DNA from: a virus
Taxonomy: Duplodnaviria > Heunggongvirae > Uroviricota > Caudoviricetes
IMG/VR virus record: IMGVR_UViG_3300029705_000040
Location: 102,209 to 164,204 of that record
Reading direction: 5' to 3' (one strand)
DNA: 61,996 nucleotides
Part shown: positions 1 through 61,996 of the stretch, one piece after another
How positions within the stretch are numbered: position 1 is the stretch's first letter
How the letters are laid out: every line of letters begins with the position of its first letter
Translations under genes and position numbers: made by a program
Notes under the pieces: generated by a model
What the model saw: only the letters and a program-made list of their open reading frames with translations
Told to the model about the DNA's origin: nothing
Databases searched by the model: none

Positions 1-2
1 AG

Positions 3-209
3 AAAGTTCCTGCTGATGGTTTAACAGGTAAGTCCGATGAGGATAATTTCGGTTTCACATATAAGCAGTTAGATGCTTTCATTAGGGAAGGTGATTGTGG
101 GGATGAAACTCTCAACAAAAAGATGAAGAAAATGCATGATATGAGCGAACATAAATTGAGAGTTCCTGTAACATATACTGATACATGGTTTCTAAATAGA
201 AGAGATTAA
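3..209 (+). CDS. nadE: NAD+ synthetase, C-terminal part (gene starts before window)
   Basis: Frame 3 reads KVPADGLTGKSDEDNFGFTYKQLDAFIR, matching the NadE C-terminal P-x-DGL...DE-x-x-(L/F)G-x-(T/S)Y motif; ends TAA 207-209. Confidence 0.75.
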   Translation, partial: KVPADGLTGKSDEDNFGFTYKQLDAFIREGDCGDETLNKKMKKMHDMSEHKLRVPVTYTDTWFLNRRD

Positions 210-211
210 AT

Positions 212-556
212 ATGATTTATTTACATTTTGGTTTAGCTTTTTGGATAGTTTTTGGTTTATACTTCTTCTATATAATAATAGATTTAGAATATTATCATGA
301 TGACTTGATAAAAGCTGTTGTAGCATTTTATAAAAGTTTAAGACGACGCATTAGCTCATTTAATATATTTGGAAAGATTTTTTCTTATATTATAAGTACA
401 GCAGTAGCTTTGCCTGCGATATTATTGCATTATATACTCTTTATACCTTTTGTATTAATTATCTGGTTTTTACTCAATATATTTTTCTGGTTAGCTACAT
501 TAAAATTAAAGAAAGATAAAACAACAAAATGGACATCTACAGATAAAACAGAATAA
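212..556 (+). CDS. Small membrane protein, two to three hydrophobic segments
   Basis: ORF track; hydrophobic stretches at the N-terminus and at aa ~50-95. Confidence 0.6.
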   Translation: MIYLHFGLAFWIVFGLYFFYIIIDLEYYHDDLIKAVVAFYKSLRRRISSFNIFGKIFSYIISTAVALPAILLHYILFIPFVLIIWFLLNIFFWLATLKLKKDKTTKWTSTDKTE

Positions 557-586
557 TATTAAAAATCATTAAAATTATAAGTTATC

Positions 587-618
587 TAGTTGATTTCTTA
601 TAATTTTTATTATATAAT
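587..618 (+). promoter_or_regulatory. sigma70-type promoter
   Basis: TAG-TTGATT-17 bp-TATAAT; same architecture at six intergenic sites. Confidence 0.8.
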
Positions 619-648
619 ATTAATATAAGAAATATGTGAGGTAAAGAT

Positions 649-1035
649 ATGTTTTCTATTAACGATAACCACACACTTTTAGAAATGGCCTTAGTTGGAA
701 CAACTAGTGATAATATTGAAATACGAGTGTATGGAAAAGAAGGAAACATTCCACATTTTCACTTTGATCATATACAATCTAAACGAAAGGGTTGTATAAG
801 AATCGATGTTGCAGAATATTTTGATTATGGTGATAAATATAAAGATAGATTAACTAATAAAGAAATAAAAAATTTAATCTTATGGTTAAAATCTGATAAA
901 ACAGTTTTCAAAAAATTTGGTAGCAATATAACTATTTACGATTATATTAAAATATTATGGGATGATAATAATCCGAATTATCCCTTGAAAGAAGATTATA
1001 AAATTCCTGATTATGAGCAGTTGAAAAATTTTTAA
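649..1035 (+). CDS. Hypothetical protein with IPHFH motif (DUF4160-like)
   Basis: ORF track; IEIRVYGKEGNIPHFHF; GAGG RBS. Confidence 0.6.
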   Translation: MFSINDNHTLLEMALVGTTSDNIEIRVYGKEGNIPHFHFDHIQSKRKGCIRIDVAEYFDYGDKYKDRLTNKEIKNLILWLKSDKTVFKKFGSNITIYDYIKILWDDNNPNYPLKEDYKIPDYEQLKNF

Positions 1036-1052
1036 GAGAGGTATTAATTAAA

Positions 1053-1979
1053 ATGGCTAAGTGGGTCGGATATAAAAATGGAAATTATAATGTGCACATT
1101 GACCTTGAAACAGGTACAAAAGTTAGAGAAAATAATTTAGATTTTTTCGAATGTGATACTGTAGAAAGCATGGATGTTAAAATCACTAACTGCTGTGATG
1201 TTGGTTGCGCTATGTGCCATGAGAATAGTACACCTGATGGTAAGCATGCAGATATTTTGAGTCCATCTTTTTTAGATAAATTGCACCCTTATTGTGAGTT
1301 AGCTATCGGTGGTGGTAATCCTCTTGAACACCCTGATCTGCTTAAGTTTTTGGAAAAATGTAAAGAAAGAAAACATATTCCTTCTATGACTGTTAATCAG
1401 GTGCATTTTGAAAAGAATTTTGAGTATGTAAAGAATCTCTGCGAAAATAAGCTTATCTATGGCTTAGGTATTTCTTTGCAAAAAGTAACCGATTCTTTTA
1501 TTGAAAAAGTAAAGCAAATTCCTACTGCTGTTATCCATGTTATAAATGGTATTGTAACAAAAGAGCAGCTCGAGGCTTTAGCTAACAATAACATTAAAGT
1601 TTTAGTTTTAGGTTATAAAGTATTTAGACGTGGTGAGAAACTTTATGAAACTGCAAGCGAAAGCATTGAGAAAAAGAAGTCAATGCTCAAAGAACTTCTT
1701 CCTAACATTATTAAGGAAGGCTGGTTTAAGGTAATTAGCTTCGATAACCTTGCATTAAAGCAACTTGATGTTAGGTCTCATATGACCGAAGAGGAATGGA
1801 ATCGTTTCTATATGGGTGCAGATTCTGAAGAAGAGGATTATAATAATATGAGTGCAACTTTTTTTGTAGATTTAGTTGAAAGAAAATTTGCTATCAATAG
1901 TTGTTCAAATAACAGGTATGATTTGAAAGATACTGCAGAAGAAATGCTTAAATTTTTATATGAAAAATTACATAAATAA
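1053..1979 (+). CDS. Radical SAM protein
   Basis: CDVGCAMC = CxxxCxxC, followed by GGGNPLEHPD. Confidence 0.9.
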   Translation: MAKWVGYKNGNYNVHIDLETGTKVRENNLDFFECDTVESMDVKITNCCDVGCAMCHENSTPDGKHADILSPSFLDKLHPYCELAIGGGNPLEHPDLLKFLEKCKERKHIPSMTVNQVHFEKNFEYVKNLCENKLIYGLGISLQKVTDSFIEKVKQIPTAVIHVINGIVTKEQLEALANNNIKVLVLGYKVFRRGEKLYETASESIEKKKSMLKELLPNIIKEGWFKVISFDNLALKQLDVRSHMTEEEWNRFYMGADSEEEDYNNMSATFFVDLVERKFAINSCSNNRYDLKDTAEEMLKFLYEKLHK

Positions 1980-1982
1980 CAT

Positions 1983-1990
1983 GCTAAATT
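1983..1990 (+). promoter_or_regulatory. GCTAAATT putative late promoter
   Basis: Recurrent intergenic octamer, ~35 bp upstream of the HNH start. Confidence 0.6.
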
Positions 1991-2025
1991 AAGTAGTGCA
2001 ACATTATTTAAGGGAAGAAGTAAAG

Positions 2026-3078
2026 ATGTTAAAGAAACTACTTGATGAAAATTTATTAGAGAGGAATGAATTCTATGATGCATATATTGATTTAATAGCT
2101 CAAAATAAAAATCAGAAGAGAATAAAATATAAAACGGAATAGCATCATATAATTCCTAGATGTTATTTTAAAAGGCATCCATAGAAATTACCTGTGGATA
2201 ATTCAAAAGAGAATTTAATTAATTTATTACATAAAAATCATTTATTAGCACATTATTACCTAGCTAAATGTGCTACTGGTTGGTTAAAATTTTATCTTAT
2301 TTAGGCATTTACTCAACTTCAGCAGCGTCTCAACAAAAATATAAGCTGTGACATATTTAATATAATGGATGATTATTAGGTCTTAATTGAAGAAGGCTTA
2401 AAACTTAAATCAACCTTATATAAAGGCAGAAAATAGTCTGAAGAATCAAAAATTAAAAGAATAGCAACTAGGCTTGAACGTTACCCAGATGGTGTTAGAA
2501 CTAATACAGGCAAAAAGAGATTAATAAAAGATGGTATAAGAATTTTTGTTTTAAGGGACTAGGTAGAAAAATATCTGAAAGATGGTTGGAAATTTGATAG
2601 ACAACCTAGATCAGAAGAAACAAAACAAAAAATACGTGAAGCAAAAAGAGTTAATAAAAAGGTTGCGTGGAATAAGGGTTTGACAAAAGAAATAGATGCC
2701 AGAGTTGCTAAAAACGCAGAATCAACATCGAGATCTATCTAGAGAATAAAGACTGAGAATCCAGATTTATGGAAAAAACATACCGATAATATAGGAAAAC
2801 GTAAAAGAAACTGTGTTGTTGTTACAAATGGAATAGAAGATCGCATGATAAAGTTAGATTTACTAGATGAGTTTTTAGCTAATGGATATGTGAGAGGTAG
2901 AACATTTAAAAAGACTCCTGAGTAGAACAGAAAATCTGCTGAAAAGCGTAAAGGATTAAAGCCTGGAAATTTTGGTAAAATCTGTATATATAATACTACT
3001 ACTGGACATAGAACGTATATATTTGAAGAAGAATTACCTAAATATATTAATTTAGGTTATCATAAAGGAAAAAAGTAA
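2026..3078 (+). mobile_element. Free-standing HNH homing endonuclease with NUMOD3-type repeats (350 aa with TAG read as Gln)
   Basis: ATG 2026 to TAA 3076-3078 with 8 in-frame TAG (2140, 2182, 2302, 2377, 2434, 2560, 2740, 2923); HHIIPR...DNSKENLINLLHKNHLLAH HNH core; SEETKQKIREAK and AWNKGLTKE motifs; three (Y/F)L-x-x-G(W/Y) repeats. Confidence 0.85.
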
Positions 3079-3079
3079 A

Positions 3080-3154
3080 AATAGCTGCAGCAACGATCGT
3101 TATGATCTAATGGATACTGCAGAAGAAATGCTTGCATTCTTAAAGAGTGCCTAA
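3080..3154 (+). pseudogene. Orphaned second copy of the radical SAM 3' end
   Basis: Translates NSCSNDRYDLMDTAEEMLAFLKSA* versus NSCSNNRYDLKDTAEEMLKFLYEKLHK* at 1896-1979. Confidence 0.85.
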
Positions 3155-3182
3155 TATTGATTACACACTTCTTTTATTTACA

Positions 3183-3222
3183 GACCTGGATTTGAAATTA
3201 TTTTTCATTTCCAGGTCATTTT
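3183..3222 (+). terminator. Intrinsic terminator
   Basis: GACCTGGA...TCCAGGTC inverted repeat followed by ATTTTT. Confidence 0.6.
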
Positions 3223-3254
3223 TAGTTGATCTTTTTCTCGATTTATTATATAAT
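3223..3254 (+). promoter_or_regulatory. sigma70-type promoter
   Basis: TAG-TTGATC-17 bp-TATAAT. Confidence 0.8.
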
Positions 3255-3290
3255 ATATGTGTAGAAAATAAATGGAGGTGATATGTAATT

Positions 3291-3554
3291 ATGAAAAAGC
3301 TTTTAGTAAGTATTATTGCGCTAACATCTGTGTTCGCATTTTCAGGTTGCAATGAAAGTTTGGGTATGGGTAATTATAGCTTCAAAAGAGCTCATATTTA
3401 TCTCGGCGGAGAAAAAGGTGTTTGCGTAGAAGTAGAAAGCTGGCACGATAATGAGGTTGGTGTTGAGCTTAAATTAAAAGGTGGGCACAGTATCTATTGC
3501 AGCGAAGGTACATATATGCTGGTAGAAGATTATTGTCCTATTTGTGGTAAATAA
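3291..3554 (+). CDS. Small lipoprotein
   Basis: MKK + hydrophobic core + lipobox FSGC; GGAGG RBS. Confidence 0.75.
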   Translation: MKKLLVSIIALTSVFAFSGCNESLGMGNYSFKRAHIYLGGEKGVCVEVESWHDNEVGVELKLKGGHSIYCSEGTYMLVEDYCPICGK

Positions 3555-3612
3555 AAAAAAAATCCATAATTGTATAAAATAATAAAAATAAATCGGAGGT
3601 AATAATATTATT

Positions 3613-4221
3613 ATGGTAAATGAAATGTTTAATGGTATGTTTGGTAAAGTAGGTAGCGGTATGTGCAAGCTCACGACGAGCGGTAGAATTGCGGTAAATT
3701 GCGGCGGTACATACAAATCTTATAATCCGAAGAATGGTAAGCTCACTAACTGCGGTAATTTTGTCCTCCCTGTTGGTGATGATTTCTTCTTTGTAATTCC
3801 TACTAATAAGGTAGAAGTAGGTGATATTATTTTGGTAAATAAGAAACCTCGCTTTGTAAAGGAAGTAGGTAAGAATCAAATCACGGTTATCAATTACGAA
3901 AACTCTACAATTGAAACTATTCTTCCTGAAAGACATATGTTTATGGGTAACACGTACTTCTATGGTAAGATTGTATCTATGTTTGGTGATTCGCTTAAAG
4001 GTAAAGGCGGCGCAAATAACATGATGAAGTACATGATGATGTCTGAAATGATGAAAGGTAATAATGGTATGAGCGGTATGGGTTCAATGCTTCCTTTCAT
4101 GATGATGTCTGGCGGTAATTTCGAAAATATGTTCAGCGGAATTTTTGATGATGCATCTGATGATGAAGTGGAAGATGTTGAAGTTGTAGAAGAAGATGAG
4201 GCAGTGGAGGATGACGAATAA
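3613..4221 (+). CDS. Hypothetical protein with Met/Gly-rich and acidic C-terminus
   Basis: ORF track; stop overlaps next start (TAATG), so translationally coupled to the vWA gene. Confidence 0.8.
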   Translation: MVNEMFNGMFGKVGSGMCKLTTSGRIAVNCGGTYKSYNPKNGKLTNCGNFVLPVGDDFFFVIPTNKVEVGDIILVNKKPRFVKEVGKNQITVINYENSTIETILPERHMFMGNTYFYGKIVSMFGDSLKGKGGANNMMKYMMMSEMMKGNNGMSGMGSMLPFMMMSGGNFENMFSGIFDDASDDEVEDVEVVEEDEAVEDDE

Positions 4222-5108
4222 TGGGCGGCGGAAGTTGGACTACTCAAGCTTATTGTAATTATTCTGCGAGTAGAGGTAGGACAGTTTCTACGTCTTATGT
4301 TAATGGCGTAGCTACAGCTTCGCTTGCTAATTCTGCTTATTCTACTCAAGAATTTTATAAAGCAAGCAGACTTGATGAAGCGCTTAAGCCTCATAAAGTT
4401 ATGAGAGAATGCTGTGATACAGAAGAGCATCCTGAAACTATTCCTGTTATTTTTGGTCTTGATGTAACAGGCTCAATGGGAAGCTCTCTCGAATTGGTTG
4501 CTAAAAAGCTCAATGAAATTATGACTAGAATCTATCAAGAAGTAAAAGATGTTGAGTTTATGATTATGGGTATTGGTGATTTGTATTGCGATGATGCACC
4601 TATCCAAATCTCTCAATTTGAGTCAGATATTCGTATCGCTGAGCAACTTGAAAAGGTTTACTTCGAAAGAGGTGGTGGCGGTAATGGGTATGAGTCTTAT
4701 ACTGCAGCATGGTATATGGGCTCGAGACATTGTAAGCTCGATTGCTGGAAGCGTGGTAAGAAAGGTATTATTATCACTCTCGGCGACGAACCTCTCAATC
4801 CTTATCTTCCTAGAGAAGCTCTTAATAGAGCTACTGGTGATAGTGTAGAAGCAGATGTTGAAACTAAAGATCTTTATCCGGAAGTAACTGAAAAATTCGA
4901 TGTTTATCATATTGTAGTAACAGATGGTGGATCAAGCTATAGCTGGCATAAGCAAGGAATCAAAAATAGCTGGCCAGAATACCTTGATGAAGAACATCTC
5001 AAGTATGCTAAGATTGATAATCTTGCTGAAATGGTTTCTGAGATTATTACTGGACATGCTAGTTCCGGTACGACTATTAATGGAGAACTTAATACAATTT
5101 CTTGGTAA
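4221..5108 (+). CDS. vWA-domain protein
   Basis: MIDAS GLDVTGSMG, GGGGNGYESY, IITLGDE. Confidence 0.85.
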   Translation: MGGGSWTTQAYCNYSASRGRTVSTSYVNGVATASLANSAYSTQEFYKASRLDEALKPHKVMRECCDTEEHPETIPVIFGLDVTGSMGSSLELVAKKLNEIMTRIYQEVKDVEFMIMGIGDLYCDDAPIQISQFESDIRIAEQLEKVYFERGGGGNGYESYTAAWYMGSRHCKLDCWKRGKKGIIITLGDEPLNPYLPREALNRATGDSVEADVETKDLYPEVTEKFDVYHIVVTDGGSSYSWHKQGIKNSWPEYLDEEHLKYAKIDNLAEMVSEIITGHASSGTTINGELNTISW

Positions 5109-5114
5109 AAATAT

Positions 5115-6287
5115 ATGAAATGTAAAATTGTTGTTGGTGCGAATTATGGTGATGAAGGTAAGGGCTTGGTAACACATGTCCTTACCTCACAATATAAAAA
5201 GCAAAATGAAAGGGTATTAAACATCTTATACAACGGCGGTTGTCAACGTGGTCATACCGTCGAATACAAAAATGGTGCTAAACATGTTTTTAAGCATTTT
5301 GGTAGTGGTACATTAGATGGCGCAGACACATATTTCAATAAAGATTTTATATTAAATCCGACACAATTCATGACTGAGTACTCACAATTAGCTTCTTTAG
5401 ATAAAGAATATTTTAACTCAGAAATGACTAAATGTTTCTGTCATAGAGATTGTAGAGTTTCTACCCCTTATGATGCACTTTTAAATCAGATGCTCGAACT
5501 TAATAGAGATGAAAGCAGACATGGTTCGTGCGGTTGGGGTATTTTTGAAACTAGAAAAAGATATGAAAGCTCTGAGTATGACTGGTCGCTTTTAAAAATG
5601 CGTTGTTCTACTAACCAACAACTTTTTATGTACCTAGAAAAAATTGCTAAAGAATATCTTCCAGAAAAGATTGAAGAGTATGGTATAAAAGATTCTGTAA
5701 TTGAAAAATACAGAAACATTTGTATAAGCTCTGATTTAATTAACGCTTACATTTCTGATTTTAGAGCTATGTGTAAGTTAGTAGATATAATTTATTTTGG
5801 CGATTTAATTAAAAAATATGACGCTGTTATTTATGAGGGTGGACAGGGTTTAGCTTTAAGCGAAACAAATATTAGCGATTTTCCATATTTAACACCTAGT
5901 AAAACTGGCTCAGAAGTACCTATCGAAGAGATTAAACCTTACACAAATGATATCGAAGTTATTTATGTAAGCAGAACATATTTCACTAGACATGGTGCTG
6001 GTCCCTTAGCTTTTGAATGTAATAAAGATAAGCTCAATCCAGAAATTGAAGATTTAACAAATTTTCCTAATGATTTTCAAAAATCACTGCGATTCGCTCC
6101 ATTTGTAGATAAGGATCTCATAGACAGAATCTTGAAAGATGGTTGTACATATAAAAGAAGCTTATATTTAACTCATAATAATTATATTAGACAGTCGGAT
6201 ACTATATTAGAAATCCTATCTGGTTATTTTAGTAAAATTATGTTGAGTTTCGATAAGTACGGGGTAATAAATGAGTGTTTTTCTTAA
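5115..6287 (+). CDS. purA: Adenylosuccinate synthetase-like protein (divergent PurA family)
   Basis: VVGANYGDEGKG, GGCQRGHTV, HFGSGT, YEGGQG, TYFTRHGAGP. Confidence 0.8.
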   Translation: MKCKIVVGANYGDEGKGLVTHVLTSQYKKQNERVLNILYNGGCQRGHTVEYKNGAKHVFKHFGSGTLDGADTYFNKDFILNPTQFMTEYSQLASLDKEYFNSEMTKCFCHRDCRVSTPYDALLNQMLELNRDESRHGSCGWGIFETRKRYESSEYDWSLLKMRCSTNQQLFMYLEKIAKEYLPEKIEEYGIKDSVIEKYRNICISSDLINAYISDFRAMCKLVDIIYFGDLIKKYDAVIYEGGQGLALSETNISDFPYLTPSKTGSEVPIEEIKPYTNDIEVIYVSRTYFTRHGAGPLAFECNKDKLNPEIEDLTNFPNDFQKSLRFAPFVDKDLIDRILKDGCTYKRSLYLTHNNYIRQSDTILEILSGYFSKIMLSFDKYGVINECFS

Positions 6288-6597
6288 ATCAGATTTAAAT
6301 ATAACTTATGTTTCACAAGAATATTGTGATAATTTTGAAAAAGTTACTAAAGGTTTAGCTAATGCTATTGATTGCCCAGAATTAAAACCCAGTAAAAAGT
6401 TTCTAGAGAAATGCTTTAATTTATTGTTAGAGATGGATTCAGCTATTTTTGAAGCAGAATCTGTCATAAACAAACAGAGAGAAAAATTATCTGATTTCGA
6501 TTGCTTAGATGAAGATGAAGAAGAGAATATCTGGGATGAAGATAATGAAGATTTTGAAGAATCAGACTTCGATATAGATGATGAGGATGAAGAATGA
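6271..6597 (+). CDS. Hypothetical protein, acidic tail
   Basis: ORF track; overlaps both neighbours in operon fashion. Confidence 0.7.
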   Translation: MSVFLKSDLNITYVSQEYCDNFEKVTKGLANAIDCPELKPSKKFLEKCFNLLLEMDSAIFEAESVINKQREKLSDFDCLDEDEEENIWDEDNEDFEESDFDIDDEDEE

Positions 6598-7040
6598 AAC
6601 GTAAACCTATCTCAAAAGAAGTGAGAGAGTTAGTTTATCACAAATTTGGAAAACACTGCGCTTACTGTGGGTGTTATCTAGAAAATATAAAAGACATGCA
6701 AGTAGATCATTTTGCACCTGTATATTTGTTTGGAGATAATATTGATATAAAAAATTTATATCCAGCCTGCCGTAGCTGTAACAAATATAAAGATACTTTC
6801 ACAATAGAAAAATTTAGAGATCAATTAAGTAAAATTCCAGAAAGATTATCAAGAGATGTAACTACATACAACATCGCAAAAAGATATGGAATGATTCAAG
6901 AAACAAAAAAGCCTATCAAATTTTTCTATGAAGAATACACTAGCGTATTAGACTTTGATGACCTCGCAAATAAAATATTAAATAAAAATATGGCTGATAT
7001 AAAAACAGGTAATGAGGAAGAAGTCAGTGAAAAATTATAA
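6594..7040 (+). CDS. HNH endonuclease
   Basis: CAYCG...MQVDHFAP...NLYPACRSCNKYK. Confidence 0.9.
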   Translation: MKRKPISKEVRELVYHKFGKHCAYCGCYLENIKDMQVDHFAPVYLFGDNIDIKNLYPACRSCNKYKDTFTIEKFRDQLSKIPERLSRDVTTYNIAKRYGMIQETKKPIKFFYEEYTSVLDFDDLANKILNKNMADIKTGNEEEVSEKL

Positions 7041-7332
7041 TTTAACAGACATAAAAACAATTTGTGAAAGAGCAGTAAGCGAAGGAAAATGTGGAAGTAA
7101 TAGCTGTCCGATTCAAGAATTTTGTTATAAACATTTTAAAGATATTCCTAAAGATTGGGATAATATAGAAAAAATATCAGAGCCTGGAATATATAGTTGG
7201 TTTGTAGAAGAAGATGATGGATATAATTATGGCGAAGCAGGTCATGCAGAAAATTTAGAAGAAGCATTCTATAAAGCAACAGAGTATAGTCCAAAACAAA
7301 TAAAAACTATTACAATAAACAAACAAAATTAA
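7012..7332 (+). CDS. Hypothetical protein (Cys-containing N-terminus)
   Basis: ORF track. Confidence 0.65.
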   Translation: MRKKSVKNYNLTDIKTICERAVSEGKCGSNSCPIQEFCYKHFKDIPKDWDNIEKISEPGIYSWFVEEDDGYNYGEAGHAENLEEAFYKATEYSPKQIKTITINKQN

Positions 7333-7440
7333 AAGTAACATATTTGTTAATAAAAGATATTATTGTAAAGAAAACATATAGAGAATTGTAGGGAAACAAC
7401 CTTAAAACAAAAATCTCTGAAAAAATAATCAAACAATTAC

Positions 7441-7448
7441 GCTAAATT
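7441..7448 (+). promoter_or_regulatory. GCTAAATT putative late promoter
   Basis: Recurrent intergenic octamer. Confidence 0.55.
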
Positions 7449-7486
7449 AAGTGAATTGGTCAAAAAATCCATTAATAAATTTTCCT

Positions 7487-7516
7487 GGTCTAGTCAAGTA
7501 TCGGCTAGACCTTTTC
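7487..7516 (+). terminator. Hairpin with U-tract
   Basis: GGTCTAGTC/GGCTAGACC stem followed by TTTT. Confidence 0.5.
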
Positions 7517-7559
7517 TGTATAAAAATGAGAACATAGAATAATTTAGTGAGAAAATATA

Positions 7560-7567
7560 GCTAAATT
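7560..7567 (+). promoter_or_regulatory. GCTAAATT putative late promoter
   Basis: Recurrent octamer upstream of the fibre gene at 7674. Confidence 0.6.
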
Positions 7568-7673
7568 AAACGAACACAGACGTTTTCAATTATATATAAA
7601 ATTAATGGGTGCGCAACATTAATATAAAAATATAAGAAGAAAACAAATAAAAAATTTCAAGGAGTTACACAAA

Positions 7674-8136
7674 ATGGCAGGTAACAACGCAATTCAGTTC
7701 CTTAGAGGAACAACATCTGCAATAAGCAGCAGCACAGCTACACTCCTCGAAGGCCAACCTCTATATGACTACGAAACAGGTTTGTTTTACGTAGGTAAGA
7801 AGGGGGGGGGCAGTTAATTAGACAGCTCCCATAAAAGCCGGGAGTGTGAAAAACAGTCTTACAATTAAGACAAATGGAACAACAGCAGCTACTTTCGATG
7901 GTAGCTCAGCAGCAAGTGTGAATATAACACCATCATCGATTGGTGCTGCTTCCTCATCACATTCTCACTCAAATTACGCTACTATTTCTTATGTTGACGA
8001 GAAACTCAGTAATGCTGAAATGACTTGTGAATTTGATTTTTCTGGTAATACAATCACAATTACACCACCAGAACGAGCTACAGCTACAACTAGTTGGTCT
8101 ATAAACAGTGATGGCAGATTGGTTATTGAGGTGTAA
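7674..8136 (+). CDS. Short tail-fibre-like protein, currently out of frame at a G9 tract
   Basis: ATG 7674 with GGAG RBS gives MAGNNAIQFLRGT...GQPLYDYETGLFYVG (fibre anchor motif), stopping at TAA 7815; the +1 frame after G 7802-7810 continues AVN(TAG)TAPIKAGSVKNSLTIKTNG...TFDGSSAASVNIT...IGAA...SHSH (fibre repeat). Confidence 0.7.
7802..7810 (+). repeat. G9 homopolymer tract
   Basis: Nine consecutive G in an AT-rich genome; G8 or G11 would restore the frame. Confidence 0.9.
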
Positions 8137-8138
8137 TT

Positions 8139-9311
8139 ATGGCGAATGTTATAATAGATGAAAAATATAGTATTTGCGGCACAGATGATGGGCATAGAGT
8201 TTTTGATTTAGTAGTAAATGATCAACTAGTTAGAAGATTTCCTAGATTAGAGGGAGATTTTTTACATATGCCAGATGCGGATTATGTAATGGCTCAAGGA
8301 ACATTTTTAGGAGAGGGTATGCCTCCAGCAGTCTTGGTATCCGAATATGAGTATGAGCAACCTAGTATTTATGATCCATTTTACTATATGATACATAGTA
8401 TAAGATCTGATGCAGTAGATATTCCTGTAAATCTTTAGAGACTTATAACTGATGCTGAAGCATTAAATACTCTAGCATCAAACTTAGAAAATAATAATCA
8501 TAGATTAATATTTGTTTATATTAACACTACTGATGAGCAATCTTTTATTGATTTGATTAAAAAATTTCATGATAAGTTTTCTGAGGAGTATTTTTTTATA
8601 TTTATTAATCTAGAATTAATTTTATCTGGTTATCCTAACATACTTTCAAATTATTATAATATGTATGTTATTAGAAGTGGTTTATATGGTGTAATAGATG
8701 CTGCTAAAAGTTTAATTAACAATATTAGTACTAATTCTGAAATGTCGAATATTTGTGTTATCGAATAGGGTAGTCGTTTAACAAATATTGATGGTACAGA
8801 AAAATTAAATTATTTAACTATATACTCAGAACTTTTAGATAGTCTCAATGTTGTATAGATATACAACTTTGCTGGAAGTGATTAGACATCATTATTAAAT
8901 ACTCTAGAGGTGTGTATTAATGAGGCATCTAGTTATGGTACTGATACTATATTAATTTTACCAGATATTTATATATCAAATACTACTTTAAAACCATTAA
9001 AACCAGATCTCGAAGAGGCTGGTATAAATTTACTAATAATAAAGCCAAGTCAAGAAAGCTTAAATGCTGAAACTGATTAGTATTTTATTTGTAAGTATAA
9101 TACTGAGAATGTAGGTTCTTTTTTGTACAATTTATTTTCTGCTTTTGAATCAGGTTCTATAGATGATGTTGATTGTTCTTTAAGGGATTTTACTAGAAAT
9201 TTTTATTTTTATTAGCCAAGCGGTACTGATTATTATGAGGCTCTTGATTCAAATTTTCAACCTATGAGTTGGGCTGAGTGGCTTATAACGCCAAGTCCTC
9301 AGATATTATAA
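8139..9311 (+). CDS. Hypothetical protein (390 aa with TAG read as Gln)
   Basis: Joins ORF-track pieces 8139 and 8553 and continues through 6 in-frame TAG to TAA 9309-9311, just before a terminator. Confidence 0.75.
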
Positions 9312-9324
9312 AATATAGAATAAA

Positions 9325-9360
9325 AAACCTTACTTAAGAGAAATCTTTTGTAAGGTTTTC
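9325..9360 (+). terminator. Intrinsic terminator
   Basis: AAACCTTAC..AAGA-GAAA-TCTT..GTAAGGTTT stem. Confidence 0.65.
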
Positions 9361-9369
9361 CTTTGTTAA

Positions 9370-9401
9370 TAGTTGATCTTTTCTTTTAGGTATATTATAA
9401 T
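9370..9401 (+). promoter_or_regulatory. sigma70-type promoter
   Basis: TAG-TTGATC-17 bp-TATAAT. Confidence 0.8.
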
Positions 9402-9431
9402 ATAGATATAAAATAGAAGAGGTATTATTTT

Positions 9432-9797
9432 ATGTCAATAAAAATTTATCAAACGCAATTTACTAAAAATATGTCTGATATTGATCTCATTTATAAGCAG
9501 CACATTTTAGCTGAGAATTTAGATCAGGCTAAAGAGTTATTTTGCAAGAAACTGTATCTTGAATCTTTTCCTGATAATATTTCTATTAAAGAAATTCCTT
9601 TCAATATCTCTTATATGCGGACTTATTTTGGGGATGGTTGGAAGGATGAAATTAATTCTGAAACAGATACTCATACAGTAAGAAGAAATGTTATCCATGA
9701 GTGCGCTAATTGCGGACGTAACTTTGTAACTATTAAGCAATCTGATTTTTGTCCTGATTGCGGTAGTTATCTTGCTTATGAGGTTATGGATCTGTAA
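9432..9797 (+). CDS. Hypothetical protein with C-terminal zinc ribbon
   Basis: CANCG...FCPDCG. Confidence 0.75.
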   Translation: MSIKIYQTQFTKNMSDIDLIYKQHILAENLDQAKELFCKKLYLESFPDNISIKEIPFNISYMRTYFGDGWKDEINSETDTHTVRRNVIHECANCGRNFVTIKQSDFCPDCGSYLAYEVMDL

Positions 9798-9819
9798 AAT
9801 AAAATTTATACAGAAAAAT

Positions 9820-9871
9820 AAAGATCAACTAGTTAATTTTAGTTGATCTTTTTTCATTTTTATTATATAAT
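9820..9871 (+). promoter_or_regulatory. Terminator hairpin overlapping a sigma70-type promoter
   Basis: AAAGATCAACTA/TAGTTGATCTTT inverted repeat whose right arm is the -35 (TTGATC 9843), then 17 bp and TATAAT 9866. Confidence 0.75.
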
Positions 9872-9904
9872 TAATATATAGAATATATAAGTAGGTATTA
9901 GTTT

Positions 9905-10261
9905 ATGGGACTAAAACTTTTTAAATGCTTTATTGAGGAAAATGGTTGGGGAACATATTATGAGCGCAATCCAGAAATTATTATCGCTCAAAATGCTGAA
10001 GAAGCCTTAACCTTATATCGATCTAATAAGAATTTACGTAAAAATGCTAAGGGCTTGAAAATAAAAGAAGTACCATACAAAGTAGGTAAACGTATAAATA
10101 AACAAAAATTAGAAAGAGTATTAGTGAAAGAAATTTATCCCATTAAGCAAGCTTATAAAACAACTAAAGAAGTTACACATTTTTATTGTAACTGTTGTAT
10201 GAAAGAAGTGAACAGATATGATAGCTTCTGTAAATGTTGTGGTACATATTTTCCAAATTAA
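9905..10261 (+). CDS. Hypothetical protein with C-terminal zinc ribbon
   Basis: YCNCCMKEV...FCKCCG. Confidence 0.75.
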   Translation: MGLKLFKCFIEENGWGTYYERNPEIIIAQNAEEALTLYRSNKNLRKNAKGLKIKEVPYKVGKRINKQKLERVLVKEIYPIKQAYKTTKEVTHFYCNCCMKEVNRYDSFCKCCGTYFPN

Positions 10262-10264
10262 GTC

Positions 10265-10723
10265 ATGAGAAAATTAGAAAACAAATTTATTCACTTTGGT
10301 GATACAAAATTTGATATTAATAAGTGGGAAGATGTAATAGATACGCACTGGATTAAACCTATAGGTGGATTATGGGCTTCTAGAAAGCATGTTCCTTATG
10401 GATGGTTTCAATGGAATGCTTCTAACCACTACATGGATTGCTCTTCTTATAATTGTTTTGAATTTAGTCTTAAACCAGAAGCTAGAATACTTACTATAAA
10501 ATCTATTGAGGATTTGGAAGCTTTACCTAAACATGAGCCTGAAAAATGCTTTCAATTGTTAAGAGTTTTTGAGACTGTTTATTTAGACTTTAACAAATTG
10601 AAAGAAGAATATGATGCTATCGAAGTATTTATTTCTTCCGACAGTCGATTATATCGAGCTTTATATGGTTGGGATTGTGATTCTATTTTAATTATGAATA
10701 AGGATGTGATTGAATATGTTTAA
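10265..10723 (+). CDS. Hypothetical phage protein (KPxGGLWAS motif)
   Basis: ORF track; operon context. Confidence 0.75.
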   Translation: MRKLENKFIHFGDTKFDINKWEDVIDTHWIKPIGGLWASRKHVPYGWFQWNASNHYMDCSSYNCFEFSLKPEARILTIKSIEDLEALPKHEPEKCFQLLRVFETVYLDFNKLKEEYDAIEVFISSDSRLYRALYGWDCDSILIMNKDVIEYV

Positions 10724-11105
10724 TCCAGGAAAATGGGAACAGAAGTGTGCAGAAAGGTGTCCTATTTCTGTAGATTCTGATTTAGAAAAAACAGCTCAGT
10801 TAGAAGTTGATAGAATAAAATTTTTACAACAGTTTGAGAATAAAAGTACTTTTATGATTTCAGATGTTATTTATGCTGACGAGCTTTCTGATATTGGTAA
10901 AATAAATTTTAATGCTAATAGATCTCAACCAGCATTGTTTTTCGAAGTACATACTTTTGATAATAAAATTAGATATAGGTCTGCTAACTCAGAAGAAGAA
11001 TTATTTAAAAAGTATTCTAACATTAAAGCTCTCAGACAAATATCGAAAGAAAATTATGATACATTAAGAGCAAAAGCTGTGCGTACAAATGCTGATGATT
11101 TATAA
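10710..11105 (+). CDS. Hypothetical protein
   Basis: ORF track; overlapping operon context. Confidence 0.7.
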   Translation: MNMFNPGKWEQKCAERCPISVDSDLEKTAQLEVDRIKFLQQFENKSTFMISDVIYADELSDIGKINFNANRSQPALFFEVHTFDNKIRYRSANSEEELFKKYSNIKALRQISKENYDTLRAKAVRTNADDL

Positions 11106-11120
11106 TGAGAGGTGTAATAG

Positions 11121-11630
11121 ATGACTGAAACAATAGATATTGTTAAAAATTATACTGAAGCTAAAGATGCTTATATAGATAATGTAAAAAGCTATATTGA
11201 AACTATCTTAGCTACAAATTTTTGTAAGCACGCTCAAGTATCAGTTAAGCCTAATTATATTACTGCAGAATTAGTAAACGCATATATTTATATTGATTTT
11301 GTGGATGATAATAATGAACACATTTTTGGTAGCGATATTAATATTCGGTACACAGAAAAACGACCTGTTGATTTTGAAAAATTAGAAATGACTGTTGAGA
11401 TGGATTACTATGCTCACACTGTTTTTGATTATGATGCTCTTGAAATAGAAAGGTGTAGAGCTATTAGCGTATTAGCTACTTGCTTAAGCGTTATAAAGAC
11501 TATTCTAGATAAAGAGCCTAAAGAAGATTTCATTAAAGCTAGTATTGCTTTAAATGAGTTTTATAAACAAAACAAACAAAAAGAAATAGATATGCTGAGG
11601 TCAAGTAATGGTAAAAGAAATACTGACTAA
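11121..11630 (+). CDS. Hypothetical protein
   Basis: ORF track; GAGG RBS. Confidence 0.75.
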   Translation: MTETIDIVKNYTEAKDAYIDNVKSYIETILATNFCKHAQVSVKPNYITAELVNAYIYIDFVDDNNEHIFGSDINIRYTEKRPVDFEKLEMTVEMDYYAHTVFDYDALEIERCRAISVLATCLSVIKTILDKEPKEDFIKASIALNEFYKQNKQKEIDMLRSSNGKRNTD

Positions 11631-12078
11631 TTTAAGAGATGATAAATCTGTTTACATACAATCTGCTAGCGGTTTATCTATTATCCAAATCGCTTATTTT
11701 AAGCCTGATAAATTTGATGATGCTATTATCAATCTAAGATATTTTGGAAGTGTTAGTAAAGATAATTTCAAATATTCTGGTTTTAGATTTGACGTGAAAG
11801 GTTTTTATGAGTTTTATTCTCATTTGCAAGATTTGCTTAATCCAGATAGTACGCAATTGATGTATACTAAGATTGATTCTAATGATGAGCGTATAAATCT
11901 CACTAGATCAGATAATGGGATTTCTGTATATAAATATGTAAGTAAAACATTGCAGGAACGTAATGATCCTCTATGGGAATTTTATATTGATAGAGATGCA
12001 GCAAATGAGTTTATCGAACATCTTCGCAATATGTTAGCGCTTATTGCTACACAGGTTGATATGAGTGAGGAAGTATAA
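11608..12078 (+). CDS. Hypothetical protein
   Basis: ORF track; GAGG RBS. Confidence 0.75.
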   Translation: MVKEILTNLRDDKSVYIQSASGLSIIQIAYFKPDKFDDAIINLRYFGSVSKDNFKYSGFRFDVKGFYEFYSHLQDLLNPDSTQLMYTKIDSNDERINLTRSDNGISVYKYVSKTLQERNDPLWEFYIDRDAANEFIEHLRNMLALIATQVDMSEEV

Positions 12079-12080
12079 TT

Positions 12081-12527
12081 ATGAGACATGTTTTAAGAAG
12101 TATAAAACCATATTGGGTGTATCTTATTTTGAAGGGTAAAAAGACTGTTGAGGTTGGTAAAAATATACCTAAAGCAGAAGATTGGTCTAAATATATTTAT
12201 ATTTATTGCAGTAAAGATTTGAGATCTTTCAATCGCATTCCTAAAGAAGATCGAGAATGGTTTAAGAAATATTTAGGAACAGTTGTTGGTAGATTCTTTT
12301 GCCCTGAAATTGGAAGAGCTTACTGGACAGATATCGATGGCGAAGATGGATATCTGCTACCATGCTTAGGTGATGAGTGCCTCACTTATGATGAGCTACT
12401 CGACTATGGCCAATATGCAGATTTGTTTTTATATAAGATATCGAATTTGGAAATGTTCGAATATTCTAAAAATTTGAAATTTTTTGGATTAGAAAAAGCA
12501 CCACAAAGCTGGTGCTACATAAAATAA
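12081..12527 (+). CDS. ASCH/PUA-like domain protein
   Basis: VLRSIKPYWVYLILKGKKTVEVGK resembles the ASCH SIKP...GxKTxExR signature (R replaced by G); C-terminal APQSWCY. Confidence 0.7.
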   Translation: MRHVLRSIKPYWVYLILKGKKTVEVGKNIPKAEDWSKYIYIYCSKDLRSFNRIPKEDREWFKKYLGTVVGRFFCPEIGRAYWTDIDGEDGYLLPCLGDECLTYDELLDYGQYADLFLYKISNLEMFEYSKNLKFFGLEKAPQSWCYIK

Positions 12528-12544
12528 TATTGAGGAGAAAATTT

Positions 12545-12973
12545 ATGTTAAAAGATCTTATTTTAGAAAAATGGAAGGAAGCATTTAAAGCAAAAGATGA
12601 AAATTTGAAATCAGCCTACTCGATGGTTAAAGCAAAAATTCTAGTAGAAGAAAAATCAGGTAAATATACGCTTCCTCTCACTGATGATGTTGTAGTTGCT
12701 ATCATCACAAAAGAAGTAAAAGAATTAAAAGAAACTCAAACATTCTACAAACCAGAAGATCAAATGTACGCTGATATCAATGTAAAGATTGCGGCTTTAT
12801 CAGAATATCTTCCTAAACAAATGACTGCAGAAGAAGTTAAAGAAGTCATTGCTAGACTTCTTACTCAAGAAACAAATAAAGGTAAACTTATTGGTTTAAC
12901 TGTTAAAGAAGTTGGTAACAGATATGATAAGTCTAAAATTGCTCAGCTAGTTAATGAGGTAGTAAATGGATAA
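12545..12973 (+). CDS. GatB/YqeY-domain protein
   Basis: EAFKAKD...MVKAKIL...LTDDVVVAIITKEVK...EYLPKQMTAEEVKEVI; start moved to the ATG after GAGGAG. Confidence 0.8.
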   Translation: MLKDLILEKWKEAFKAKDENLKSAYSMVKAKILVEEKSGKYTLPLTDDVVVAIITKEVKELKETQTFYKPEDQMYADINVKIAALSEYLPKQMTAEEVKEVIARLLTQETNKGKLIGLTVKEVGNRYDKSKIAQLVNEVVNG

Positions 12974-13187
12974 TAAGCCTAATGATGATTTACTCATATG
13001 CATTCTTTTGCAACTGCTAGTTTGCTGCATACTTCCATTAGCTATTCCTGTTGCTATTTTGTGCCCATACGAGACGTTTTTAGATTATTTTTTAAGCATA
13101 TTTATTTTATCAATTGAGGCTATTGTTTTCATTTGTTTATCTATTTTCATTTGGAAACACTATAAGGCATGGAGGGGAAAGAGGTGA
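12966..13187 (+). CDS. Small membrane protein, two helices
   Basis: ORF track; two hydrophobic segments. Confidence 0.65.
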   Translation: MDNKPNDDLLICILLQLLVCCILPLAIPVAILCPYETFLDYFLSIFILSIEAIVFICLSIFIWKHYKAWRGKR

Positions 13188-13486
13188 GAAAGCAGTTCGT
13201 AACTAAACAAATCTGTAAAGGTGATAATTGTGTGCAGGTGAGTGGTGATATCTATATTGGAAATGGTACAAAGATCCAAAACAGTAGAATTGGATCAAGC
13301 TCACAAATAACTAGTAGTAGCATTATTCTTAATGGAAAAGAAATTCCAGCACCACCTAAAGTGCGAGGTAATAATAGGTATGTAGAGATTATTAACAATC
13401 ATGTTTGGTTTGGAGGCTACTACTGGACTGGAAAAGAGTGGGTGAAAATGTCTAAATTGAGATTTAGACTGATGAGGAAAAATTAA
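13169..13486 (+). CDS. Hypothetical protein
   Basis: ORF track. Confidence 0.6.
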   Translation: MEGKEVRKQFVTKQICKGDNCVQVSGDIYIGNGTKIQNSRIGSSSQITSSSIILNGKEIPAPPKVRGNNRYVEIINNHVWFGGYYWTGKEWVKMSKLRFRLMRKN

Positions 13487-13488
13487 AA

Positions 13489-13677
13489 ATGGAAGAAGAT
13501 ATCCGCTATAAAAGCATTTTATCTAAAGAAACTTTAATCTATAATCTCATTTATCATTTAAGAGATTGTAAAGATGAGGAAGATAGTACAGCTAGAATTA
13601 GAAGTGTTTTAGAGCATTTCGAAGATAAAGAAAAATATTGTCAAAAATGTTTAAAGAGACGTAAGAAAAATAGTTGA
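13489..13677 (+). CDS. Small hypothetical protein
   Basis: ORF track. Confidence 0.55.
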   Translation: MEEDIRYKSILSKETLIYNLIYHLRDCKDEEDSTARIRSVLEHFEDKEKYCQKCLKRRKKNS

Positions 13678-13702
13678 TTTAAACTTGATTTTATCATATA
13701 AT
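13671..13702 (+). promoter_or_regulatory. sigma70-type promoter
   Basis: TAG-TTGATT-17 bp-TATAAT. Confidence 0.75.
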
Positions 13703-13739
13703 ATATACATAAAATGAAATAAAATTTTTCAGGTAGTGT

Positions 13740-14279
13740 ATGTTTAAGTTAACTGAGTCTGTAATTAATTCTGGTATCGAAAATGCTTCTAAAATATTAA
13801 GCGAAGTGTATCCAACATTTCAAGTTCCTAATATTTGGAGCATAAAAGTAACTAACGCAACTAGCTATTGGGCTAATATTGGAAGAGATAAAAAAGTTAG
13901 ATCTAGATTTGGAATGCACATCAGCCGAACTTTTGAGAAAATTCCAGATGAAAATCTTGCTAGACTTAGATTTGAAACATGCATGATACATGAGCTTATA
14001 CATACTATTCCTGGTTGCAATAATCATGGAAACAATTTTAAAAGAGTTGGGCGCATGGTTAAAAGAAAATATCCTCAATATGATATCTGCAGATGTGTAA
14101 GCGCAGAAGAGTTTGGTGTTGATAAAGCAGAAGCTAAACCTGCTAAATATCTTATTCGATGTGAACACTGCAATCATGAGTATAGATATCAGCGTAAGCC
14201 AAAGTATGCTATAAGCGAATATAAATGCTCAAAATGTGGTTCGGATAAGTTAAAACTGTTTACAATTAAAATTTTCTAA
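13740..14279 (+). CDS. SprT-like zinc metallopeptidase
   Basis: HELIH (HExxH), downstream HGNNFK, C-terminal CEHC...CSKC zinc ribbon. Confidence 0.85.
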   Translation: MFKLTESVINSGIENASKILSEVYPTFQVPNIWSIKVTNATSYWANIGRDKKVRSRFGMHISRTFEKIPDENLARLRFETCMIHELIHTIPGCNNHGNNFKRVGRMVKRKYPQYDICRCVSAEEFGVDKAEAKPAKYLIRCEHCNHEYRYQRKPKYAISEYKCSKCGSDKLKLFTIKIF

Positions 14280-14447
14280 GACTTGATTTGTAAATTAGTA
14301 TGTAACAGTTAATTCTCACTCAGAGAGGGTAATATTCGCTGAAGGAAATTATACTAAGAATGTTAAAGTAATATATTTTATTACCTTGAAAATTTAATTC
14401 AGGGAGAATAAAGAGAATCATATAAAATAAAAATAACAGGTGAAAAT

Positions 14448-14819
14448 ATGGAAAAGAAATTTGTAACTGTAGATCAGATTGAAACAGTTGTATGTCCAAT
14501 CGATGAGCAAGAATTTACTGTATGTGGTTATCGAAAAGATTCTACTTTCGAAGTTTTCTGCTCAGATCAAGTTATGTTAACTAAGCTAAAAAAGTCTTTA
14601 GCTACCAGTCCTGATGAAGTTAAATGCTGGGAAGGAAGCAGAGATTCCGAAGGTAATATGACTGGCTATTTCTTCTCAATGCCGAAGAAATTTATCGCGC
14701 TAAAGAAAGCTATTAACACTAGAAGTAAAAATATGACTCAAGAAGAAAAAGATGCTAGAGCACAACGTATGCGTGATAATTGGGCTAAACGTAAGGCAGT
14801 TAAAAATGTGGAAGAATAA
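14448..14819 (+). CDS. Hypothetical protein, basic C-terminus
   Basis: ORF track. Confidence 0.75.
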   Translation: MEKKFVTVDQIETVVCPIDEQEFTVCGYRKDSTFEVFCSDQVMLTKLKKSLATSPDEVKCWEGSRDSEGNMTGYFFSMPKKFIALKKAINTRSKNMTQEEKDARAQRMRDNWAKRKAVKNVEE

Positions 14820-15306
14820 AAAAGACAAACCTATTAAATTAGGTCAAATTAAAAATGAAAAGCTCGAAAAATTTTCGGATTCTATTACATGGGATTTTGA
14901 CATCACCTTGCTTATATTCATTAGAGATGGTTTGAAAAGATTTAAAGAGCTTAATAATGGTATTCCATAAAGAATTTTTCAAAAGCATGATCAAGAATGC
15001 CAGGCTATTAAAGAGTGGGATGATATAATACAAACTATCATTGATAACATTGATTATTATTTTCGAGATGAGGAATCATTTTTAAGTTCAGATGATAAAA
15101 ACTTATTAGAAAATTACCATAAAGAAGATCATGTAATTAGTAGAGAAGAGCATGAAGATGGATCTGTTACAGTCAAATATGCTGAAATGCCTGCTTCTAT
15201 AAAAGCTATCTATGACTTTATGGTGGAAAAATCTAAAGAACAAGAAGAAAAGTTGCAAGAAGCATTTGACTTAATTAAAGAATGGCATGCTGAGTTTTGG
15301 TGGTAA
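14806..15306 (+). pseudogene. Conserved-looking phage protein interrupted by one in-frame TAA
   Basis: MWKNKK...WDFDITLLIFIRDGLKRFKELNNGIP*RIFQK...EWDDIIQ...LQEAFDLIKEWHAEFWW*; TAA at 14968-14970, then the frame stays open to 15306. Confidence 0.65.
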
Positions 15307-15309
15307 TTC

Positions 15310-15897
15310 ATGAAAATATTTTTTGATTTTGACAACACTTTAGTAAACACTACAGCTGCTTTTTGCGAATATGCTAAATGGACTTTTGATGATGTATGTA
15401 TTTCACCATTTGCAGTTCGACAATACGATTTTTCAGATCAGATGAAATTTTCTAAAGATCAACTTATCAATGCTTTTTCTTCGGATAGATTATTTGAATA
15501 TTTGAGACCTTATACTGGTGTAAGAAATGTTTTAGAGCAATTGCAAAAAACAAATCTTTTTGAAATATATTTAGTTTCAAATTGCTCAGCAGAAAGTGCT
15601 ACTAAAAAATTGAAGTGGTTGCATGAATTTCAATTCGATAGATATTTTACTGGTAAGATTATGCTTGATATAAATAAGCCTTATGATAAATCTCTCATTG
15701 ATATGTCAGGTAGCATATTTGTAGATGATCATAAATTAAACCATGCAAGCAGTAATGCTAATTATAAATACGCTTTTGTAGAAGCTGATACTGTTAGAAA
15801 TTGGGCACCTACAGAAGCTGATAATGTAAAAATTTTTAAAGGCTGGTACACTCCAATTGCCAAGGAATGGATCAATATAGCCGAAAATAATAAATAA
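15310..15897 (+). CDS. HAD-family 5'(3')-nucleotidase (NT5C-like)
   Basis: FFDFDNTLVN (DxDxT), KKLKWL, IFVDDH. Confidence 0.8.
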   Translation: MKIFFDFDNTLVNTTAAFCEYAKWTFDDVCISPFAVRQYDFSDQMKFSKDQLINAFSSDRLFEYLRPYTGVRNVLEQLQKTNLFEIYLVSNCSAESATKKLKWLHEFQFDRYFTGKIMLDINKPYDKSLIDMSGSIFVDDHKLNHASSNANYKYAFVEADTVRNWAPTEADNVKIFKGWYTPIAKEWINIAENNK

Positions 15898-15922
15898 ATT
15901 AAAAGGTGGTGATTTTCACATT

Positions 15923-16156
15923 ATGGCAAGCAACGTAACTATTAAACAAAAGTATCCTCATGAGTCAGCAGAATCTATGATTCGTAGATTTAAGAAGAAA
16001 GTTGAGAAAGCTGGTGTATTGCAAGACATGCGTAAGCATGAAGAATATGTAGCACCTGCTGAAAAGAAACGTCTCAAATCTAAATTAGCTAGAGCAAGAG
16101 TAGCTAAAGAAGAGAGAAAGAAAGCTGCTAGAGAAGCTGCTTCGAGACAGTATTGA
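15923..16156 (+). CDS. rpsU: Ribosomal protein bS21
   Basis: ESAESMIRRFKKKVEKAGVLQDMRKHEEYVAPAEKKRLK matches the S21 consensus. Confidence 0.9.
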   Translation: MASNVTIKQKYPHESAESMIRRFKKKVEKAGVLQDMRKHEEYVAPAEKKRLKSKLARARVAKEERKKAAREAASRQY

Positions 16157-16172
16157 GAGGTACATAACTGGG

Positions 16173-16718
16173 ATGACTAAGGTAATTAATTTATTTGGTG
16201 GCCCAGGTTGCGGAAAAAGTACAGGCGCAGCGTTCATTTTTGCTAGATTAAAAATGGCAGGGGTGAACGCTGAGCTAGTTACTGAATTCGCAAAAGATAA
16301 GACATGGGAACATAATTCTAAAGCACTTACATGTCAACCCTATGTTTTTGGAAAACAATCCTATAGAATGGATAGATGTGCAGATGAGGTAGATATTATT
16401 GTCACTGATAGCCCATTATTCTTATCTGCTATGTACAATGATGATAAAGAAATTGAACCAGAGTTTACTTCTACTGTAATTAAGAAATTTAATGAGTTTA
16501 ATAATTTTAATTATTTCTTGAGAAGAGTTAAACCATATAACCCTAAGGGTAGAAATCAGACTGAAGAAGAAGCTATAGAGCTAGATAAAAAGATCAAGAA
16601 AAATTTAGATAATTTTGGAATCAAATATTCTGAAGCTAATGGTGATAAAGATGGTTATGAAACTATCTTAAATGAAATTTTTAAAGTACTTATTCTTGAA
16701 AAGTTAAAATCTGAATAA
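16173..16718 (+). CDS. NadR/Ttd14-like P-loop nucleotide kinase (AAA_28 type)
   Basis: VINLFGGPGCGKST, VTEFAKD, IVTDSPL, YNPKGRNQTEEEA. Confidence 0.8.
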   Translation: MTKVINLFGGPGCGKSTGAAFIFARLKMAGVNAELVTEFAKDKTWEHNSKALTCQPYVFGKQSYRMDRCADEVDIIVTDSPLFLSAMYNDDKEIEPEFTSTVIKKFNEFNNFNYFLRRVKPYNPKGRNQTEEEAIELDKKIKKNLDNFGIKYSEANGDKDGYETILNEIFKVLILEKLKSE

Positions 16719-16724
16719 AAATAT

Positions 16725-16766
16725 AAGTGGAAATTTATGTACTAAAAATGTGGAATTTCCACTTTT
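16725..16766 (+). terminator. Intrinsic terminator
   Basis: AAGTGGAAATT/AATTTCCACTT inverted repeat followed by T-tract. Confidence 0.6.
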
Positions 16767-16861
16767 TCCACTTTCCTATGACGCTTCAGATAAAGCGCTT
16801 TATATAGAGCGTCCAGATCTTAATATTACTTGTTTAGATAAGTATATGATAATATACTTAG

Positions 16862-16929
16862 ATAAATAATAATATTAATATATTTAAATATATATATAAT
16901 AAATAATATATAATAATATAATATATATA
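16862..16929. other. 68-bp stretch containing only A and T
   Basis: No G or C between g16861 and c16930; lies in the non-coding gap 16719-17104. Confidence 0.9.
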
Positions 16930-17104
16930 CTTGTTATAGATTAGAGCGCAGTTGGTTTTTGGAAAGTGTACTAAATCGGAAGTGTACAGTAGTCACTTCC
17001 TCAGATCCATAATTTTTTTTTCAGAAGAAATATCTACATTTTAGCTTAAATGAAAGTTAGGTCAGTGAATAGCGCCCCGCGCTTCTCGCCACATAGGAAA
17101 TATT

Positions 17105-17530
17105 ATGGGACATTATGAACAATGGCTAGATGAGTTTTTACATAAAAAGATGCTAGCAAAAATAGAAAGAAAACTTAATCCGAAAAAGCCTAAACCAGAA
17201 CTTTTCAAGGATATTATTTGCAAGACAATTCGAGGATATCTATCTGAACATGGTTATAGGTATTTAGAGATAAATGCTCAGTCAGGAAGCATTTATTTTC
17301 AAATAAGCATTCCAGAATCAGATTGGCAAACACCAGTTATAAGAATCTCTGATCATTACAGCAAGCGCTCAAAAATACATTTAGCTGAGTTTATAATACC
17401 TGAAATTTCAAAAAATAGAAAAAAAGATAATTTACAGAAGTATGTTATCAAGCAGCTAAATGTTGGATTTAAAAAGCTAAAGAAATCTGCTTTACATAAA
17501 GCCTGGGAAGCTGTGCGCGAAGTAAATTAA
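17105..17530 (+). CDS. Hypothetical basic protein
   Basis: ORF track; contains IRISDH. Confidence 0.7.
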   Translation: MGHYEQWLDEFLHKKMLAKIERKLNPKKPKPELFKDIICKTIRGYLSEHGYRYLEINAQSGSIYFQISIPESDWQTPVIRISDHYSKRSKIHLAEFIIPEISKNRKKDNLQKYVIKQLNVGFKKLKKSALHKAWEAVREVN

Positions 17531-17561
17531 ATTTTTTCAAATATTTTTGATAAATACTTAA

Positions 17562-17569
17562 GCTAAATT
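17562..17569 (+). promoter_or_regulatory. GCTAAATT putative late promoter
   Basis: Recurrent intergenic octamer. Confidence 0.65.
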
Positions 17570-17611
17570 TGTGTGTAGTAACAAATTCTTGAAAAGAAAG
17601 GAAATTGAAAC

Positions 17612-18613
17612 ATGTATAATAAAAATTTGTTCGAAGGATTAGATAAATATTTTGACGATAAATCAGCTAAGAAAAATTTAACTGAAGCAGTAGATAATCA
17701 AGTTTCTAAAGTTAAAATCGAAGCAAAGTATGAAGTATATAATCGTTATGGAGATAATCCAACAAAAACTGTTCAAATTAGCGGCGTTAATTTGAAGGAT
17801 GCTATTGTTAAATTTTTAGATCGTCTCAGAATTTTTCAATATATTGGTTGCGATTATGATATGAGTTTAGAGCAAATTATTTCAAATCTTGAAACATCAA
17901 ATGGCGATGGTTGCGAATATATTTTCTATATTAAAGATTTAACTGACGGTAAAATTGTTTTTGAAGGTAGTTTTAATGATGATGACATCGAAGATTGGGA
18001 TGATCTCGATGAAGCATTAAATGCAGAAGATGCTAGAAATATCGAAGCTGCAACTGAAAAAGCTCAAGCTGCTTTAGATGATGCAAATGCTGCATGCGAT
18101 AAAATTTTGAGAGAAGATGCTGATGATGATTATCCAGAAGAAGAAAAAATTCTAGACTCAGCAGAATTATCTTATGAGAAAGATGGTAAAAAAGTAAGAG
18201 AAAAATTTAATACAGTTATCGAAGCAAAAGAAAGAAGAGAAGAATTAGGGCTTACAAAAGAAAATTCTGTTATTATAGCAGTGTATGAAAGTGGTGAGCT
18301 TGAACTAGTAGAATCAATTTTGAAAGAAGCAGAATGTACTTTACCTGATTGCGAAGAAAAAGCTAAAAACGAAAGCTTAGCAGATAGATTACGCGCTGCT
18401 GTTGCTGGGAAACCATTACCAAAAGACCCAGTAGTTAAAGATGATGAGCCAGATTTACACAAAACTCTAGGCAAATTATCTGATAGATTAAAGAAAAGAA
18501 TGCAAGCAGAATCTGTTGAAGAAAATTCTGAGAAAGATGAAAATTGCGAAGATTGCTTAGAAGAAAATGTATCAATCAGAATGCTAGGTGCTAAAAAGAA
18601 TAAAAATGTTTAA
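17612..18613 (+). CDS. Acidic protein with repeated L-x-E motifs (candidate internal head/scaffold protein)
   Basis: NLFEG, NLTEA, ILRED, ILKEA, CLEEN. Confidence 0.75.
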   Translation: MYNKNLFEGLDKYFDDKSAKKNLTEAVDNQVSKVKIEAKYEVYNRYGDNPTKTVQISGVNLKDAIVKFLDRLRIFQYIGCDYDMSLEQIISNLETSNGDGCEYIFYIKDLTDGKIVFEGSFNDDDIEDWDDLDEALNAEDARNIEAATEKAQAALDDANAACDKILREDADDDYPEEEKILDSAELSYEKDGKKVREKFNTVIEAKERREELGLTKENSVIIAVYESGELELVESILKEAECTLPDCEEKAKNESLADRLRAAVAGKPLPKDPVVKDDEPDLHKTLGKLSDRLKKRMQAESVEENSEKDENCEDCLEENVSIRMLGAKKNKNV

Positions 18614-18806
18614 TTAGGAATTAATCAATTCTATTTTAGATAAATTAGTAGAAGAAAAGAAAATGTCTTTAGGCTTATCGCTTGAAGACATTTCTGATTA
18701 TCTGTACACACTAGAAGATAACTTTGACCACATAAATTCTGAAAAACAAAACGTTATTAAAGAAACGCTTTATTAGTTAGTTGAGTATATAAAAAAGGAA
18801 GAATGA
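18606..18806 (+). CDS. Small hypothetical protein (66 aa with TAG read as Gln)
   Basis: ATG 18606, two in-frame TAG, TGA overlapping next start (ATGA); fills the gap exactly. Confidence 0.6.
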
Positions 18807-19612
18807 AAATGCTTAATGAGGCTAGTGGATTACATTTTGGTGATTTAGAGATAGCTAAAAAAGCTGATGCACGCGGAATAATGTCAGATAGAGGAACAGG
18901 ACATTTTGGCACTGGCTTTTATTTTGTTAGTGATAGATATAAAAATGCAAATTACCATGATCGTGCTTTATGGGATATAGACTACTCAGCTTACAATTTG
19001 TATAAACCTAGATCAAATAGCGAAGCTTATGACCTACATGATGCGTTGAAAGCTTTAAATAATTGCTTTTATATGTACCATTACAGACATCTGTCTGAGG
19101 AATTACTTAATAAGCGAGCATATGAGCTTGAAAGAGAATTAGATGATTTAGAATATGAAAAAGATAATGAAGGAATTCTTGAGTTTATAAATAAATATAA
19201 CCCCAACGCTATCGAAGAATATTATTATTTGCGAGAAGCAATTGATCACAAAAAATGGGGAGTAGTAGAAGAATTCGCTCATGATGAAATAATAAAAGCT
19301 GCTGATAAGTTTAAGGATATGCTAAGAAGAGCAATATTTGATTTGCATTTAATTTTTATCGGTAAAATAGCAGAAGATAAAATTAAAAGTATCATATGGA
19401 AGTTAATTAAAGATGAGTCCTTAGATGAAACTGATGCAGATAGTATTTCAACATTATTTATGAAAGCGTTAGGTTACGAAGGTATTGATGTTACTCATCT
19501 TAATCATGATGCTCAAGGGTTAGCTGGACCAGATAATTTCGCATATGGTTCAGTAATATATGACTTGAAGCCAGGAACATATAAAAAGATAAGAGATAAA
19601 AAAGAAAGCTGA
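18803..19612 (+). CDS. Putative ADP-ribosyltransferase-fold protein with MKMLNEA start
   Basis: LHFG...GHFGTGFYF...LGYEGIDV...GSVIYD pattern. Confidence 0.45.
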   Translation: MKMLNEASGLHFGDLEIAKKADARGIMSDRGTGHFGTGFYFVSDRYKNANYHDRALWDIDYSAYNLYKPRSNSEAYDLHDALKALNNCFYMYHYRHLSEELLNKRAYELERELDDLEYEKDNEGILEFINKYNPNAIEEYYYLREAIDHKKWGVVEEFAHDEIIKAADKFKDMLRRAIFDLHLIFIGKIAEDKIKSIIWKLIKDESLDETDADSISTLFMKALGYEGIDVTHLNHDAQGLAGPDNFAYGSVIYDLKPGTYKKIRDKKES

Positions 19613-19630
19613 GTTAAATCTCAGCTTTTT
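19605..19630 (+). terminator. Intrinsic terminator
   Basis: AAAGCTGAG-TTAAAT-CTCAGCTTT followed by TT. Confidence 0.7.
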
Positions 19631-19640
19631 CCTTATAAAA

Positions 19641-19672
19641 TAGTTGATTATTAATTTGTATTATAGTATAAT
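19641..19672 (+). promoter_or_regulatory. sigma70-type promoter
   Basis: TAG-TTGATT-17 bp-TATAAT. Confidence 0.7.
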
Positions 19673-19728
19673 TATAATGTAAAAGAATCTAAAAATTAAA
19701 TTTATAATCGCTTAAACTAAATTACATT

Positions 19729-19736
19729 GCTAAATT
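19729..19736 (+). promoter_or_regulatory. GCTAAATT putative late promoter
   Basis: Recurrent intergenic octamer. Confidence 0.65.
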
Positions 19737-19819
19737 AAATGTGAAAAATAAAATACATAATAGCTCTAACTACACTACGTTAAGGAAGAGCTTAAAAATA
19801 AAAAAGGAATTTTATAGTT

Positions 19820-21064
19820 ATGAAAATGAAATTTAAGCTTACAGAAGAAAAGAATGTTAGCAAGACTAGTTGGATAGCATCTGATTATAAAAAACTTGCA
19901 AATCTTGATGAAAGTGCAGTTGTAGCTAAAGAAGATATTGATAGCGATGTTGTAAACAAAGTTGCAGCTAGAAATTATCTTGAGAAAGAAGAAGTAGTAG
20001 AAGCTATTTTAGAAGAGAAGGAAACGCTTACGGAAGCTCCATCTATAGGTGATTCTGCAGAATAGGAAGTAGCTAAAAAACTTGATGCAGAAGTTGTTGA
20101 TGATGAAGATGATGTAAAGAAAGAATTAGATAGAGCTTTAGCTACTGCTAAAAGATTACAAAAACGTGGTAAAAAAGATGGTTACTCAAATATTCTTTTA
20201 GTTGGCGAGGCTGGTACTGGTAAAACATCACGTTGTAAACAGTGGGCTCAAGAACGTGGTGTAAATCTATATGTAAGAAAAGCGATGGACCTTGATGTAA
20301 CAGATATGGGTGGTGCTATTACTCCAGATAAGGAAGGGAAGAAAGTTAATCGTCTTACTTCTAGCGAATGGGATCCACTCGATAGACCTAACTCAGTTTT
20401 ATTCTTAGATGAGTTAAATAGAGCTGCTCCAGATGTTAGAGGTCAATTACTTACTCTAGTTAACAACCACACTGTTTCAGATATTCATAGTGAGTCTGGT
20501 GAAAGATTCCTTCCTAACTTCCTTTTCACTATTGCAGCTATCAATCCATCTGGCGCTGATTATGAAGTTGGTGAGCTCGATGATGCTGAGTATGATAGAT
20601 TTAAAGAAGTAGATGTTGTAGCTAATAAACGCAGTCTTCTTAAATATATGATTTCTTCTTTTGATAAAGATATTGCAGCTAGCACTGATGAAGAAGATAC
20701 TAAAATATTAAAAGGTCAAAAGCAACTCGCTGTTACTTTATTAAGTCATAAAGATTTCAAATTTGATACTTTAGCAGATAAAGCAAAAGCAAAAGATAAT
20801 GGTCAACGTAAGAGCTTATCACCTAGATCTTTTGAAGCAGCCATAAACAATTGTGATGGTACCAAAAATGATTTATTAGCTGTCTGGGGAAGCAACTGCG
20901 GAATGTCTTCTAAAGCTATGGTAGAAAGAATTCTTAAAGATTATAAAGATATTGATGATAAAGCAAATGACGCACTTAAAGGTGGAACAGAATCAGAGGT
21001 ATTTAGTACAGCTAAACCTTTAAGCTCAAGATTAAGAGATAGATTGGCTTCTCAAGGTAATTAA
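19820..21064 (+). CDS. MoxR-like AAA+ ATPase with acidic N-terminal extension (414 aa with TAG read as Gln)
   Basis: One TAG at 20063; readthrough supplies Walker A LLVGEAGTGKT; Walker B VLFLDELNRA; sensor SPRS. Confidence 0.85.
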
Positions 21065-21091
21065 TAAATACTAGTTGGAGGTATAGCATAT

Positions 21092-22642
21092 ATGATGACA
21101 GCAACAGAGCTAGCAGCTAAAAGACAGTTGCTAGACATTCTCAACAAACAGGGCTATCCAACATATTCTAGATTACTCGATCATTTTCATATAAACCTTA
21201 CTAATGACCCCGAAGTTATTGCTTTTATGGAACCTGGTAAAGGTAGAATAGTTTTAAATAGAGGTTTAGACTTAGAGCAAGTTTCTATGATTGTTAGACA
21301 TGAAATATTGCACGAATATTTATCTCATCAATTACGTATGGAAAGACATAAAGGTAAAGATAAATGGGATAAACGTACACCTCAAGAGCATGAAAGAGCT
21401 AATATGGCTGCTGACTATGAAATCTCAAATAGAGGTTATACTGATGCAGATAAAATAACTGCTAGAAGTATTATGCTTAATGGTCAGCTTTTGCAAGGCT
21501 TAGTTACTGATATAGATCATCCAGATTGGGTAAACCTTTCTATGGAAGAGATGTATGACTTGCTTGAAAAAGAAATGAAAAATGAAAAGCAAGAAGCTGG
21601 TAAAAAGATTGTCAGAATCGGAGATAAAGGTGATCAAGCTACTCAAGATGCAGAAGCTGCTCAAAGAGAAGCAGAAGCTATCATTGATGATGCTGACGAA
21701 ATAATTATGGACCCATCGGCTTCGCAAGAAGAAAAGAGCGAAGCAGAGCAAGCTAAAAAAGTAGCTCAAGCGGCAAAAGATCAAGCAAAAAAAGCTGGCG
21801 AGCAAGCTCAAGCAGAAACTCAATCTGCAGATGATCAATCTGATGCAGATAAACCAGCAGAAAATAATAATGATAGCTCTTCTAAAAATAATCAATCAGC
21901 TAATCAAGATGGACCTGTTTTTAGTAAAGATACAGAAGGTAAGTTAGATAAGATAGCTGAAAGAATAGCGAGAATAAATAAAGCTTTATCTGATGTTCAG
22001 CTAGGTGATAAAATAAAAGATGAGACTGCTAGTCAAATTGAAAGAGAAAAACAAATAAAAATAGCTAGAGAAACAGCTAAGTTTAGAAATGACCCATTAA
22101 GACGTTTTGTAGATTCGCTTAATCAATTTATAAGAAAAGAAGTTGGTGTTGGTAGAGGTAAATCTTATGGTAGAATAAATAAGACCTATGCTAACACTCC
22201 GATTATCAGAGCTGGAATAACTAGAAGAGCTGAACAACATATTCCGCTTATAAATGTTTATTTCGATGCATCAGCATCATGGGACGAAGCAAAAATTGCA
22301 GTAGGTAAACGTGGTGTAGCTACACTTAATCAATATGTTCGTCAAGGTAAACTTAAAATAAAAACATATTATTTTGGTGACCATGTATCTGAAAAGAGAT
22401 CGGAAGTTTCTGGTGGTGGGACTGGAGCTATTAGAGAGATTTTTCAACATATAAAAGATACTAAAGCAGATAATGTTGTTATAATGACTGATGGTGATAT
22501 GGATAATCAAGGTGGATCTGTTTCAATTCTAACTGTTCCTGGGGCAGTTTGGTTTTTATTTGTAGATGATGATTGTGATAAATTAAAAGATAATTTACAT
22601 GGGCAAAAATTAACTAAAGAATTTTTCATAAAATCAAAATAA
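21092..22642 (+). CDS. Metallopeptidase-like (HExxH) plus vWA protein (DUF2201-like architecture)
   Basis: RHEILH...ANMAADYEI; A/E/Q-rich linker; VYFDASAS...GGGT...VIMTDG. Confidence 0.8.
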   Translation: MMTATELAAKRQLLDILNKQGYPTYSRLLDHFHINLTNDPEVIAFMEPGKGRIVLNRGLDLEQVSMIVRHEILHEYLSHQLRMERHKGKDKWDKRTPQEHERANMAADYEISNRGYTDADKITARSIMLNGQLLQGLVTDIDHPDWVNLSMEEMYDLLEKEMKNEKQEAGKKIVRIGDKGDQATQDAEAAQREAEAIIDDADEIIMDPSASQEEKSEAEQAKKVAQAAKDQAKKAGEQAQAETQSADDQSDADKPAENNNDSSSKNNQSANQDGPVFSKDTEGKLDKIAERIARINKALSDVQLGDKIKDETASQIEREKQIKIARETAKFRNDPLRRFVDSLNQFIRKEVGVGRGKSYGRINKTYANTPIIRAGITRRAEQHIPLINVYFDASASWDEAKIAVGKRGVATLNQYVRQGKLKIKTYYFGDHVSEKRSEVSGGGTGAIREIFQHIKDTKADNVVIMTDGDMDNQGGSVSILTVPGAVWFLFVDDDCDKLKDNLHGQKLTKEFFIKSK

Positions 22643-22653
22643 GGAAGATAACT

Positions 22654-23316
22654 ATGCATTTAACAGACGCTTTGCAAGATGAAATGTTTATACAAAATTT
22701 AGATAATCAGAACTTCGAAGCATGTTATGAAACGCTAGAAGAAACTGAAAGGTATTAGCTAGCTTTATTTTTAGCAGAAGAAGGTCTAGATCCATTAAAA
22801 GATCTAGACTATATTCCTGATGTTTTATTTTCACATTTATCTTTCGAAACTTTTAATATTCCAGATAGAATTAAAAAGATAGGTAAGCATTCTTTTTCAC
22901 ATAATGATGACCTTGAGTATATAACCTTACCAGATAATATTGAGCTTATAAAATCTTATGCTTTTTATAATTGCAAAAATCTAAAAGAAATAAATATACC
23001 TCAAAAAGTTAAAAAAATAAGTTTCTTCTGTTTTGGTGATTGCGAGAGTTTAGAAGAACTAACTTTACCCGAAGGTATTAAAACCATTGAGCCATGGGCT
23101 TTTTCATCTTGCTTAAATCTTAAAAAGATCTATCTACCAAAATCTTTAGAGCAAATAGAGGCAGCTGCTTTTAATGGTTGTAAAAACTTGAAAGATATTT
23201 TTTATGCTGGAACGATAGAAGAATGGAAGCGAGTATTTAAGGGTAAATCTATTTTTAGAGATGTACCAACTAGACTGGCTAAATGCTCTGATGGTAAAGG
23301 TTTGTTGAGGTAGTAA
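22654..23316 (+). CDS. BspA-type leucine-rich repeat (LRR_5) protein with shared N-terminal module
   Basis: One internal TAG, ends TAG-TAA; repeats such as ITLPDNIELIKSYAFYNCKNL and LTLPEGIKTIEPWAFSSCLNL. Confidence 0.85.
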
Positions 23317-23320
23317 TATA

Positions 23321-23977
23321 ATGCATGAAAATATATAGAAAAAATTAAATTGGTATCTAGATAATGAAACTTTTTGTGACCTTCTAGATAAGCATAATGT
23401 GGTAGATTTATTTGCGGGAGTTGATGAATTCGATATTCCATGGCTTATAGATATACTAAAAGAAGAAGGTGTACAAGTACCACAAACATATTTAAATATG
23501 TATGATTTATCTAGATCACAATGTCCTGTTTTTTCTAAAGTAAATATACTAAATCAAGAAGAATTAGGTTTTAATCTAGAATTACATCTAACGCCTGATT
23601 CTCTTTTTATTATAAAACTAATTAATTTAATCTATTATAAAAATCATTCTGGATTGTTTAATAACATAGATAATCTAGAAACTTTTGGGGATGTTTTACT
23701 TTTAAATGATTTTAATATAGAATATGCTAGTATCTGTATTATTTTAGATAAGCCCTTAGATCCAACTAATATAACAGGATATAACTTACCAAAAGTGCGG
23801 ATAGTTATAGATGGTTTAGATACTATTCTAAGTTTTGAAATTTATGATAGATCTTTTTATGATGCAACTAGTGATTTTGAATTTGATGAAACTGGTTATA
23901 GTTATAAAGTAAACATAAATAAGTTTATACAATCCCTTAATGAAGCATTCGAGTTTATAAACTCTATGAGTATATAA
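23321..23977 (+). CDS. Paralogue-array protein (shared N-terminal module)
   Basis: MHENI(TAG)KKLNWYLDNE aligns with ENIQLRLNKYLENE of the next gene. Confidence 0.8.
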
Positions 23978-23987
23978 GGATTAATAT

Positions 23988-24629
23988 ATGTTTAATATAA
24001 ATAATGAAAATATACAATTGAGATTAAATAAATATCTAGAAAACGAAGAGTGGGTAAATGCTTTAGATTCTTTTGATCTCGAAAAAGTATTTAAGTTATC
24101 TAGTGTAGTAGATTATATCTGGTTATGTCATCTCTTAGAGGAAGAAAACTTAGAAATACCTCATATTTATAATAGATTTAAAGATATTAAAATACAGCAT
24201 GTAGATAAAAACTCTTTCAAATTATATCAAGACGTAAGCTCTAGAGAAGATGGGCCTATGTTTGAGTATGAAGTTAATTTAAAATCAAAAGCAGAAACAT
24301 TAAAACTTTTACATCTAGTATATTTTACTGATTTATTAGATGATTATATCTATTGCTGTGATTTAGATTTAGAAACTGATATAGAAATACAAAATATAAA
24401 TCAAGCATGGTTTGCTGTAGATAGTTACACAATAGACATTGATAGATTTAATGATTTAAATGCTTATAGTAATATAAAATTACATTGCTTAATAAAAAAT
24501 TATATGACTACTATAATTATTCCAGATAATAAATCTTTCTATAAACATAAAGGGTCTTATTATACAGTAGATAAAGAAGCTCTCATAGATGCAATTAATA
24601 ATTTTATCGATGAGTTAAATAGGTGGTAA
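23988..24629 (+). CDS. Paralogue-array protein
   Basis: ORF track; NALDSFDLEKVF...LLEEENLEIP. Confidence 0.8.
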   Translation: MFNINNENIQLRLNKYLENEEWVNALDSFDLEKVFKLSSVVDYIWLCHLLEEENLEIPHIYNRFKDIKIQHVDKNSFKLYQDVSSREDGPMFEYEVNLKSKAETLKLLHLVYFTDLLDDYIYCCDLDLETDIEIQNINQAWFAVDSYTIDIDRFNDLNAYSNIKLHCLIKNYMTTIIIPDNKSFYKHKGSYYTVDKEALIDAINNFIDELNRW

Positions 24630-24631
24630 TT

Positions 24632-25246
24632 ATGGATATGACTATTGAAGAATTATTACTCAGTGAAGATGGAATTAAAGCTATAGACGAGGAAAACTTT
24701 ATAAAAGCTTATGACTTGCTTGAAGAATTTGAAAGACCTAAACTCACCAAGTTATTTTATAGTGAAAATATTGATCCATTAAATTATATGTGTCTTATTC
24801 CTAAACGTTATATGGATAAAAGTTTCAATAAAAGATTGATACGTATTCCAGAAAATATAGTTTTAATAAGCCAGGAAGCATTTATAGGATGTGATAACAT
24901 TTGTCAAATAGATTTTTCAGAAAGAATAACTCGGATAGGTATGTTAGCTTTTTCTGATTGTACTAACTTAAAAGAATTAACTTTTCCTAGAAGTCTTGAA
25001 GTATTAGATCAATGGGCCTTTACTGGTTGTAAAAATCTAAGAGAAATTCATTTCGAGAAAGATTATTTACGTTATATAAGTAATTATGTATTTGGTGAGT
25101 GCTCTCAGTTAGAAATAATAACATATACTGGAACTATTGATGAGTGGCGAAAAATAGATATAGCAGGTGACGCTTTTAAGGGTGCTAGGACAAAAAATGT
25201 GCGATGCGCAGATGGCATATTTTCTATTTATGAGGATGAGGACTGA
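24632..25246 (+). CDS. BspA-type LRR_5 protein with shared N-terminal module
   Basis: IRIPENIVLISQEAFIGCDNI, LTFPRSLEVLDQWAFTGCKNL; YTGTIDEW cap. Confidence 0.85.
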   Translation: MDMTIEELLLSEDGIKAIDEENFIKAYDLLEEFERPKLTKLFYSENIDPLNYMCLIPKRYMDKSFNKRLIRIPENIVLISQEAFIGCDNICQIDFSERITRIGMLAFSDCTNLKELTFPRSLEVLDQWAFTGCKNLREIHFEKDYLRYISNYVFGECSQLEIITYTGTIDEWRKIDIAGDAFKGARTKNVRCADGIFSIYEDED

Positions 25247-25920
25247 TGAGTCAAAATACAAATAAAAAAACTGTAGAGCTTCTAAATAAATGGTTAGCTA
25301 AACCAGATATAATAGCGTTAATAGATGCAGGAAATATAAAAGAAGCGATATTAAAAACATTATAGCTTCCAGCATTTGATATTAATGCTATTAGAGCTTT
25401 ATTAGGATTATTTTTAGCAGAAGGCTATACCTTAGTAGACTTAATTGCAAGACCTTCTGTAAATATACCTTTAGTAGAAACAGCAGACGTACAGCTAGAG
25501 AATAATGGAGAATATAAAGCATTAAGTGTTAGATATGCAGCTGATGTAATGAGTGATCCAGAATTAAATTTATTTTTAACACTGCTTCATGGAATAAAAT
25601 ATACTGATTGCAAATTGCATTTTTGGATTTATGCTCCAGATGATTCTAGAATTTATCCAGAAGCATTTCTTTATTGTGATTCATTATTTGTGACAAGAAA
25701 TTATGCTATAAAAGATATAACTGATGAGATATCTGATTATATAATCACATATCCAGATAATACTTACTCCGAGGATGAATCAGTTACTGTATATGATATA
25801 GATGGAAGAGAAGACACTGCTCATGATATTTTAGAGCAACAACTTAACATACATATATCAGAAGCGTGGCACGAAATTTTTGAAAAGAATAACTATAGAG
25901 ATTTAGGAATAGTTTTATGA
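25246..25920 (+). CDS. Paralogue-array protein (TAG read as Gln)
   Basis: ATG overlapping previous TGA; one TAG; in frame with ORF-track 25549. Confidence 0.75.
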
Positions 25921-26429
25921 GCACATATTTAACTACTTATGAGGAATATCAATTTCAACATGTTTTGTTAGATAATTATCCAGAATTATTTGACACATAT
26001 CAGTTTGAAAAAATATATGAGTTAGCTACAGAAAAAGGTTTAGGTCAAGACCTTATAGCTAAAATTTATCCTCTCATGTTAGATTTCGGAGTAAATGTTT
26101 TAGATCATATTAAAAATGTTCCTGAACATTTTGGTTATAATTCGGATATTAAAGAAATAAGATTTCCAAACAATGTAGAAAAAATCTTGCCTTATGCTTT
26201 TATGGGTGCTGACTTAGAAAAAATTATAATAGAAAATCCAAATATTAAAATAGACGATGATGGATTTAAATGGTGTGAGAAAATAAAAGAAGTTATTTAT
26301 AGTGGTACATGTAAGCAATTTCATGACAACAGATTAAGTGCTGCTTTCACGCAGTGGACAAATGAGAATTTACTTATTAAATGTACAAATGATAATATAA
26401 TTTTTAACTTAAAAGGATCTAAAAGATGA
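25917..26429 (+). CDS. Paralogue-array protein with short LRR_5
   Basis: IRFPNNVEKILPYAFMGADL; EVIYSGT cap. Confidence 0.75.
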   Translation: MSTYLTTYEEYQFQHVLLDNYPELFDTYQFEKIYELATEKGLGQDLIAKIYPLMLDFGVNVLDHIKNVPEHFGYNSDIKEIRFPNNVEKILPYAFMGADLEKIIIENPNIKIDDDGFKWCEKIKEVIYSGTCKQFHDNRLSAAFTQWTNENLLIKCTNDNIIFNLKGSKR

Positions 26430-27034
26430 GAGCTGATGTAAGCGAAAAACTTAATAAAATGCTAGAAGATTCTGATTGCACAGGTTTTTTAGATTCTGGT
26501 GAAATATTAAAAGCTTTAGAGCGAGCTATAAGTAAACAATATTTTGAGCTAGAAGACTTATATGATATAGTCAGAGAATTAGTTTTATGTGATGTTCCAT
26601 TAAAAGATATTTTTGGTGAACCTAAAACAGAATTAACATTAAGAGTTAATTTTGATGCTGATGATCAACACGGTGTTGCTGGTCATGCTGTATATTGTTT
26701 CGATCCAATGCCATGCAATAAAGAAACTTATATCTTATTAGCTTATATGTTTGGTTATGCGTCTATCTACACTAGTAAATTATTTGTTTTAGATTTACCA
26801 TCAAATGGAATAACTTCTGGTAGGTTTAAAATTTTTGAAGATGATAACTTACTAGATCAATTTCTAGTAGATAAACAAAAATTTTCAGTTGTTTTAGCTG
26901 GTGGAACAGACCTTGATCCAGTTTATGAACTAGATGGAAAAGTTTCAAAAGCTAAAACATTAGTATTAGATACTCTTGATTCTGCTATAAAAGAGTTTTA
27001 CGAAGATCATGTAGAGACTAATAGGTGTATATAA
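26426..27034 (+). CDS. Paralogue-array protein
   Basis: SEKLNKMLEDSDCTGFLDSGEILKAL. Confidence 0.75.
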   Translation: MRADVSEKLNKMLEDSDCTGFLDSGEILKALERAISKQYFELEDLYDIVRELVLCDVPLKDIFGEPKTELTLRVNFDADDQHGVAGHAVYCFDPMPCNKETYILLAYMFGYASIYTSKLFVLDLPSNGITSGRFKIFEDDNLLDQFLVDKQKFSVVLAGGTDLDPVYELDGKVSKAKTLVLDTLDSAIKEFYEDHVETNRCI

Positions 27035-27049
27035 GAAAGGAAAGATAGT

Positions 27050-27487
27050 ATGGCTATAACTAAAGAATAGTTAGAAGAATATTTATATGAGATTTCTGAT
27101 GATTTAGATGAAGGAAACTTAGATAAAATTTATTAGCGTAATGATCCTAGAAATGAGTGGTTAACTGATGAGCTATATTATATGGGAATAGACCCACTAG
27201 ATGGGTTACCCTGGGTTTTAAATCACATAGCTGAAATGGAGTTAGCTATATAGCCAGAAGAAAGCACTTCTTATAATGGAGCTACTCTAGATTGGCTTAT
27301 AGAAGGTTTTGGCAGCTCAGCTTATAGATATTTATATTTGTATCAATTTAAGCATAACCCAGTATTTAAATGTGAAAGATTAGAGAAGAGATATAGTTGG
27401 TGTCAAGATAATGATAATGATTACTATATATGTCTTGCACAACATTGGGATATAGATAAATTTAAAGAGATAGTAGATGGTAAATAA
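27050..27487 (+). CDS. Paralogue-array protein (3 TAG read as Gln)
   Basis: Absent from ORF track; ATG 27050 to TAA 27485; C-half aligns with the next gene. Confidence 0.8.
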
Positions 27488-27498
27488 GGAAATATATT

Positions 27499-27957
27499 AT
27501 GTTAACATTATCAGAAATAATAGATAAATTTGCTGAGTAGATTGATAATGATCAATTTGAAGAGATTTTAAAAAGCAGTGATTTAGAACTAGTAGATAAA
27601 ATTGACTTCGTTGATTTCTTATACGAAGAATTAAAAAGTCTAGGTAAAAGTTTATACTCTTATTTTCCTAATTTTGATAGAGAAATAAATGCTATGAGTA
27701 ATCAGCTACAAACCTTAGCTACAGGTGCTAGTTATTGGGGTGAAAGATTGTGGTGGCTAATAGAAGGTGAGGGACAGGCTCATAGAGCAGCTTTATATCT
27801 ACATTACTATCAAAATGATTCATACTATTTGGTAGAGAATCTAGAGGAAAAATATGCGTGGTATGGCTCAGGTGATGATTGGTATATTTGCAGAGCTGAT
27901 AGATGGGATATAAATAGATTTTATAGGGCTATGGATGCTTGCTTAGCCGAGGAATAA
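27499..27957 (+). CDS. Paralogue-array protein (1 TAG read as Gln)
   Basis: ATG 27499 after GGA RBS, in frame with ORF-track 27694. Confidence 0.8.
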
Positions 27958-27959
27958 AG

Positions 27960-28361
27960 ATGAAATTTCGATTAGTAGAAGATATAGTAACAGAATCAGA
28001 TTTAACTGATAAAAATTTAATAAAAGAATTGCAAGATAAATTTGGATCAGATTTCGATAGCAAACCTTTATGCAAAGAAGTTACAGAATATATCTCTACT
28101 AAATTTGGTGTAAAAGGTTTATATTATACTGTACTAGTCCTATCAAAAGAAGATGGATTAATATCAGCAAATGGCCACTGTGTAATTTATCATAATAATA
28201 GACTTTATGACTACACATCAAATCAATATTGCAATTATTCTGGAATAGAAAAATCAGAATGTCCCAGAATATTGTATTTCGATAAAGAAATATCAGATAA
28301 GCTAGGTATGAAATCATACTCAAGCGGTAATTATATAGTTTGTGTATCGGAGCATGTATGA
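27960..28361 (+). CDS. Small protein with MKFRLVE start and Cys-His-Asp motif (papain/transglutaminase-like fold candidate)
   Basis: LCKEVT...NGHCVIY...LYDYTSNQY. Confidence 0.5.
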   Translation: MKFRLVEDIVTESDLTDKNLIKELQDKFGSDFDSKPLCKEVTEYISTKFGVKGLYYTVLVLSKEDGLISANGHCVIYHNNRLYDYTSNQYCNYSGIEKSECPRILYFDKEISDKLGMKSYSSGNYIVCVSEHV

Positions 28362-29002
28362 CAGAATTAGATAAAGCTTTAGATGAGCTACTTTCAAATA
28401 ATGATTTCTCAACAGCTGTAGATAGCGGTGATTTAAATACTGTTTTAAAAATATTATTTAATTCTAGGACTTCTGGGATAGTTGAGCATTTTATAGATAT
28501 TATAATTAATGAGGATTCTGATTATTTTAATAGAAACTTACTTAATGATGCAACTAGATTATCACCAGATGATATAAGCAATAAATCTAACAGATACTCT
28601 GGATTAGATATTGATAATAAAAGATTCTCTGATAACTTAAAAATATTGCATGCTTTAAGATCAGTAATGATACCTGAAGGTAAAGCTGAAATAAACAGCG
28701 GTATGAAAGATACTGATTGCTATGTATATTTTTATACTACTGTAAATATATAGTTAAGTAAGTTGCAACTTTCGGAAACTTATTTGAGAATACCCTTTGT
28801 GGGTGGAGCTTTAACTTATGGGTATATAATTCCAACAGAGAATTGTTATTCTAAAGTTGCATATGGTGTTTTTCAAAACTTACCTAAAGAAGATCAACAT
28901 CAAATTGCTAGTTATTTATGTCAAAGTATAAATGCTTTCTATGATTTCGCTGTAGATACTGTAAGATCCTATTTAACTAGTAGAATTAAGGATAAGAAAT
29001 GA
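28358..29002 (+). CDS. Paralogue-array protein (1 TAG read as Gln)
   Basis: TAG 28751 joins ORF-track 28340 and 28763 in frame. Confidence 0.75.
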
Positions 29003-29613
29003 TTGACTTAGAAGATTTTATAATAAAGTATCATGCTCAAATAGATTCTGGTGATACAGAAACATTATGCGAATTAATAGAAGATAATTTATCTACTGAT
29101 GATGCTGCTGAATTTATAAATATGCTTTTAGAAGAAGATTTTGATATAATAAAACACTTGAAAGACATTTATCCAGTATCAAAAATATTTAATGAGTTTG
29201 TATTTATAGAAGATTTTCAAGAAAGTATTTATAATGATTTTATTAAACCACTAAATATTCCAGAAGATAGAGATGCTAAAAAATTTGGAAGATATTTGCT
29301 TAAGAATTATGCTAGTACTGGATTTGATATACATAATCCAAACAGCGTCAATGCTGGCGAATTAGTCGGTGATATTTGTGCATTACATATTGCACCATAT
29401 TTATATGAAAACTCACTATTTGCATTATTATGTGTAGAAGATGAAAAAGCTCAATCATTCGAGTTATTAAAATATTTTCCAAATAACACTATGTTAACTT
29501 TTTATAGTAAAATCGGCTATGGTTGTGATCCAGATAATATAGATAAAGAATTTGAAACATTACAAAAATAGATGAACGAGTTTGTTTCAAAATATAATGC
29601 AGAGAGTAATTAA
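28999..29613 (+). CDS. Paralogue-array protein (1 TAG read as Gln)
   Basis: TAG 29569 readthrough ends at TAA 29611, one base before the next ATG. Confidence 0.75.
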
Positions 29614-29614
29614 T

Positions 29615-30220
29615 ATGAGACTAACCGAATTTATAGATACTTATGCAGAGCTTATAGATTCTAAAAATACTTATGATCTTCTTTTTTATGCTAATATGAA
29701 CTTAAGTGATGAAGATATAAGTAAACTCACTAGAGAGCTTGACATACTAGGATTAAATATGCTTGAACACCTCAAAAAAGATAATGATGAGGTAAGATTG
29801 TTTAGTGATGATTTTACTTTAAGGGATTTGCAAGAGTATCTAAATAAAAATTTTAAACTAGAAGTAGATATAAGAGATTATTCTAAATATAACTTAAATG
29901 ATATGTTTGAGCTTCTAGAAAAATACCGAGATGATTTAGATATTACCATCTCACCTTCTAATTTAGAGCCATTTTAGTATATTGATCTATATTTAGATAA
30001 AATAATAATATCAGTGATTGTTACTGAAGATACACATTATATAAATGTGAGTTTTATAACAACCACAAATTTGTTTTATAAGATAAATCTAGATTTAGAG
30101 CATGATGCATTTTCATTAAACAGCGCAGTTGGTTATACTTTAAATAGAAATACTCTAAAAGATACTCTAGCTAGCGTGGCTGATGCATTAAAAGATTTCT
30201 TTAACTCACATTTAGCTTAA
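29615..30220 (+). CDS. Paralogue-array protein (1 TAG read as Gln)
   Basis: MRLTEFIDTYAELIDSKN; TAG 29975 joins ORF-track 29582 and 30014. Confidence 0.8.
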
Positions 30221-30232
30221 TAAGGATTAATT

Positions 30233-30856
30233 ATGACTATAGAACAATTTATAGAAAAATATGAAAACCTTTTAGATAGTAAACCATTAGATACAAAGCA
30301 TTTGTGTATTGCTATTTTAAGTGATTTAAGTGATGTCTATACATATGATTTCACTCAAATGCTTCTTGAGTCTAATGTTGATATTTTAAGTTGGTTAAAA
30401 CCAGATTTCAAAGAAGTAAAATGCTTTAATAGAGATTACTCAGTATTTAAATTTGATGATTATTTGATAGAAAATGCTTTTGTAACTTTAGATGAAGATT
30501 TTTATTCTAATTATAGTTTATTTAGTGTAATAAATTTATTAGATGACGCTAAAGCAAGTTTAAATTTACGAAATAACAGATACACAATGCCTGTTAGATC
30601 TTTTACTAATGCAAAATTTAAGTCTGGGTGTATAGGTATATTTAGGGATGATTCTAATTCTCCACCCTGTACTATTGTATTGCGTTTATAGGCTGATGAT
30701 CAAACAGTTTACGAGTTAGAGCAATCAATACCAACTAATGTTTTAAGATATCTTCCAGGAATTGGCTTTGGGCTAAACTTGCGTGAGCTAAGATAGTTAC
30801 TCATTGATTTAAATGATAAGATTACGCGCCTTATACAAACAAATTTAATAAGGTAA
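30233..30856 (+). CDS. Paralogue-array protein (2 TAG read as Gln)
   Basis: MTIEQFIEKYENLLDSK; readthrough ends TAA 30854 just before a terminator. Confidence 0.8.
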
Positions 30857-30862
30857 AAATGT

Positions 30863-30899
30863 GGACATGAGAAATTAAAAATTTATCTCATGTCCTTTT
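30863..30899 (+). terminator. Intrinsic terminator
   Basis: GGACATGAGA/TCTCATGTCC followed by TTTT. Confidence 0.7.
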
Positions 30900-30915
30900 A
30901 TTATGTAAAATGTGC

Positions 30916-30923
30916 GCTAAATT
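30916..30923 (+). promoter_or_regulatory. GCTAAATT putative late promoter
   Basis: GCTAAATTATTTG, 30 bp upstream of ATG 30953. Confidence 0.7.
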
Positions 30924-30952
30924 ATTTGTGCAATAAAATTTTGGAGAATATT

Positions 30953-31693
30953 ATGAAATTATTGAAAGAAGAATTTGAAATACATGAAACATTAAATAAA
31001 AAACTATTTGACGAAGATCATATTCTCCGCAAAGATGTAAGAAATACCTTAATGAAAATAGCTGACATGTTTGTAGGATCTATGCAAGAAGATCAAGTAC
31101 CACTAAAAGTATATGATTATTGGTTGGTGGGTTCTAATGCAGCTTATAATTATACACCAACTTCAGATATAGATATACACATTATAGTTGATATGGATAT
31201 GGGTGTCAATCCTTATATTCTTAGACTTCTTTATGATTATATCAAGAGCAGCTTTAATGATAAATATGATATTAAAGTAAAAGGCCACGAAGTAGAACTA
31301 TACTTAGAAGATATAAATACTAGCGCAGTGACTAATGGTATATATTCTCTAAAACAAAATAAATGGATTAAAGTTCCTATTCAAGAAGAGCCTAAGAAAA
31401 TAAATATAGAAGATTCTCAATTATATAAAGATGCATACAAAAAATATCAAGAATTAAAAGATGATGAAATCGAAAAATTTATAGATGATATGTATGTTAT
31501 GAGAAAAATAAGTTTAGCTAATGATGGTGAGTTTGGCGAAGGTAATTTAGTTTTCAAAGAATTCAGAAATAAAGGCTATCTTGATGATTTAAAAGATAGA
31601 AAATACGCTTATAAGAGTAAAGAATTAACTTTAGAGAAATTAGCTATTTCTTCTGCTACGCTTGATGGTGAGGAGACATGTAATGGATTTTAA
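30953..31693 (+). CDS. Pol-beta-superfamily nucleotidyltransferase with MKLLKEE start
   Basis: LVGSNAAYNYTPTSDIDIHII...HEVELYLED...EGNLVFKEFRN; true start after GGAG RBS. Confidence 0.8.
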   Translation: MKLLKEEFEIHETLNKKLFDEDHILRKDVRNTLMKIADMFVGSMQEDQVPLKVYDYWLVGSNAAYNYTPTSDIDIHIIVDMDMGVNPYILRLLYDYIKSSFNDKYDIKVKGHEVELYLEDINTSAVTNGIYSLKQNKWIKVPIQEEPKKINIEDSQLYKDAYKKYQELKDDEIEKFIDDMYVMRKISLANDGEFGEGNLVFKEFRNKGYLDDLKDRKYAYKSKELTLEKLAISSATLDGEETCNGF

Positions 31694-32318
31694 TAAAATA
31701 TTAAATGATTAGAAAGCTATTGATGCATTAGATCGAGAAAATTGGAGTATATTTTTTAATCAAATTAATTCTTTAGACTTATCGAGAGAAGATTTTTATG
31801 AAATACTTAAATTGATAGCATCTGAAGCATCCGATCAACTTTGTAATTGGGTTAACAATCTTAAAATCACAGTAACTAATTAGGATATCACATTTATTAG
31901 ATCACATTGGTCTTATGGAATTGAAATTACAGATATAACTATTTCCCATAAACTTAAATGGTTAACTTTTTTACATTCGGTTATGTTTTCCAACACAAGG
32001 TTTGGAGGATGGGCGGATAAGGATACTCGGGAAAAAATTCAAGGATTCTTTGACAAGAAATCCTTAGGAGATCCTTGTTCTGGAAATGGAGAGTTTTAGT
32101 CTATTTATTTATATGTTGAAATTCCTCTTGATAATTACTACAATCAAGTAGAATATTAGATACGGCTTTCAGAGCGGTATTACTTTAATGGATCATCTCT
32201 ATGCGGAGTTCCTAAACATCTTTTAAGTGATGTTATTAATCAGATTAATAAAAAAGTAGATAATTTAATAACTAAATTAATTGAAAAAATAAATCAAATT
32301 AAATATGAAAATAATTGA
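31683..32318 (+). CDS. Paralogue-array protein (4 TAG read as Gln)
   Basis: Absent from ORF track; MDFNKILND(TAG)KAIDALDRENW; ends TGA 32316. Confidence 0.75.
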
Positions 32319-32330
32319 AGGTAATTAATC

Positions 32331-32870
32331 ATGACTCTCGAACAGGCATTTGAAAATGATGAATTTAATTTAGCTCTAGATACTCATGATTTTCCTAAAG
32401 CATTTTCTTTTTTGGGTTATACGGATGCGGATGAAGAAAGAGAAAAGTTATTTTTACTAATTTAGGAAGAAGGTTTAAATCCTTTATCCGGATTTACTAT
32501 AATTCCTAAGCAGTTTTTAAAAACATGTTCAAAAATAATTGAGATCGAAATACCGAATAGCGTAACATTAATAGATTCAAGGGCATTCTGGTGTTGTCGA
32601 AGCCTGACAAGTGTAGTTATCCCTGACGCTGTAATAGAGATAAGTGATCAAGCGTTCTCTGAGTGTAATAAGTTAGAAGATGTAGTAATCCCTGATAGTG
32701 TAAAAATTATAGGTAGTGGAGCGTTCAAAAGTTGCTATAGGTTAGAAAGCATTAAGTATAATGGAACTAGAGAGCAGTGGAGAAATATATCCCACAGAGG
32801 TTCTATGTTCGGATATTCTAGTGAAGGTTGGAGTAAAATAATCTGCACAGATGGGGTTATTGAATTATGA
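32331..32870 (+). CDS. BspA-type LRR_5 protein with shared N-terminal module (1 TAG)
   Basis: IEIPNSVTLIDSRAFWCCRSL, VVIPDAVIEISDQAFSECNKL, VVIPDSVKIIGSGAFKSC; YNGTREQW cap. Confidence 0.85.
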
Positions 32871-33553
32871 CATTAGAACAATTTATAGATAAATATTTTA
32901 ATTATATAGATAACTTAAAATTTAAAGACTTACATAAGCAGTTAGTAGACTCAGAAGATATTTTTAAGTTAGAAGATAATGTAATTGAAAATCTGAACAA
33001 ACTATTAATAGAAGAAGTTGGAATTGGCTTATTGTACGAAGCAGAAGAAGACTCTAATTATGTTATTATAAAGAATCAATATTGCGAAGATTTATGTACA
33101 CGAAATAACAGCCCGTTTGTTTATAAATATACAAACAGAATAGATAAGAGCAGAAGTACTTTAGCTTTGTTTAATGATCTAATTGATTCTGATATTCATA
33201 CATTGTTCGATTATATTGTAGATTCTGATAATGATAAAATTAATGTATCTGACGCTAGAAGCATATTAGGTGATTATTCCAAAACCAAATCTTTAGAATT
33301 ATCTATGGATTACAGTGGTGGATTATTTTAGATAGTCTTGAGTTTTCTTTTTACATATGACGATTATGGAAATTTTAATCCTAGTATAACAAATAACATC
33401 TGCTTTATTATTAATTTACCGCAAAGTTTCGGTTACAGTTTTAGTAAAAGTTACTACGACTCGGCTGAAAATACTTATGCTATAAATGATACAGCGATTG
33501 ATACTTTAATAAAAGAGATAGATAAAAGAGTTTTAGGAGCACTAAATAAATGA
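32867..33553 (+). CDS. Paralogue-array protein (1 TAG read as Gln)
   Basis: MTLEQFIDKYFNYIDN; TAG 33329 joins two ORF-track pieces. Confidence 0.8.
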
Positions 33554-34107
33554 AATTAGTAAATTGTTTTAATAATGATACATTTATTGCGAATTTAGAC
33601 GCTCACAATATAGGTACATGCTTCTTCATAGTTGATATAGAAGATAGATATAAATTCTTTTCTCTTTTATTAGAAGATTCTGAAACTTCTGAAGAAGTTA
33701 AACAATGGCTTATCGATAATATCCATGAAGCAGATATATCAATGTTAAATACTACCCCAGATTGGCAGCATGAGTATTCTATAATTGATAGGAAAGTTAT
33801 TAAGACTGTAAATATATTAATTTCACTTAATTATGCTTTATTGAAAAATTATAAAGAAGTTGCTGATTATAAAATAGTAGATGGCAAAGTTTTTGATACA
33901 CCAATAGATAATATAACATTATCGATAGATGATCTAAATGTACCAGATCGCTTAACTGCATGTCTTTTTGGAAAAGATTTTATATATTGTGAGTTTGCAG
34001 ATGTGGTAACAATAGATATACATAATATGACAGATGATGATTTCTAGATAGAGTGTGTTAATTTTTTGAATACGTTTATTAAAGTTTTAGCTGCTGGATT
34101 ATTTTAA
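33550..34107 (+). CDS. Paralogue-array protein (1 TAG read as Gln)
   Basis: NDTFIANLDAHN aligns with DEMFIQNLDNQN of 22654. Confidence 0.75.
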
Positions 34108-34121
34108 GGGTATGATGACAT

Positions 34122-34535
34122 ATGAAATTTAAACTAGTAGAAAAATTTACAATAGAAGCGTGGCAAATAAAAGATGATGTTGTGATAAAAGGGACACTTT
34201 TTAAAGCTAATATTGAGTTAAATAATTAGCAATTCTTTTCATTCGATCAACCTGATGGAAAAGTTTATTGGATAAAAGGGTTAGATAATTGCTGCATAAT
34301 ATTTAAAGCTATCACACCTACTATTAATCCTGGCTTTATACATCAAGAATTTGAAAGAGAAATCCAAAAATATAAACCTATAACAGAAGCTAGTTTTACA
34401 GCATATGTAGATGCTAGAGGTGAGTTTGCTATTGAATTAGATTCTATTTTACATAATAAAGAATTTAAGTCTTTTGCTAGAGACTTGAAATTAACTATAG
34501 AAGATTATTATATATAGCCGGATGATGATTATTGA
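34122..34535 (+). CDS. Hypothetical protein with MKFKLVE start (2 TAG)
   Basis: Absent from ORF track; ATG 34122 to TGA 34533. Confidence 0.7.
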
Positions 34536-34553
34536 TGCAAAAGGAAATTATAG

Positions 34554-35561
34554 ATGAAATTATTAGAAAAAATAGATTTAGATTCTTTAATAGATTAGAA
34601 TATACATCTTATAGATACTGGTGATTTTGAAAAATTTTATGATATATGTAAAGCATAGCTTAAGCGAAAAGATTTAATTCTTCTTACAGATTTATTAGCA
34701 GAAGAAGGTATCGAATTACCATATTCTATTACAGGGTTTTTGTATGGAGTAAAAACATCAAGTCATACTTTAGCTTTAAGAGCACTTATTAGTCCAACAA
34801 TGTATAATGTAGGTTTCACATCAAATCAAGGTATGAAAGGTGGACATCAGATTGGCTTTGAGTCAAGAAAAGCTGCTTAGAATTATATAGATAACAATTT
34901 TGGTTCTGCTAGAGTATCGATAATTCTTCCAGAGACTGTTGCAGGTTATAATTGGAAATAGATAGAAATTCCAGGCAGCATAGCATTTGCAACAACATCA
35001 GCTATAAATTCTTTCGAACCATATATGGATCCAGATCAAAAGAAAATAAGCAGATTAAAAAATAGATATACTAATGAAATAAATAAACTTGAAAAAGAAA
35101 TCACAGCACCTGAGGAAACAGAAGATGTAAGAAATTTAACTGCTGATAAAAATACAGCTATCGCAGAAGAAATGTTAGAAAAATTAAGAAAATATGTTGA
35201 GAATACTCCGGAAGAATATTTTGTAGATCCAACCCCTGTGCGTCGTGAATTGTCTTTACTAGATGTTAAATATTTAATATCATATTGCATATCTGTCTTC
35301 CGTGATGATATACGCATTAGTTTATATATAGAATTTAATTCTGATAAATTTGCTAAAAAATTCGAGTCAGGACTTAAAAAAGTCTTTCTAGATAGCATTT
35401 ATTCGATTGAGTTTAGACGAGAGTTTGTAAATGCTAACAAATACTGGATAAGAATATCAACCCCATACCTTATAGACTCGACATCACCAGAAGCGCTTGC
35501 TATAATAGATAAGAAAACTAAAAAAGTAGAGTTGCTAAAACAAAAATTAGCAGCTATATAA
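34554..35561 (+). CDS. Paralogue-array protein (4 TAG read as Gln)
   Basis: MKLLEKIDLDSLID(TAG)NIHLIDTGDFEKFY...LAEEGIELP; in frame with ORF-track 35025. Confidence 0.75.
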
Positions 35562-35581
35562 TATGAGAAGGAAAAATAACA

Positions 35582-36955
35582 ATGGCGGATAAAAATATTA
35601 ATGTTATTTTATTAAATAGACATGATACCGATGATAACTGGGCTAATTCTAAATATCAACCTAGAAATGGTGAAATCATTGTTTATGATAATTCAGGTAG
35701 GCTAAAAGTTGGTAATGGGAGTGCTACTCCAGATCAGCTTCCATTCCTTGATAAAAACTATTATTTGACATTGAATGGTAATAGACTTATTTTTTCTAAT
35801 GATGGGGTTGGTGCTGTAGCAACCGATATAACATTACCAGATAATGATACTCTTTATTATGCTAAAGCAAACGGTGGCTTAGTCTTAGATTCTGATACAA
35901 AAGAATTTAGTCTAGGTAATAGCGGTGTAATAGCAGGAACTTATGAGCCTGACTCAACAAAACGAACACCACAGCCTGGTGGAATATTTACTGTACCTAG
36001 ATTTGTTGTAGATAGTCATGGTAGAATTACAGAAGCTGGAACTGTTGATATAACTCTTCCTATAGATAATGACTCAAAAGCATCTTCTGGAGATACTTCT
36101 GAGAAAATATATCTCATAGGTACAGCTGAACGCTCAGAAAGTGGTCGAATAACTTACTCATATGAAAATGCTTATGTGCAAGATGGTTATGTTTACAGTG
36201 GTGGTAAAAAGGTTTTAACAGAAGAAACTACTTTAAGTAAGGGAACTGATTCTACTAGTACTGATGAGATCGGTCCTAGTGATTCATTTACTGCTGTTGA
36301 AAGTGTTGCTGTAGATAATCATAAAATAACTGAAACAAAAAAGACTTATACAATTAAGCCGGAAACTCAATTAAGCAAAGGTACTGCAGCAGAAACAGAT
36401 GGATCAACTTTAACTTTTGGTGGTGATTTAAGTGTTATGGATAACACAACTGTTTCTAATCACATTATTACTGATCATAAAGTAAAATATAAATTACCTA
36501 GTGAAACAGCTATAAGTACTTCTGATGCTACTGGAACCGCAGAAACGCCTGCTCATGGTGATTCTATTACTGTAGTCACAAATGTATCGAAAGGCACTGG
36601 TAGCCATAATATATCTGTTGAGAAAACTAGTATAACATTACCTACAGCACCAGGTGTCGCAGTTTCTGATAGTACTGCTGGAACATAGACACCAAAACAT
36701 GGTGGAACTTTTACAGCTATAAGTGAAATAACAGCTGATGGTCATGGTATAAAGAAAAAGACAACAACTTATACACTTCCAACAGAGACAACAGTAACTA
36801 TTAGCACAGCTAAAGCTGGTACAGCTACAGAGTTAACTCATGGAAACACTTTTGAAGCTATAACTGGAATAGAAGCATCTGGACATACTGTAACACCAAT
36901 TGTTACTACTTTCACGCTCCCATCAGGTGTAGACGATGGTGAGTTAACAGAATAA
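35582..36955 (+). CDS. Tail-fibre-like protein with five ~46-aa repeats (1 TAG)
   Basis: N-terminal HDTDDNW...PRNGEIIVY...LKVGNG anchor motif; repeats ending (Y/I/F)-x-(L/I)-(P/K); TAG 36686 lies inside repeat 4. Confidence 0.75.
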
Positions 36956-36984
36956 CTAAACATAAAATTAAATAATTAAAATAA

Positions 36985-37021
36985 TAACCTCTAGATAATA
37001 AGCTAAATTATTTAGAGGTTA
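36985..37021 (+). promoter_or_regulatory. Hairpin with GCTAAATT late motif in its loop and right arm
   Basis: TAACCTCTAGATAAT-AAGCTAA-ATTATTTAGAGGTTA; motif at 37002-37009. Confidence 0.65.
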
Positions 37022-37039
37022 CTTTTATGGGGGTATATT

Positions 37040-37651
37040 ATGAATAAAGCAGAAGCTGAAATATTGGAAAATTATCTTAAAGATGCTAAGTATTGCGAAG
37101 CTTTAGACAATAAGAAATATGGTAGATTATTCTAGTTAACTGACGAAGAAGACTTGCATTTACTTATTGAGCTTCTAGAAGCTGAGAATGAGGATATTCC
37201 AGAAGAATCTATTTCTGATTTATTTTCTGATTATAAAGATTTTATGTTAGACCGTAAATATAGCTGGGATGTATATTTTGATTTATTTATGGGTTTTCCT
37301 TATGAGCAGCAATATGATTTGAGAGATTATGATATTTCAAGAAATCTTTTAGATGATATAGCAAAAAGTCTGCACGAAGATAGAGTTTTCGATAATGTAA
37401 TTAATCATGCTGATAACTCAGATATCCCATATATAATGTCTATTTCAGCTAGAATAGTTGAAAACGATGATTTAATTATTTACTGCTATGTTATAAGCGA
37501 AACAGGCGAAGATTTAGTAGAATTAAAACGTGCTTTACCTACTTATAAATATTTCAAAGGTATACCATATGTAGGCTATGGTTATAATGAGTCAGCTATA
37601 AAGAAAATTATAGAAGCGGTGTTTACTAAAGTAGGAAGATATTTGGGGTAA
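37040..37651 (+). CDS. Paralogue-array protein (1 TAG read as Gln)
   Basis: ILENYLKDAKYCEALDNKKY...LLEAENEDIP; in frame with ORF-track 37154. Confidence 0.8.
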
Positions 37652-37655
37652 TCTT

Positions 37656-38294
37656 ATGCAATTAACTGATAAACAAAAAGAAGTATTAAATAGATACCTC
37701 ACAAAAGATGATTGGGTAAAAGCTTTAGATAGCAGAGATTATTCTGAGTTATTAAAATTAACAGCTACATATCATATAAATCTAGTAGCTTAGATGCTAG
37801 AAGAGCTAGAGTCACCAATACCTAGAGATGAGATAAGAAAATTATTTGTTGGCTTTACTGGGGTACATTTTGAGCCAGAATATGATAATATTGAGTATGC
37901 TGATATTTTAGTAGATGATACTAAGAGAAGAATTAAAGTTAAAATTCCTAAAGCAAAGCTAGAGAAAAATATTGATAAGTTAGTTAGAAGAAATATAATT
38001 GCTTATTATTCTTTTGCGTATGAAGATTCTCTAGATTATGTTGAAAATAAATATTTAGATGATATATGCACTGTTGTTAGTTATGTTTATGTAACAATAG
38101 GTGGTGATCTAGAATTTCATTTCGATTTAATAGATTCTAATGGTATAACACATGCTACTTTGCAAGATGAACATCCAGCAGCACCTTTCTTTATTGGTGT
38201 AAATGGAATTGGCTACGCTACAAACTTAGATGAAATAGTAAAATATGCGGAAAAGCTTTTTAAAGATTGTTTAAAAGTACTTTTGGAGGATTAA
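37656..38294 (+). CDS. Paralogue-array protein (1 TAG read as Gln)
   Basis: VLNRYLTKDDWVKALDSRDY...MLEELESPIP; in frame with ORF-track 37794. Confidence 0.8.
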
Positions 38295-38295
38295 T

Positions 38296-40515
38296 ATGGT
38301 TGATATAATTAAAGCTGTTAAAGAAAAATTTAATGCTTCTAATTATCCAGTATCAGGACCTACATATATTCTTCCCGATGGATCATTTTTAGATATAGCT
38401 GGAACTTTTGATCCTAAAAATAGTTTTGAAGATTTTCCATGTCATGCTGAAGTAGAAGGTTTTCTTTTAGATATTGGCTTATCTAATCAAGTAGTAGATG
38501 TATCAGGTAGCCCTACTTTAGAAAGCTTAGGTGCTATAAGATGTAATGACTTAGCGGATAATAATTTTGTTCAATTAAGCAATATAAGACCCACTTCTGA
38601 TTAGTATGAAAGTTTGGAAAATTGGATATATGAAAATGCTACGCATAGAAGCGAGCTTATAGTAGCTACACCTGAATTTATTCAATATAAAAAATATGAT
38701 CCAGAAGATGTTGAGTACATTATCAAAAGAATAAAAAGATACTATACATCAGGTACTTTATATGAGAGTAAATGTAGCATATCTTATAAAGATATTTCAG
38801 ACCTCGATCGCTATAAAAAATCTGCAAATGAGATTCTTGGCGGTTGGGGTAGCCAATCTGATAATGGAATATTAGATAATACTAAAGAAATATATGTAGA
38901 TGATAAATTAGTTGGTTACATAAGTTTCGAAGAATTTGATGATATCGAGGGTTATAATAAAGCATTAGGTTTCGGCAACTTTATGATTTTAGATAGAGGT
39001 AAAGGTTACGGAACATAGGTTTTAAAAGATTTAATCCAAAGATATAGAGATACTTTTGATCTTATTTATTGTTTTGTAAATTCTGATAATTATGATGCTA
39101 TAAAACTTTATAAAAAATTAGGTAAAGTGTATGATGAAGATGGGCCTAATGATGATAATCAATATTATGTAACTTTTTGGGATAATAAATATATGTCAAT
39201 TAATGAAAATGTGTCAATAAAAGAAGCTAAAAAGAAAAAGAAGAAGAAAAAAGCTTTAGGCTGGTGGCAAACTTTTACACCTGATGCTGGTAATGTACTG
39301 TTTAATAATGCGTTTTTCAATCATGCAATGGGAAACACAACAACAGATGAGTTTGTTGCAGAGGCTGGCGAAGCTTTAGCTGGTGATTGTGGCGCTGGTT
39401 TAGGTGAGTCCTTACAAAAAGAAACATATTTTAGAGTAGAAGTTTTCCATGATGGTAAACATATAGGTGGATTATTTAGAGGCTTAAATGATCTAATAAA
39501 TGATTTGTACGAAGCAGATGACCCATATTATGATTACTTAAATGATCCATTAAGCGAGTTAGAATATAAAACAACATTTCCAAAAAATTTCGATAATAAA
39601 GATGCTATCTTCGCATATAAAGAAGATAAGTATGAAGAATTAGAAGAAACAATTTTAGATTTACAATACGCATTAAATGAAATTGGTTGGGATATAAAAA
39701 TTAAAGAAATATCTAGACCAAAAAATATTGTATATGAAGATAATGAGCAGATAGCTTATATTCTTGAAAATATAGATGAAAAAGATAAGGTAACAGAAAA
39801 TATGCATAAAGAAGTATTTAGATTTTATGGAAAAGATAAGCAAGGTGATGATATAGAATATAAAATCGATGGCGTATCTTTTACAGATGCTATTGAGGTA
39901 TTTATTAGAATGTATCCTGATGTAGAGGATTGGGATGTAGAAACTTTAAAAGAAGATGTTGATTTTAATAATGTGCAATGGGGTGTACATCAATTCTCTA
40001 CTGAGTCTATTATATTTAGAGGCACTCAAGAAGAATGTCAAAGATATATCGATGATAGACCAGAATTATGGGATGATGCAGAAGTTTATTTTATGACACC
40101 AGATGATCCACATTATATTAAATCAGAAGAAAAACAACCTTTGATAGAAGCTGGAGAAGAAAAAGTCTATCAAGTAATTGTTAAATATAAAGATGAGCCA
40201 GCTCAAAAGTTAGAAGCTAGAATCGCAAAAAACAGAAAAGATCTTGAGTATCAATTAAGTACAGACCCAGACGTAGAATGGTATGATTTTGATGAGAAGC
40301 AATTTAACGAAGATAAAGATGAAAAACAAATTTGTTGCATCTGTGGAAAAGAATATGATGGTTATGGAAATAATGCTGAACCTGTAAAGGCTGGTAGATG
40401 CTGCGATGATTGCAACATTAATCAAGTAATTCCTGCTAGATTATTAAAGATAAATGTTTCTGAAAATAAGTCAATGACAGAAATTTTCCAAAATCTAAGC
40501 AAAATTAAAAAATAA
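38296..40515 (+). CDS. Multidomain acidic protein with GNAT acetyltransferase and C-terminal zinc finger (739 aa, 2 TAG)
   Basis: TAG 38602 and 39016 join three ORF-track pieces; RGKGYGT(TAG)VL...NYDAIKLYKKLG; CCICGKEYDGYGNNAEPVKAGRCCDDCN. Confidence 0.8.
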
Positions 40516-40528
40516 CTGAGAGGTTAAC

Positions 40529-42709
40529 ATGAGCGAAAAATATATAGAAAAAGAATTAAACGAGGCTTGGGATCCTAAAGAAATAGCAAAGCAAGATGCA
40601 GAGTTTGCATGGGAAACTGGTCATCCTATGGATCCAGCAGAATGGGAGAATGATGATAAGAAAAACATCATGACCGAATATGATTTCACAGAAGAGCAAG
40701 CAGAAGCATACAAAAATTTCTATTGGGATTATTATTATATCTGTATGGCTGGCGATCCATATAACGACGATGATGACTTAGATGAAAACTTAACCGAAAC
40801 AAAAGCAACAGGCGCTAGAGGTCGTTATCAAGTAGAAGTATTTGATGAAGGGGATTGGCACAAGTTAAATTGTTGGTCAACAATCGAAAAAGCTACTAAA
40901 GCTGGTGAAGCTGCTGTAGAAGCTGTTTATCAAGATTATAGAATCATTGATAAAGAAACTAATAACGAAGTTGAGCTCCAAGAGAAATTACATAAACCTA
41001 CTATAGATACTTTAACAGATGATTTAAGAGAGTTAGCTAAAAAAGCTGATGCTGAGATTACTAGATCAGGTATCGAATGTATGGTCGCTGCTAAAGATGG
41101 TTATGTTATTGCTATCCAAGCAGTTGATCCTACTAAAATGAAACAGGTAGATGAAATTGTAACAAAAGTAGCAGAAGACTTTGATTTTGTTCCTGATATT
41201 GAAAGAAAAGAAAAACCTAACGGCACTGTACATCTTTATAGATTTAAGAAAGTACAAAAACTCGCTATTAAAGAGAATGTTATCGAAGAAGAATCTGATG
41301 GCGATATCCCTTATACAAAAGAAGAAGTAGAAGCTGAATTAAAACGCGAAACTAATAATTGGGAAACTAAAGAAGATACTATTAGATATGGCTTCCAAAG
41401 TGAAAAAGATTTTGCTATGGAAATACTTTCTCAGCACTACGAATGTGAGTATAAAGGAAAAGAAGGTAGCGATTATGTTATCCACTTCTGGAAGGAAGAT
41501 CTAACAGAGACCTTCGATGATGAAGATTATGATGAAGATGAAGATTATGATGATTCCTATTATGAAGATTGGTATGAGGTCGGATTTGTTCTTGGTGAGG
41601 AAAATGATTCTTATGAATTTTTGTATGAATTCATAGATAGTGCTCCCACAGAAGACAGTGCAATAGAAATTGCGAAAAAAGCTAGAGATAGTTCAGATTG
41701 GGAAAGTTATTCAGAATATGATATTGTTGTAATCCATGTAGAAGATTTTGGTGATGGCCCTAACATATATAATGGAGTGCATCAAGATGCATCCGATGGT
41801 GAAGTATATAGAATACCTGGAAAAGAATTGGATGAATCCATCGACACAGCAAGAACTAAAGCACAAAAATTAAGAAAGAACTCAGATACAGTGACAGAAG
41901 GCGTCTTTAATAGATTATTAGGTAGAAATATTGGCATCTTCAATAAACATAGTGGTGAAGGCCCAAAATACGCAATACTTGATCCAAAGAAAGAAAACGA
42001 GTTTATTGAAAAGATAAAACATATAGATCCAAAGAATTGGGAAGTTTGCGAATACATCGAAAAGAATGGTAAAGTTATTAAAGGTAACCCTGTAGACAAA
42101 TATAACAAAATTATGACTGATTATCAAGCTGGCATTAAGAAACAACTTGATGATATAAATGCAAAGAAAGCTCAACAAGCAAAAGATGCTGAAGAGCAAA
42201 GAAAGCAAGAATTAAAGAAACAACCGCACTTCTCAATTGATCCAAAAACAGGTGCAAAGAAATATAGAGATTTGGTTGATGAAGAAGATGCAATAGATGC
42301 TCAAATAAATGAAGATGCTGCGGATATAGAAAAACCAAAGTATGAAGTAGGCTCTGAAAAAGTGTTCGCAGAAGATTCTGAAGAATATGCTCAACTACAA
42401 AAAGCAGCAGATAAATTGACTGATTTGAGCGTTAAAAATTATAAATATTTTGTTGGCAACACTTATTTAGATTTCGGTTCAGGTTGGCAATGGACAACCA
42501 TTCTCGCTAAAAAGCCTAATGAAGTAGAATTTCAGGTATTAAGTCCATTATCGTGGAGAAATATTTTAAATGCTCAATCAGAAGAAGAGCTGGATGCTGC
42601 TATCGATCAATTAAGATCTGATGAGTACTTCCATGATAAAATCGAAACACCTAATGCTAGCTCAAGCGAAAGAGATATTTTCAATTATCTAAACTCAATA
42701 GAAGATTAA
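40529..42709 (+). CDS. Large acidic multidomain protein with repeated L-x-E motifs
   Basis: LNEAW, LTETK, LQEKL, LTETF, LDESI, VTEGV, INEDA. Confidence 0.8.
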   Translation: MSEKYIEKELNEAWDPKEIAKQDAEFAWETGHPMDPAEWENDDKKNIMTEYDFTEEQAEAYKNFYWDYYYICMAGDPYNDDDDLDENLTETKATGARGRYQVEVFDEGDWHKLNCWSTIEKATKAGEAAVEAVYQDYRIIDKETNNEVELQEKLHKPTIDTLTDDLRELAKKADAEITRSGIECMVAAKDGYVIAIQAVDPTKMKQVDEIVTKVAEDFDFVPDIERKEKPNGTVHLYRFKKVQKLAIKENVIEEESDGDIPYTKEEVEAELKRETNNWETKEDTIRYGFQSEKDFAMEILSQHYECEYKGKEGSDYVIHFWKEDLTETFDDEDYDEDEDYDDSYYEDWYEVGFVLGEENDSYEFLYEFIDSAPTEDSAIEIAKKARDSSDWESYSEYDIVVIHVEDFGDGPNIYNGVHQDASDGEVYRIPGKELDESIDTARTKAQKLRKNSDTVTEGVFNRLLGRNIGIFNKHSGEGPKYAILDPKKENEFIEKIKHIDPKNWEVCEYIEKNGKVIKGNPVDKYNKIMTDYQAGIKKQLDDINAKKAQQAKDAEEQRKQELKKQPHFSIDPKTGAKKYRDLVDEEDAIDAQINEDAADIEKPKYEVGSEKVFAEDSEEYAQLQKAADKLTDLSVKNYKYFVGNTYLDFGSGWQWTTILAKKPNEVEFQVLSPLSWRNILNAQSEEELDAAIDQLRSDEYFHDKIETPNASSSERDIFNYLNSIED

Positions 42710-42751
42710 AACTAAATTTTTATTCTTTACTTAATAATTTTATGCTCTAAG

Positions 42752-42759
42752 GCTAAATT
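42752..42759 (+). promoter_or_regulatory. GCTAAATT putative late promoter
   Basis: Recurrent intergenic octamer. Confidence 0.6.
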
Positions 42760-42785
42760 ATAGTGTAAAGAAGATTCTCGATAAG

Positions 42786-42818
42786 AAAAGCGTATCTTAC
42801 TTTACGGATACGCTTTTT
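42786..42818 (+). terminator. Hairpin with U-tract
   Basis: AAAAGCGTATC/GATACGCTTTT. Confidence 0.65.
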
Positions 42819-42838
42819 GCTTTATTATTGGAGTATTT

Positions 42839-45082
42839 ATGAAAGGTATAATAAATGAAGCTCTTAGCCCTCAAAAGCTTATTACAGGTGACAGATACTT
42901 ACAGTTTTTTGATGGTAAAGCTGCTAACATATATGCAGATAAAGAAGATAAAATTAAATATGCTTGCAAATTATTAAACATAAAAAACATATCAGATATT
43001 CTAGTGTATTCTGTTGCTGATCCTGCTATGTATTCTCAGATAAGATTATATTTGAGTAAGGTGCAATCATCAGCAAACTTAGCAACTGTTGTGAAAAAGA
43101 TTTTTAAGCAAGCAGTATCTATGAAATTTAAGGAAGTGGATTTAAGCAAACAAACAAAGAATGCTAAAGGAAAAGCTATGCTATGTCCAGCTTTTAATTG
43201 TGTTGTTTTTCAAGATATGTTTGCTTTCAAAGATAGAGGATCTTTTACAAAATTTAGTGAATTTTTAGAAAGTAAATCTGTAAATACATCTACAATAGAA
43301 ACTGATACAGTTTCTGATACAGCAGATACATCTGTAACTAGAGAAGAACGGGATGATTACGGAAATTTGAAAAAAGTAATCCACATTGAAAAAACTGATG
43401 CTGGAAAATATTACGCTAAAGTTGCATAGATACCTGAAATTTCAAAACAAAGATTCGAATCACCAAAAGATGCTGAAAGTTATGCTAGAAAAGTTCTTGA
43501 TAAGAATGGTTATAAATCTAAAGAATTTGCAGTAGATGGATCTTTTACAGCTGAAAAGAAAACAAATAGAAGTGTATCAGTAGATGGATCTGGAAATGTA
43601 ACAGCATTTAATTTTAGTGTTACAAATGCTGATGGTGAAACTGAAACAATATCAGAAGATCCTAAAAATCTTGCTTTCATTATTGGTGGTAAGGTTTATG
43701 GATATAACAAATATAAAGGTATGAACGCTAAACAGAAGAAGCAAGCTATCATAATTAAGAGATCTGGATTAGTTGGCTAGACTATTATAGAAAGTTTGCA
43801 AGATTTTGCTGATTTGGAAACCTATTTACCTGACTATATAGATATTATAGAAAATGGTGAGAAGTATATAATAAATAATAAAGAAACAAACGAAAAAGTT
43901 TCTGTTAACATATCTGGTAACGATAATGAAGATTGTCGCGAAATTATTTATTCTCTATATAAAATAACTGGAGGAAAATTAGATTTGAAAAACTTTATTG
44001 ACGAATTAAATGAGTGTGGAAATGAAAAAATTCTTGAAGCTAGTGATTCTAGTATCTCTGAGGTTAGCTTTATGACTGTACAGGATTTATTATCTGACAT
44101 GATTGGAAATGTTCCAGAAAAGCAACTAGATGATGAGATGAAAAAATTTAAGAAATTTGCTAGAATACTGCATGTTAAAGATTTTGGTGATGTTTTAGTT
44201 ATGGTAGATGAAGGTGAGAGAGATCCTTCTGAATTATTCCCTGATGGTAGATATCACGTAGTAAATGAAGAAACTGGTGAGCATGAAATCTATTTTGATG
44301 AGCAAGGTATCGTCGCAGAATATACAAATGGTTTAATTTACATTTATTTTGCTAGCGAAGATATTATGAATAAATTTATTAAAGCATCTGATGAATTTTT
44401 AAGATCATTTGAAATCGAAGAAAATCCTTTTGTAGAAGAAATTTTAGAATTCGGTGATGTTATGTCTATAGAAGAATGCTTAAACATTTTAGATAAGAAT
44501 TCTAACAATAAATTTGATCTTCTTAATTGCTATTTAAGTGAGCATTTCACTACTGATGAAAAATGCAAAATAGCTGAAATGATTAAAGAAGGTTACTCAA
44601 AGGATTCTTTACAAAAATATCTCAAAGAAAAAATTGTAGATAAAGATTTTGTTTTAACCGAAGATCAGGATGAAGAAGAAATTTCAGAAGATGATATGAC
44701 TATCGAACAACTTCTTTTTGCTATGGTAGAAGATCAAGGTCAAGAATACGGCTCAGTATCTATATATGATAAAATGTCTCTAGATAAAGCTGTAGATTGG
44801 TTAACAACTCGCGGCTATGATTATGATATACAGCAAATAGAAGAAGATGGTTGGGAGTTATTCTGGGAAAAGAAACCTGATGCTTCTGAATATGGTTCTT
44901 CAAGTGATTCTATAAATAAAACAGTTGCTCAAAATATATTAAAATCTTTAAGAGATGTTCAAGAAATGCTTCATGATATTATGACTGAATCATCAGCAAC
45001 AAAATCAGCTGCTGATTATGATCAAGATATTCAAGAAAAGCTTCAAGCAGCTTTAGATGAAGCTAAGAAATTTGATTATTAA
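42839..45082 (+). CDS. Large multidomain protein with MKGIINEA start (747 aa, 2 TAG)
   Basis: TAG at 43427 and ~43778 join ORF-track 42839 and 43796 in frame. Confidence 0.8.
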
Positions 45083-45097
45083 TTGGAGGCTTAGAAA

Positions 45098-45940
45098 ATG
45101 TTATTGAATGAAAATCTATTTAAAGAATGGGTTGATGATGGGTTTGATTGGGAACAAGTAGCATCTAAACAACTAGAAGATTCAGATGGATTCATGACTG
45201 ACTACACCTGGTACAAAAGAATTCTTCCTTCAAGTGAAGAACAACATATATTTATCTTCGGTGACTCTGACTTATATGGTCCAGATGATTCTCACGCTGA
45301 TGCCGAATTTGATTCATATAAAGCAGCTGAAGATTGGTTTAATAGCTATAATGGATTCGCAGATGATTTAGATGAATCTGTAAATAAGAACGAAAAAAGT
45401 CAATATGTTTCTGGAAGATATGTTTATTTTAAATATAAGCAAGTAGAAGGTATGACTGCTGAGCAATTAGCTAAATCTATAGAAAAAGCTTATAGAGAAA
45501 AATTTAGAGATGAGATAAAAGTTACTCACATCGAAAAGCATTCTTATGATTTCTCAAATAAAGAAATTCCTTATATTGTTTCAGCTGATGGCGTTTATGA
45601 TGGTGAAGAAAAAATAAGAGGTTTCTGGGCTGTAATTAATTGCAACGAAGAAGAAGGAAAAAATCTTCCAGAAGATACTATTATTGAGTGTTTAAAAGAA
45701 GGCGCTGTCAAAGATATAGCTCTTGAAATTGAAGAAGCTGGTGGTAAAGATATTTGGCTAGCTGAAATGAAAAGAAAAATTGAAGATTGCAAAGATATGC
45801 TAAAGTATCTCAAAGAAACTGCACCTAGAGAAATTAATAGGGGTGGTGCTTATGATTCTTATGCAGATATCCAGGAAGCGATAGATGAAATTACTGCAGC
45901 TCTTGACGAATTAGAAGCAAAATATTCTATTGCTGCATAA
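45098..45940 (+). CDS. Acidic protein with L-x-E motifs
   Basis: MLLNENLFKE, LDESV, LKEGA; GGAGG RBS. Confidence 0.8.
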   Translation: MLLNENLFKEWVDDGFDWEQVASKQLEDSDGFMTDYTWYKRILPSSEEQHIFIFGDSDLYGPDDSHADAEFDSYKAAEDWFNSYNGFADDLDESVNKNEKSQYVSGRYVYFKYKQVEGMTAEQLAKSIEKAYREKFRDEIKVTHIEKHSYDFSNKEIPYIVSADGVYDGEEKIRGFWAVINCNEEEGKNLPEDTIIECLKEGAVKDIALEIEEAGGKDIWLAEMKRKIEDCKDMLKYLKETAPREINRGGAYDSYADIQEAIDEITAALDELEAKYSIAA

Positions 45941-45983
45941 GATATAAAAATTTTTATTTAGTGTTGTGTTACTTTTTATAACT

Positions 45984-45991
45984 GCTAAATT
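45984..45991 (+). promoter_or_regulatory. GCTAAATT putative late promoter
   Basis: GCTAAATTATTTA. Confidence 0.7.
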
Positions 45992-46041
45992 ATTTAGATA
46001 CAAAGTAAGTACCTAACAACATTAATGGGAGTGTAAAAATT

Positions 46042-47379
46042 ATGAAATTAAAGAAATATAAATCAATGCATGAAGCTGTTGAGGTTAGTGATATTGATTA
46101 TAGCACTATGGATCATGTCATGGCTGGTGCTTATAGAGAATCTGAAGAACTCAAGAAAAGAGCAGAAAAAGCTATGGAAGATAGAAAGCTTGAGATGCCT
46201 AACGAAGATATAGAAGCTCACAAAGATATTAAATCAGATGACATGAAAAAAATGCATTTATGCGAATCTTTCTTTGAAGAATTTATTTCCGATGAAGACC
46301 TTACAGAAGCTACAATAACTGAAGCTGCTTATACAGATGAGCATATACAATACATAGAAGATTCTTATAAAGCTGTTTGTAAATATTATACATCTGTAGA
46401 AGCTGTAGTAGACGCTTTTAGATCAGAAGCTGAGCTTATGGATGCTTCAGAAGTTATTGATGATATTGCTATAACTCTTCGCGAAAAAATAGAATCAGTT
46501 TCAGAAAGTAAAAAAGAAGATTCTGAAGGTGAGCTTTTAACTGAGTATAAAAGACAGGAAGGATCTAAATTAGTTTATAAACAAAAGAGAGATTCTTTAG
46601 CAGAAATTATTCAAGTAGAATTAACAGAAGGCGAATGGGGTTATGTAGAAAACCCCGATGGTTCAACATCACCTACCCGATTACCTTCTGCTAACTATTT
46701 AGATGACAAAATTGGCGTAGTCTTTGGAAGAGATGATTCTTGCTCAATTAGAATTTGGGCTAAAGATGAAGAAGCATTACAACCAGCTGTAGACATTGCT
46801 AAAAAATATGGAAAAGATTATAAAGTTGGTTCTGATAAATATGTTCAATCAGAAGATAAATTCTATTGCGATATCTTTTTGACAGAAGAAGATTGGGAAG
46901 GTCATTATTTTGATCCAAATGTTCCAGTAGCTAAGTCTGAAAAGCCTTCAAAGAAAAAAGTAGAAGAGCTTGAAGAAGATATTAAGGAAGATAATACAGA
47001 TATCGAGACTAAAGAGGAATGTATCCATCCCAGCGAAGAAATTGAGGAATCTATCGAAGATGTCGAAAAGGAAATTCTTACAGAAGCTAGAATTTCAACA
47101 GAAGGCCTAAGAAATTTCAGACCCTGGGATGGTGCAGTAAATACTTATCAAAGAATAGTAGAAGCTAAGAAATTAGATACTTTAGAATTTATGCTTGAAG
47201 ATATGTATCCAAACGGGGTTGGTGCTAATGAGTTAAATGACATGCTTCAATTCGAATCTGATTGGATTTTAGAATCTTTAGGTTTAATTGAAAAAACTGA
47301 TGATTCTGATGATGATATTTATGAAACAGTAATTGGCCCAGATGGTAATCCAATGAAAAAGCTTAAAGAAACAATTTAA
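46042..47379 (+). CDS. Acidic protein with many L-x-E motifs (candidate head-core protein)
   Basis: MHEAV, LCESF, LTEATITEA, LTEYK, LEEDI, LTEAR. Confidence 0.8.
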   Translation: MKLKKYKSMHEAVEVSDIDYSTMDHVMAGAYRESEELKKRAEKAMEDRKLEMPNEDIEAHKDIKSDDMKKMHLCESFFEEFISDEDLTEATITEAAYTDEHIQYIEDSYKAVCKYYTSVEAVVDAFRSEAELMDASEVIDDIAITLREKIESVSESKKEDSEGELLTEYKRQEGSKLVYKQKRDSLAEIIQVELTEGEWGYVENPDGSTSPTRLPSANYLDDKIGVVFGRDDSCSIRIWAKDEEALQPAVDIAKKYGKDYKVGSDKYVQSEDKFYCDIFLTEEDWEGHYFDPNVPVAKSEKPSKKKVEELEEDIKEDNTDIETKEECIHPSEEIEESIEDVEKEILTEARISTEGLRNFRPWDGAVNTYQRIVEAKKLDTLEFMLEDMYPNGVGANELNDMLQFESDWILESLGLIEKTDDSDDDIYETVIGPDGNPMKKLKETI

Positions 47380-47390
47380 GCTGGAGGTAC

Positions 47391-48119
47391 ATGATGGGAT
47401 ATTTAGATAGAAAAGCTAGAATAAAATTCTATGAAGAATTAAAAAAAGCTGGTAAAACAAAAATACAGCTTCAAGAAAATTTATTGAAAGAAGAAGCTGA
47501 AACTGTTCCAGTAGTTGTAGTAACTTCAGAAGAAGTTGCGCCTTGCTCTATTCCAGTAATGGATGAGTGCCCAGTTGTGGTGGAACCAAATAAAGAAAAC
47601 GATCCAGGTGAACCAAAATCTGTTCCAACAGAAGATATAGGAATAGCTGACATGCTCATATAGGCTATTACTGATGAGTATGCTACAATTGCTCAATATA
47701 ATTCTTTAGTAGCTATTTTAAATGACACAGGATATTCAGAGTTAGCAGCTGTTGTAAGTCATATAAACGAAGAAGAGCAAATCCATGTTGGTATGTTACA
47801 ACATGCTATGGAAGAAGTTTCAAAGCAAGCTAAAAAAGTTGAAGATGGTAAGCAAGAAGCTGAGCAAATAATTTCAGGCGAACCTATTGTAGAAGAACCT
47901 GTTGTAATAGAAGTTGCGCCAAAGGTTGCTGAGCAACCTTTAGAAGAAGCAGTAAAAGAAGATAAAATAGAAGAAGCTCAAGCTTTAGTTGATGCAGCTA
48001 TTAAATGCTTTGGAAGAATTGGCGGTGGCTTATATGATGACTTAGATGAAATGGGTCTATATGTAGCAGAAGAAGATGGAAATTATATTGTAAAAAAGAA
48101 AGTTCCAGACGCTGAATAA
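47391..48119 (+). CDS. Acidic protein containing a ferritin-like helix pair (1 TAG)
   Basis: IADMLI(TAG)AITDEYATIAQY...INEEEQIHVGMLQ; joins ORF-track 47391 and 47793. Confidence 0.7.
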
Positions 48120-48137
48120 GTCTTCGGGAGGTTTTAT

Positions 48138-48539
48138 ATGAAAATTTTATTAGTGGAAGATTTTTCAGAAGAATTTGATTTTTCAGAAGAATTAGAATAC
48201 TACGCAGATGATGTTGTAGATGACGAAGATTCTGGAAAAGTTTCTGGATCAGTTTATGTACAGATAGATTCAGACGAAGTTTTAACATTCTTTTGGGAAC
48301 ATGCTGACATAGATATAGATAAACATCCAGAATTAGAAGATGATTTAAACTGGAAAAAATATGTAAAAGAAAATTACGAAGAGCTTTGGGAAAATCTAGG
48401 TGAAGCTTTATAGGATTATTATAAAGATAGAGCTAGAGATAAAGTCTATGATAATTGGGATAATTATGCTATAGAAGACGAATCACCCTATGATGACCGA
48501 GCAGAGCTTCTGAGAGATTATTACAGAAACGTATTATAA
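48138..48539 (+). CDS. Acidic protein with MKILLVED start (1 TAG)
   Basis: Readthrough of TAG 48411 ends at TAA 48537, immediately before a terminator. Confidence 0.8.
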
Positions 48540-48543
48540 AAAT

Positions 48544-48581
48544 AATAGGTCGCCATGAGGTAATTCTTAAGGCGACCTATT
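48544..48581 (+). terminator. Intrinsic terminator
   Basis: AATAGGTCGCC/GGCGACCTATT. Confidence 0.7.
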
Positions 48582-48623
48582 CGAATAAATTAAAAATAAT
48601 CTAGAATGATACATAAAATAATT

Positions 48624-48631
48624 GCTAAATT
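48624..48631 (+). promoter_or_regulatory. GCTAAATT putative late promoter
   Basis: GCTAAATTATTTG upstream of the tail-fibre cluster. Confidence 0.7.
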
Positions 48632-48669
48632 ATTTGTGAAAAGCAATTCTGGATTTTTATGAGGTGACT

Positions 48670-49095
48670 ATGTTTGAAACTTATCACAACATTCCAACTT
48701 CATATATACCTAATAACATGAGAGCTGAAGTCAATGAGTATAAAACACCTTTAGCAGAATATAATATAAAAGGTGATTTTATTGGTTACTCATGGAATTG
48801 TGGTGATTCTATTGTTTTAGAGTTCACTACTGAGGGTGATGTTACATATAAAGATTTAGAATTTTACGAAGATGCTGAGACCTATTTATCTGGTAAATTA
48901 ATGACTTTATCTATATATAATTTTAGACATGAAGTCATGTATACGCAATCATTACCAGCTGCTACTGTTGTTAAGTTTTATATAAATGGACAATTAGTAG
49001 AAGGTGTTTATAGCTGCGAATTAGTTTTAACAGATTCTAATGATACTATTTAGACTTTAGTTTCATCAGATGATTATAAATTAATAATTAAGTGA
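48670..49095 (+). CDS. Putative structural/tail-associated protein (1 TAG)
   Basis: ATG after GAGG; TAG 49051; ends TGA 49093. Confidence 0.7.
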
Positions 49096-49108
49096 GGAGA
49101 AAAGGTTA

Positions 49109-49684
49109 ATGAATTTAAAAACAACGTTAAAAGCTTATCCAAAACTTTCTCCATCAATCTTATCTAACTATGTGACAAAAGAAGAATTGGAAGCAAAAGA
49201 TTATGTAACCCATTCGCAATTAAGTGATATTTTGAAAGGGTTTGTAAGGGAAGTCGAAAATCCAGATCCTGCAGCTATCTATATAAGAAAGCTAGTAGAT
49301 GGCGAATTAGTATGGGCTCCAGTTCACGATATACCTGGGGTAATAGATGGCGTGCTTTGTTATGGAATGACAAAAACAACTACATTAGATGATGCTTAGC
49401 TTGCATTATTAAACCGTATGGAGCTTTCATATGATGTTAAGGAATATATGATCGAATATGCGCCAACATCAAATGGATATTTCTGGATATGCTCAACAAA
49501 ACCTGTGCTTAAAGTAGAGGCTGATAATGGTTTGACTTATCAAGTAAATACGATTGAGCAAGATGGTGTTTTACATTTAACTTATGAGGGTGAAGAATTT
49601 TATTTCTTCTGCTGCAGAACAACAAAACTTGCAGCTATACCTGGTGTTGCATATAAATTTAAGATAACTTTAGAGGGAGAATAA
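49109..49684 (+). CDS. Putative tail-associated protein (1 TAG)
   Basis: TAG 49397 joins ORF-track 49109 and 49418. Confidence 0.75.
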
Positions 49685-49685
49685 T

Positions 49686-50783
49686 ATGGCTGAAAATATT
49701 GTTACTCGTGTTCCATTGATCGGCGTTTTAACACCTGCTGATATGTGTGGATATGTAGTTGAGAGTAAGTATATCCAGGGTAGTTATATAGTTGTACAAA
49801 CTATCGCTGAAAGAAATGCTCTAACTTCTAAAGCCACATATGAATACAATAATGTTCTGCAAAATGGTAGTCCTGTTTATGTTGCAGAAGAAAAGAAAAC
49901 TTACAGATATGAACTTACTGATAGAGGTCCTATGTGGGTTCTCGATACAGTAGATCTTACAGCTATTGATAAAGAGCTTAAAGAATTAGTAGCTACTGAT
50001 ACCGCATTAAGCGAAGAATTAGAAGATTTTAAATAGGTTGTAACTTTAAGCCTTAATAGTAAAGCAGATAAATCAGAATTAGCTAATTATGCTACAAAAG
50101 CTGATGTAACTGCTGCTGTTTCAGTTAAAGCAGATGATGTACTTTTCACTGATACTTATTTTGTAACAAAAGCAATTGGCAATTTTGTAGGTGATGGTAC
50201 TGAAAGCTTGCAAGGAATGACTATCAGAGAAATTTTTGTTAAGATGTTAGGTGCAACATTGAAAGTAGTTTATGATTCTATAACAGATCAAATTATAGCA
50301 GAAGAATTACCTGTTTATTCTATTGATGCTGATGGTAATGTTACAGCTACACCTTATACTTATATTGAAATAGCTGCTGGCTCAGAAGTTGCTGGCGAAA
50401 TTGTTAAACCTACTCAAAGTGGTTTCTATCAAATTAAAGATTCTAGTGGTAACGTTATTGAATCCGGCTATCAGGAAGTGAGTGATGTTAATTTGAACCA
50501 TGTTTATCATATTGCTTTTCCAGAAGCTGTAGATTTTAATGTCTCAGGTAGAGTTGACGAATATGACGAGCTTGGTAAAAAATACAGCACAGTATGGGAT
50601 GTTTCGACTGGAACTAAATTAATAACACTTACTGATGATTTGACTGTAATAGAAAGTCTTTATGATACGCAATATTATGCTGAGATCAAAGCAGAAGAAG
50701 ATGCGCTTCCTGGCTATAACATGTGGTTAATCGATCCAAATACTATGTCGCCAGGTAAAATATATAGATTTATTATAGAATAA
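49686..50783 (+). CDS. Putative tail-fibre-associated protein (1 TAG)
   Basis: TAG 50034 joins ORF-track 49686 and 50208; SKADKSELANYATKAD fibre-type segment. Confidence 0.75.
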
Positions 50784-50796
50784 GGAGAATTGATAA

Positions 50797-51561
50797 ATGG
50801 CTTTATTAACTGGAAGTCAATATATCCACAGCGGTCTAGGTCCATTTGATGGTAAGATGCTCACAGATAGCTATGATAAATTATTGATAGCAGATACGTT
50901 CCATGGTTATGCTTACAACGGTATGCTTGTAGCTGTTGCTAATCGAGTTGATACTTCTAACAATGGTATTTATTATTTTTATGATAGTAAATGGAATGGT
51001 AGAGGTGCTCCCGATGTAACACTTACTAATAATTGGCATAAATTAGGAACTTTAGCTGAAATCAATGCTATAGCTGATAGAGTATCAGCATTAGAAGCTG
51101 GTGGAACTGGTTCTGGCGTAGATGAAACTGCAGTAAATGCGCTTATAGATGCTAGAATAGACGCATTAAAAGCTGAAATTGCACAAGCTGGCTACTTAAC
51201 TGAAGCTGATTTAGAAGGCTATGCAACTGAAACTTTTGTAACAAATAAAATAGCTGAAGCTCAACTAGCTGGGGAAGAAGTTGACTTAAGTGGTTATGCT
51301 ACAAAAGATGACTTAAATGATTATGCTAAAACAGCAGATATTGAAGCAAATTATGCTACAAAAAATGATGTAGATGCTTCTAAAATAATTAACATCAGCT
51401 CTATGTTACCAAATGTTGGAGAAGTTGGATATTTTTATATAAATGAAACAGATGGTAAAACTTATATTTGGGATGTTGAAAATAGTAAAATGGTAAATTT
51501 TGGAATACATTCCGTAAAAGTAATAGATGGCGGCGATGCAAATTCTGTATATGGCGCCTGA
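50797..51561 (+). CDS. Tail-fibre-like protein
   Basis: DLSGYATK-type repeats; C-terminal VIDGGDA. Confidence 0.7.
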   Translation: MALLTGSQYIHSGLGPFDGKMLTDSYDKLLIADTFHGYAYNGMLVAVANRVDTSNNGIYYFYDSKWNGRGAPDVTLTNNWHKLGTLAEINAIADRVSALEAGGTGSGVDETAVNALIDARIDALKAEIAQAGYLTEADLEGYATETFVTNKIAEAQLAGEEVDLSGYATKDDLNDYAKTADIEANYATKNDVDASKIINISSMLPNVGEVGYFYINETDGKTYIWDVENSKMVNFGIHSVKVIDGGDANSVYGA

Positions 51562-51596
51562 TAATATTTGACTAATAAATTATAGGAGATTTATAG

Positions 51597-52883
51597 ATGG
51601 CAGAAGTAAAAACTAAAATTCTTTTAAGAAATGATATTTCAGCAAATTGGGCTACAGTTAACCCTGTTTTAGGAAAGGGTGAAATGGGTGTAGAAATCGA
51701 CACAGGTAAGTTTAAGTTCGGTGATAATGCAACTGAATGGAATCAACTTAATTATGCTGTTGATTTATCTACTATCAATTTGGGTTCTGTAACTAACCAT
51801 TATAGAGAAGCTGAATCAGCAGCTGCTCTTCCAACAACTGGTAATACTGTAGGCGATATCGGTGTTGTTAGAACAACTATTGCGGGTGATGCTAAATCTG
51901 TAACCACTTATGTTTGGGATGGTGAAAATTGGAAAGCAACTGATGGTAACTACAACGCAGAAAATGTCTACTTTGATGAAGATATGATGGTAACCAAAGA
52001 AGTTGGTTACATTACTCTTACTGGTGGTAAGGGTACAATTCCTTCAACTGGTAAAAACCTCAAAGAAGTATTCGAAGCAATTTGGGTTAAAGAAGCAGAT
52101 CCAACAAAAACAGATCCTTCTGTTACAGTATCTTTATCTGCAACCGATGGTAAAGAAGTTGGTACAACCTTAACTGGTCTTTCTTATACAGCAACATACA
52201 GCGATGGTAATTATGAATTTGGTCCTGACCCCACTGGTGCAGATATTACTAAATGGGAAATTACATCTACTGCTGGATATAGCAATACTGTAGAGCCTAC
52301 TGAAGGAAATACAACTGTTGCTTCTAGTTTAAATAATGTTGCTTTAGCTGATTTACTCGTAGAAGATAGTACTAACTTTACAGTAAGTGCAAAAGCTACA
52401 CATACTGGCGGTGATGTTCCTAAAACTAATAAGGGTAATGATTGCGCTGATACAACTAAACAAATCGTAGAAGGTACAAAAACTGGTAAGTCAAGTGCTA
52501 TCACTGGTTGGAGAAGAATGTTTATGGGTCCTGTGGCTAAAGACGCTGCTGTAGATTCTGCTCTTATCTGGGGAATTAATAGCGTAGCTAGTGCTAACAG
52601 AATTTCTGCGCAAGTAAGTACCTCTGCTCAAACTTTTACAGCTCCTGCTGGTACTGAAAAACTTCTTTTAGCTTTCCCTGCAAAATACACTGTTGGTAAG
52701 CAAGAATATTTCACAATGTCATGGGAAACTATTACAGACTTCGTAAAAGTATCTGATGCAATTAAAGTTGCTGATAAACGTGGTGGTGATAATGGTCTTG
52801 CCGATTACGAAGTTTGGGCTTACACACCTGCTGGTCCTTTGAAAGCAGACACCCAATTTAGAATTACATTAAAGAATGGTTAA
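51597..52883 (+). CDS. Tail-fibre-like protein with Mtd/hyaluronidase-type N-terminal anchor
   Basis: ILLRNDISANWATVNPVLGKGEMGVEIDTGKFKFGD. Confidence 0.8.
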   Translation: MAEVKTKILLRNDISANWATVNPVLGKGEMGVEIDTGKFKFGDNATEWNQLNYAVDLSTINLGSVTNHYREAESAAALPTTGNTVGDIGVVRTTIAGDAKSVTTYVWDGENWKATDGNYNAENVYFDEDMMVTKEVGYITLTGGKGTIPSTGKNLKEVFEAIWVKEADPTKTDPSVTVSLSATDGKEVGTTLTGLSYTATYSDGNYEFGPDPTGADITKWEITSTAGYSNTVEPTEGNTTVASSLNNVALADLLVEDSTNFTVSAKATHTGGDVPKTNKGNDCADTTKQIVEGTKTGKSSAITGWRRMFMGPVAKDAAVDSALIWGINSVASANRISAQVSTSAQTFTAPAGTEKLLLAFPAKYTVGKQEYFTMSWETITDFVKVSDAIKVADKRGGDNGLADYEVWAYTPAGPLKADTQFRITLKNG

Positions 52884-52900
52884 TAAGAGGAGTATAACGA

Positions 52901-54865
52901 ATGGCACAAAAATTTGGTAATTTAGGAAGTTATGTTCCTGGAGAAGATGAAATCATAAAAACAGCTGACCTTATGACCTTCGGTAAATCTTTTGCTAGAT
53001 CTAATGGTCAACCTCTTGATGAATCAGAAGTTTGGTATGATCTTGAAGCTCTTGAAGCTTATGCGTTAACAAACTCTGCTTATGTAGGTCAAAAAGTTGT
53101 TTATATCGACCTTGAAAATGCTAAAGTATACCAATACAGCATTGAGCTTGATGGTACACTTAAAGAAATTGGTACTGCACCTGTTGGTGATGGTAATACT
53201 GTTACTGAAGTTGCAGCTAAAGATAACACAATAGCTGTAGAATCTACTCAAACAAAAGATGGAGATGGTGCAGTTACAAATATTAAATATGACGTAGCTG
53301 TAAAAGTTTCTGCAGAAGAAGGTAACGCTGTTTCTGTTAAAGAAGATGGCTTATATGTTGCTACTCCAGAAGCTTATGATGATACTGATGTTAAAGCTAG
53401 TATAAAAGCAAATGCTGATGCTATTGATGCAGTAGATGCTAGAGTAGATACAACTAATGGAAATGTAACTGCTATTGATGGTAGATTACAAACAGCAGAA
53501 GGTGAAATAGATGCATTGCAAGAACAAATTAAAGGTTTATCTGGCGCAATGCATTTCATCGGTACAGAAGATGCAGTTCCAGAAGATGTAACTGGTTATA
53601 AATCTGGTGATGTTATCGCTGTTGGTGATAAAGAATATGTATTTAATGGTACTGCATTTGTTGAGTTTGGTGATATTAGCGCTGAAGGCGAGAGATTAAC
53701 TCAAGCAGAAGAAGATATCGATGCTATAGAAGCTGATATTTCTACTATTAACGAAAATCTTGCTAAGAAAGCTGATGCTACTCAAGTTTCTGCTGATATT
53801 AGTACAGCTAAGCAAGCAGCTATCGATGCAGCTGCAACTGATGCAACTACTAAAGCTAACACAGCAGAACAAAATGCTAAAGATTATGCAGATGCTGAGT
53901 TAAAGAAAGTTTCTGATGCTCATGGTGAAGATATCGCAGAATTAAATACTGCTATCGAAACTGCTGCAACAAATGCAGCTACTGATGCTACAACTAAGGC
54001 TAATGCAGCTCAAGCAGCAGCAGAAGCAACTGCAGCTAGCGCTTTAAGCGAAGCTAAGACTGAACTTCAAGGTAGTATTACAGCTGTTGATAATAAATTC
54101 GCTGATTACACCAAAACAGTTGATTTGGTAGCAGAACATGAAGCATTAGATGCTGATATTAAAGCTAACACAGCTAAATTCGCTGACTATTACACAAAAA
54201 CAGAAGTTGATACTACTGTAAGTGGAATCAATACTGAAGTTGGTAAGAAAGCTGACCAAACTGCTTTAGATGCTGTAGAAGGTAAAGTAGATGCTCTTGC
54301 TCAAATTAAGAGCGTAGAAGAAAGTGAGTTTAACATCACTGAAGCTGGTAAGTTAGAGGTTAAAGAAGTAGCTCAAGCTAAAGTTACTGGTTTAACTACT
54401 GCTTTAGCTGGTAAAGTAGATAAAGTTGATGGTTACGGTTTATTAGCTGACAGTGATAAAGCTAAGTTAGATAAATTAACTTTAAGCGGTGATGACCTTA
54501 CAATTTCGGGTAGTGTTGAAGCTGGTAGCGTTAATAACCTTGATATATGGATTACTGGTAACAGAGATAGTTTTGCTGGCTTATTCTCAACTAGCAACCA
54601 AACTAAACTTGAAGGAATCGCTGATGGCGCTCAAGTTAACGTAATCGAACAGGTTAACCTTGCTGGTACTAAACTTGAAGTAAACAATAAAGTAGTTAAC
54701 ATAAATTATGGTACTGCAGACCTTGCTGGTGTTGTTAAATCAGCTACTGATATGAACACTGTAGCTATTAAATCTGATGGCACTATGGAAGTTAACAATA
54801 TTTCTGTTGAAAAACTTGTTGTTCCTGAAGGTACTACTTTCATTCTTAACGGTGGTAACGCTTAA
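52901..54865 (+). CDS. Long tail-fibre-like protein, Ala-rich coiled coil
   Basis: SFARSNGQPLD N-terminus; AATDATTKAN repeats; C-terminal ILNGGNA. Confidence 0.8.
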   Translation: MAQKFGNLGSYVPGEDEIIKTADLMTFGKSFARSNGQPLDESEVWYDLEALEAYALTNSAYVGQKVVYIDLENAKVYQYSIELDGTLKEIGTAPVGDGNTVTEVAAKDNTIAVESTQTKDGDGAVTNIKYDVAVKVSAEEGNAVSVKEDGLYVATPEAYDDTDVKASIKANADAIDAVDARVDTTNGNVTAIDGRLQTAEGEIDALQEQIKGLSGAMHFIGTEDAVPEDVTGYKSGDVIAVGDKEYVFNGTAFVEFGDISAEGERLTQAEEDIDAIEADISTINENLAKKADATQVSADISTAKQAAIDAAATDATTKANTAEQNAKDYADAELKKVSDAHGEDIAELNTAIETAATNAATDATTKANAAQAAAEATAASALSEAKTELQGSITAVDNKFADYTKTVDLVAEHEALDADIKANTAKFADYYTKTEVDTTVSGINTEVGKKADQTALDAVEGKVDALAQIKSVEESEFNITEAGKLEVKEVAQAKVTGLTTALAGKVDKVDGYGLLADSDKAKLDKLTLSGDDLTISGSVEAGSVNNLDIWITGNRDSFAGLFSTSNQTKLEGIADGAQVNVIEQVNLAGTKLEVNNKVVNINYGTADLAGVVKSATDMNTVAIKSDGTMEVNNISVEKLVVPEGTTFILNGGNA

Positions 54866-54881
54866 TAAGGTAATTAAAAAT

Positions 54882-54912
54882 ATGGTAGCGCTACAGTTTT
54901 TAGCGCTACCAT
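54882..54912. terminator. Strong intergenic hairpin
   Basis: ATGGTAGCGCTA/TAGCGCTACCAT. Confidence 0.6.
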
Positions 54913-54953
54913 AAAAACTATACATATATTATAACTAATAAAGGATTAATTTT

Positions 54954-56903
54954 ATGGCTACTGAAAAAACTATTTTCACAAGAATTATAAACAAAAACGA
55001 TTCACTTGCTAACTGGACTACAAATGATCCTGTTTTAAAGCAAGGTGAAATCGCTCTTGCATATATCGAAATTACTACTGCTGGCGGTGATATTGTTCCT
55101 ACTTATTTGATGAAAGTAGGTCATGGTAACAAAAAATTCAGTGAATTAAAGTGGGTTGCTGCTCCTGCATCAGATGTTTATGCATGGGCTAAATCTGAAC
55201 ATTTAAGTGATGTAACTGAATTCTCAAGCTTAAGCTCAACTGTTAGCACTCAAGGTGGTGATATTTCCACATTAAAAACTGATGTAGCTAACATCAAACA
55301 ATTAACTGGTACAACTGGTGTAGCTGCTCAAATTACTGCAGCTATCGAAGCTTTAGATGTAACTGATACAGCAGTAACAGGTCAGTTTGTAACAGCTGTT
55401 AGCGAAGCTGATGGTAAAATTACTGTTACTAGAGCAGCTCTTAAAGCTTCTGATATTCCTACAATTACTTCTGGTAAAATTTCTGATTTCACAGCAGCTG
55501 TTCAAGATTTAATCGATGCTGAAAGAGCTCAAATTGATACTGCTATTTCAGGCGCTAAAACAGAAGTAACTAATGCTTATACAGCTGCTGATACAGCTCT
55601 TAAAACTGAGCTTAGCACAGAAATTGCAAAAAAATATGTAAAACCTTCCACCGGTATTGCTAAGACAGATTTAGCTAGTGGGGTTCAAGCATCTTTAGAT
55701 CTTGCTGACAGCGCTCTTCAAGCTGCTGATTTAGCTGATTATGCTAAAACTGCTGATGTAGAATCTGACATTGCTGCTGCTAAAACAGAAGCTCAAAACG
55801 CTGTAATTGGTGCTAGCACAAATGCTTCTAGCGCAGATACTGTTTATGGTGCAAAGAAATATGCAGAAGAAAAAGCTAATGCTGCACAAAGTGCTGCAAC
55901 TACTGCAGCTGCTACAGACGCAACTACTAAAGCTAATAAAGCTTTAACAGACGCTAAAGCATATACTGGTACTAGAGAAGCTGCTATTACTACTGCTTAT
56001 GAAGCTTATGCTGATGAAGCTGAAGCTGCTGCAAACGATTACACTGACACTAAATTAGAGGCTTACTCAACTAAAGATGTTGCTGATGGCTTATATGATG
56101 CTAAAGGTGCTGCTGCAGCTGCTGAACAAGCTGCTAAAGATTATGCAGATGACTTAAAAGACTCAATTTTAGGTGAAGGTATTTCTAAAACTTTCGACAC
56201 ATTAAAAGAAATCCAAACATGGATTGAGGGTGATGGTGTTAACGCTACAGAATTATCACAAGCTATTGCTGCTGAAACTTCTGCAAGAGAATCTGCTGAT
56301 GCTGCTTTACAAAAAGCTATTGATGGTCTTGAAGGCACAAACCATACTCACAGTAATAAAGCATTATTAGATACTTATACCCAAACAGAAGTTGATTTAG
56401 CTGATGCTGTAAGTAAGAAACATAGTCACAGCAATAAAACTGTACTTGATGGAATTACTGCTGCAAAAGTAACTGCATGGGATGCTGCTGAACAAAATGC
56501 TAAAACTTACGCTGAAGAAAAAGCTTCTGCTGCACAAACTGCTGCTGAAGGTACAGCTAAATCTTATGCTGATGGCTTAATTGCTGACTTAGATGTAACT
56601 GTTACTGGAATGGGTGCTGGTAAAACTATCGCAACCTTAACAGAAGCTAATGGTAAGATTGCTGCTACTTTCCAGGATATTAAGATTACTAAATCTCAAG
56701 TAACTGATTTTGGTAGTTATGATGCAGCTGGTACTGCTCAAACAAAAGCAGATGCTGCATTAGCTAGTGCTAAAACTTATACTAATACAGAAGTTAATAA
56801 AGTTAAATCTACTGTATCTGGTTTAACTATGGATGATATTGGATCAGGTACTAACGCTGTTGTATGGGTATTTGATTGCGGTACATCTACTACAGTTATG
56901 TAA
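54954..56903 (+). CDS. Long tail-fibre-like protein with N-terminal anchor and HxH motifs
   Basis: NWTTNDPVLKQGEIAL...MKVGHG; HTHSNK/HSHSNK; C-terminal VFDCGTS. Confidence 0.8.
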   Translation: MATEKTIFTRIINKNDSLANWTTNDPVLKQGEIALAYIEITTAGGDIVPTYLMKVGHGNKKFSELKWVAAPASDVYAWAKSEHLSDVTEFSSLSSTVSTQGGDISTLKTDVANIKQLTGTTGVAAQITAAIEALDVTDTAVTGQFVTAVSEADGKITVTRAALKASDIPTITSGKISDFTAAVQDLIDAERAQIDTAISGAKTEVTNAYTAADTALKTELSTEIAKKYVKPSTGIAKTDLASGVQASLDLADSALQAADLADYAKTADVESDIAAAKTEAQNAVIGASTNASSADTVYGAKKYAEEKANAAQSAATTAAATDATTKANKALTDAKAYTGTREAAITTAYEAYADEAEAAANDYTDTKLEAYSTKDVADGLYDAKGAAAAAEQAAKDYADDLKDSILGEGISKTFDTLKEIQTWIEGDGVNATELSQAIAAETSARESADAALQKAIDGLEGTNHTHSNKALLDTYTQTEVDLADAVSKKHSHSNKTVLDGITAAKVTAWDAAEQNAKTYAEEKASAAQTAAEGTAKSYADGLIADLDVTVTGMGAGKTIATLTEANGKIAATFQDIKITKSQVTDFGSYDAAGTAQTKADAALASAKTYTNTEVNKVKSTVSGLTMDDIGSGTNAVVWVFDCGTSTTVM

Positions 56904-56941
56904 TAAATAAAACTGTATAAATAATAAAAGAAAGCCTTATT

Positions 56942-56980
56942 TAGAGAGGAGGAACTCAAACTTCCTCCTCTCTATTTTAA
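56942..56980 (+). terminator. Intrinsic terminator
   Basis: TAGAGAGGAGGAA/TTCCTCCTCTCTA followed by TTTT. Confidence 0.75.
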
Positions 56981-57000
56981 TTTAAGAAGGGGTAACTCAC

Positions 57001-60000
57001 ATGCCTAAAATTATAACACAACATAGACGTGGAACAACTGAAGAATGGTTAGCCTCTGATGTAAAACCAAAAGCTGGTGAGCTCGTTATTGAAGAAACTG
57101 ATCAGTGTATATCTAGAACAATTATAGATACTGAAACATCAGCTGAAACAACTGTAGATACTTAGGTTATCAAGGTTAAAATCGGTGATGGGGAACATTA
57201 TTTCGCAGACCTTCCATATGTAACTTCGCAATCAGATAAAAATATCGAGCTTTTAACAAAAGAAATAAATGATATAATTAAAGCTGATACTGAGAATTCT
57301 GATAACACATATCATGCTAGCGAACTTAAAGATATAAGAATCGGTTATGATGGTATCGAACATGATACTGCTGGTGATGCTGTTAGAGCTATTGGCGAAG
57401 ATGTTTCAAGCTTGAGAGGTAGCTTACAAAAATTTATAAATGCTGATGCGGTTGATGGGTTATTCTACGAAGACAGCAAGCTGTATTTGACAGCTGATGG
57501 CGTAATCGTATCGGATCCAGTAACTATTGTTGGAGGCTCTGGCGGAGGTGGTGGAACATCTAGCTCAATAAATATAAAATTAAAGAGCTTAAATGATTCT
57601 AATACATTCTCAGTAACAGAAGATAGTGCTGTAAATTTGAAATTTAATTTTATATCTGAAGAAGATGGCGAATCTACAGGCGAAGGTACTTGTATAATCA
57701 TGGTAAATGGCTTACAGAAGAAACGCTATTCTATACCTCAGGGCGATAATACTTTAGATGTAACTAGTTATCTAGCACCAGGTGATAACTCAATTAAAAT
57801 AACCTGCTCAGATATCTATGGTAATTCTAGAACTTTAGTATACTCAATAACTGTAATTGAGTTAGAATTATCTTCTACATTTAACCCTTATGTTCCTTAT
57901 AGTTCAGATATAGATTTTAGATATAAAGCTGTTGGTCTAGTAACTAAAACAGTGCATTTTGAAATAGATGGAACTGCAGTTGGAAAAGCTACATTATCAG
58001 AAAGTTCTTCTGGTAAAGAAACAAAACAGGTAATTTCTGTAGCAAACTTATCTCATGGTGTACATAGATTAGATGTTTATGCTACAGCTGACCTTGATGG
58101 GTCTCCAGTAGAAAGTAATCATTTAATTTACGATGTGCTAATAACAGTAGATCAAGAAACAGCTCCTATGATAGCATCTATTTATGAAACAAAACAGATA
58201 AATGAGGGTGATATGGTATCTATTCCATACCTCGTTTATGATCCAAATGATGCTATCTGCAATGTAACTCTAGAAATAACTTATATAGAAAACGGTGAAA
58301 CAAAACTCTATAGTTCAAAAAATGTAGAAGTAGATCAATCTCTACAAACCTGGGCTACTAGAGATTATCCAGCTAAAAATTCTGTAATCTTTTCTATTAA
58401 ATACGAAAATTTAGTAAAGAGTCATACTGTAAAAGTTGTTGAAAGTAATATTAAAGTTTCTGCTGAAGAAGGTGCTTCCTTATTCTTAAGCGCTAAGGGT
58501 AGAAGCAATAATGAAGCTAATCCGAATGTTTGGGAATACACTAACCCAGAAACTAATAACACTATAACTACAGATTTCAATGATTTTAACTGGTCATCAA
58601 ACGGCTGGGTTTTAGATGATAATAAAGACACTTGCTTAAGAATAAATGGTGGTGCTACTGCTGTTGTTAATTTAAGTCCTTTTGCAAATCTAGATGATCA
58701 ACTTAATATTTATGGTAAAACAATTGAGTTTGAATTTGCAGTTAGAGATGTTAATGACCGTGAAACTGTAATTATAGATTGCTCTACAACTAAAGATGTT
58801 ACTTATGATAAGACTGAAGAAGATGCAGAAGGTAACAAAACTACTACAACTGTAACAGAAAAGCGAACAATTGGTATAAAAGCTACAGCAGATACTGCTA
58901 TGCTAGGTACAGCTTTAGATCAAGTAACTTGCAATTACAGAGAAAGTAAAAAAGATGATCTTGAAAAAATAAGAATATCTTTTGTAATTGATAGTAAAGT
59001 TGCTGGTTCAGATAGATTTATCTATTCTTATTTAAATGGTGTTTTATCTAGCGTATTTAGATATACTGAGCAAGATAGCTTTAACTCAAATACAGCTATA
59101 AAGCTCGGTGACGTTGGTTGTACTTTAGATTTATATACTATTCGAGTATATAACAAAGCTTTAACTGCTAAAGAAATACTTAATAACTATATAGCAGATA
59201 CTACAGATATCGGTACTAAACTTGAGGTTTATGCTGATAATGATATATATGATAAATATGGAAATCTTTCTTATGAAAAATTAAAAGGAAAGATACCTAC
59301 TATCACCTTTATCGGAAAAATGCCTGCATATAAAGGTGATAAGAGAATCGTTAAGATGGATTTTGAAAATCCGTTTGATAAGTCTAAAAATTTCAGTAAT
59401 GTGTATGGTGGACCTATTGATGTGCAAATTGATGTTCAAGGTACATCTTCGCAATATTATGTTCGTAAAAACTGGAAAATAAAACTTGGTTACGATTCTG
59501 AGGGTAATAAGGTTAAAAATTTCCCTGCTTATCAACACATGGACAACGAATTACCAGCTAAAGTATTCTGTATCAAAGTAGACTATGCAGAAGGTACTGG
59601 TACTCATAACACCCAAAACGCTAACTTTGTAGAAACTTTATATTATAATAAAATACCTGCTCAATATGATACACCTGAAGTGCGTACAACAATCACAGGT
59701 TTCCCTTGCGTAATATTTGAGAGAGCTGATTTCGATAGCGAGCCTGTTTTCTCTTCTAAAGGTAATTTTAACTTCGATAAGGGTGCAGAAGACGCATTTG
59801 GCTTTAATAGTGATTATGATGTAGAATGCTGGGAATTCTGTAACAATACATCTAAACCATGTAATTTCTTAGGTGAAATTGATTCTTCTAAAAATTGGTT
59901 AGATGATTTCGAGCCTAGATACACACCATATGATTTTGATAGACTCGAAGAATTAGAAGATTTGCAAGAAGAAGCAAGTAAAGAAAATGCTACTGCTGTT

Positions 60001-61996
60001 ATTACACCAGATGAGCAATCTGAGCTTGCAACTTTGAGATATAACATGATTGCAAGATTTAAGAAAATGCATGATTGGGTTGTATCTACAAAAGATAATA
60101 TCCAAAAATTCAAAGACGAATTCACTGATTATTTTGATTTGCATTATTGCTTAATATATTATATTTACACATTTGTTGCTCTCATGGTTGACCAACGTGC
60201 TAAAAACATGTTTTTAACTTATTGGGCTGAGCGCATAACTGTAAATGATGATGGCTATTGGCAAATAAGTGGTGTTGATACTGAGTATTATGCTGGTAAC
60301 TATGATGGTATAAAAGTTAAAGATAATACATGGTATGTAATACCTAAAGGTGAGTCTGAGAATCAAGATGCTTGGATACAGGTTTTAATAGATAATAAAC
60401 CTGTTATAGCTGGTCATTGGTATCCATATTTCTACGATAACGATACCTCTTGGGGTATTAATAACACTGGTTATTTAGTATTTGATTACTATCACGAAGA
60501 TATTGATACTTATGGATCAGGTGTTAACGTATACAATGGTCAAAATTCTACATTATGGGTTAACTTTAGACAGGCATTTGGCGCTGAAATTGCTGAAATG
60601 TATGCTAAACTCAGAAGTGATGAAAAAATTACTTATGATGCTATTGTTAATCAGATTATTGAAGATGGCTCAAGTAGATTTAGCGCTTCTATATATAATG
60701 AAGATGCTGAGTATAAATATTTATCTATGGCTAGATATATTGATGAAGACACTGCTGTAAACACTTCTAACTTATATCAGGTTAAAGGTAATGGTGAGCA
60801 TCACTTAAAATATTTTGTAGAAAACAGAATTAAATATTGTGATAGTAAGTGGGATACAGCTGATTATAAAGCAGACAACTACATTGATTTACGTGTTAAT
60901 ACACCACCTTCTACTGAGAGCACAACTCAAGTAGTTCCACCTAGTCCTTTAATTACCATTAAACCTTATTCTGATATGTATTGCAGAATCAAGTATGGTT
61001 CCTCACTTTCTGGACCTTTTAGATTAACAGCAAACGAAGAGAAAACTTTTGGTGATGGAATTGCAATCACTGCAAATGATACTGAAACACAAATCTTCGG
61101 TGCTAGTGAAATAACTGACTTAGGTGATTTATCGCCTTTATATTGTCAACGTTGTTATATATCTGCTGCAACAAAACTTACTAGATTGCAGTTAGGTAAT
61201 AGAACAAAAGGTTATTATAATAATAACTTAACAGAATTAGATTTTGGTAGTAATACACTATTAAAATATGTAGATATCAGTAATTGCTCAGGTTTAACTG
61301 GCTCTATTGATATTAGTGCATGTCCTAATATTGAAGAAGTTTATGCTCATGGTACTAAAATATCGAGTGTAAGTTTACCTGCAGCTGGTTATTTGCAAAA
61401 ATTATACTTACCTGAAACTTTGGTAGATTTTACTTTAAAAAATCAGCATAAGATAACTACTGAAAATGTTATCATTGGATCAGAAGACGCTATTAATTGT
61501 TCGAACATAACAAAATTAACTATAGCAAATTGTCCTAATCTAGATGCTACTAGCATATTTAGAGCTTGCTTAAATTCTGATTTAACAACAAATTTAACTA
61601 ACGTATATATAACTGGTATAGATTGGACTATAAATGATTGGTCTGATTTGAGAAAACTTTATGCTCCAAAAGCATCTAGTATAGAAGCTGGTGATTATTA
61701 TGTTGGTGAAAATGGAAATTACTGGAAGAAGAGCTATGCAGAAGGTATTAGCGATACTGATACTGGTATTGTATCTGATGCTGGAACAGGTTATGGCTTA
61801 AAAGGTCTTGACTTGCAAGGTAACTCAATAGATTACCTAAATATTGTTGGTAAGTGTACAATAAATCAAGACATGAGCGGCGAAAACATGGCGGAACTTG
61901 CTAAATATCTCCCTTATGTAGAATTTGTTATTGGTGAAGAATATAAGCTTACTTCTGTTGTTACTTTCAAAGATAACAGTGGTAACACATTCATGT
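57001..61996 (+). CDS. Giant tail-associated protein (>1660 aa, runs off window): fibre anchor, beta-rich region, CotH-kinase-like domain, LRRs
   Basis: HRRGTTEEW...GELVIEE...(TAG 57163)VIKVKIGDG; QGTSSQYYVRKNWKIK, KVDYAE, DQRAKNMF, YFYDNDTSWG; LRR-like LGDLSPL...LKYVDISNCSGL; no further stop listed in this frame. Confidence 0.75.

Follow-up and report, generated by a model that had tools for sequence, protein, structure and literature searches.

The late promoters of bacteriophage T4 carry TATAAATA at the -10 position and no -35 element, and they are served by the sigma factor gp55, the co-activator gp33 and the sliding clamp gp45 (PDB 7D7D). A late-type signal of their own has been reported for T4 open reading frames within introns, as for the free-standing and gene-splitting homing endonucleases described here. 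Large Firmicute phages run sigma cascades; SPO1, for example, uses host sigma-A promoters for its early genes, followed by the phage sigma factors gp28 and gp33/34. The middle and late promoters of SPO1 are bipartite, with a -35 and a -10 box, whereas the signal M2 described below stands without an upstream box.

For gut phages, a temporal order with an early phase in the standard code and a late recoded phase has been published (Borges et al., bioRxiv 10.1101/2021.08.26.457843; Yutin et al., 2021, PMC7886860). This model rests on the positions of recoded codons; promoters are not mentioned by Borges et al. (bioRxiv 10.1101/2021.08.26.457843), and a connection to transcription was previously undescribed. 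The gut phage analyzed here is a clear new example of this early/late code switch and offers a lead on how it may be wired. Two short DNA signals reveal the code partition in this genome.

Results

The phage, its code and its relatives

The window, which is the whole stretch of 61,996 nucleotides that was analyzed, forms the right-hand 62 kb of a 164-kb phage genome fragment, a contig that is about 76% complete. According to our own, simple gene calls, 53 of the 251 genes on the contig contain an in-frame TAG, and the coding density increases from 0.805 in the standard code to 0.867 with TAG as sense codon. Once TAG is read as sense, TAA or TGA closes every reading frame genome-wide; gene 43, outside the window, may have its true stop at the penultimate TAG. 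Two tandem genes for suppressor tRNA-CUA (contig 27231-27403, outside the window, Rfam tRNA match) were identified. The sense reading is probably glutamine; the second of the two tRNAs has the same acceptor stem as the phage's own tRNA-Gln. Reading the meaning of TAG from an alignment with a standard-code relative was dropped, because the positions are too variable; one TAG column in the sigma-like gene of a relative has Q in 10 of 12 orthologues, the other columns being variable. At gathering scores Rfam returned only tRNAs, and no group I intron was detected around the split nrdD or in the island at 7.3-9.4 kb at E up to 1. Shine-Dalgarno use and the promoter type suggest that the host is a Firmicute.

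A single-protein search of viral contigs yielded no close relatives, and an annotated phage collection gave only distant matches, all of them to the giant gene of the window. Among RNA sequencing runs, none was listed as matching the window or one late gene. The clade of relatives mixes codes 11, 15 and 4, and we made use of the standard-code genomes G003 (complete) and G008, the complete TAG-recoded G006 and the heavily recoded G001.

Host-type promoters

All six TAGTTGAT(C/T)-N17-TATAAT sites that a first-pass annotation had placed at 587, 3223, 9370, 9840, 13671 and 19641 were recovered at these positions. The pattern TAGTTGATY-N17-TATAAT has exactly 6 matches in the window, all on the + strand, and 0 in 100 shuffles. 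A scan with the generic sigma-70 consensus was uninformative (100 sites vs 108 in shuffles). A motif scan over the whole 164-kb contig, as the annotation had proposed, yielded 24 sites of this class, called P1 in the following, and 19 sites of the second motif GCTAAATT, all on the coding strand. All 24 P1 sites are on the + strand upstream of contig position 121,849. The 24 copies of TTGAT(C/T)-17-TATAAT are mostly found 19-37 nt before a start codon with a strong ribosome-binding site; seven P1 sites (those of the tRNA region and the one at 19641) stand 63-990 nt upstream of the start codon. With a TTGACA-like -35 box, a TATAAT -10 box and 17 nt between them on the coding strand, P1 fits the pattern of the host sigma-70/sigma-A promoters. 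In the relatives the -35 box has the form TTGAC(A/T), and G008 contains no P1.

The first five P1 sites (all on the + strand) head runs of TAG-free genes: two behind 587..618, which reads TAGTTGATT-N17-TATAAT (genes at 649-1979), seven behind 3223..3254 (3291-7332), one behind 9370..9401 (9432-9797), ten behind 9840..9871 (9905-13677) and seven behind 13671..13702 (13740-17530). The -35 box of the site at 9840 makes up one of the two arms of a 13-bp inverted repeat (9820-9851). The last P1 of the contig (19641..19672, +) is located 57 nt upstream of the M2 at 19729. Genes behind P1 include those for NrdD, Thg1, FolD, a kinase, a phosphoesterase and an RNA ligase. P1 (TAGTTGAY-N17-TATAAT) is close to the consensus of a host sigma-A promoter and appears to drive early genes, which serve nucleotide metabolism, RNA repair and similar functions.

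A second signal in front of late-type genes

The second signal, M2, is the GCTAAATTA / GCTAAATT element, often followed by wwTG. The ten intergenic GCTAAATT sites of the first pass (1983, 7441, 7560, 17562, 19729, 30916, 37002, 42752, 45984 and 48624) are all present, and together with two intragenic copies at 54173 (+ strand) and 32367 (- strand) they make up the 12 matches in the window. The raw count shows no excess over chance (12 vs 8.0 expected); the enrichment becomes apparent by placement: 10 of the 11 + strand copies fall into the intergenic 6.3% of the window (binomial P 1e-11), and on the whole contig 19 of the 20 + strand copies are found between genes or on the border of a gene (2e-15). 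One-mismatch variants of GCTAAATT show no intergenic enrichment (11/165). Alignment of 60 intergenic GCTAAATTA sites from four genomes revealed nothing conserved upstream and no -35 element. The distance to the next start codon has a median of 46 nt (10th-90th percentile about 23-238 nt). A literature search for the motif string returned primers only.

All ten intergenic M2 copies are on the + strand. The first (1983..1990) is located 36 nt before a homing-endonuclease gene (2026..3078, +, phrog_655), which contains 8 in-frame TAGs and forms an island among TAG-free genes. The second (7441..7448) is followed 40 nt downstream by the start of a terminator-like hairpin (7487-7511), whose T-run leads into a third motif, CTGTATA (7516-7522; the whole element is 7487..7522, +). 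The third (7560..7567) carries a conserved leader and is a paralogue of the M2 plus leader at contig 90140; two genes at 7765..9311 (+), with 2 and 6 in-frame TAGs, have no family match, and their N-terminus is paralogous to another M2-driven gene. The M2 at 17562..17569 heads two TAG-free genes (17612-19612) and is an exception to the rule that M2 means TAG. The M2 at 19729..19736 stands at the head of the late block, in front of a gene for an AAA+ (MoxR/AAA_5-type) ATPase (19820..21064, +). As the first pass had noticed, this gene has both promoters upstream, P1 at 19641 and M2 at 19729; its TAG, at codon 82, precedes the part that encodes the P-loop domain (residues 124-261).

The late block comprises 40 genes (21092..61995, +), 26 of them with TAG, and contains no P1 site. 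It encodes a DUF2201/VWA partner, a paralogue array, tail-fibre-like genes and a giant open-ended gene, the last gene of the block, which runs off the contig. Its M2 copies are found at 30916..30923 (37 nt before gene 30953-31693), 37002..37009 (in the loop between the arms of an 8-bp inverted repeat and 38 nt before gene 37040), 42752..42759 (before gene 42839-45082), 45984..45991 (before gene 46042-47379) and 48624..48631 (before gene 48670-49095).

The third intergenic motif, yTGTATAw, had been missed by the first pass. It stands upstream of the suppressor tRNAs, which in this genome are also located behind a terminator, and it recurs as CTGTATAAATAAT at 56913..56919 (+), between the giant gene at 57001 and its upstream neighbour, where no M2 is present. 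Several other gaps between genes carry no motif at all. These two observations show that two promoter classes are not the whole picture.

TAG codons are partitioned between the two classes

The 27 genes that we call behind the first five P1 sites (about 28 in the first pass) contain 0 TAG in 4,034 codons, where the frequency in the late block, about 2.9 per 1000, would predict roughly 12, and every one of these genes ends in TAA or TGA. Because TAG occurs neither as codon nor as stop, these genes read the same in either code. Over the whole genome TAG is far from equally common behind the two signals, with 0.43 per 1000 codons behind P1 vs 4.56 behind GCTAAATT. The Fisher test of TAG content against the upstream motif gave 3e-18 in this genome, and the first gene after a site contains TAG in 1/25 cases for P1 vs 11/17 for M2 (P 3e-5), although such gene-level P values overstate the evidence, as the genes of one operon or block are not independent.

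The claim that every TAG-containing gene lies downstream of GCTAAATT holds in the window, where M2 is the nearest upstream signal in 30 of 30 cases, and fails genome-wide, where 9 or 10 such genes, depending on the definition of P1, have P1 as nearest signal; one further TAG-bearing gene at the contig start has no upstream signal. In the P1-nearest genes most TAGs are found within the first 25 codons, and part of these early TAGs are probably start-codon miscalls. The converse does not hold either: 16 M2-nearest genes of the window lack TAG, including those at 17612-19612 and the large genes at 50797-56903.

Conservation in relatives

The partition replicates in G006, with 0.38 TAG per 1000 codons behind P1 vs 5.6 behind M2. 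Only its TAG-poor half replicates in G001, where the first genes after 28 P1 sites contain 1.05 TAG per 1000 codons vs 11.9 genome-wide. M2 is intergenic and strand-specific in four genomes, including the standard-code genomes G003 and G008, with proteins that are 30-55% identical, and in 43 further loci 36 copies have the orientation of the genes and 3 the opposite one. In G003, G006 and G008 it is located directly upstream of the operon for the prohead protease and the T4-type capsid protein. Therefore, M2 is most likely a late promoter element that is older than recoding, as judged from its occurrence in standard-code relatives in front of the protease/capsid operon. Its presence in these relatives was not visible to the first pass. 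M2 enrichment is absent in G001 and G009, although both partition TAG, and therefore M2 is not the only possible late signal.

Search for a late transcription factor

The first pass had compared M2 to the T4 late promoters, and a late-promoter reading fits its place before the protease/capsid operon and the lack of a -35 element. The gp55-like sigma factor that was to be searched for could not be detected by sequence in the contig (about 76% complete) or in complete relatives. The gp55 profiles phrog_234 and phrog_12791 gave no match in the contig, which is only 76% complete, or in the complete G003; our own gp55 HMM reached a best E of 0.046 among all ORFs of four genomes; and hhalign comparison of gp55 with the 93 gene families built by then, which are not all families, remained at <=4% probability. 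Sigma-70 region 2 or 4 was likewise not found by sequence in the contig or complete relatives, and genome searches with PF04542, PF04545 and PF08281 matched only an unrelated gene of G007. This ECF-like sigma was rejected as shared factor, since it has no counterpart in the other genomes. Two conserved core unknowns were also rejected as transcription factors, being RecU-like and possibly gp32-like. No multisubunit RNA polymerase (beta/beta' domains, DxDGD motifs) was detected in the contig or complete relatives, and no T7-type polymerase was found, a weak negative, as the model matched no control genome either.

The sole candidate is a family of ~280-residue two-domain proteins, A3, that is conserved in the relatives; its gene is off this contig. 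In the structure model (pLDDT 81), residues 11-110 can be superposed on numerous sigma region-2 domains, with ShbA at Z 7.1 and 7d7d_F at Z 6.9 (rmsd 3.4 over 91 residues), Z values that are low and common for helical proteins. The entry of the latter is titled gp45-dependent transcription activation complex, and its chain F we take to be T4 gp55. Feature matches in a protein atlas pointed to sigma-70 clusters (0.93). Foldseek (no significant match), Pfam, PHROG and PDB sequence searches returned nothing for A3, Pfam Sigma70_r2 / r4 matched 0 of 33 members at E up to 1, and the profile-profile comparison with gp55 gave 0.25% probability. The modelled N-domain appears to resemble sigma region 2, that of T4 gp55 among others, at the fold level only. 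In the relatives the A3 gene stands behind an early promoter together with gp46/47-like genes. Although the rest of this early operon is clean, the A3 gene contains the reassigned codon at high density, as TAG or TGA according to lineage. M2 co-occurs with this gene.

Discussion

From the motifs, their placement and conservation and the partition of TAG, we infer that M2 is a promoter and that a factor reads it late in infection. The joint reading of P1 as early promoter, M2 as late-type promoter and TAG as confined to the M2-driven genes of the suppressor era appears to us the probable one, with some reservation. M2 would be a compact promoter of the T4 late type, probably read by the host RNA polymerase together with a phage-made specificity factor, and it would head the late operons as well as single late-type genes, namely homing endonucleases and fibre paralogues, that are scattered through the early region. 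The near confinement of TAG to M2-driven genes would follow from these being the only genes translated at the stage when the phage has its two CUA suppressor tRNAs. TAG would then act as a translational gate where early read-through transcripts reach, that is at the homing endonucleases and at the AAA+ gene with its P1 and M2. The first-pass interpretation is thereby partly supported. Its notion of TAG as a second, translational lock on late genes matches the published model (Borges et al.), and our data do not separate such a lock from tolerance.

Passive tolerance, in which M2 is a late promoter as well, TAG drifts into suppressor-era genes and the sorting is a by-product with no regulatory role, is a less probable explanation that deserves to be taken seriously. 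It fits with the TAG-free late genes, about a third, which include the largest and best codon-adapted ones, with the lack of TAG in the capsid gene match of the recoded G006 and with the roughly even positions of TAG within genes. Furthermore, standard-code relatives are already poor in TAG stops (12/311 in G003), as expected for a gradual neutral path. Drift accounts less easily for the islands, i.e., the GIY-YIG and HNH homing endonucleases and other island genes behind M2, in which TAG makes up 44% of the Gln codons vs 10% in the late block and 2.7% elsewhere. Moreover, 27 late genes contain at least one TAG vs 21.9 by random placement (P 0.02), and in relatives, of TAG and TGA lineages alike, an early operon that is clean otherwise contains one gene with a dense load of the reassigned codon.

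It is improbable that GCTAAATTA is not a promoter at all and instead another strand-specific signal, such as a site of RNA processing, of antitermination or of loading, or the operator of a regulatory protein. Such a role would agree with the lack of a -35 element and of an identified factor, with the copy at 7441 before a terminator-like hairpin and the one at 37002 in a hairpin loop, and with the invariance of the element, which tolerates no one-base variants, as for a protein-binding or cleavage site. However, GCTAAATTA heads operons after intergenic gaps at a variable distance from the start codon, it is found before both tRNA and protein genes, and the late-region operons of the window have no other candidate promoter. 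Its TAAATT core also retains the A and T positions that are most important in -10 elements. It is very unlikely that an alternative sigma factor of the host reads M2, so that late expression follows the host state. Such a reader would agree with the failure of sequence searches to detect a phage sigma in the contig. However, M2 is conserved among phages that differ in their early promoters (P1 is absent from G008), it is found together with a conserved sigma-like gene of the phages and, to our knowledge, it matches no host alternative-sigma consensus.

If M2 is a late promoter and the sigma-like gene reads GCTAAATTA, late expression would be timed by the suppressor tRNA through the TAG/TGA load of this gene. 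The code switch would then act upstream of late transcription: the recoded A3 would await the suppressor tRNA, and only then would GCTAAATTA fire, a three-step timer paced by a tRNA instead of a protein, which we put forward as a tentative possibility. The presumed greater age of M2 suggests an order of events, with the late promoter class first and TAG settling only behind it afterwards.

Comparison with known systems

M2 is like the T4 late promoters in being short and AT-rich, with a TAAAT core and no -35 element, and in heading prohead protease, capsid and fibre genes. The clade also contains T4-type parts, namely the capsid protein (Pfam Gp23), the prohead protease (Peptidase_S77), a clamp-loader subunit (G003) and a possible gp32-like protein. 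In contrast to T4 late, the sequence is GCTAAATTA and not TATAAATA, and a gp55 homologue was not found with the PHROG profile, our own HMM or profile-profile comparison, which leaves A3 as sole candidate factor. The repeated early cassettes, with very strong consensus -35/-10 boxes, a short leader and a strong ribosome-binding site, resemble those of SPO1, as does the use of a different signal by the later class, whereas no sigma-70-family protein is detectable by Pfam in this system. GCTAAATTA also differs from the (G/T)GTAAATA or AATAAATA motifs reported for other recoded phages, mostly Lak-like megaphages.

With the published recoded gut phages this phage shares the CUA suppressor tRNAs, early genes that fit both codes, a concentration of TAG in structural and late genes with depletion as stop, a strongly recoded homing endonuclease in the early region and a clade that mixes codes 11, 15 and 4. 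In practice, the P1 and M2 motifs offer a simple means of dividing such genomes into code blocks when they are annotated. Beyond the findings of Borges et al., the code partition coincides here with two promoter classes that are defined by sequence, standard-code relatives already have the late-type motif, a separate motif stands upstream of the suppressor tRNAs, and the sigma-like gene of the relatives is a hot spot for the reassigned codon.

Recoding and two candidate promoter signals

The window covers the terminal 62 kb of a virus contig of 164,204 bases with 32% G+C and an estimated completeness of 76%, and according to the gene calls nearly all plausible genes are located on the + strand. 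The contig contains 35 tRNA genes; two of these, in tandem at contig 27231-27403, have the anticodon CUA. The coding density increases from 0.805 to 0.867 when TAG is read as sense, and the sequence comparisons agree, weakly, with glutamine as the meaning of TAG. DNA runs matching the contig sequence originate from animal faeces and bovine gut, and the host may be a Firmicute from rumen or faeces.

The six sites of the host-type promoter (P1, TAGTTGATY-N17-TATAAT; window 587, 3223, 9370, 9840, 13671 and 19641) listed in the first-pass annotation are exact matches, whereas zero are expected by chance. Across the contig we counted 24 copies; every one is on the + strand, and none lies beyond contig position 121,849. 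These copies are alike beyond the hexamers: they have common flanks, and in most of them a leader of 19-37 nt that includes a strong ribosome-binding site is shared as well, which makes the P1 sites look like repeated early-promoter cassettes. At window 9840 a 13-bp inverted repeat (GATCAACTA ... TAGTTGATC, window 9820-9851) has the TAGTTGATC box as one of its arms, and this could be an operator or the relic of a reversed copy.

The ten intergenic sites of the second signal (M2, GCTAAATT; window 1983, 7441, 7560, 17562, 19729, 30916, 37002, 42752, 45984 and 48624) are also exact. The raw copy number in the window is not above expectation (12 observed versus 8.0 expected), and it is the placement that reveals the enrichment: intergenic sequence makes up 6.3% of the window but contains 10 of the 11 + strand copies (P 1e-11), and contig-wide 19 of 20 + strand copies are intergenic or at a gene edge. 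M2 tops all 8-mers for intergenic bias with the exception of P1 and tRNA words, and no such bias was seen for variants with one mismatch. An alignment of 60 intergenic sites from four genomes resulted in the consensus GCTAAATTA, with A in 55/60, followed by a weak wwT(G/A) and without a conserved element upstream. The M2 site at window 7441 is followed 40 nt downstream by a terminator-like hairpin (window 7441-7515 in all); if M2 is a promoter, the resulting RNA would be about 60 nt long. Another one is duplicated together with the leader and the first 30 codons (MAGNN.IQ.LRG...) at window 7545-7770 and contig 90125-90350 (L127:10125-10350); the putative promoter seems to travel together with the gene start.

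Distribution of TAG between P1 and M2 genes

The first-pass annotation had proposed that TAG is absent from genes following the first five P1 sites and that every TAG-containing gene lies behind M2. Based on our own gene calls, the first statement is confirmed, as 27 genes behind these sites use TAG neither as codon nor as stop. The second holds in the window, where M2 is the nearest upstream signal for 30/30 TAG-bearing genes (16 further M2-nearest genes are TAG-free), but not contig-wide, where about ten genes of P1 units bear TAG. These contain one or two TAGs each, usually among codons 1 to 25, and start-codon miscalls probably account for some. In one P1-unit gene outside the window (contig 23222-23665) TAG is the penultimate codon, with a single codon between it and TGA, and may be a true stop with a backup stop, harmless under either code. 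Contig-wide, P1-nearest genes contain 0.43 TAG per 1000 codons compared to 4.56 in M2-nearest genes (Fisher test, 3e-18). For the first gene after each site, which is a fairer unit than all genes nearest a site, the comparison is 1/25 versus 11/17 with TAG (P 3e-5).

Within the late block, the window genes after the last P1 site, 27 of 41 genes contain at least one TAG versus 21.9 under random placement over Gln codons (P 0.02). The largest and best codon-adapted late genes have zero TAG, including the four large genes with the highest codon-usage scores (window 50797-56903), and the same is true for the match of the capsid gene in G006, a recoded relative. Late genes with high expression may avoid TAG. 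The block is opened by an AAA+ (MoxR/AAA_5) ATPase and a DUF2201 metallopeptidase-like partner (window 19820-22642), a pair conserved in all relatives examined.

M2 sites inside the early region precede TAG-rich genes, single or paired, which encode GIY-YIG and HNH homing endonucleases as well as fibre-like paralogues. In these islands TAG accounts for 44% of all Gln codons, while its share is 10% for late-block genes and 2.7% for the remaining ones. An anaerobic ribonucleotide reductase gene appears to be split in two (contig 3716-7014, L123), with the downstream gene matching the C-terminal portion of NrdD. Between the putative halves lies a gene for a GIY-YIG/NUMOD1 endonuclease, which has an M2 site of its own. 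This arrangement recalls T4 nrdD with I-TevII; Rfam detected no group I intron at the split.

M2 in related phages

Relatives, which were found by a P1-pattern scan and a search with one late protein, are phages of 139-214 kb with proteins 30-55% identical to those of the contig; a T4-type capsid protein and a prohead protease belong to the gene set of this group. Two complete relatives use the standard code: G003 (202 kb; no suppressor tRNA, TAG at 12 of 311 stops) has P1 and ten + strand copies of M2, nine of them intergenic, and G008 (145 kb) has no P1 and 7/11 + strand copies that are intergenic. The complete, TAG-recoded G006 (214 kb, two CUA tRNAs, 17 P1 sites of a TTGAC type) has 25/34 + strand copies that are intergenic and replicates the partition of the contig with 0.38 versus 5.6 TAG per 1000 codons for P1 and M2. 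In G001 (151 kb, about 71% complete), which is heavily recoded with 11.9 TAG per 1000 codons, M2 is not enriched; genes directly behind 28 P1 sites contain 1.05 TAG per 1000 codons, and there are eight TAGs in the 30 kb where P1 is dense.

In G003, G006 and G008 M2 is located directly upstream of the protease-capsid operon. Judged by this genomic position, M2 is a conserved signal ahead of classic late genes and older than recoding, since it is also present there in standard-code relatives. This is the main support for M2 as late promoter element. The position fits the T4-like late promoter proposed in the first-pass annotation; a gp55 homologue was not found by sequence in the contig or the complete relatives.

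Candidates for the factor that reads M2

Sequence searches of the contig and the complete relatives also detected no sigma-70 region 2 or region 4, no T7-type polymerase and no beta or beta' domains. The relative G007 alone encodes an ECF-like sigma factor of 227 residues (Sigma70_r2 and HTH; L167:3095-3778), which was rejected as common reader of M2, as it has no counterpart in the other relatives. These results point to the host polymerase, which is probably used throughout together with an unrecognised factor.

One candidate is A3, a protein family of about 280 residues in the relatives, which was picked out by a guess from gene order and sits after gp46/47-like genes within a P1 unit. Its Atlas features lead to sigma-70 clusters (0.93), and the AlphaFold model (pLDDT 81) consists of two helical domains, the N-domain of which aligns to many sigma region-2 domains, among them 7D7D (Z 6.9); we take the matched chain to be T4 gp55. 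Of the 50 best-ranked structural matches about 18 are sigma factors, and a structural Atlas search again returned viral sigma clusters, weakly. Pfam, PHROGs, PDB sequence and Foldseek searches gave no match, nor did a profile-profile comparison with gp55. Taken together, we consider it fairly likely that A3 is sigma-like. A3 was found in 8 of 11 relatives, some of them without M2 enrichment, and is absent from the contig, as is the entire conserved replication/head block.

In recoded relatives A3 itself is rich in the reassigned codon. In G006 it contains six TAGs and is the sole TAG-bearing gene of an otherwise TAG-free P1 operon; the relatives G001 and G009 have three and 11. In ten distinct TGA-recoded loci A3 uses 23 TGA versus 5 TGG, compared to 26 versus 161 in neighbouring genes (Fisher 6e-13), and in two TAG loci 14 TAG versus 23 CAA/CAG, compared to 18 versus 247 (2e-6), although the loci are related and represent few independent events, with two different codons concerned. 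Several TGA-recoded relatives (L204-L217) begin A3 with ML-TGA-KKP and standard-code relatives with MLWKKP, and therefore the reassigned codon is the third codon of A3. In the A3 loci 36 copies of the consensus GCTAAATTA lie on the gene strand and three on the other. If A3 reads M2, late transcription itself would be gated by suppressor tRNA.

Suppressor tRNAs and a third motif

The suppressor tRNAs of the contig are located behind neither P1 nor M2. Upstream of them lies a CTGTATATAAT box, followed by a hairpin of 11 bp (contig 27197-27224; -12.8 kcal/mol) with a T-run, which stops 3 nt short of the first tRNA; motif, strong terminator-like hairpin and tRNA start are at contig 27188-27231 (L124:7188-7231), outside the window. 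Early read-through would halt at this predicted hairpin, whereas transcription starting within the hairpin arm would not. Both suppressor tRNAs of G006 follow 25-30 nt after TTTGTATAT. The general form yTGTATAw, with window copies at 7516 and 56913, shows intergenic enrichment in three genomes and is often found downstream of terminators.

Relation to the published model

The partition of early and late genes by genetic code and the idea of a lock, also put forward in the first-pass annotation, were described by Borges et al. (bioRxiv 10.1101/2021.08.26.457843), who also observed recoding of a homing endonuclease within an early gene and did not consider promoters. The contig is a well-documented new example of this partition. 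It shares the code partition with the published model and adds the promoter signals to it: new here are the late-type motif, the evidence that this motif is older than recoding and the lead to A3.

Follow-up and report, generated by a model that had tools for sequence, protein, structure and literature searches.

Organization of the radical SAM locus

The window examined here is a 61,996-nucleotide stretch of phage DNA that has a G+C content of 31% and carries nearly all of its long open reading frames (ORFs) on the + strand. It contains a radical SAM gene whose last codons occur a second time on the far side of a gene for a predicted HNH homing endonuclease. The features of this region are listed below; L003 is a close relative that is described in a later section.

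1053-1979, + strand: hybrid radical SAM gene in use; 308 codons, no TAG codon
1053-1817, + strand: native body of this gene; residues 56-255 are 97% identical to protein P0007 of L003
1818-1979, + strand: replacement 3' end of foreign origin; 53 codons and a TAA stop, of which 1892-1979 duplicates the orphaned end
1980-2025, + strand: spacer of 46 nt, with a purine-rich, ribosome-binding-like stretch at 2010-2017
2026-3078, + strand: free-standing gene for a predicted HNH homing endonuclease; 350 codons, eight in-frame TAG codons as sense, TAA stop
3076-3154, + strand: orphaned native 3' end; 25 codons and a stop, preceded by the final base of an Ala codon
3183-3217, + strand: terminator-like hairpin and U run; native end of the transcription unit, now 3' of the orphaned end

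The ORF at 1053-1979 matches the Pfam model Radical_SAM (E = 1.1e-5) and the Fe-S oxidoreductase family phrog_16999 (E = 3e-44). Searches with its product recovered 4173 homologues.

A first-pass annotation, made from the window alone, had pointed out that the last radical SAM codons are present twice and flank the HNH gene. This duplication is recovered as a direct repeat that pairs 1896-1958 with 3080-3142 (63 nt, 73% identity, start-to-start spacing 1184). At the protein level 18 of 21 residues agree, with a blastp E value of 2e-7 when all frames of the 164-kb genome are compared and 2e-9 locally. Over the longer interval 1893-1979, nucleotide identity between the copies drops to 56%, and a stretch of 21 nt is identical in both. 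Many synonymous sites differ, including Ser (TCA/AGC), Arg (AGG/CGT) and Leu (TTG/CTA) codons, in agreement with the synonymous divergence that had also been noted. The radical SAM ORF, 308 codons long, runs in frame through the upstream copy and stops with TAA at 1977-1979. The downstream copy, referred to below as the orphan, ends in a stop at 3152-3154, is without a start codon context, and is in a frame that differs from those of both the radical SAM ORF and the HNH ORF.

Recoding of TAG

In-frame TAG codons are present in many of the + strand ORFs of the window. Under the standard code the interval 1996-3078 is a string of short ORFs, and with TAG as sense a single ORF spans 2026-3078. 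This ORF has eight TAG codons and no other stop across the 350 codons that precede its TAA, and one of the TAG codons aligns with a column in which Gln is the majority residue in an alignment of 25 sequences. The 164-kb genome record encodes 35 tRNAs, two of which have the anticodon CTA. Taken together, the uninterrupted HNH ORF, the two tRNA(CTA) genes and the Gln-majority column argue that TAG is read as a sense codon in this phage genome. The host of the element is a gut-type, TAG-recoded, jumbo-type phage. In recoded phages of this kind, endonuclease ORFs will be missed if the standard code is used for gene prediction.

TAG codons were also considered as a specific marker of endonuclease genes. 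This idea was dropped, as other TAG-rich ORFs in the window are not endonuclease genes, and one of them encodes a thymidylate kinase.

Occupied and empty alleles

L003 is a Logan contig (SRR13978208) that is 98.1% identical to the window over 250-1207 (958 nt) and 97.7% identical over 3162-4643 (1482 nt). It does not have the window's HNH gene, and its radical SAM gene ends in a tail of the orphan type. Positions 3003-3081 of L003 match 3076-3154 of the window at 73 of 79 nt (92%) and at all amino acids (100%), with each of the six nucleotide differences at a synonymous third position. A second empty-site relative, P0003 (82% identical), likewise carries the orphan-type tail. On its contig, 135 nt lie between the radical SAM gene and a gene of 87 amino acids, which is followed by a gene of 202 amino acids in the same order as in the window. 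It had been predicted that phages without the HNH gene would carry a tail that matches 3080-3154, and that the proposal would fail if empty sites had the tail found at 1896-1979. Both L003 and the P0003 contig have the orphan type.

The hybrid protein is encoded by 23 contigs. The layouts displayed and the five fetched loci are all occupied, and the fetched contigs, which come from five JGI samples, are 100% identical over 1000-3300. Among close relatives the insert is therefore present or absent at one fixed site. When 1053-3300 was compared with published phage genomes, the only match was one of 93 nt and 75% identity in Lak phages; neither an occupied nor an empty allele was present.

Hybrid structure of the gene in use

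Alignment with L003 reveals where the radical SAM gene changes character. Over most of its length, each 45 nt contains one to three mismatches, and from position 1818 the count rises to 11 to 16. The tract that begins there has about 65% nucleotide identity to L003 and includes a 6-nt indel. At the protein level, body residues 56-255, which are nearly the same as in L003, are 85% identical to P0003. The in-use tail is 55% identical to the L003 tail and no more than 66% identical to that of any of 120 homologues. When homologues are ranked by likeness to the orphan (100%, 92%, 79% and so on), their order follows the ranking by the gene body, but the ranking by the in-use tail does not. Judged by these comparisons, the radical SAM gene in use is shown to be a hybrid, with a body of native type to about 1817 and last 53 codons of foreign type.

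These results alter one part of the initial interpretation, which placed the insertion near codon 282 and had about 25 codons replaced. Replacement of the gene end holds, but the extent was underestimated. With a foreign tract that starts at about 1818, or 75 nt before the repeat, the replacement amounts to 53 codons. The foreign tail in use and the L003-type orphan bear out the related proposal that the endonuclease gene arrived with a gene 3' end of its own and displaced the native one.

The replacement tail had further been described as a recoded copy of the native end. Its divergence from L003 and from the 120 homologues is instead that of a natural homologue. A search restricted to the in-use tail (residues 252-308) yielded no sequence closer than 69% identity. 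Both tails keep the conserved residues of the radical SAM protein family. This conservation, together with synonymous differences that require multiple steps, indicates that both tails evolved as working genes in separate lineages.

Two homologues, P0010 and P0041, share Ala-Ile-Asn junction residues with the in-use tail. Their contigs contain no gap or uncalled stretch 3' of the radical SAM gene that could hold an endonuclease gene or an orphaned tail. Their likeness to the in-use tail is most likely ordinary lineage variation.

The predicted HNH endonuclease

The product of the ORF at 2026-3078 matches phrog_655, a homing endonuclease family (E = 3.5e-20), and phrog_12434, an HNH endonuclease family (E = 2.5e-5, residues 3-81). 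An alignment of the protein with 24 relatives shows no variation at H40, H41, H72 and H76 and very little at N63. In an AlphaFold model (mean pLDDT 86), residues 37-41 and 64-68 form strands and residues 69-82 a helix, and the conserved His and Asn residues are placed on this strand-strand-helix unit. The alignment and the model agree in giving the predicted enzyme an HNH (beta-beta-alpha-metal) motif with the conserved His, Asn and His.

The nearest relative of the protein has 34% identity, Pfam HNH models do not match it, and a phmmer search of PDB sequences returned nothing relevant. The Pfam domain NUMOD3 (PF07460) appears only below threshold (E = 2.6); many relatives of the protein carry this domain, and they align with it over the corresponding segments. 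Searches of IMG/VR recovered no relative with the protein alone and 80 distant loci with the alignment. For an elongated multi-module protein such as this one, structure searches with the full-length model are uninformative, both in the case of Foldseek against the PDB (no match at E <= 0.001) and in that of VIA-align (helical look-alikes only, Z < 6). Profile searches gave no Hint or intein match in the HNH protein. In addition, the radical SAM ORF terminates at its TAA (1977-1979) before the HNH ORF begins, and the window allele is in this respect not organized as an intein.

Junctions and transcription

The right junction lies at 3075/3076, where native sequence begins again with the final base of an Ala codon. 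The first three native bases double as the stop codon of the HNH ORF, and the cassette therefore ends exactly with this ORF. The left boundary, at 1818, is a homologous crossover.

The first-pass annotation took the likely cut site to be pinpointed near AATAG. What this sequence and the right junction locate is the point of insertion. Cleavage by free-standing phage endonucleases can occur at a distance. The predicted cut site can be placed no more precisely than in the region equivalent to 1818-1930.

The purine-rich stretch in the spacer lies 8-15 nt upstream of the HNH start codon. No terminator-like site is found between the radical SAM and HNH ORFs. The hairpin region 3147-3240 has a minimum free energy of -22.5 kcal/mol (z = -5.6 versus shuffles), and the sequence from 3162 on is common to the window and L003. 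As there is no terminator-like site between the two ORFs and the native hairpin follows the orphan, the HNH and radical SAM genes probably share a transcript. A promoter scan gave sites that were no more numerous than in shuffled sequence.

Other duplicated gene ends at endonuclease genes

Four further examples of the duplicated-end design were identified, one in the same genome and three at relatives of the HNH gene. The example in the same genome lies outside the window (G000:C1, about 64.4-66.5 kb; L011), where a GIY-YIG/NUMOD3 gene (Pfam 1.6e-7, four TAG codons) is flanked on both sides by the start of one and the same gene. An orphan 5' end of 30 codons lies upstream, and downstream is a calcineurin-like phosphoesterase gene that repeats this start (63%, 27 residues). 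Relatives of the phosphoesterase begin like the orphan 5' end.

Contigs were fetched for four relatives of the HNH gene. In two of these (L032 and L033) the endonuclease gene lies between a 5' stub of 32 or 41 codons and a full gene of 117 or 118 residues, the start of which is 50-57% identical. The 80 IMG/VR loci of more distant relatives include one with a duplicated 3' end of 95 residues around the endonuclease gene (L042) and one with a whole-gene duplicate (L084). On these layouts the design is recurrent but belongs to a minority, at about 2 of the 80 loci in the IMG/VR sample.

Origin of the insert

A free-standing HNH homing endonuclease gene very probably entered the radical SAM gene in its 3' part as a compact cassette that consists of the replacement tail, the 46-nt spacer and the ORF. 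The aligned sequences display directly how the locus is built, that the insert is polymorphic among close relatives, that the gene in use is a hybrid and that the predicted catalytic residues are intact. The steps that link these elements are modelled on free-standing phage endonucleases and mitochondrial mobile ORFs. In a mixed infection the enzyme would cut the cassette-free allele in or near the segment that is replaced. Repair of the break from the cassette-bearing genome would then copy in the 1.26-kb heterologous block 1818-3075, with the radical SAM body serving as the left homology arm and the native tail plus downstream DNA as the right arm. The carrier would be immune, presumably through the combined effects of an insertion that splits the native site and an in-use tail that differs at many surrounding positions. 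Just to the right of the homologous junction, 16 of 39 positions differ between the in-use and native tails.

The native last 25 codons survive directly after the endonuclease stop and are predicted to be untranslated, and the endonuclease itself would be translatable only where TAG is suppressed. On this model each homing event would regenerate the orphan from a recently functional tail, and such renewal would fit the purely synonymous differences between the orphan and L003. Points that weigh against the model are the non-homologous or microhomology join that the first right junction would have needed, the failure of Pfam HNH models to match, and searches in which the best HNH relative reached 34% and no homologous tail exceeded 66% identity.

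Some of the same observations could arise if the nuclease played no part and were perhaps inactive. Passive mosaic recombination might have brought in the tail and HNH gene as one block from a diverged phage that had the HNH gene downstream of its radical SAM gene. Nuclease cleavage is inferred here by analogy with known homing enzymes, and mosaicism does occur in this gene, as a second small patch that departs from L003 (1305-1367) has no adjoining nuclease gene in the window. The scarcity of flank duplications among HNH relatives, with about 2 in 80 loci, also fits this view. However, the right junction interrupts a coding sequence and coincides exactly with the stop codon of the HNH ORF, and this ORF has remained intact with its conserved His and Asn residues. 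Furthermore, self-comparison of the genome detects two gene-end duplications with a spacing of about 1 kb, and both of them bracket endonuclease genes, which belong to two unrelated families. These features make a passive origin improbable.

Splicing would change the meaning of the two tails. HNH genes are frequent in phage group I introns, and if this one resided within a self-splicing intron, or in another spliced or bypassed insert, then about 1895 would be joined to 3080 and the downstream tail, which is undamaged and departs from L003 at synonymous positions only, would be the real one. However, the upstream tail is complete, with its own stop and the conserved C-terminal residues of the family. 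Introns have no need of an exon duplication, and the foreign tract that begins 75 nt upstream of the repeat would be left unexplained. An Rfam cmscan of 1-6000 (E <= 1) detected no group I, group II or other relevant family, the only match being a chance snoRNA-like one at 4156-4216. Splicing is thus highly improbable, and the intron-free arrangement described in the first-pass annotation stands. It is also very unlikely that the occupied state is ancestral and that L003-type genes arose when the HNH gene was deleted by recombination between the tail copies. The identical 21-nt stretch could support such a crossover, but in-use sequence upstream of the crossover would then remain. Over the 75 nt that precede the repeat, L003 differs from the window and agrees with the other close homologues P0003-P0006, and the window is the outlier.

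Comparison with known mobile elements

Invasion by a cassette that supplies a new gene end has a counterpart in fungal mitochondria. In the atp6, atp9, cox2 and nad3 genes of Glomus sp., the gene body is followed by an inserted C-terminus, an endonuclease ORF and the native C-terminus (Beaudet et al. 2013, PMC3630166). Compared with a close relative, the native copies have 91-98% nucleotide identity and 94-100% amino acid identity, the duplicates are 64-81% alike, and the hybrids are expressed, as determined by RT-PCR (PMC3630166). A mobile-ORF gene hybrid in atp6 of Allomyces macrogynus (Paquin et al. 1994) is cited in the same article (PMC3630166), and further mobile-ORF hybrids occur in atp6 and cox2 of Phlebia radiata (PMC4019555).

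The phage locus has the same order of parts as these fungal genes. In both settings a gene end is duplicated around an endonuclease ORF, the inserted copy is in frame with the gene body and divergent, the native copy is close to that of a relative (here 92% in nucleotides and 100% in amino acids), and the donor is not identifiable. In contrast, the host here is a phage rather than an organelle, and the predicted enzyme is of the HNH type rather than LAGLIDADG or GIY-YIG. The phage endonuclease is also encoded by a separate ORF, which has its own start after the stop of the gene and requires TAG suppression. The Glomus hybrids are known from RT-PCR to be expressed, and the phage hybrid is described here from its sequence. 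A design known from fungal mitochondria is thus encountered in a new class of host. Literature searches, in which coverage of subscription journals was incomplete, found no publication that describes a phage precedent for the duplicated-end design.

Intronless homing by free-standing endonucleases is reportedly established in T4-like phages, for SegF in work said to be that of Belle et al. in 2002, and also for SegG and MobE. The element described here resembles these in having neither intron nor intein, in being present or absent among close relatives, and in the co-conversion of adjacent sequence (here 1818-1892). Unlike the T4 genes, which are intergenic and lack a duplicated gene end, it is inserted within a coding sequence and provides a replacement end. 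In the Aeromonas phage Aeh1, nrdA is reportedly split by mobE, a case attributed to Friedrich et al. in 2007. In that case, too, a phage enzyme gene remains usable with a free-standing HNH-type gene inside it, but there two polypeptides reassemble and nothing is duplicated, whereas here a single ORF is completed by a substitute tail.

The locus provides, with a natural empty-site control, an example of a predicted homing endonuclease gene inside a phage coding gene that involves neither intron nor intein. Because the last 53 residues of the hybrid enzyme are of another lineage, such elements appear to move pieces of host genes in addition to themselves. Orphan gene ends that lie beside endonuclease genes should not be annotated as pseudogenes, introns or assembly errors. 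A broader proposal, which is possible but rather unlikely, is that cassettes of an endonuclease plus a gene end represent a general and so far undescribed way for free-standing homing endonucleases to colonise phage coding sequences without introns or inteins. The exchange of 5' or 3' ends of enzymes between distantly related phages would be a by-product. In recoded phages the TAG-rich nuclease would then be translated only once the suppressor tRNAs of the phage are active, and the TAG-free target gene with its imported tail would be expressed regardless.

A second endonuclease arrangement in the same gene

The radical SAM gene of L003 is itself broken up, at a point ahead of the third Cys in the Cys motif. 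The first of the resulting ORFs stops after an N-terminal intein half (Pfam Intein_splicing, E = 1.2e-8). The middle ORF, in another frame, has 325 codons, nine of them TAG, and is HNH-like (phrog_8048, E = 1e-4), with no detectable relationship to the HNH protein of the window. The third ORF begins with a C-terminal intein half (E = 4e-5) and continues with radical SAM protein. As predicted from these matches, two close relatives carry two different endonuclease solutions in one gene. The replacement tail of the window and the split intein of L003 offer a compact system in which the two strategies can be compared.

Fractured genes, in which a free-standing endonuclease gene lies between the halves of a split intein, are said to have been described by Dassa et al. 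in 2009. This layout matches the L003 allele of the radical SAM gene. It differs from the window allele, which has no intein, in that the L003 interruption occupies another site, at the Cys motif, and holds an HNH-like gene with no detectable relationship to that of the window.

Intein-split allele of the radical SAM gene

The radical SAM gene that hosts the window's HNH homing endonuclease ORF exists in a fractured state in L003, a Logan contig (SRR13978208) that is about 98% identical to the window in the flanks and does not carry its HNH insertion. Here the coding sequence is a 'fractured gene' (L003:804-3081) that is broken before the third Cys of the Cys motif, at an insertion point equivalent to window positions of about 1207-1215. 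Its segments follow in this order:

First segment: N-terminal intein half, then a stop
Middle segment: HNH-like ORF of 325 codons with nine TAG, in a different frame
Last segment: C-terminal intein half, then the remainder of the radical SAM protein

When this HNH-like ORF was compared with the window's HNH, no relationship between the two was detectable. A second small mosaic patch is present within the radical SAM gene at window 1305-1367, where about 63 nt hold 18 mismatches relative to L003, compared to 1-3 per 45 nt in the surroundings. Several residues are altered by this patch. With the intein site lying about 100 nt 5' of it, the patch may be a co-conversion scar linked to that site.

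Genes adjoining the radical SAM gene

The same contig carries an additional ORF of 120 codons (L003:3100-3465), inserted after the stop codon of the radical SAM gene and ahead of the terminator-like hairpin, at a point equivalent to window 3154/3162. This ORF and the 128-codon ORF directly 5' of the radical SAM gene (window 649-1035) are diverged paralogues, and searches of Pfam and PHROG returned no match for either.

Genes with a recurrent start occupy the position immediately 5' of the radical SAM homologue in contigs L001 and L002. These genes share a short starting peptide, centred on a FETNSSS motif, that also begins seven genes of the whole 164-kb genome record (G000:C1):

G000:C1 13117, 26635 and 87607-89809: FETNSSS-motif genes
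L001:2914-3983 and L002:3468-3983: FETNSSS-motif genes in these two contigs

Duplicated gene ends at other loci

Relatives of the window's HNH are also flanked by duplicated gene ends in other phages:

L032:2843-4360: 5' stub of a 117/118-residue gene beside the HNH relative
L033:2835-4346: 5' stub of a 117/118-residue gene beside the HNH relative
L042:2234-4260: duplicated 3' end (95 residues) of a lipase-like gene with a GYSHG motif
L084:940-3615: whole-gene duplicate around the HNH relative

A mirror-image case resides in the window's own genome, outside the window (G000:C1 about 64418-66509, equal to L011:1919-4013). A GIY-YIG/NUMOD3 endonuclease gene with four TAG lies between an orphan 5' end of 30 codons and a phosphoesterase gene whose start is an N-terminally extended replacement. 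Relatives of this phosphoesterase gene have a start like that of the orphan.

Also outside the window, two suppressor tRNA genes with the anticodon CTA (91 nt and 78 nt) sit side by side at G000:C1:27231-27403, as part of the genome's set of 35 tRNA genes.

Follow-up and report, generated by a model that had tools for sequence, protein, structure and literature searches.

A candidate T4-style capsid-targeting and processing tag on predicted late proteins of an uncultured phage

Within the window analysed here (61,996 nucleotides, positions 102,209 to 164,204 of IMG/VR record IMGVR_UViG_3300029705_000040), unrelated proteins encoded between positions 17612 and 48539 share a short N-terminal motif ending in hydrophobic-x-Glu, and this motif is real, beyond chance. 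It is probably a T4-style capsid-targeting and processing tag present on a large set of packaged effectors. The evidence for this reading is taken from sequence, i.e. from the motif with its statistics and its presence in relatives, from the protease that these relatives encode and from the location of module boundaries; from these we infer targeting, cleavage, packaging and injection. According to the proposed mechanism, the N-terminal peptide would dock the protein on the prohead scaffolding core, an S77 (gp21-type) prohead protease would cut after the Glu of the tag, and the mature protein would stay in the head and leave it together with the DNA.

The 164-kb record, for which CheckV estimates a completeness of 76% (the whole phage having roughly 215 kb), is best explained as part of an uncultured gut-type giant phage with a T4-type head that uses TAG as sense codon. 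When TAG is read as glutamine, all gaps are filled, 90% of the sequence is coding and every gene is located on the plus strand, while two tandem tRNAs with anticodon CUA are found upstream in the record. Coordinates given in an earlier note on this DNA make sense only with TAG as a sense codon. Using gene calls made in this way, with starts refined by ribosome site, all eight N-termini quoted in that note (18803, 19820, 27960, 30953, 34122, 42839, 45098 and 48138) were recovered at their positions; the starts at 27960, 30953 and 45098 lie inside the longest open reading frame, each with a good Shine-Dalgarno site. Positions 17612 to 48539 are best explained as a hypervariable late-gene region. 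The promoter-like motif GCTAAATT(A/T) occurs in the whole record in 20 copies on the plus strand (16 of them intergenic) versus 2 on the minus strand, also upstream of non-structural genes; one copy lies 37 nt upstream of the start at 30953, and the copy at 48624 precedes the tail-fibre operon. Since this motif is shared with the tail-fibre operon and most genes of the region contain in-frame TAG, the designation of these genes as late is plausible.

Enrichment of the motif relative to the other proteins of the phage, as proposed earlier, was confirmed: [LIV]xE is present in the first 10 residues of 18 of the 36 region genes in comparison to 31 of 237 genes elsewhere (13%; Fisher 1.7e-6), its frequency in internal 10-residue windows being 0.18. 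About 20 of these 36 genes constitute a single paralogue array and are not independent because they share one helical N-terminal module. Among the 16 remaining genes, 10 carry [LIV]xE in the first 10 residues versus 4.0 expected upon shuffling of each N-terminus, and 0 of 2000 shuffles reach 10 (p<0.0005). Control motifs (E.[LIV], [LIV].K, [LIV]E and [LIV]..E) were not significant at the same N-termini, and neither the array genes nor the genes outside the region displayed N-terminal enrichment of [LIV]xE in the shuffle test. A stricter form of the tag is found in 6 of 35 region genes versus 3 of 238 elsewhere; in all these counts, region boundaries and regular expressions were partly picked post hoc with the data already seen. 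The consensus reads M-K-[FIL]-[KRL]-[LI]-x-E, extending in some proteins to 12 residues with the end [ILV]-[NT]-E. Synonymous codons differ between tags (TTA, CTA or CTT for Leu; GTA or GTG for Val), which argues for selection on the peptide. The tag is short and degenerate, and much less uniform than that of T4 with its consensus MKTYQEFIAE. In agreement with the earlier note, the tagged proteins are unrelated to one another, as no within-genome BLAST relation was obtained at E<=1e-3.

Table 1 Features of the region in window coordinates; a slash follows the Glu of the motif
Position	Strand	Feature	Start or remark
17562..17570	+	Promoter-like motif GCTAAATT(A/T)	17612 is the first gene after this copy
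19729, 30916, 37002, 42752, 45984, 48624	+	Other copies of GCTAAATT(A/T)	
17612..18613	+	333-aa acidic orphan	MYNKNLFE/G; second NLTE/A at residue 25
18803..19612	+	269-aa stand-alone copy of a ~260-residue module	MKMLNE/A
19820..21064	+	414-aa MoxR-like AAA+ ATPase (Pfam AAA_5)	MKMKFKLTE/E
21092..22642	+	516-aa metallopeptidase-like protein with DUF2201_N, partner of the 19820 ATPase	No tag
27960..28361	+	133-aa orphan within the paralogue array	12-residue tag MKFRLVEDIVTE
30953..31693	+	246-aa pol-beta-type nucleotidyltransferase (Pfam NTP_transf_2)	MKLLKE/E
34122..34535	+	137-aa orphan, two in-frame TAG	MKFKLVEKFTIE/A
38296..40515	+	739-aa acidic multidomain protein (Pfam GNAT)	MVDIIKAVKE
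39199..39225	+	Joint in the 38296 protein (aa 302-310)	INE-NVS-IKE, then poly-Lys run
40529..42709	+	726-aa very acidic orphan, net charge -82	L-N-E/A at residues 10-12
42839..45082	+	747-aa acidic orphan, two in-frame TAG	MKGIINE/A
45098..45940	+	280-aa acidic protein	MLLNE/N
46042..47379	+	445-aa acidic protein	M-H-E/A at residues 9-11
47391..48119	+	242-aa rubrerythrin/ferritin-like protein	Without tag here
48138..48539	+	133-aa very acidic orphan	MKILLVE/D

Several of the enzyme assignments made from the letters are borne out by Pfam, namely AAA+ (19820), GNAT (38296), nucleotidyltransferase (30953) and ferritin/rubrerythrin-like (47391), while no Pfam or PHROG family was obtained for the 17612 and 40529 proteins, the latter also being without detected relatives. 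The assignment of the 18803 protein as ART-like is no more than a lead: Atlas features point to ART-PolyVal, RES and AcrIF11 (scores 0.91-0.93), but neither a Pfam match to ART-PolyVal (PF18760) at E<=0.01 nor a significant BLAST match to an ART-PolyVal protein was found. Its module has 458 representative homologues, most of them internal to proteins of 600-5000 aa (up to 5014 aa), and sits in these giant polyvalent proteins beside, not on, the ART-PolyVal domain; for instance, homologue P0166 also contains ART-PolyVal and PBECR5, and P0147 ART-PolyVal. The 30953 nucleotidyltransferase (207 homologues) belongs to a family whose members are elsewhere fused to ART-PolyVal or RNase-toxin domains; Glu6 is at least 90% conserved, and in the AF2 model (pLDDT 86), which gives weak nucleotidyltransferase fold matches, residues 1-7 form a low-confidence coil ahead of the fold. 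With the ART-PolyVal-adjacent module, the nucleotidyltransferase and GNAT, the putative cargo includes modules typical of injected conflict proteins. Against the main reading, these proteins are strongly acidic, while T4 internal proteins are basic, and a MoxR-type ATPase would be an odd capsid cargo.

Relatives were found via the giant protein encoded at 57412 and share only about 50% identity in that protein. The record itself, a fragment ending inside a giant protein gene, yielded no head genes and no gp21-like protease, so the protease that the earlier note had called for is inferred from relatives. The closest of these encode Portal_T4 (144.6 bits), Peptidase_S77 (45-49 bits) and a Gp23-type capsid protein, the S77 (gp21-like) prohead protease and a coiled-coil scaffold forming one fusion protein; in two of them, G001 and G003, S77 scores above the Pfam cut-off and adjoins the Portal_T4 (gp20-type) and Gp23 genes. 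Near their own N-termini, capsid protein and protease of the relatives both have hydrophobic-x-Glu sites; conserved among the capsid proteins are x-L-[FL]-E at residues 5-7 as well as [FW]-M-[NT]-E/[AS] near residue 50.

MKF[KR]L[VI]E is found again, both in relatives and on metagenomic contigs, at the start of unrelated proteins, some of which carry ART-PolyVal, nucleotidyltransferase or polyvalent-protein modules, and stand-alone homologues of the 18803 module start with MKFRLVE/, MKFKLIE/, MKFRLLE/ and similar. The strict tag is found in 6 of 41 genes within the syntenic 31 kb of G001 versus 4 of 241 elsewhere (p=9e-4), but is not significant in G002, and the loose motif shows no genome-wide enrichment in G001-G003. 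On a metagenomic contig of 13.7 kb that belongs to this group, 7 of 20 genes start with MKF[KR]L[VQ]E or similar, one encoding an ART-PolyVal protein. Tags also outlast the protein bodies behind them. Between the 27960 protein and a 210-aa G001 protein, only the first 12 residues match (7/12 identical, 11/12 positive). The 19820 ATPase, whose gene has one in-frame TAG, carries an acidic N-terminal extension of ~100 residues; its G003 orthologue (36% identity from residue 103) keeps a tag-like start, MKINKIITE/S, while the following ~95 residues are not alignable. Orthologues of the untagged 47391 protein are tagged in G001 (MKFKKLTLSE) and G002 (MKFSKLFLDE), the 42839 protein is partially homologous to a 588-aa G001 protein starting MKIRQLNE, and the homologue of the 45098 N-domain is located within the head and tail module of G001.

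The same [LIM]-x-E is found at the joints of some putative cargo proteins built from several modules, which might thus be separated by the protease as well. Here, the earlier proposal that L-x-E punctuates the large acidic proteins at domain boundaries has to be divided. A bulk internal excess is not present: 263 motifs were observed versus 199 expected in the region, no more than for controls, and the ratio of ~1.3 relative to shuffles is equalled by E.[LIV], [LIV].D and [LIV].K and is similar in genes outside the region (internal [LIV]xE 728 versus 614 expected), the 42839 protein being the sole standout (27 versus 14.9). For this half of its claim, the earlier note had itself named such an outcome as a refutation. 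In contrast, [LIM]xE is located exactly at three homology-defined module boundaries. The 38296 protein comprises at least three modules, i.e. an N-terminal domain, GNAT (aa 199-276) and a module collinear with a stand-alone tagged G003 protein, and its joint aligns with the end of the tag of this homologue (ITE, then a Lys-rich run). In the 46042 protein, with at least two modules, the C-terminal phrog_5149 module begins directly after L-T-E (aa 346-348, nt 47077-47085), and after LVE in one homologue. At the internal joint of the 18803 module, [LIVM]xE occurs at a fixed distance in 26 of 59 close versus 5 of 57 distant homologues; its rarity in the latter indicates that the fold does not need the motif. 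In almost every member of the nucleotidyltransferase family, however, [LIM]xE lies ahead of the domain and could therefore belong to the domain itself. It is conceivable, although we would not yet favour it, that the head protease doubles as a polyprotein processor in this gut giant-phage clade, with dozens of modules (ART-associated, nucleotidyltransferase, GNAT, RNase-toxin and others) being loaded by a tag of 7-12 residues, cut at [LIM]-x-E and injected. If true, the injected protein set of uncultured phages would become readable from tag and joint, without any further information than sequence.

A true N-terminal signal might also serve a purpose other than capsid loading and injection, either as docking peptide for another partner (a chaperone, for example the neighbouring MoxR/DUF2201 pair, a modifying enzyme or another virion part) or as a propeptide which the head protease removes from assembly-only proteins never delivered to the host. 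Its presence on the AAA+ ATPase and on very acidic proteins, unlike T4 internal proteins, would fit such a role. Nevertheless, we regard it as unlikely, as the end of the motif has the P3/P1 pattern recognised by T4-type proteases, sites of this kind are present near the N-termini of both capsid protein and protease of the relatives, the putative cargo consists of modules known from injected conflict proteins, and co-occurrence of another candidate enzyme was not observed.

That there is no signal, and the pattern results from an AT-rich composition favouring Lys, Leu, Ile and Glu, from strands or helices that small domains ordinarily have at their N-termini, from hidden paralogy and from examples chosen post hoc, seems distinctly improbable to us. 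The motif is low in information, the first helix of the ~20 paralogous genes often contains LxE, loose-motif counts in relatives equal background, and internal LxE is not special; MKILLVED, moreover, is a common start of response regulators. Composition-keeping shuffles, however, give 4.0 versus the 10 observed with controls remaining flat, genes of the same genome and composition reach only 13%, non-homologous proteins of different genomes share the tag, and Glu6 is conserved in the unstructured tail of the nucleotidyltransferase. A translation-initiation feature, with A/U-rich, unstructured first codons in strongly expressed late genes, would account for the frequent AAA at codon 2 and for the many tagged genes that come first after the promoter-like motif, but is highly improbable: other genes of this genome that follow a copy of the promoter-like motif are untagged, MA is the start of the tail-fibre genes, the tags differ in their choice of synonymous codons, and the tag motif is also found at internal joints. 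A T4-style tag is still the reading that we prefer.

Among known systems, T4 provides the closest parallel. The capsid-targeting sequence (CTS) of its internal proteins IPI-III and of Alt is cleaved off by gp21, the prohead protease (Mullaney and Black 1996, reviewed in PMC9026906; PMC3012670); residues 1-10 of IPIII are enough to direct it to the head, residues 8 and 10 being needed for processing, and the head-targeting N-terminus is the only sequence common to T-even internal proteins (PMC9026906, PMC3012670). Shared with T4 are the peptide of about 7-12 residues on unrelated proteins with its hydrophobic-x-Glu end, a lineage that has portal, S77 protease and a capsid protein of the gp23 type, the hypervariable gene region and, as with Alt, one cargo that may be ART-related. 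Unlike in T4, the consensus is MKF[KR]L[VI]E, more degenerate and known from sequence alone, the putative cargo proteins are large, multidomain and strongly acidic instead of small and basic, internal joints carry the motif as well, protease and scaffold form a single fusion protein, and TAG is a sense codon.

Large anti-defence proteins are likewise put in the head during assembly and injected in the Dar antirestriction system of phage P1 (DarA, DarB, Hdf, Ddr, Ulx; PMC9024508, PMC12810830), a likeness that here depends on predicted loading and injection. Dar, however, loads by ordered protein-protein dependence without a shared cleavable N-terminal tag, and homology to Dar proteins was not found. 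In the giant phages phiKZ, 201phi2-1 and SPN3US, head and inner-body (ejection) proteins are cut at S/A/G-x-E by gp21-like proteases (PMC9026906, PMC5694885, PMC10052503). Many packaged proteins, propeptides with several cleavage sites and a T4-related protease cutting after Glu resemble the system described here, in which packaging and cleavage are predicted; P3, however, is Leu/Ile/Met as in T4 instead of one of the small amino acids, no shared N-terminal tag reported for these phages is nearly as clear as the present one, and phiKZ-type genes were not seen in the record. Finally, polyvalent proteins of phages and conjugative elements contain two to fifteen effector domains per polypeptide (Iyer, Burroughs, Anand, de Souza, Aravind 2017, PMC5512222). 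The 18803 module and the nucleotidyltransferase family, with their fusions to ART-PolyVal, PBECR5 or RNase-toxin domains, link the present proteins to this group, as does their predicted role as effectors delivered with DNA. In contrast to polyvalent proteins, the modules here mostly form separate genes or short chains, each with an N-terminal tag or [LIM]xE joint, and the proposed processor is the prohead protease instead of an embedded peptidase.

A short N-terminal peptide ending in [LIV]-x-E recurs on many proteins encoded between 17612 and 48539 (bare numbers denote gene start positions in the window). Within the first 10 residues, [LIV]-x-E occurs in 18 of the 36 genes of this region, compared to 31 of 237 elsewhere in the genome and a frequency of 0.18 in internal 10-residue windows. 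The eight N-termini which the earlier note had likened to T4 capsid-targeting peptides are all present, and refinement of start codons by Shine-Dalgarno pairing chose the same starts at 27960, 30953 and 45098, the start at 30953 being additionally supported by a promoter-like motif 37 nt upstream. Since about 20 of the 36 genes belong to a single paralogue array (22654-38294) with a common helical N-terminal module, they cannot be counted as independent. Among the 16 non-array genes, 10 carry [LIV]-x-E in the first 10 residues, versus a mean of 4.0 when residues 2-10 were permuted within each protein, and none of 2000 such shuffles reached 10 carriers. The mirrored motif and four other control motifs stayed flat in this test, and neither the array genes nor the genes outside the region displayed any enrichment of [LIV]-x-E. 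With the shuffles exceeded and the controls flat, the effect lies in the hydrophobic-x-Glu arrangement and not in composition. A stricter definition of the tag, in which Met and Lys/Arg are followed after one to five residues by [LIM]-x-E, selects 6 of the 35 genes lying within 31 kb upstream of gene 48670, versus 3 of 238 elsewhere. A second shared N-terminal peptide, ...FETNSSS.H..., is found on paralogues upstream of the window (record positions 13090, 26608, 87580 and 88831).

The earlier note had also assumed a gp21-like protease. No member of the S77, S78 or Gp23 families was detected in the 164-kb record, which breaks off inside the giant protein gene 57412. Viral contigs of 174-220 kb encode relatives of this giant protein, and a Gp23-type capsid gene is present in the closest ones, designated G001 (54% identity), G002 and G003. 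Additionally, G001 contains a T4-type portal (144.6 bits), and a Peptidase_S77 domain was identified in G001 and G003 with 45 and 49 bits, respectively (cut-off 27). In both genomes, this domain is fused to a long acidic coiled-coil scaffold-like tail in one polypeptide encoded directly upstream of the capsid gene, whereas protease and scaffold are separate genes in T4. Portal, S77 and Gp23 of the relatives indicate that the lineage builds its heads in the T4 way, from which we infer that the phage of the window possesses an S77 protease as well. In all three capsid proteins, residues 5-7 read L-[FL]-E, and a second conserved site near residue 50, [FW]-M-[NT]-E with Ala or Ser next, could by its sequence plausibly serve for maturation, Met occupying P3. 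The G003 protease itself has I-L-E at residues 8-10, recalling the L-I-E found close to the start of T4 gp21 (PMC9026906).

Similar N-termini occur in related genomes. G001 carries the stricter tag on 6/41 genes of its syntenic 31 kb versus 4/241 (p=9e-4), the respective starts being MKFRIVEN, MKIKKLNE, MKFHKLTE, MKIRQLNE, MKFKKLTLSE and MKRRTIDE; none of these proteins has a Pfam or PHROGs family. In G002, the stricter tag fails to reach significance, and across the whole genomes of G001-G003 the loose motif shows no excess within the first 10 residues. Resemblance between the 27960 protein and a G001 protein of 210 residues is confined to the first 12 positions, 11 of which are similar. Likewise, the G003 AAA+ orthologue of the 19820 protein (36% identity from residue 103) starts with MKINKIITE, and the approximately 95 residues between the tag and residue 103 are not alignable. 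Where homologues of the 18803 module stand alone, they start with MKFRLVE, MKFKLIE, MKFRLLE, MKFLIE, MKFKLVENLSE or MKFRLVESITNE, after which the module follows immediately. Homologues of the 30953 nucleotidyltransferase begin with MKLLKE, MKFIKE, MKFRLVE or MRFKLFE, or with MNFKLVE or MRFKLVE if an ART domain comes first. On a 13.7-kb contig of the same phage group, such starts are found on 7 of 20 genes, one of them encoding an ART-PolyVal protein.

The large acidic proteins had further been described as cargo polyproteins punctuated by L-x-E. As a bulk statement, this is no more than chance, as [LIV]xE reaches about 1.3 times the level of shuffles, E.[LIV], [LIV].D and [LIV].K behave likewise, and genes outside the region reach 1.2 times; the 42839 protein alone exceeds its internal expectation (27 versus 14.9). 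The narrower form, [LIM]xE at joints defined by homology, survives. In close homologues of the 18803 module (E<1e-30), 32 of the 59 internal joints have Glu five positions ahead of a conserved His, and 26 of the 59 additionally place Leu, Ile, Val or Met two residues before this Glu, compared to 11/57 and 5/57, respectively, in distant homologues. This rarity implies that the fold does not require the motif, which is a property of one phage subfamily. In its C-terminal part, the 38296 protein runs collinear with an independent G003 protein of 253 residues, and its joint I-N-E, N-V-S, I-K-E with subsequent Lys run aligns with the N-terminal I-T-E and Lys-rich run of the latter. Eight Lys (residues 312-319; nt 39226-39249) directly follow the proposed joint, the G003 homologue being Lys-rich at the same place; this run could be slippery for the ribosome if its codons are homopolymeric. 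In the 46042 protein, a phrog_5149 module begins at residue 349 directly after L-T-E; a homologue has L-V-E at the same joint, which also marks the start of stand-alone forms with 72 residues. Nearly all members of the nucleotidyltransferase family carry [LIM]-x-E ahead of the domain, either N-terminally or internally. In the AlphaFold model of the 30953 protein (pLDDT 86), residues 1-7 form a low-confidence coil before the fold, and Glu6 is conserved to at least 90%. A conserved Glu in such a modelled coil looks like a recognition site; a domain-capping role of [LIM]-x-E in this family is a conceivable alternative.

Regarding protein functions, Pfam bore out four domain assignments of the earlier note: AAA+ (19820), GNAT (38296, residues 199-276), nucleotidyltransferase (30953) and rubrerythrin/ferritin-like (47391). 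The MoxR-like AAA+ ATPase forms a gene pair (19820-22642) with a DUF2201_N metallopeptidase-like protein; in the standard code, a TAG codon divides the ATPase in two, and its G003 orthologue is encoded just upstream of the head module. No Pfam family matches the 18803 protein. When profiles were searched exhaustively, it was recovered over its full length in 458 representative proteins, which mostly comprise 600 to 5000 residues and contain the module internally. Two scanned proteins contain ART-PolyVal, one of them also PBECR5, and belong to the polyvalent proteins that Iyer et al. described (PMC5512222). Since the module lies beside the ART domain and not on it, the description of 18803 as ART-like remains a lead. 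For the 30953 nucleotidyltransferase, 207 homologues were found on large phage contigs, occurring alone, with variable C-terminal extensions or after N-terminal domains including ART-PolyVal and YafQ/ParE-type toxin families. In these homologues (P0003-P0122), the nucleotidyltransferase domain acts like a carrier module, about half of them adding 70-180 variable C-terminal residues and others having an ART-PolyVal, DUF3990 or YafQ/ParE-type toxin domain in front. Foldseek with its model returned only weak pol-beta-fold matches, all with E>1e-3. The remaining large acidic proteins are orphans, and most large proteins lack a Pfam or PHROGs family. No match to the 40529 protein was obtained by tblastn, pattern scans of viral contigs gave no relatives of the 42839 and 40529 proteins, and the 42839 protein has just two near-identical homologues.

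Members of the paralogue array differ in their C-terminal halves; in 22654, 24632 and 32331, and likewise in one copy located upstream of the window, this half matches the C-terminal region (residues ~2085-2200) of the G001 giant protein (2338 aa). The array also includes a 457-aa fibre-like protein (35582-36955) whose N-terminus is weakly of Mtd_N type, far from the main tail-fibre genes (51597-56903). The giant protein (57412-61995) comprises at least 1528 aa in the window and has homologues of 23-32% identity, annotated as hypothetical only, in 42-48-kb Bacteroides/human-gut phages.

All genes of the window, which has approximately 30% G+C and forms the final 62 kb of the 164-kb parent record, are carried on the + strand; the completeness of this record is estimated at 76%. 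With the standard code, many gaps and short ORFs appear across 17.6-48.5 kb, while reading TAG as sense (Q assumed) closes all ORF gaps and gives 90% coding. In-frame TAG occurs in most genes of the region, and the gene boundaries 38296, 42839, 47391 and 48539 (end) of the earlier note match recoded ORFs only. RNA genes or introns were discarded as cause of the table 11 gaps because no tRNA or Rfam family was detected within the window. Upstream of it, the same record encodes two tandem CUA-anticodon tRNAs, which by their anticodon would read TAG. Including this pair, 35 tRNA genes are located there (record positions 27231-27403 and 34330-55373).

A promoter-like motif, GCTAAATT(A/T), is present in 20 copies on the + strand of the record versus 2 on the - strand, and 16 of these 20 are intergenic although intergenic DNA makes up 10% of the record. 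The last copy in the region heads an operon running into the tail-fibre genes; in the first 14 kb of the window, sigma-70-like TTGATC...TATAAT sites are found instead. The motif shared with the tail-fibre operon and the in-frame TAG would fit late or middle-late expression alongside structural genes, but 'late' is not proven hereby, as the motif also precedes homing-endonuclease-like genes elsewhere. The motif looks like a shifted T4 late promoter, and a phage-encoded factor may read it. Megablast of 20 kb against sequenced phages gave no match, and ten large proteins upstream of the window included no T4 replication core but accessory functions alone (RNA ligase, kinase, NAMPT).

Coordinates of promoter-like motif copies and of the protease-scaffold fusions in related genomes
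Feature	Genome	Position	Strand
GCTAAATT(A/T) motif, seven region copies	window	17562, 19729, 30916, 37002, 42752, 45984, 48624	+
GCTAAATT(A/T) motif, further window copies	window	1983, 7441, 7560	
S77-scaffold fusion	G001	L036:12228-13781	
S77-scaffold fusion	G003	L023:22-1932	minus

In T4, the N-terminal 10 residues of internal protein IPIII are sufficient for head loading; positions 4 and 7 are important in targeting, positions 8 and 10 in cleavage by gp21, and the otherwise diverse internal proteins of T-even phages have this sequence alone in common (PMC9026906, PMC3012670). The features described here match this system point by point at sequence level. Together with the protease family present in the relatives, this makes it reasonably probable that the peptide would serve as a T4-style targeting and processing tag. 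Against such a function stand the record without a head module, the degenerate tag, the acidic cargo, the ATPase among the tagged proteins, the weak replication in G002 and boundaries partly chosen post hoc. A signal for another partner, or a role in assembly only, is unlikely. Slimmer still is the chance that there is no signal at all. Synonymous codons differ among genes for the same tag residues, which rules out a nucleotide-level element and makes the tag a peptide-level feature; that it is a translation feature is highly improbable. A tie to the promoter class was dismissed as well, because genes behind the same motif elsewhere do not carry the tag.

If the T4-style targeting and processing tag works like its T4 counterpart, it would mark proteins carried in the head and delivered before phage genes are transcribed, and tagged proteins would be a first line against host defences. 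The orphan acidic proteins would then become a defined class for anti-defence or host-takeover activity, with concrete predicted cleavage sites and a short sequence for searching metagenomes for injected proteins. Two separate ideas, T4-style protease-dependent head loading and polyvalent phage effector proteins, would thereby be joined. The principle is already known from T4, and polyvalent effector proteins from comparative genomics. Departures from these precedents are seen in the consensus of the tag and in cargo size and number; further differences are the same motif at module joints, the fusion of protease and scaffold, and a phage reading TAG as sense.

Follow-up and report, generated by a model that had tools for sequence, protein, structure and literature searches.

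A tandem array of twenty phage paralogues with a shared N-terminal module, encoded beside a MoxR-type ATPase and a vWA-peptidase protein

Gene content of the array

The window considered here is a 61,996-nt stretch of the 164-kb genome of a large gut-type phage in which TAG is read as an amino acid and which encodes two tRNA-CUA genes. Within it, 20 tandem genes (positions 22654-38294, all on the plus strand) open with a small helical module, and each of their starts heads an open reading frame when TAG is translated as Gln. They are preceded on the same strand by a gene for a MoxR-type AAA+ ATPase (19820..21064; 414 aa, one TAG codon) and a gene for a fusion of a HExxH metallopeptidase-like and a vWA-like part (21092..22642; 516 aa). 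Intergenic spacing in the array ranges from -11 to +20 nt, with the exception of 96 nt before a nucleotidyltransferase gene and 84 nt before the gene at 37040. TAG is present in 16 of the module genes, and in ten it lies inside the module; the original prediction had put the number of genes that need readthrough at fifteen, which is one too few.

The claim that all 20 genes open with one helical N-terminal module, here of about 60 aa, is supported by an HMM built from the N-termini of all 20, which matches every gene at 40.7-70.3 bits, the best non-family score being 15 bits among 1776 six-frame ORFs of the whole genome. In leave-one-out models, 15 of the 20 genes were regained at E<1e-3; those at 25246, 25917, 26426, 28358 and 32867 scored weakly (E 0.02-0.2), yet ranked 20-22 of 1776. 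Compared in pairs, the modules show little similarity (median shuffle Z 1.5), and, judged by sequence, the N-module family is a profile-level family.

The C-terminal parts are highly variable, as had been proposed: most cannot be aligned with one another, and at least three unrelated types are joined to the module. Kinship is detectable only within the leucine-rich repeat (LRR) set, between members 8 and 9 (E 1e-15), and between members 12 and 13 (hhalign 82%). The four members expected to end in LRR_5 (PF13306; Pfam gathering score 27.7 bits) are exactly those that match it, namely member 1 (22654..23316; 220 aa, two TAG; 126 bits), which begins 11 nt past the vWA gene, member 4 (24632..25246; 204 aa, no TAG; 83.7 bits), member 6 (25917..26429; 170 aa, no TAG; 37.8 bits), where a divergent module precedes a short LRR_5 part, and member 15 (32331..32870; 179 aa, one TAG; 80.3 bits). 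In these proteins, the module passes directly into the first repeat via a G-I-D/N-P-L ... I-P stretch. The remaining 16 members have no LRR match at E 0.1.

An alpha/beta C-terminal domain, confidently modelled, is found in at least six array members. The predicted ending of G-(Y/F)-x-x-(N/D) plus a helix aligns in member 11 (28999..29613; 204 aa, one TAG; G-Y-G), member 12 (29615..30220; 201 aa, one TAG; G-Y-T), which was modelled with AF2, member 13 (30233..30856; 207 aa, two TAG), which shares the domain of member 12, member 19 (37040..37651; 203 aa, one TAG; G-Y-G), and member 20 (37656..38294; 212 aa, one TAG; G-Y-A), and the outside relatives P0017 and P0054 align with it. Searches with the model of member 12 found no fold match for the alpha/beta domain, despite the very confident model. 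Member 16 (32867..33553; 228 aa, one TAG) has a divergent module and a G-Y-S motif in its C-terminal part. A Trp-rich type occurs in two copies, members 8 (27050..27487; 145 aa, three TAG) and 9 (27499..27957; 152 aa, one TAG).

The other members were recognized by the module profile and carry unassigned C-terminal parts: member 2 (23321..23977; 218 aa, one TAG), member 3 (23988..24629; 213 aa, no TAG), whose module was modelled, member 14 (31683..32318; 211 aa, four TAG), member 17 (33550..34107; 185 aa, one TAG), and, with divergent modules, member 5 (25246..25920; 224 aa, one TAG), member 7 (26426..27034; 202 aa, no TAG) and member 10 (28358..29002; 214 aa, one TAG). Member 18 (34554..35561; 335 aa, four TAG) has a long C-terminal part and a single profile match, and members 8 and 9 are two adjacent paralogues; the tandem pair once listed among the C-termini was not found.

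Several plus-strand genes inside the array lack the module. They comprise a Pol-beta-type nucleotidyltransferase (30953..31693; NTP_transf_2, 22.7 bits), which is a conserved companion, two small genes that begin MKFRLVE (27960..28361; 133 aa) and MKFKLVE (34122..34535; 137 aa), and a fibre-like gene (35582..36955; 457 aa) with a weak Mtd_N match of 18.6 bits, below the cut-off, followed on its 3′ side by a terminator-like hairpin (36985-37021). Three of the non-member genes have an MKLLKE-type leader in common.

The ATPase/vWA-peptidase pair and its neighbours in other phages

The gene heading the array encodes a MoxR-class AAA+ ATPase, as predicted from its AAA_5 match (37.1 bits, cut-off 22) and from the Walker A (GEAGTGKTS) and Walker B (LFLDELNR) motifs seen in the alignment; the genes adjoining the vWA gene in loci L001 and L003 encode proteins 34-35% identical to it. 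The second gene encodes a predicted metallopeptidase-vWA protein with an N-terminal HExxH domain and a C-terminal DxSxS vWA-like domain. DUF2201_N matches six of six homologues of this protein (27.1 bits in this phage, cut-off 23.2) and the vWA-like DUF2201 four of six, the protein of this phage being without a DUF2201 match at E 0.5; HEILHE and DxSxS (DASAS) are invariant over the six. A tblastn search with the vWA protein against 50,697 GenBank phage records returned nothing at E 1e-5, which places the pair of this phage on a distant branch. A look-up by sequence gave no similar stretch in the other genomes of the survey.

A MoxR/peptidase-vWA pair is already known from jumbo phages (Iyer et al. 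2021, PMC7824862); that paper proposes for it a role in virion assembly with peptidolytic processing, citing the MoxR-vWA pair that serves tail assembly in Acidianus two-tailed virus. The pair examined here is the same two-gene machine in a similar late or structural setting. However, the passages of PMC7824862 consulted name no third component, and in the literature we found, these passages included, none is described. The suggestion of an undescribed system is thus only partly sustained: the AAA+/vWA pair is described, and what is new is the module plus LRR_5 third component and its arrays.

When the module profile was run against 1.84 billion representatives, 73 matches were obtained, nearly all of them 150-260 aa long with the module starting at residue 1, and they belong to uncultivated, mostly large, gut and rumen phages. 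LRR_5 lies above the cut-off in 48 of 70 outside members, in a BspA-type form of about 200 aa; module plus LRR_5 is the ancestral and common architecture, a point overlooked by the original prediction, and the array appears to be an expansion of a gene present in many phages. These proteins and the four LRR_5 members of the array resemble BspA-type surface proteins (PF13306), but they are small, carry the N-module and have no hydrophobic leader or anchor visible by eye, and 16 of the 20 array members are without LRR. In some of the outside members, the module is preceded by an additional MKLLKE-type leader.

In the first two outside contexts inspected, AAA+ and vWA genes whose products are 34-37% identical to those of this phage adjoin arrays of module plus LRR_5 genes. 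Across 19 diverged loci, the AAA+ and vWA genes are never more than 6 kb apart; module genes lie within 10 kb of the pair in 13 loci, none being seen within that distance in the other six, and in 11, including this phage with its 11-nt gap, a module gene immediately follows the vWA gene. The commonest order, MoxR-type AAA+, HExxH-peptidase/vWA, then module plus LRR_5 protein, is preserved at 34-50% protein identity across many lineages, and in this phage the third gene is amplified to 20 copies. Arrays of 4-14 copies adjoin the pair in six other loci, and in L001 and L023 the two machine genes flank the array. Module genes are present in every one of the five whole phage records searched that contain the pair. 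Module genes far from the pair are found as well (8 of 12 in G001, 7 of 13 in G003 and 4 of 4 in G004), and two arrays on contigs of 10-15 kb have no pair within reach. Of the partners originally named for the module (virion, AAA+/vWA machine or host target), the AAA+/vWA machine is the one backed by synteny, in 13 of the 19 diverged loci.

Dedicated third proteins are a feature of cellular MoxR-vWA ternary systems, including CbbQ-CbbO-Rubisco, NorQ-NorD-NorCB, BchI-BchD-BchH, RavA-ViaA and the vWA-MoxR-VMAP conflict systems reportedly described by Kaur et al. in 2020. Like these systems, the phage loci group genes for an ATPase and a vWA adaptor with a gene for a third, dedicated protein. In the cellular systems the third protein is one enzyme or effector, whereas in the phage loci it is represented by a multi-copy family in which a constant domain is combined with varied binding domains, and the vWA protein also has a predicted peptidase domain.

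On this basis, we tentatively favour, at somewhat less than even confidence, the view that the 20 genes encode an enlarged family of clients or adaptors that would serve the MoxR-vWA-peptidase machine at a late stage, probably during virion morphogenesis. The third gene of the AAA+/vWA/module-LRR_5 cluster would have been duplicated into a tandem array in which the N-module was retained. The C-terminal part would have stayed LRR_5 in four copies and been swapped, or have diverged past recognition, in the others, giving for example the alpha/beta (at least six) and Trp-rich (two) types. The N-module would be the constant part by which the pair recognizes, remodels and possibly trims each paralogue, and the variable C-terminal domain the ligand-binding part that gets delivered, so that the paralogues may be alternative accessory binding proteins mounted on the virion with the help of the chaperone. 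Recognition of a constant module is proposed by analogy with other MoxR-vWA systems, where the ATPase receives a third protein by way of the vWA adaptor.

Fold and conservation of the N-terminal module

The module is predicted to be a real, independently folding domain, in keeping with the claim of a constant N-terminal unit. Modelled alone with AF2, it forms four to five helices at pLDDT 85, and within full-length member 12 it reaches pLDDT 93.3, the whole model having a pTM of 0.85. This pTM suggests that the module may pack against its own C-terminal domain instead of hanging free. Scanned alone, the module has no Pfam family; full-length members gave no NCBIfam or PHROG match across it, and Foldseek against PDB and AlphaFold DB returned nothing at E<1. 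The best VIA-align Z was 4.3 for the module and, for the full-length model, 5.1 to a RecX repeat, both below the level that the notes of the tool deem meaningful for helical folds. A match to an already characterized domain, which would have explained the family otherwise, was looked for, and none appeared in the family or fold libraries searched. An F-box identity was also considered in an hmmscan of Pfam with 67 modules, run at E up to 5; F-box is not among the 25 of 47 families listed, each of which was hit by a single module only. For TPR, other helical-repeat and Death-like adaptor domains, no listed Pfam family was shared between modules; by eye, the outside matches P0046 and P0067, with 'ALLDSGDYEAAYALLEEL' repeats, resemble a TPR-style hairpin.

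One Asp is invariant across the 20 array modules, and 62 of 67 modules in the wider family have D there. Single-copy genes adjoining the vWA gene have E, R, K, K or N at this position, which makes the Asp unlikely to serve as a MIDAS ligand. The best-conserved positions of the module are mostly hydrophobic and look structural, and this counts against docking, as a docking surface should conserve exposed residues. The same observation is in keeping with an explanation that we consider doubtful, namely that the module is a structural N-cap or folding nucleus of a fast-evolving family whose paralogues work independently (soluble binders or inhibitors, for instance), and that they are linked to the AAA+/vWA pair because of common timing or because a block of genes happened to be inherited together. 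The compactness of the model (pTM 0.85) and the many module copies dispersed away from the pair point in that direction, as does the continuity of the module with the first LRR repeat, which is like that of N-caps in other LRR families such as the internalin caps. However, the module also precedes a non-LRR alpha/beta domain and is therefore not an LRR cap by necessity, and a gene order kept at such low protein identity would hardly be expected unless linkage were selected for.

In 12 of 17 ortholog-like pairs, conservation is higher in the module than in the C-terminal part. The module tree does not resolve, so that domain shuffling, which the word 'interchangeable' in the original prediction implied, is not separable from divergence. 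A constant N-terminus, a variable remainder, tandem order and late-type genes would also be expected of packaged internal proteins that are ejected into the next host, the module being a capsid- or virion-targeting domain that loads varied effectors and is removed by the peptidase. T4 internal proteins are of this type: their capsid targeting sequence is a peptide of about 10 residues cut at (L/I)-x-E, the site type of the T4 prohead protease. The phage array shares with them a constant N-terminus on unrelated small proteins and a variable tandem region; (L/I)-x-E lies near the module end in 15 of the 20 array members, and an MKLLKE-type leader occurs in some outside members and in the three in-array non-member genes. 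However, the constant part is a folded helical domain of about 60 aa and not a peptide of about 10 aa, (L/I)-x-E is no more frequent across the wider family than in a control stretch (26 of 44 versus 24 of 43) and offers no family-wide cleavage motif, and the genes are linked to the MoxR-vWA pair and not to head or prohead-protease genes. We therefore set aside assignment to the T4-type capsid-targeted internal proteins, and regard packaging as very unlikely.

Genomic setting and possible biological role

The late role in virion morphogenesis that we propose for the client or adaptor family draws on the setting of the cluster, whose genes are rich in TAG and have fibre, neck or sheath genes next to them. 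Fibre genes lie downstream of the array in the window, and neck, sheath and tube genes, read by eye, come after the trio in L013, L022 and L024. The structural context is not uniform, given that homologues of the L013-type sheath and tube genes were not found in this genome. The nucleotidyltransferase is 50-51% identical to genes in or near the arrays of L017 and L004, and L008, L009, L020 and L024 have a homologue in the locus of the pair, at distances that range from direct adjacency to about 9 kb. The description of the array as late-expressed is suggested by TAG content and genome position only.

The late expression suggested by TAG-rich genes in the fibre or tail part of the genome, at a stage when defence is already decided, weighs against the possibility that the paralogues stay in the infected cell as host-targeting adaptors. 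Each would bind a different host protein, such as a defence factor, through its LRR or alpha/beta domain and hand it via the module to the AAA+/vWA-peptidase for unfolding or cleavage, in the manner of F-box/SCF or Clp adaptor systems. The same synteny would serve this explanation as serves the client family on the virion, and the HExxH invariant in the vWA partner, the tendency of LRR domains to bind proteins, N-termini without a visible hydrophobic leader, and a high copy number with fast C-terminal turnover, as in an arms race, all speak for it. F-box/LRR substrate receptors of SCF ligases likewise form large, diversified families in which a helical N-domain of about 50-60 aa precedes LRR or other binding domains. 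In contrast to them, the module gave no fold match and matched no F-box or other adaptor family among those listed, the setting is that of a prokaryotic virus, and the partner, if any, would be a vWA or AAA+ protein. We consider host targeting unlikely. Its fullest form, in which one MoxR-vWA-metallopeptidase machine is programmed by up to 20 interchangeable adaptors, all with one helical handle but each with its own LRR or alpha/beta binding domain, that capture different host proteins (for example defence factors) for unfolding or cleavage, is slightly less probable again, and would, if true, give bacteriophages an equivalent of the F-box/SCF substrate receptors, assembled from unrelated parts.

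To our knowledge, cells and large phages commonly encode MoxR-vWA pairs, but few of the clients have been identified. In the present case, conserved gene order points directly to a candidate client family, which comes as a ready-made set of up to 20 variants that share one constant domain. Two protein domains, the module and the alpha/beta domain, are defined that no family or fold library searched recognizes. If the paralogues are virion-mounted binders, as the favoured client or adaptor reading would have it, they would bear on the host range of uncultivated gut phages; host-targeting adaptors, if that is their role, would represent a new kind of phage counter-defence.

Array layout and the shared N-terminal module

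The window forms the final 62 kb of a 164-kb phage contig; its G+C content is about 30%, every gene lies on one strand, and many open reading frames (ORFs) stay open only with TAG read as a residue. Two neighbouring CUA-anticodon tRNA genes are located upstream of the window (genome C1:27231-27403), within a set of 35 tRNAs, their 'Pyl' label from aragorn deriving from the anticodon alone. Because these genes are present, TAG is read as sense, and because relatives also show Gln opposite TAG positions in several alignments, it was taken as Gln throughout. Separately, a 390-aa protein encoded at 5115-6287 matches phrog_1211 (E 2e-50), whose garbled label was read as PurZ-type adenylosuccinate synthetase, a match that could be a sign of 2-aminoadenine (Z) DNA synthesis in this phage.

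The array occupies 22654-38294, behind an AAA+ gene (19820) and then a vWA gene (21092), and its member genes are named here by their start coordinates. As originally predicted, it comprises 20 genes with a common N-terminal module: all twenty proposed starts open ORFs of 145-335 aa, and a profile built from their first ~70 residues gives 40.7-70.3 bits on 20/20, against 15 bits for the runner-up among 1776 six-frame ORFs from the whole genome. In a leave-one-out profile search, 15/20 were recovered at E<1e-3, and the weak members (25246, 25917, 26426, 28358, and 32867) still ranked 20-22 of 1776. At the sequence level, this is a profile-level family in which pairwise similarity is low: the median shuffle Z reaches 1.5 between modules and 0.4 between C-terminal parts. 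A single Asp residue does not vary among the window modules and is present in 62 of 67 modules overall. Two details of the prediction required correction: TAG occurs in 16 of the 20 member genes (inside the module in 10), rather than fifteen needing readthrough, and the supposed tandem pair was not recovered: no tandem-module protein was found among the window members, and 34554 has a single module.

Array genes are spaced by -11 to +20 nt, and the only larger gaps are one of 96 nt before a nucleotidyltransferase gene and one of 84 nt before 37040. The latter contains the region's only strong terminator-like hairpin (36985-37021, 15-pair stem), downstream of which lie the last two members, 37040 and 37656; a promoter scan gave a signal no higher than shuffled expectation. 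Non-members inside the array are two genes without a module match (27960-28361 and 34122-34535), the nucleotidyltransferase (30953-31693), and a fibre-like gene of 457 aa (35582-36955) with a weak Mtd_N-type N-terminus and a repetitive Thr/Ser-rich body. At the DNA level, repeats within the array amount to short stretches with 66-80% identity, located at some 5′ ends only, and nothing indicates recent gene conversion or cassettes. A megablast comparison of the array with GenBank phages found no match, word-index homologue searches returned near copies only, and ESM Atlas feature searches yielded nothing usable. Near-identical contigs derive from sequencing runs SRR24752792 and SRR24752793.

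Module fold, partner domains, and distribution

From a 67-sequence alignment, the module on its own was confidently modelled with four to five helices (pLDDT 85.4). The full-length model of 29615, a non-LRR member (pLDDT 93.3, pTM 0.85), places the helical module at residues 3-56, followed by an alpha/beta domain with eight strands that ends in a long C-terminal helix after a G-Y/F motif. The Foldseek comparison suggested alongside the original prediction was run, together with VIA-align, on the module and on the full-length model: the module had no meaningful fold match in PDB, AlphaFold DB clusters, or VIA-align wide, nor did full-length 29615 in PDB, AlphaFold DB, VIA-align wide, or BFVD, its best matches reaching E 0.005 at TM 0.2 and, on the module only, Z 5.1. 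A Pfam scan of the 67 modules revealed no family common to more than one of them, and NCBIfam and PHROGs scans of full-length members matched nothing over the module. The predicted fold also bears on the alternative that members are packaged internal proteins bearing a targeting domain. An (L/I)-x-E motif occurs in 15/20 window members but shows no enrichment across the family at large, and the constant part is a folded domain instead of a short peptide.

Behind the module, the C-terminal parts differ. Exactly four members carry LRR_5, the BspA-type leucine-rich repeat domain, as foreseen, and the anticipated G-(Y/F)-plus-helix ending corresponds to an alpha/beta C-domain alignable across 28999, 29615, 30233, 37040, 37656, and two outside relatives. 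A further type is common to 27050 and 27499, so that one module precedes at least three unrelated C-terminal types; the other C-termini have no detectable relationship to one another. The module tree built to test domain shuffling, in which 41 of 78 forks are unresolved and the regex-based LRR labels are imperfect, forces only at least two changes of C-terminal type. In 12 of 17 ortholog-like pairs, conservation is higher in the N-module than in the C-terminal part, which weakly fits a division of the sequence into constant and variable portions.

Searched against 1.84 billion representatives, the module profile gave 73 matches at E<1e-3, three of which were rejected as look-alikes of a different kind (one insect protein with allergen repeats, and two others whose repeats are of the 'ALLDSGDYEAAYALLEEL' type). 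The remaining outside proteins are 45-335 aa long, mostly 150-260 aa, with the module starting at residue 1. LRR_5 is present in 48/70 of them, making module plus LRR_5 the common form, while the non-LRR forms found by the profile are closely or moderately related to the genes of this phage itself; on one contig (L016), LRR and short non-LRR members are mixed behind the same module. A further outside protein, P0061 (L003:3300-5081, 593 aa), encoded directly after a vWA gene, consists of three complete module + LRR_5 units head to tail, from which it follows that module, LRR, and C-terminal cap act as a single repeatable unit. In a 214-kb relative, three adjacent small paralogues of 138-164 aa (L004:7138-8437) have module-like starts and Trp-rich C-terminal parts, resembling 27050/27499 by eye, and fall below the module profile threshold. 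A tblastn search with an LRR member matched only LRR parts of gut-phage records.

Conserved association with the AAA+ and vWA-peptidase genes

The 516-aa product of 21092 bears a HEILHE motif in a DUF2201_N domain, invariant among homologues, and in its family the vWA-like domain at the C-terminus invariably contains DxSxS. In the first two outside contigs fetched, module arrays adjoin an AAA+ gene and a ~510-aa gene, whose products are homologues of those of 19820 and 21092 at only 34-37% identity. Neither tblastn of the vWA protein against GenBank phages nor a related-locus search from a single vWA protein found anything. Relatives of the vWA protein were identified in 11 IMG/VR loci and in five loci on MAG contigs labelled Lachnospiraceae, Firmicutes, Prevotella, and Acholeplasmatales; three of these MAG contigs are 117-130 kb, phage-sized, and hence may be binned phage contigs. 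Together with the window, L001, and L003, they form a set of 19 loci, in all of which the AAA+ and vWA genes are no more than 6 kb apart, and in 13 of which module genes lie within 10 kb. The gene immediately after vWA is a module gene in 11/19 loci, LRR-type in all ten inspected, and in L001 and L023 the array sits between the two machine genes. In several single-copy loci, module scores are weak (14-33 bits), yet a module-like N-terminus and an LRR are clear; other loci have 4, 6, 10, 11, or ~14 units. All five whole records searched contain module genes (12, 13, 13, 4, and 1), with the largest cluster adjoining the pair in three of them and many copies elsewhere in the genome, away from the pair. 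Two individual loci appear, by eye, to carry additions: the AAA+ homologue at L005:8348-9988 (546 aa) has an extra N-terminal region that looks Fic/Doc-like, and a pair of ORFs immediately upstream of vWA at L004:8717-9860 resembles a split IS200/IS605-type TnpB/OrfB transposase, which, if so, would represent a mobile element inserted into the operon of the 214-kb relative.

The nucleotidyltransferase, a Pol-beta-type protein with a G-S ... D-I-D motif and no PDB sequence relative, has 50-51% identity among the window copy (30953-31693), L004:14043-14741, and L017:8323-9219, and is more conserved across these phages than the AAA+/vWA pair. The window copy lies inside the array, the L004 and L017 copies lie in or near module arrays, and homologues occur in the pair's locus in L008, L009, L020, and L024, from adjacent to ~9 kb off; it is possibly a fourth component of this system. 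The start MK[F/L]x[L/K][V/E]E is common to 27960-28361 (MKFRLVE), 30953-31693 (MKLLKEE), and 34122-34535 (MKFKLVE), and only five ORFs of at least 80 aa in the 164-kb genome have it, the other two being 43121 and 48138. MKLLKE-type starts are also found on a nucleotidyltransferase homologue and some module proteins elsewhere (L005, L017, P0027, P0063), and this start may be a second shared N-terminal tag.

A putative third component of a MoxR-vWA machine

In cellular MoxR-vWA systems, the vWA protein serves to present the ATPase with a dedicated third protein, whereas the candidate third component here would be multi-copy and modular. The reading favoured on gene order and this analogy is that the array is an expanded third component of the machine, which would handle each paralogue by its constant module, the variable domain being the part that binds something else.

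How the module might engage the machine may be less simple than the docking tag of the original prediction. A complex model combining Mg with the 516-aa vWA/peptidase (alignment of 6 rows) and the N-module (57 rows) gave run scores of 0.58, 0.00, and 0.00, the median being under the mark, an outcome that counts neither for nor against binding. Other MIDAS-ligand pairs use an acidic ligand at the MIDAS site, and the module Asp was considered for this role; E, R, K, K, or N stands there in the single-copy genes beside vWA, and the idea was dropped as the leading one because these genes do not keep the Asp. This weighs against a simple docking tag, as do the predicted compactness of full-length 29615 and the many copies unlinked to the pair. 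So does the conservation of mostly hydrophobic module positions, which fits the alternative that the module is a purely structural cap whose paralogues function independently; the conserved gene order, however, does not fit such a cap.

The expanded third component would probably serve late in infection: the TAG-rich genes, the fibre genes downstream in the window, and the genes after the gene trio in L013, L022, and L024 that look by eye like neck, sheath, and tube genes together point to a late, morphogenetic role on the basis of gene order and analogy. Host-targeting adaptors supplying the peptidase machine would rest on the same synteny with the pair and fit this late setting poorly.

A MoxR AAA+/vWA pair whose vWA protein has a metallopeptidase fused at its N-terminus has been described in group 2.2 jumbo phages by Iyer et al. 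2021 (PMC7824862, section 3.4.5), who proposed virion assembly and peptidolytic processing and likened the pair to the MoxR-vWA genes on which Acidianus two-tailed virus depends for tail development. Their discussion names no third component, for which the module family is a candidate here. The original claim of an undescribed system accordingly holds in part: the two-gene machine has been described in that section of PMC7824862, and the literature search found no account of this family or of a phage LRR family tied to a MoxR-vWA pair. In the libraries and literature searched, neither the module family nor the alpha/beta domain that partners it appears to have been described, nor does their conserved connection with the machine. 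Taken with the cellular analogy, the findings suggest a phage MoxR-vWA system with a multi-copy, modular putative third component, whose function is likewise putative.
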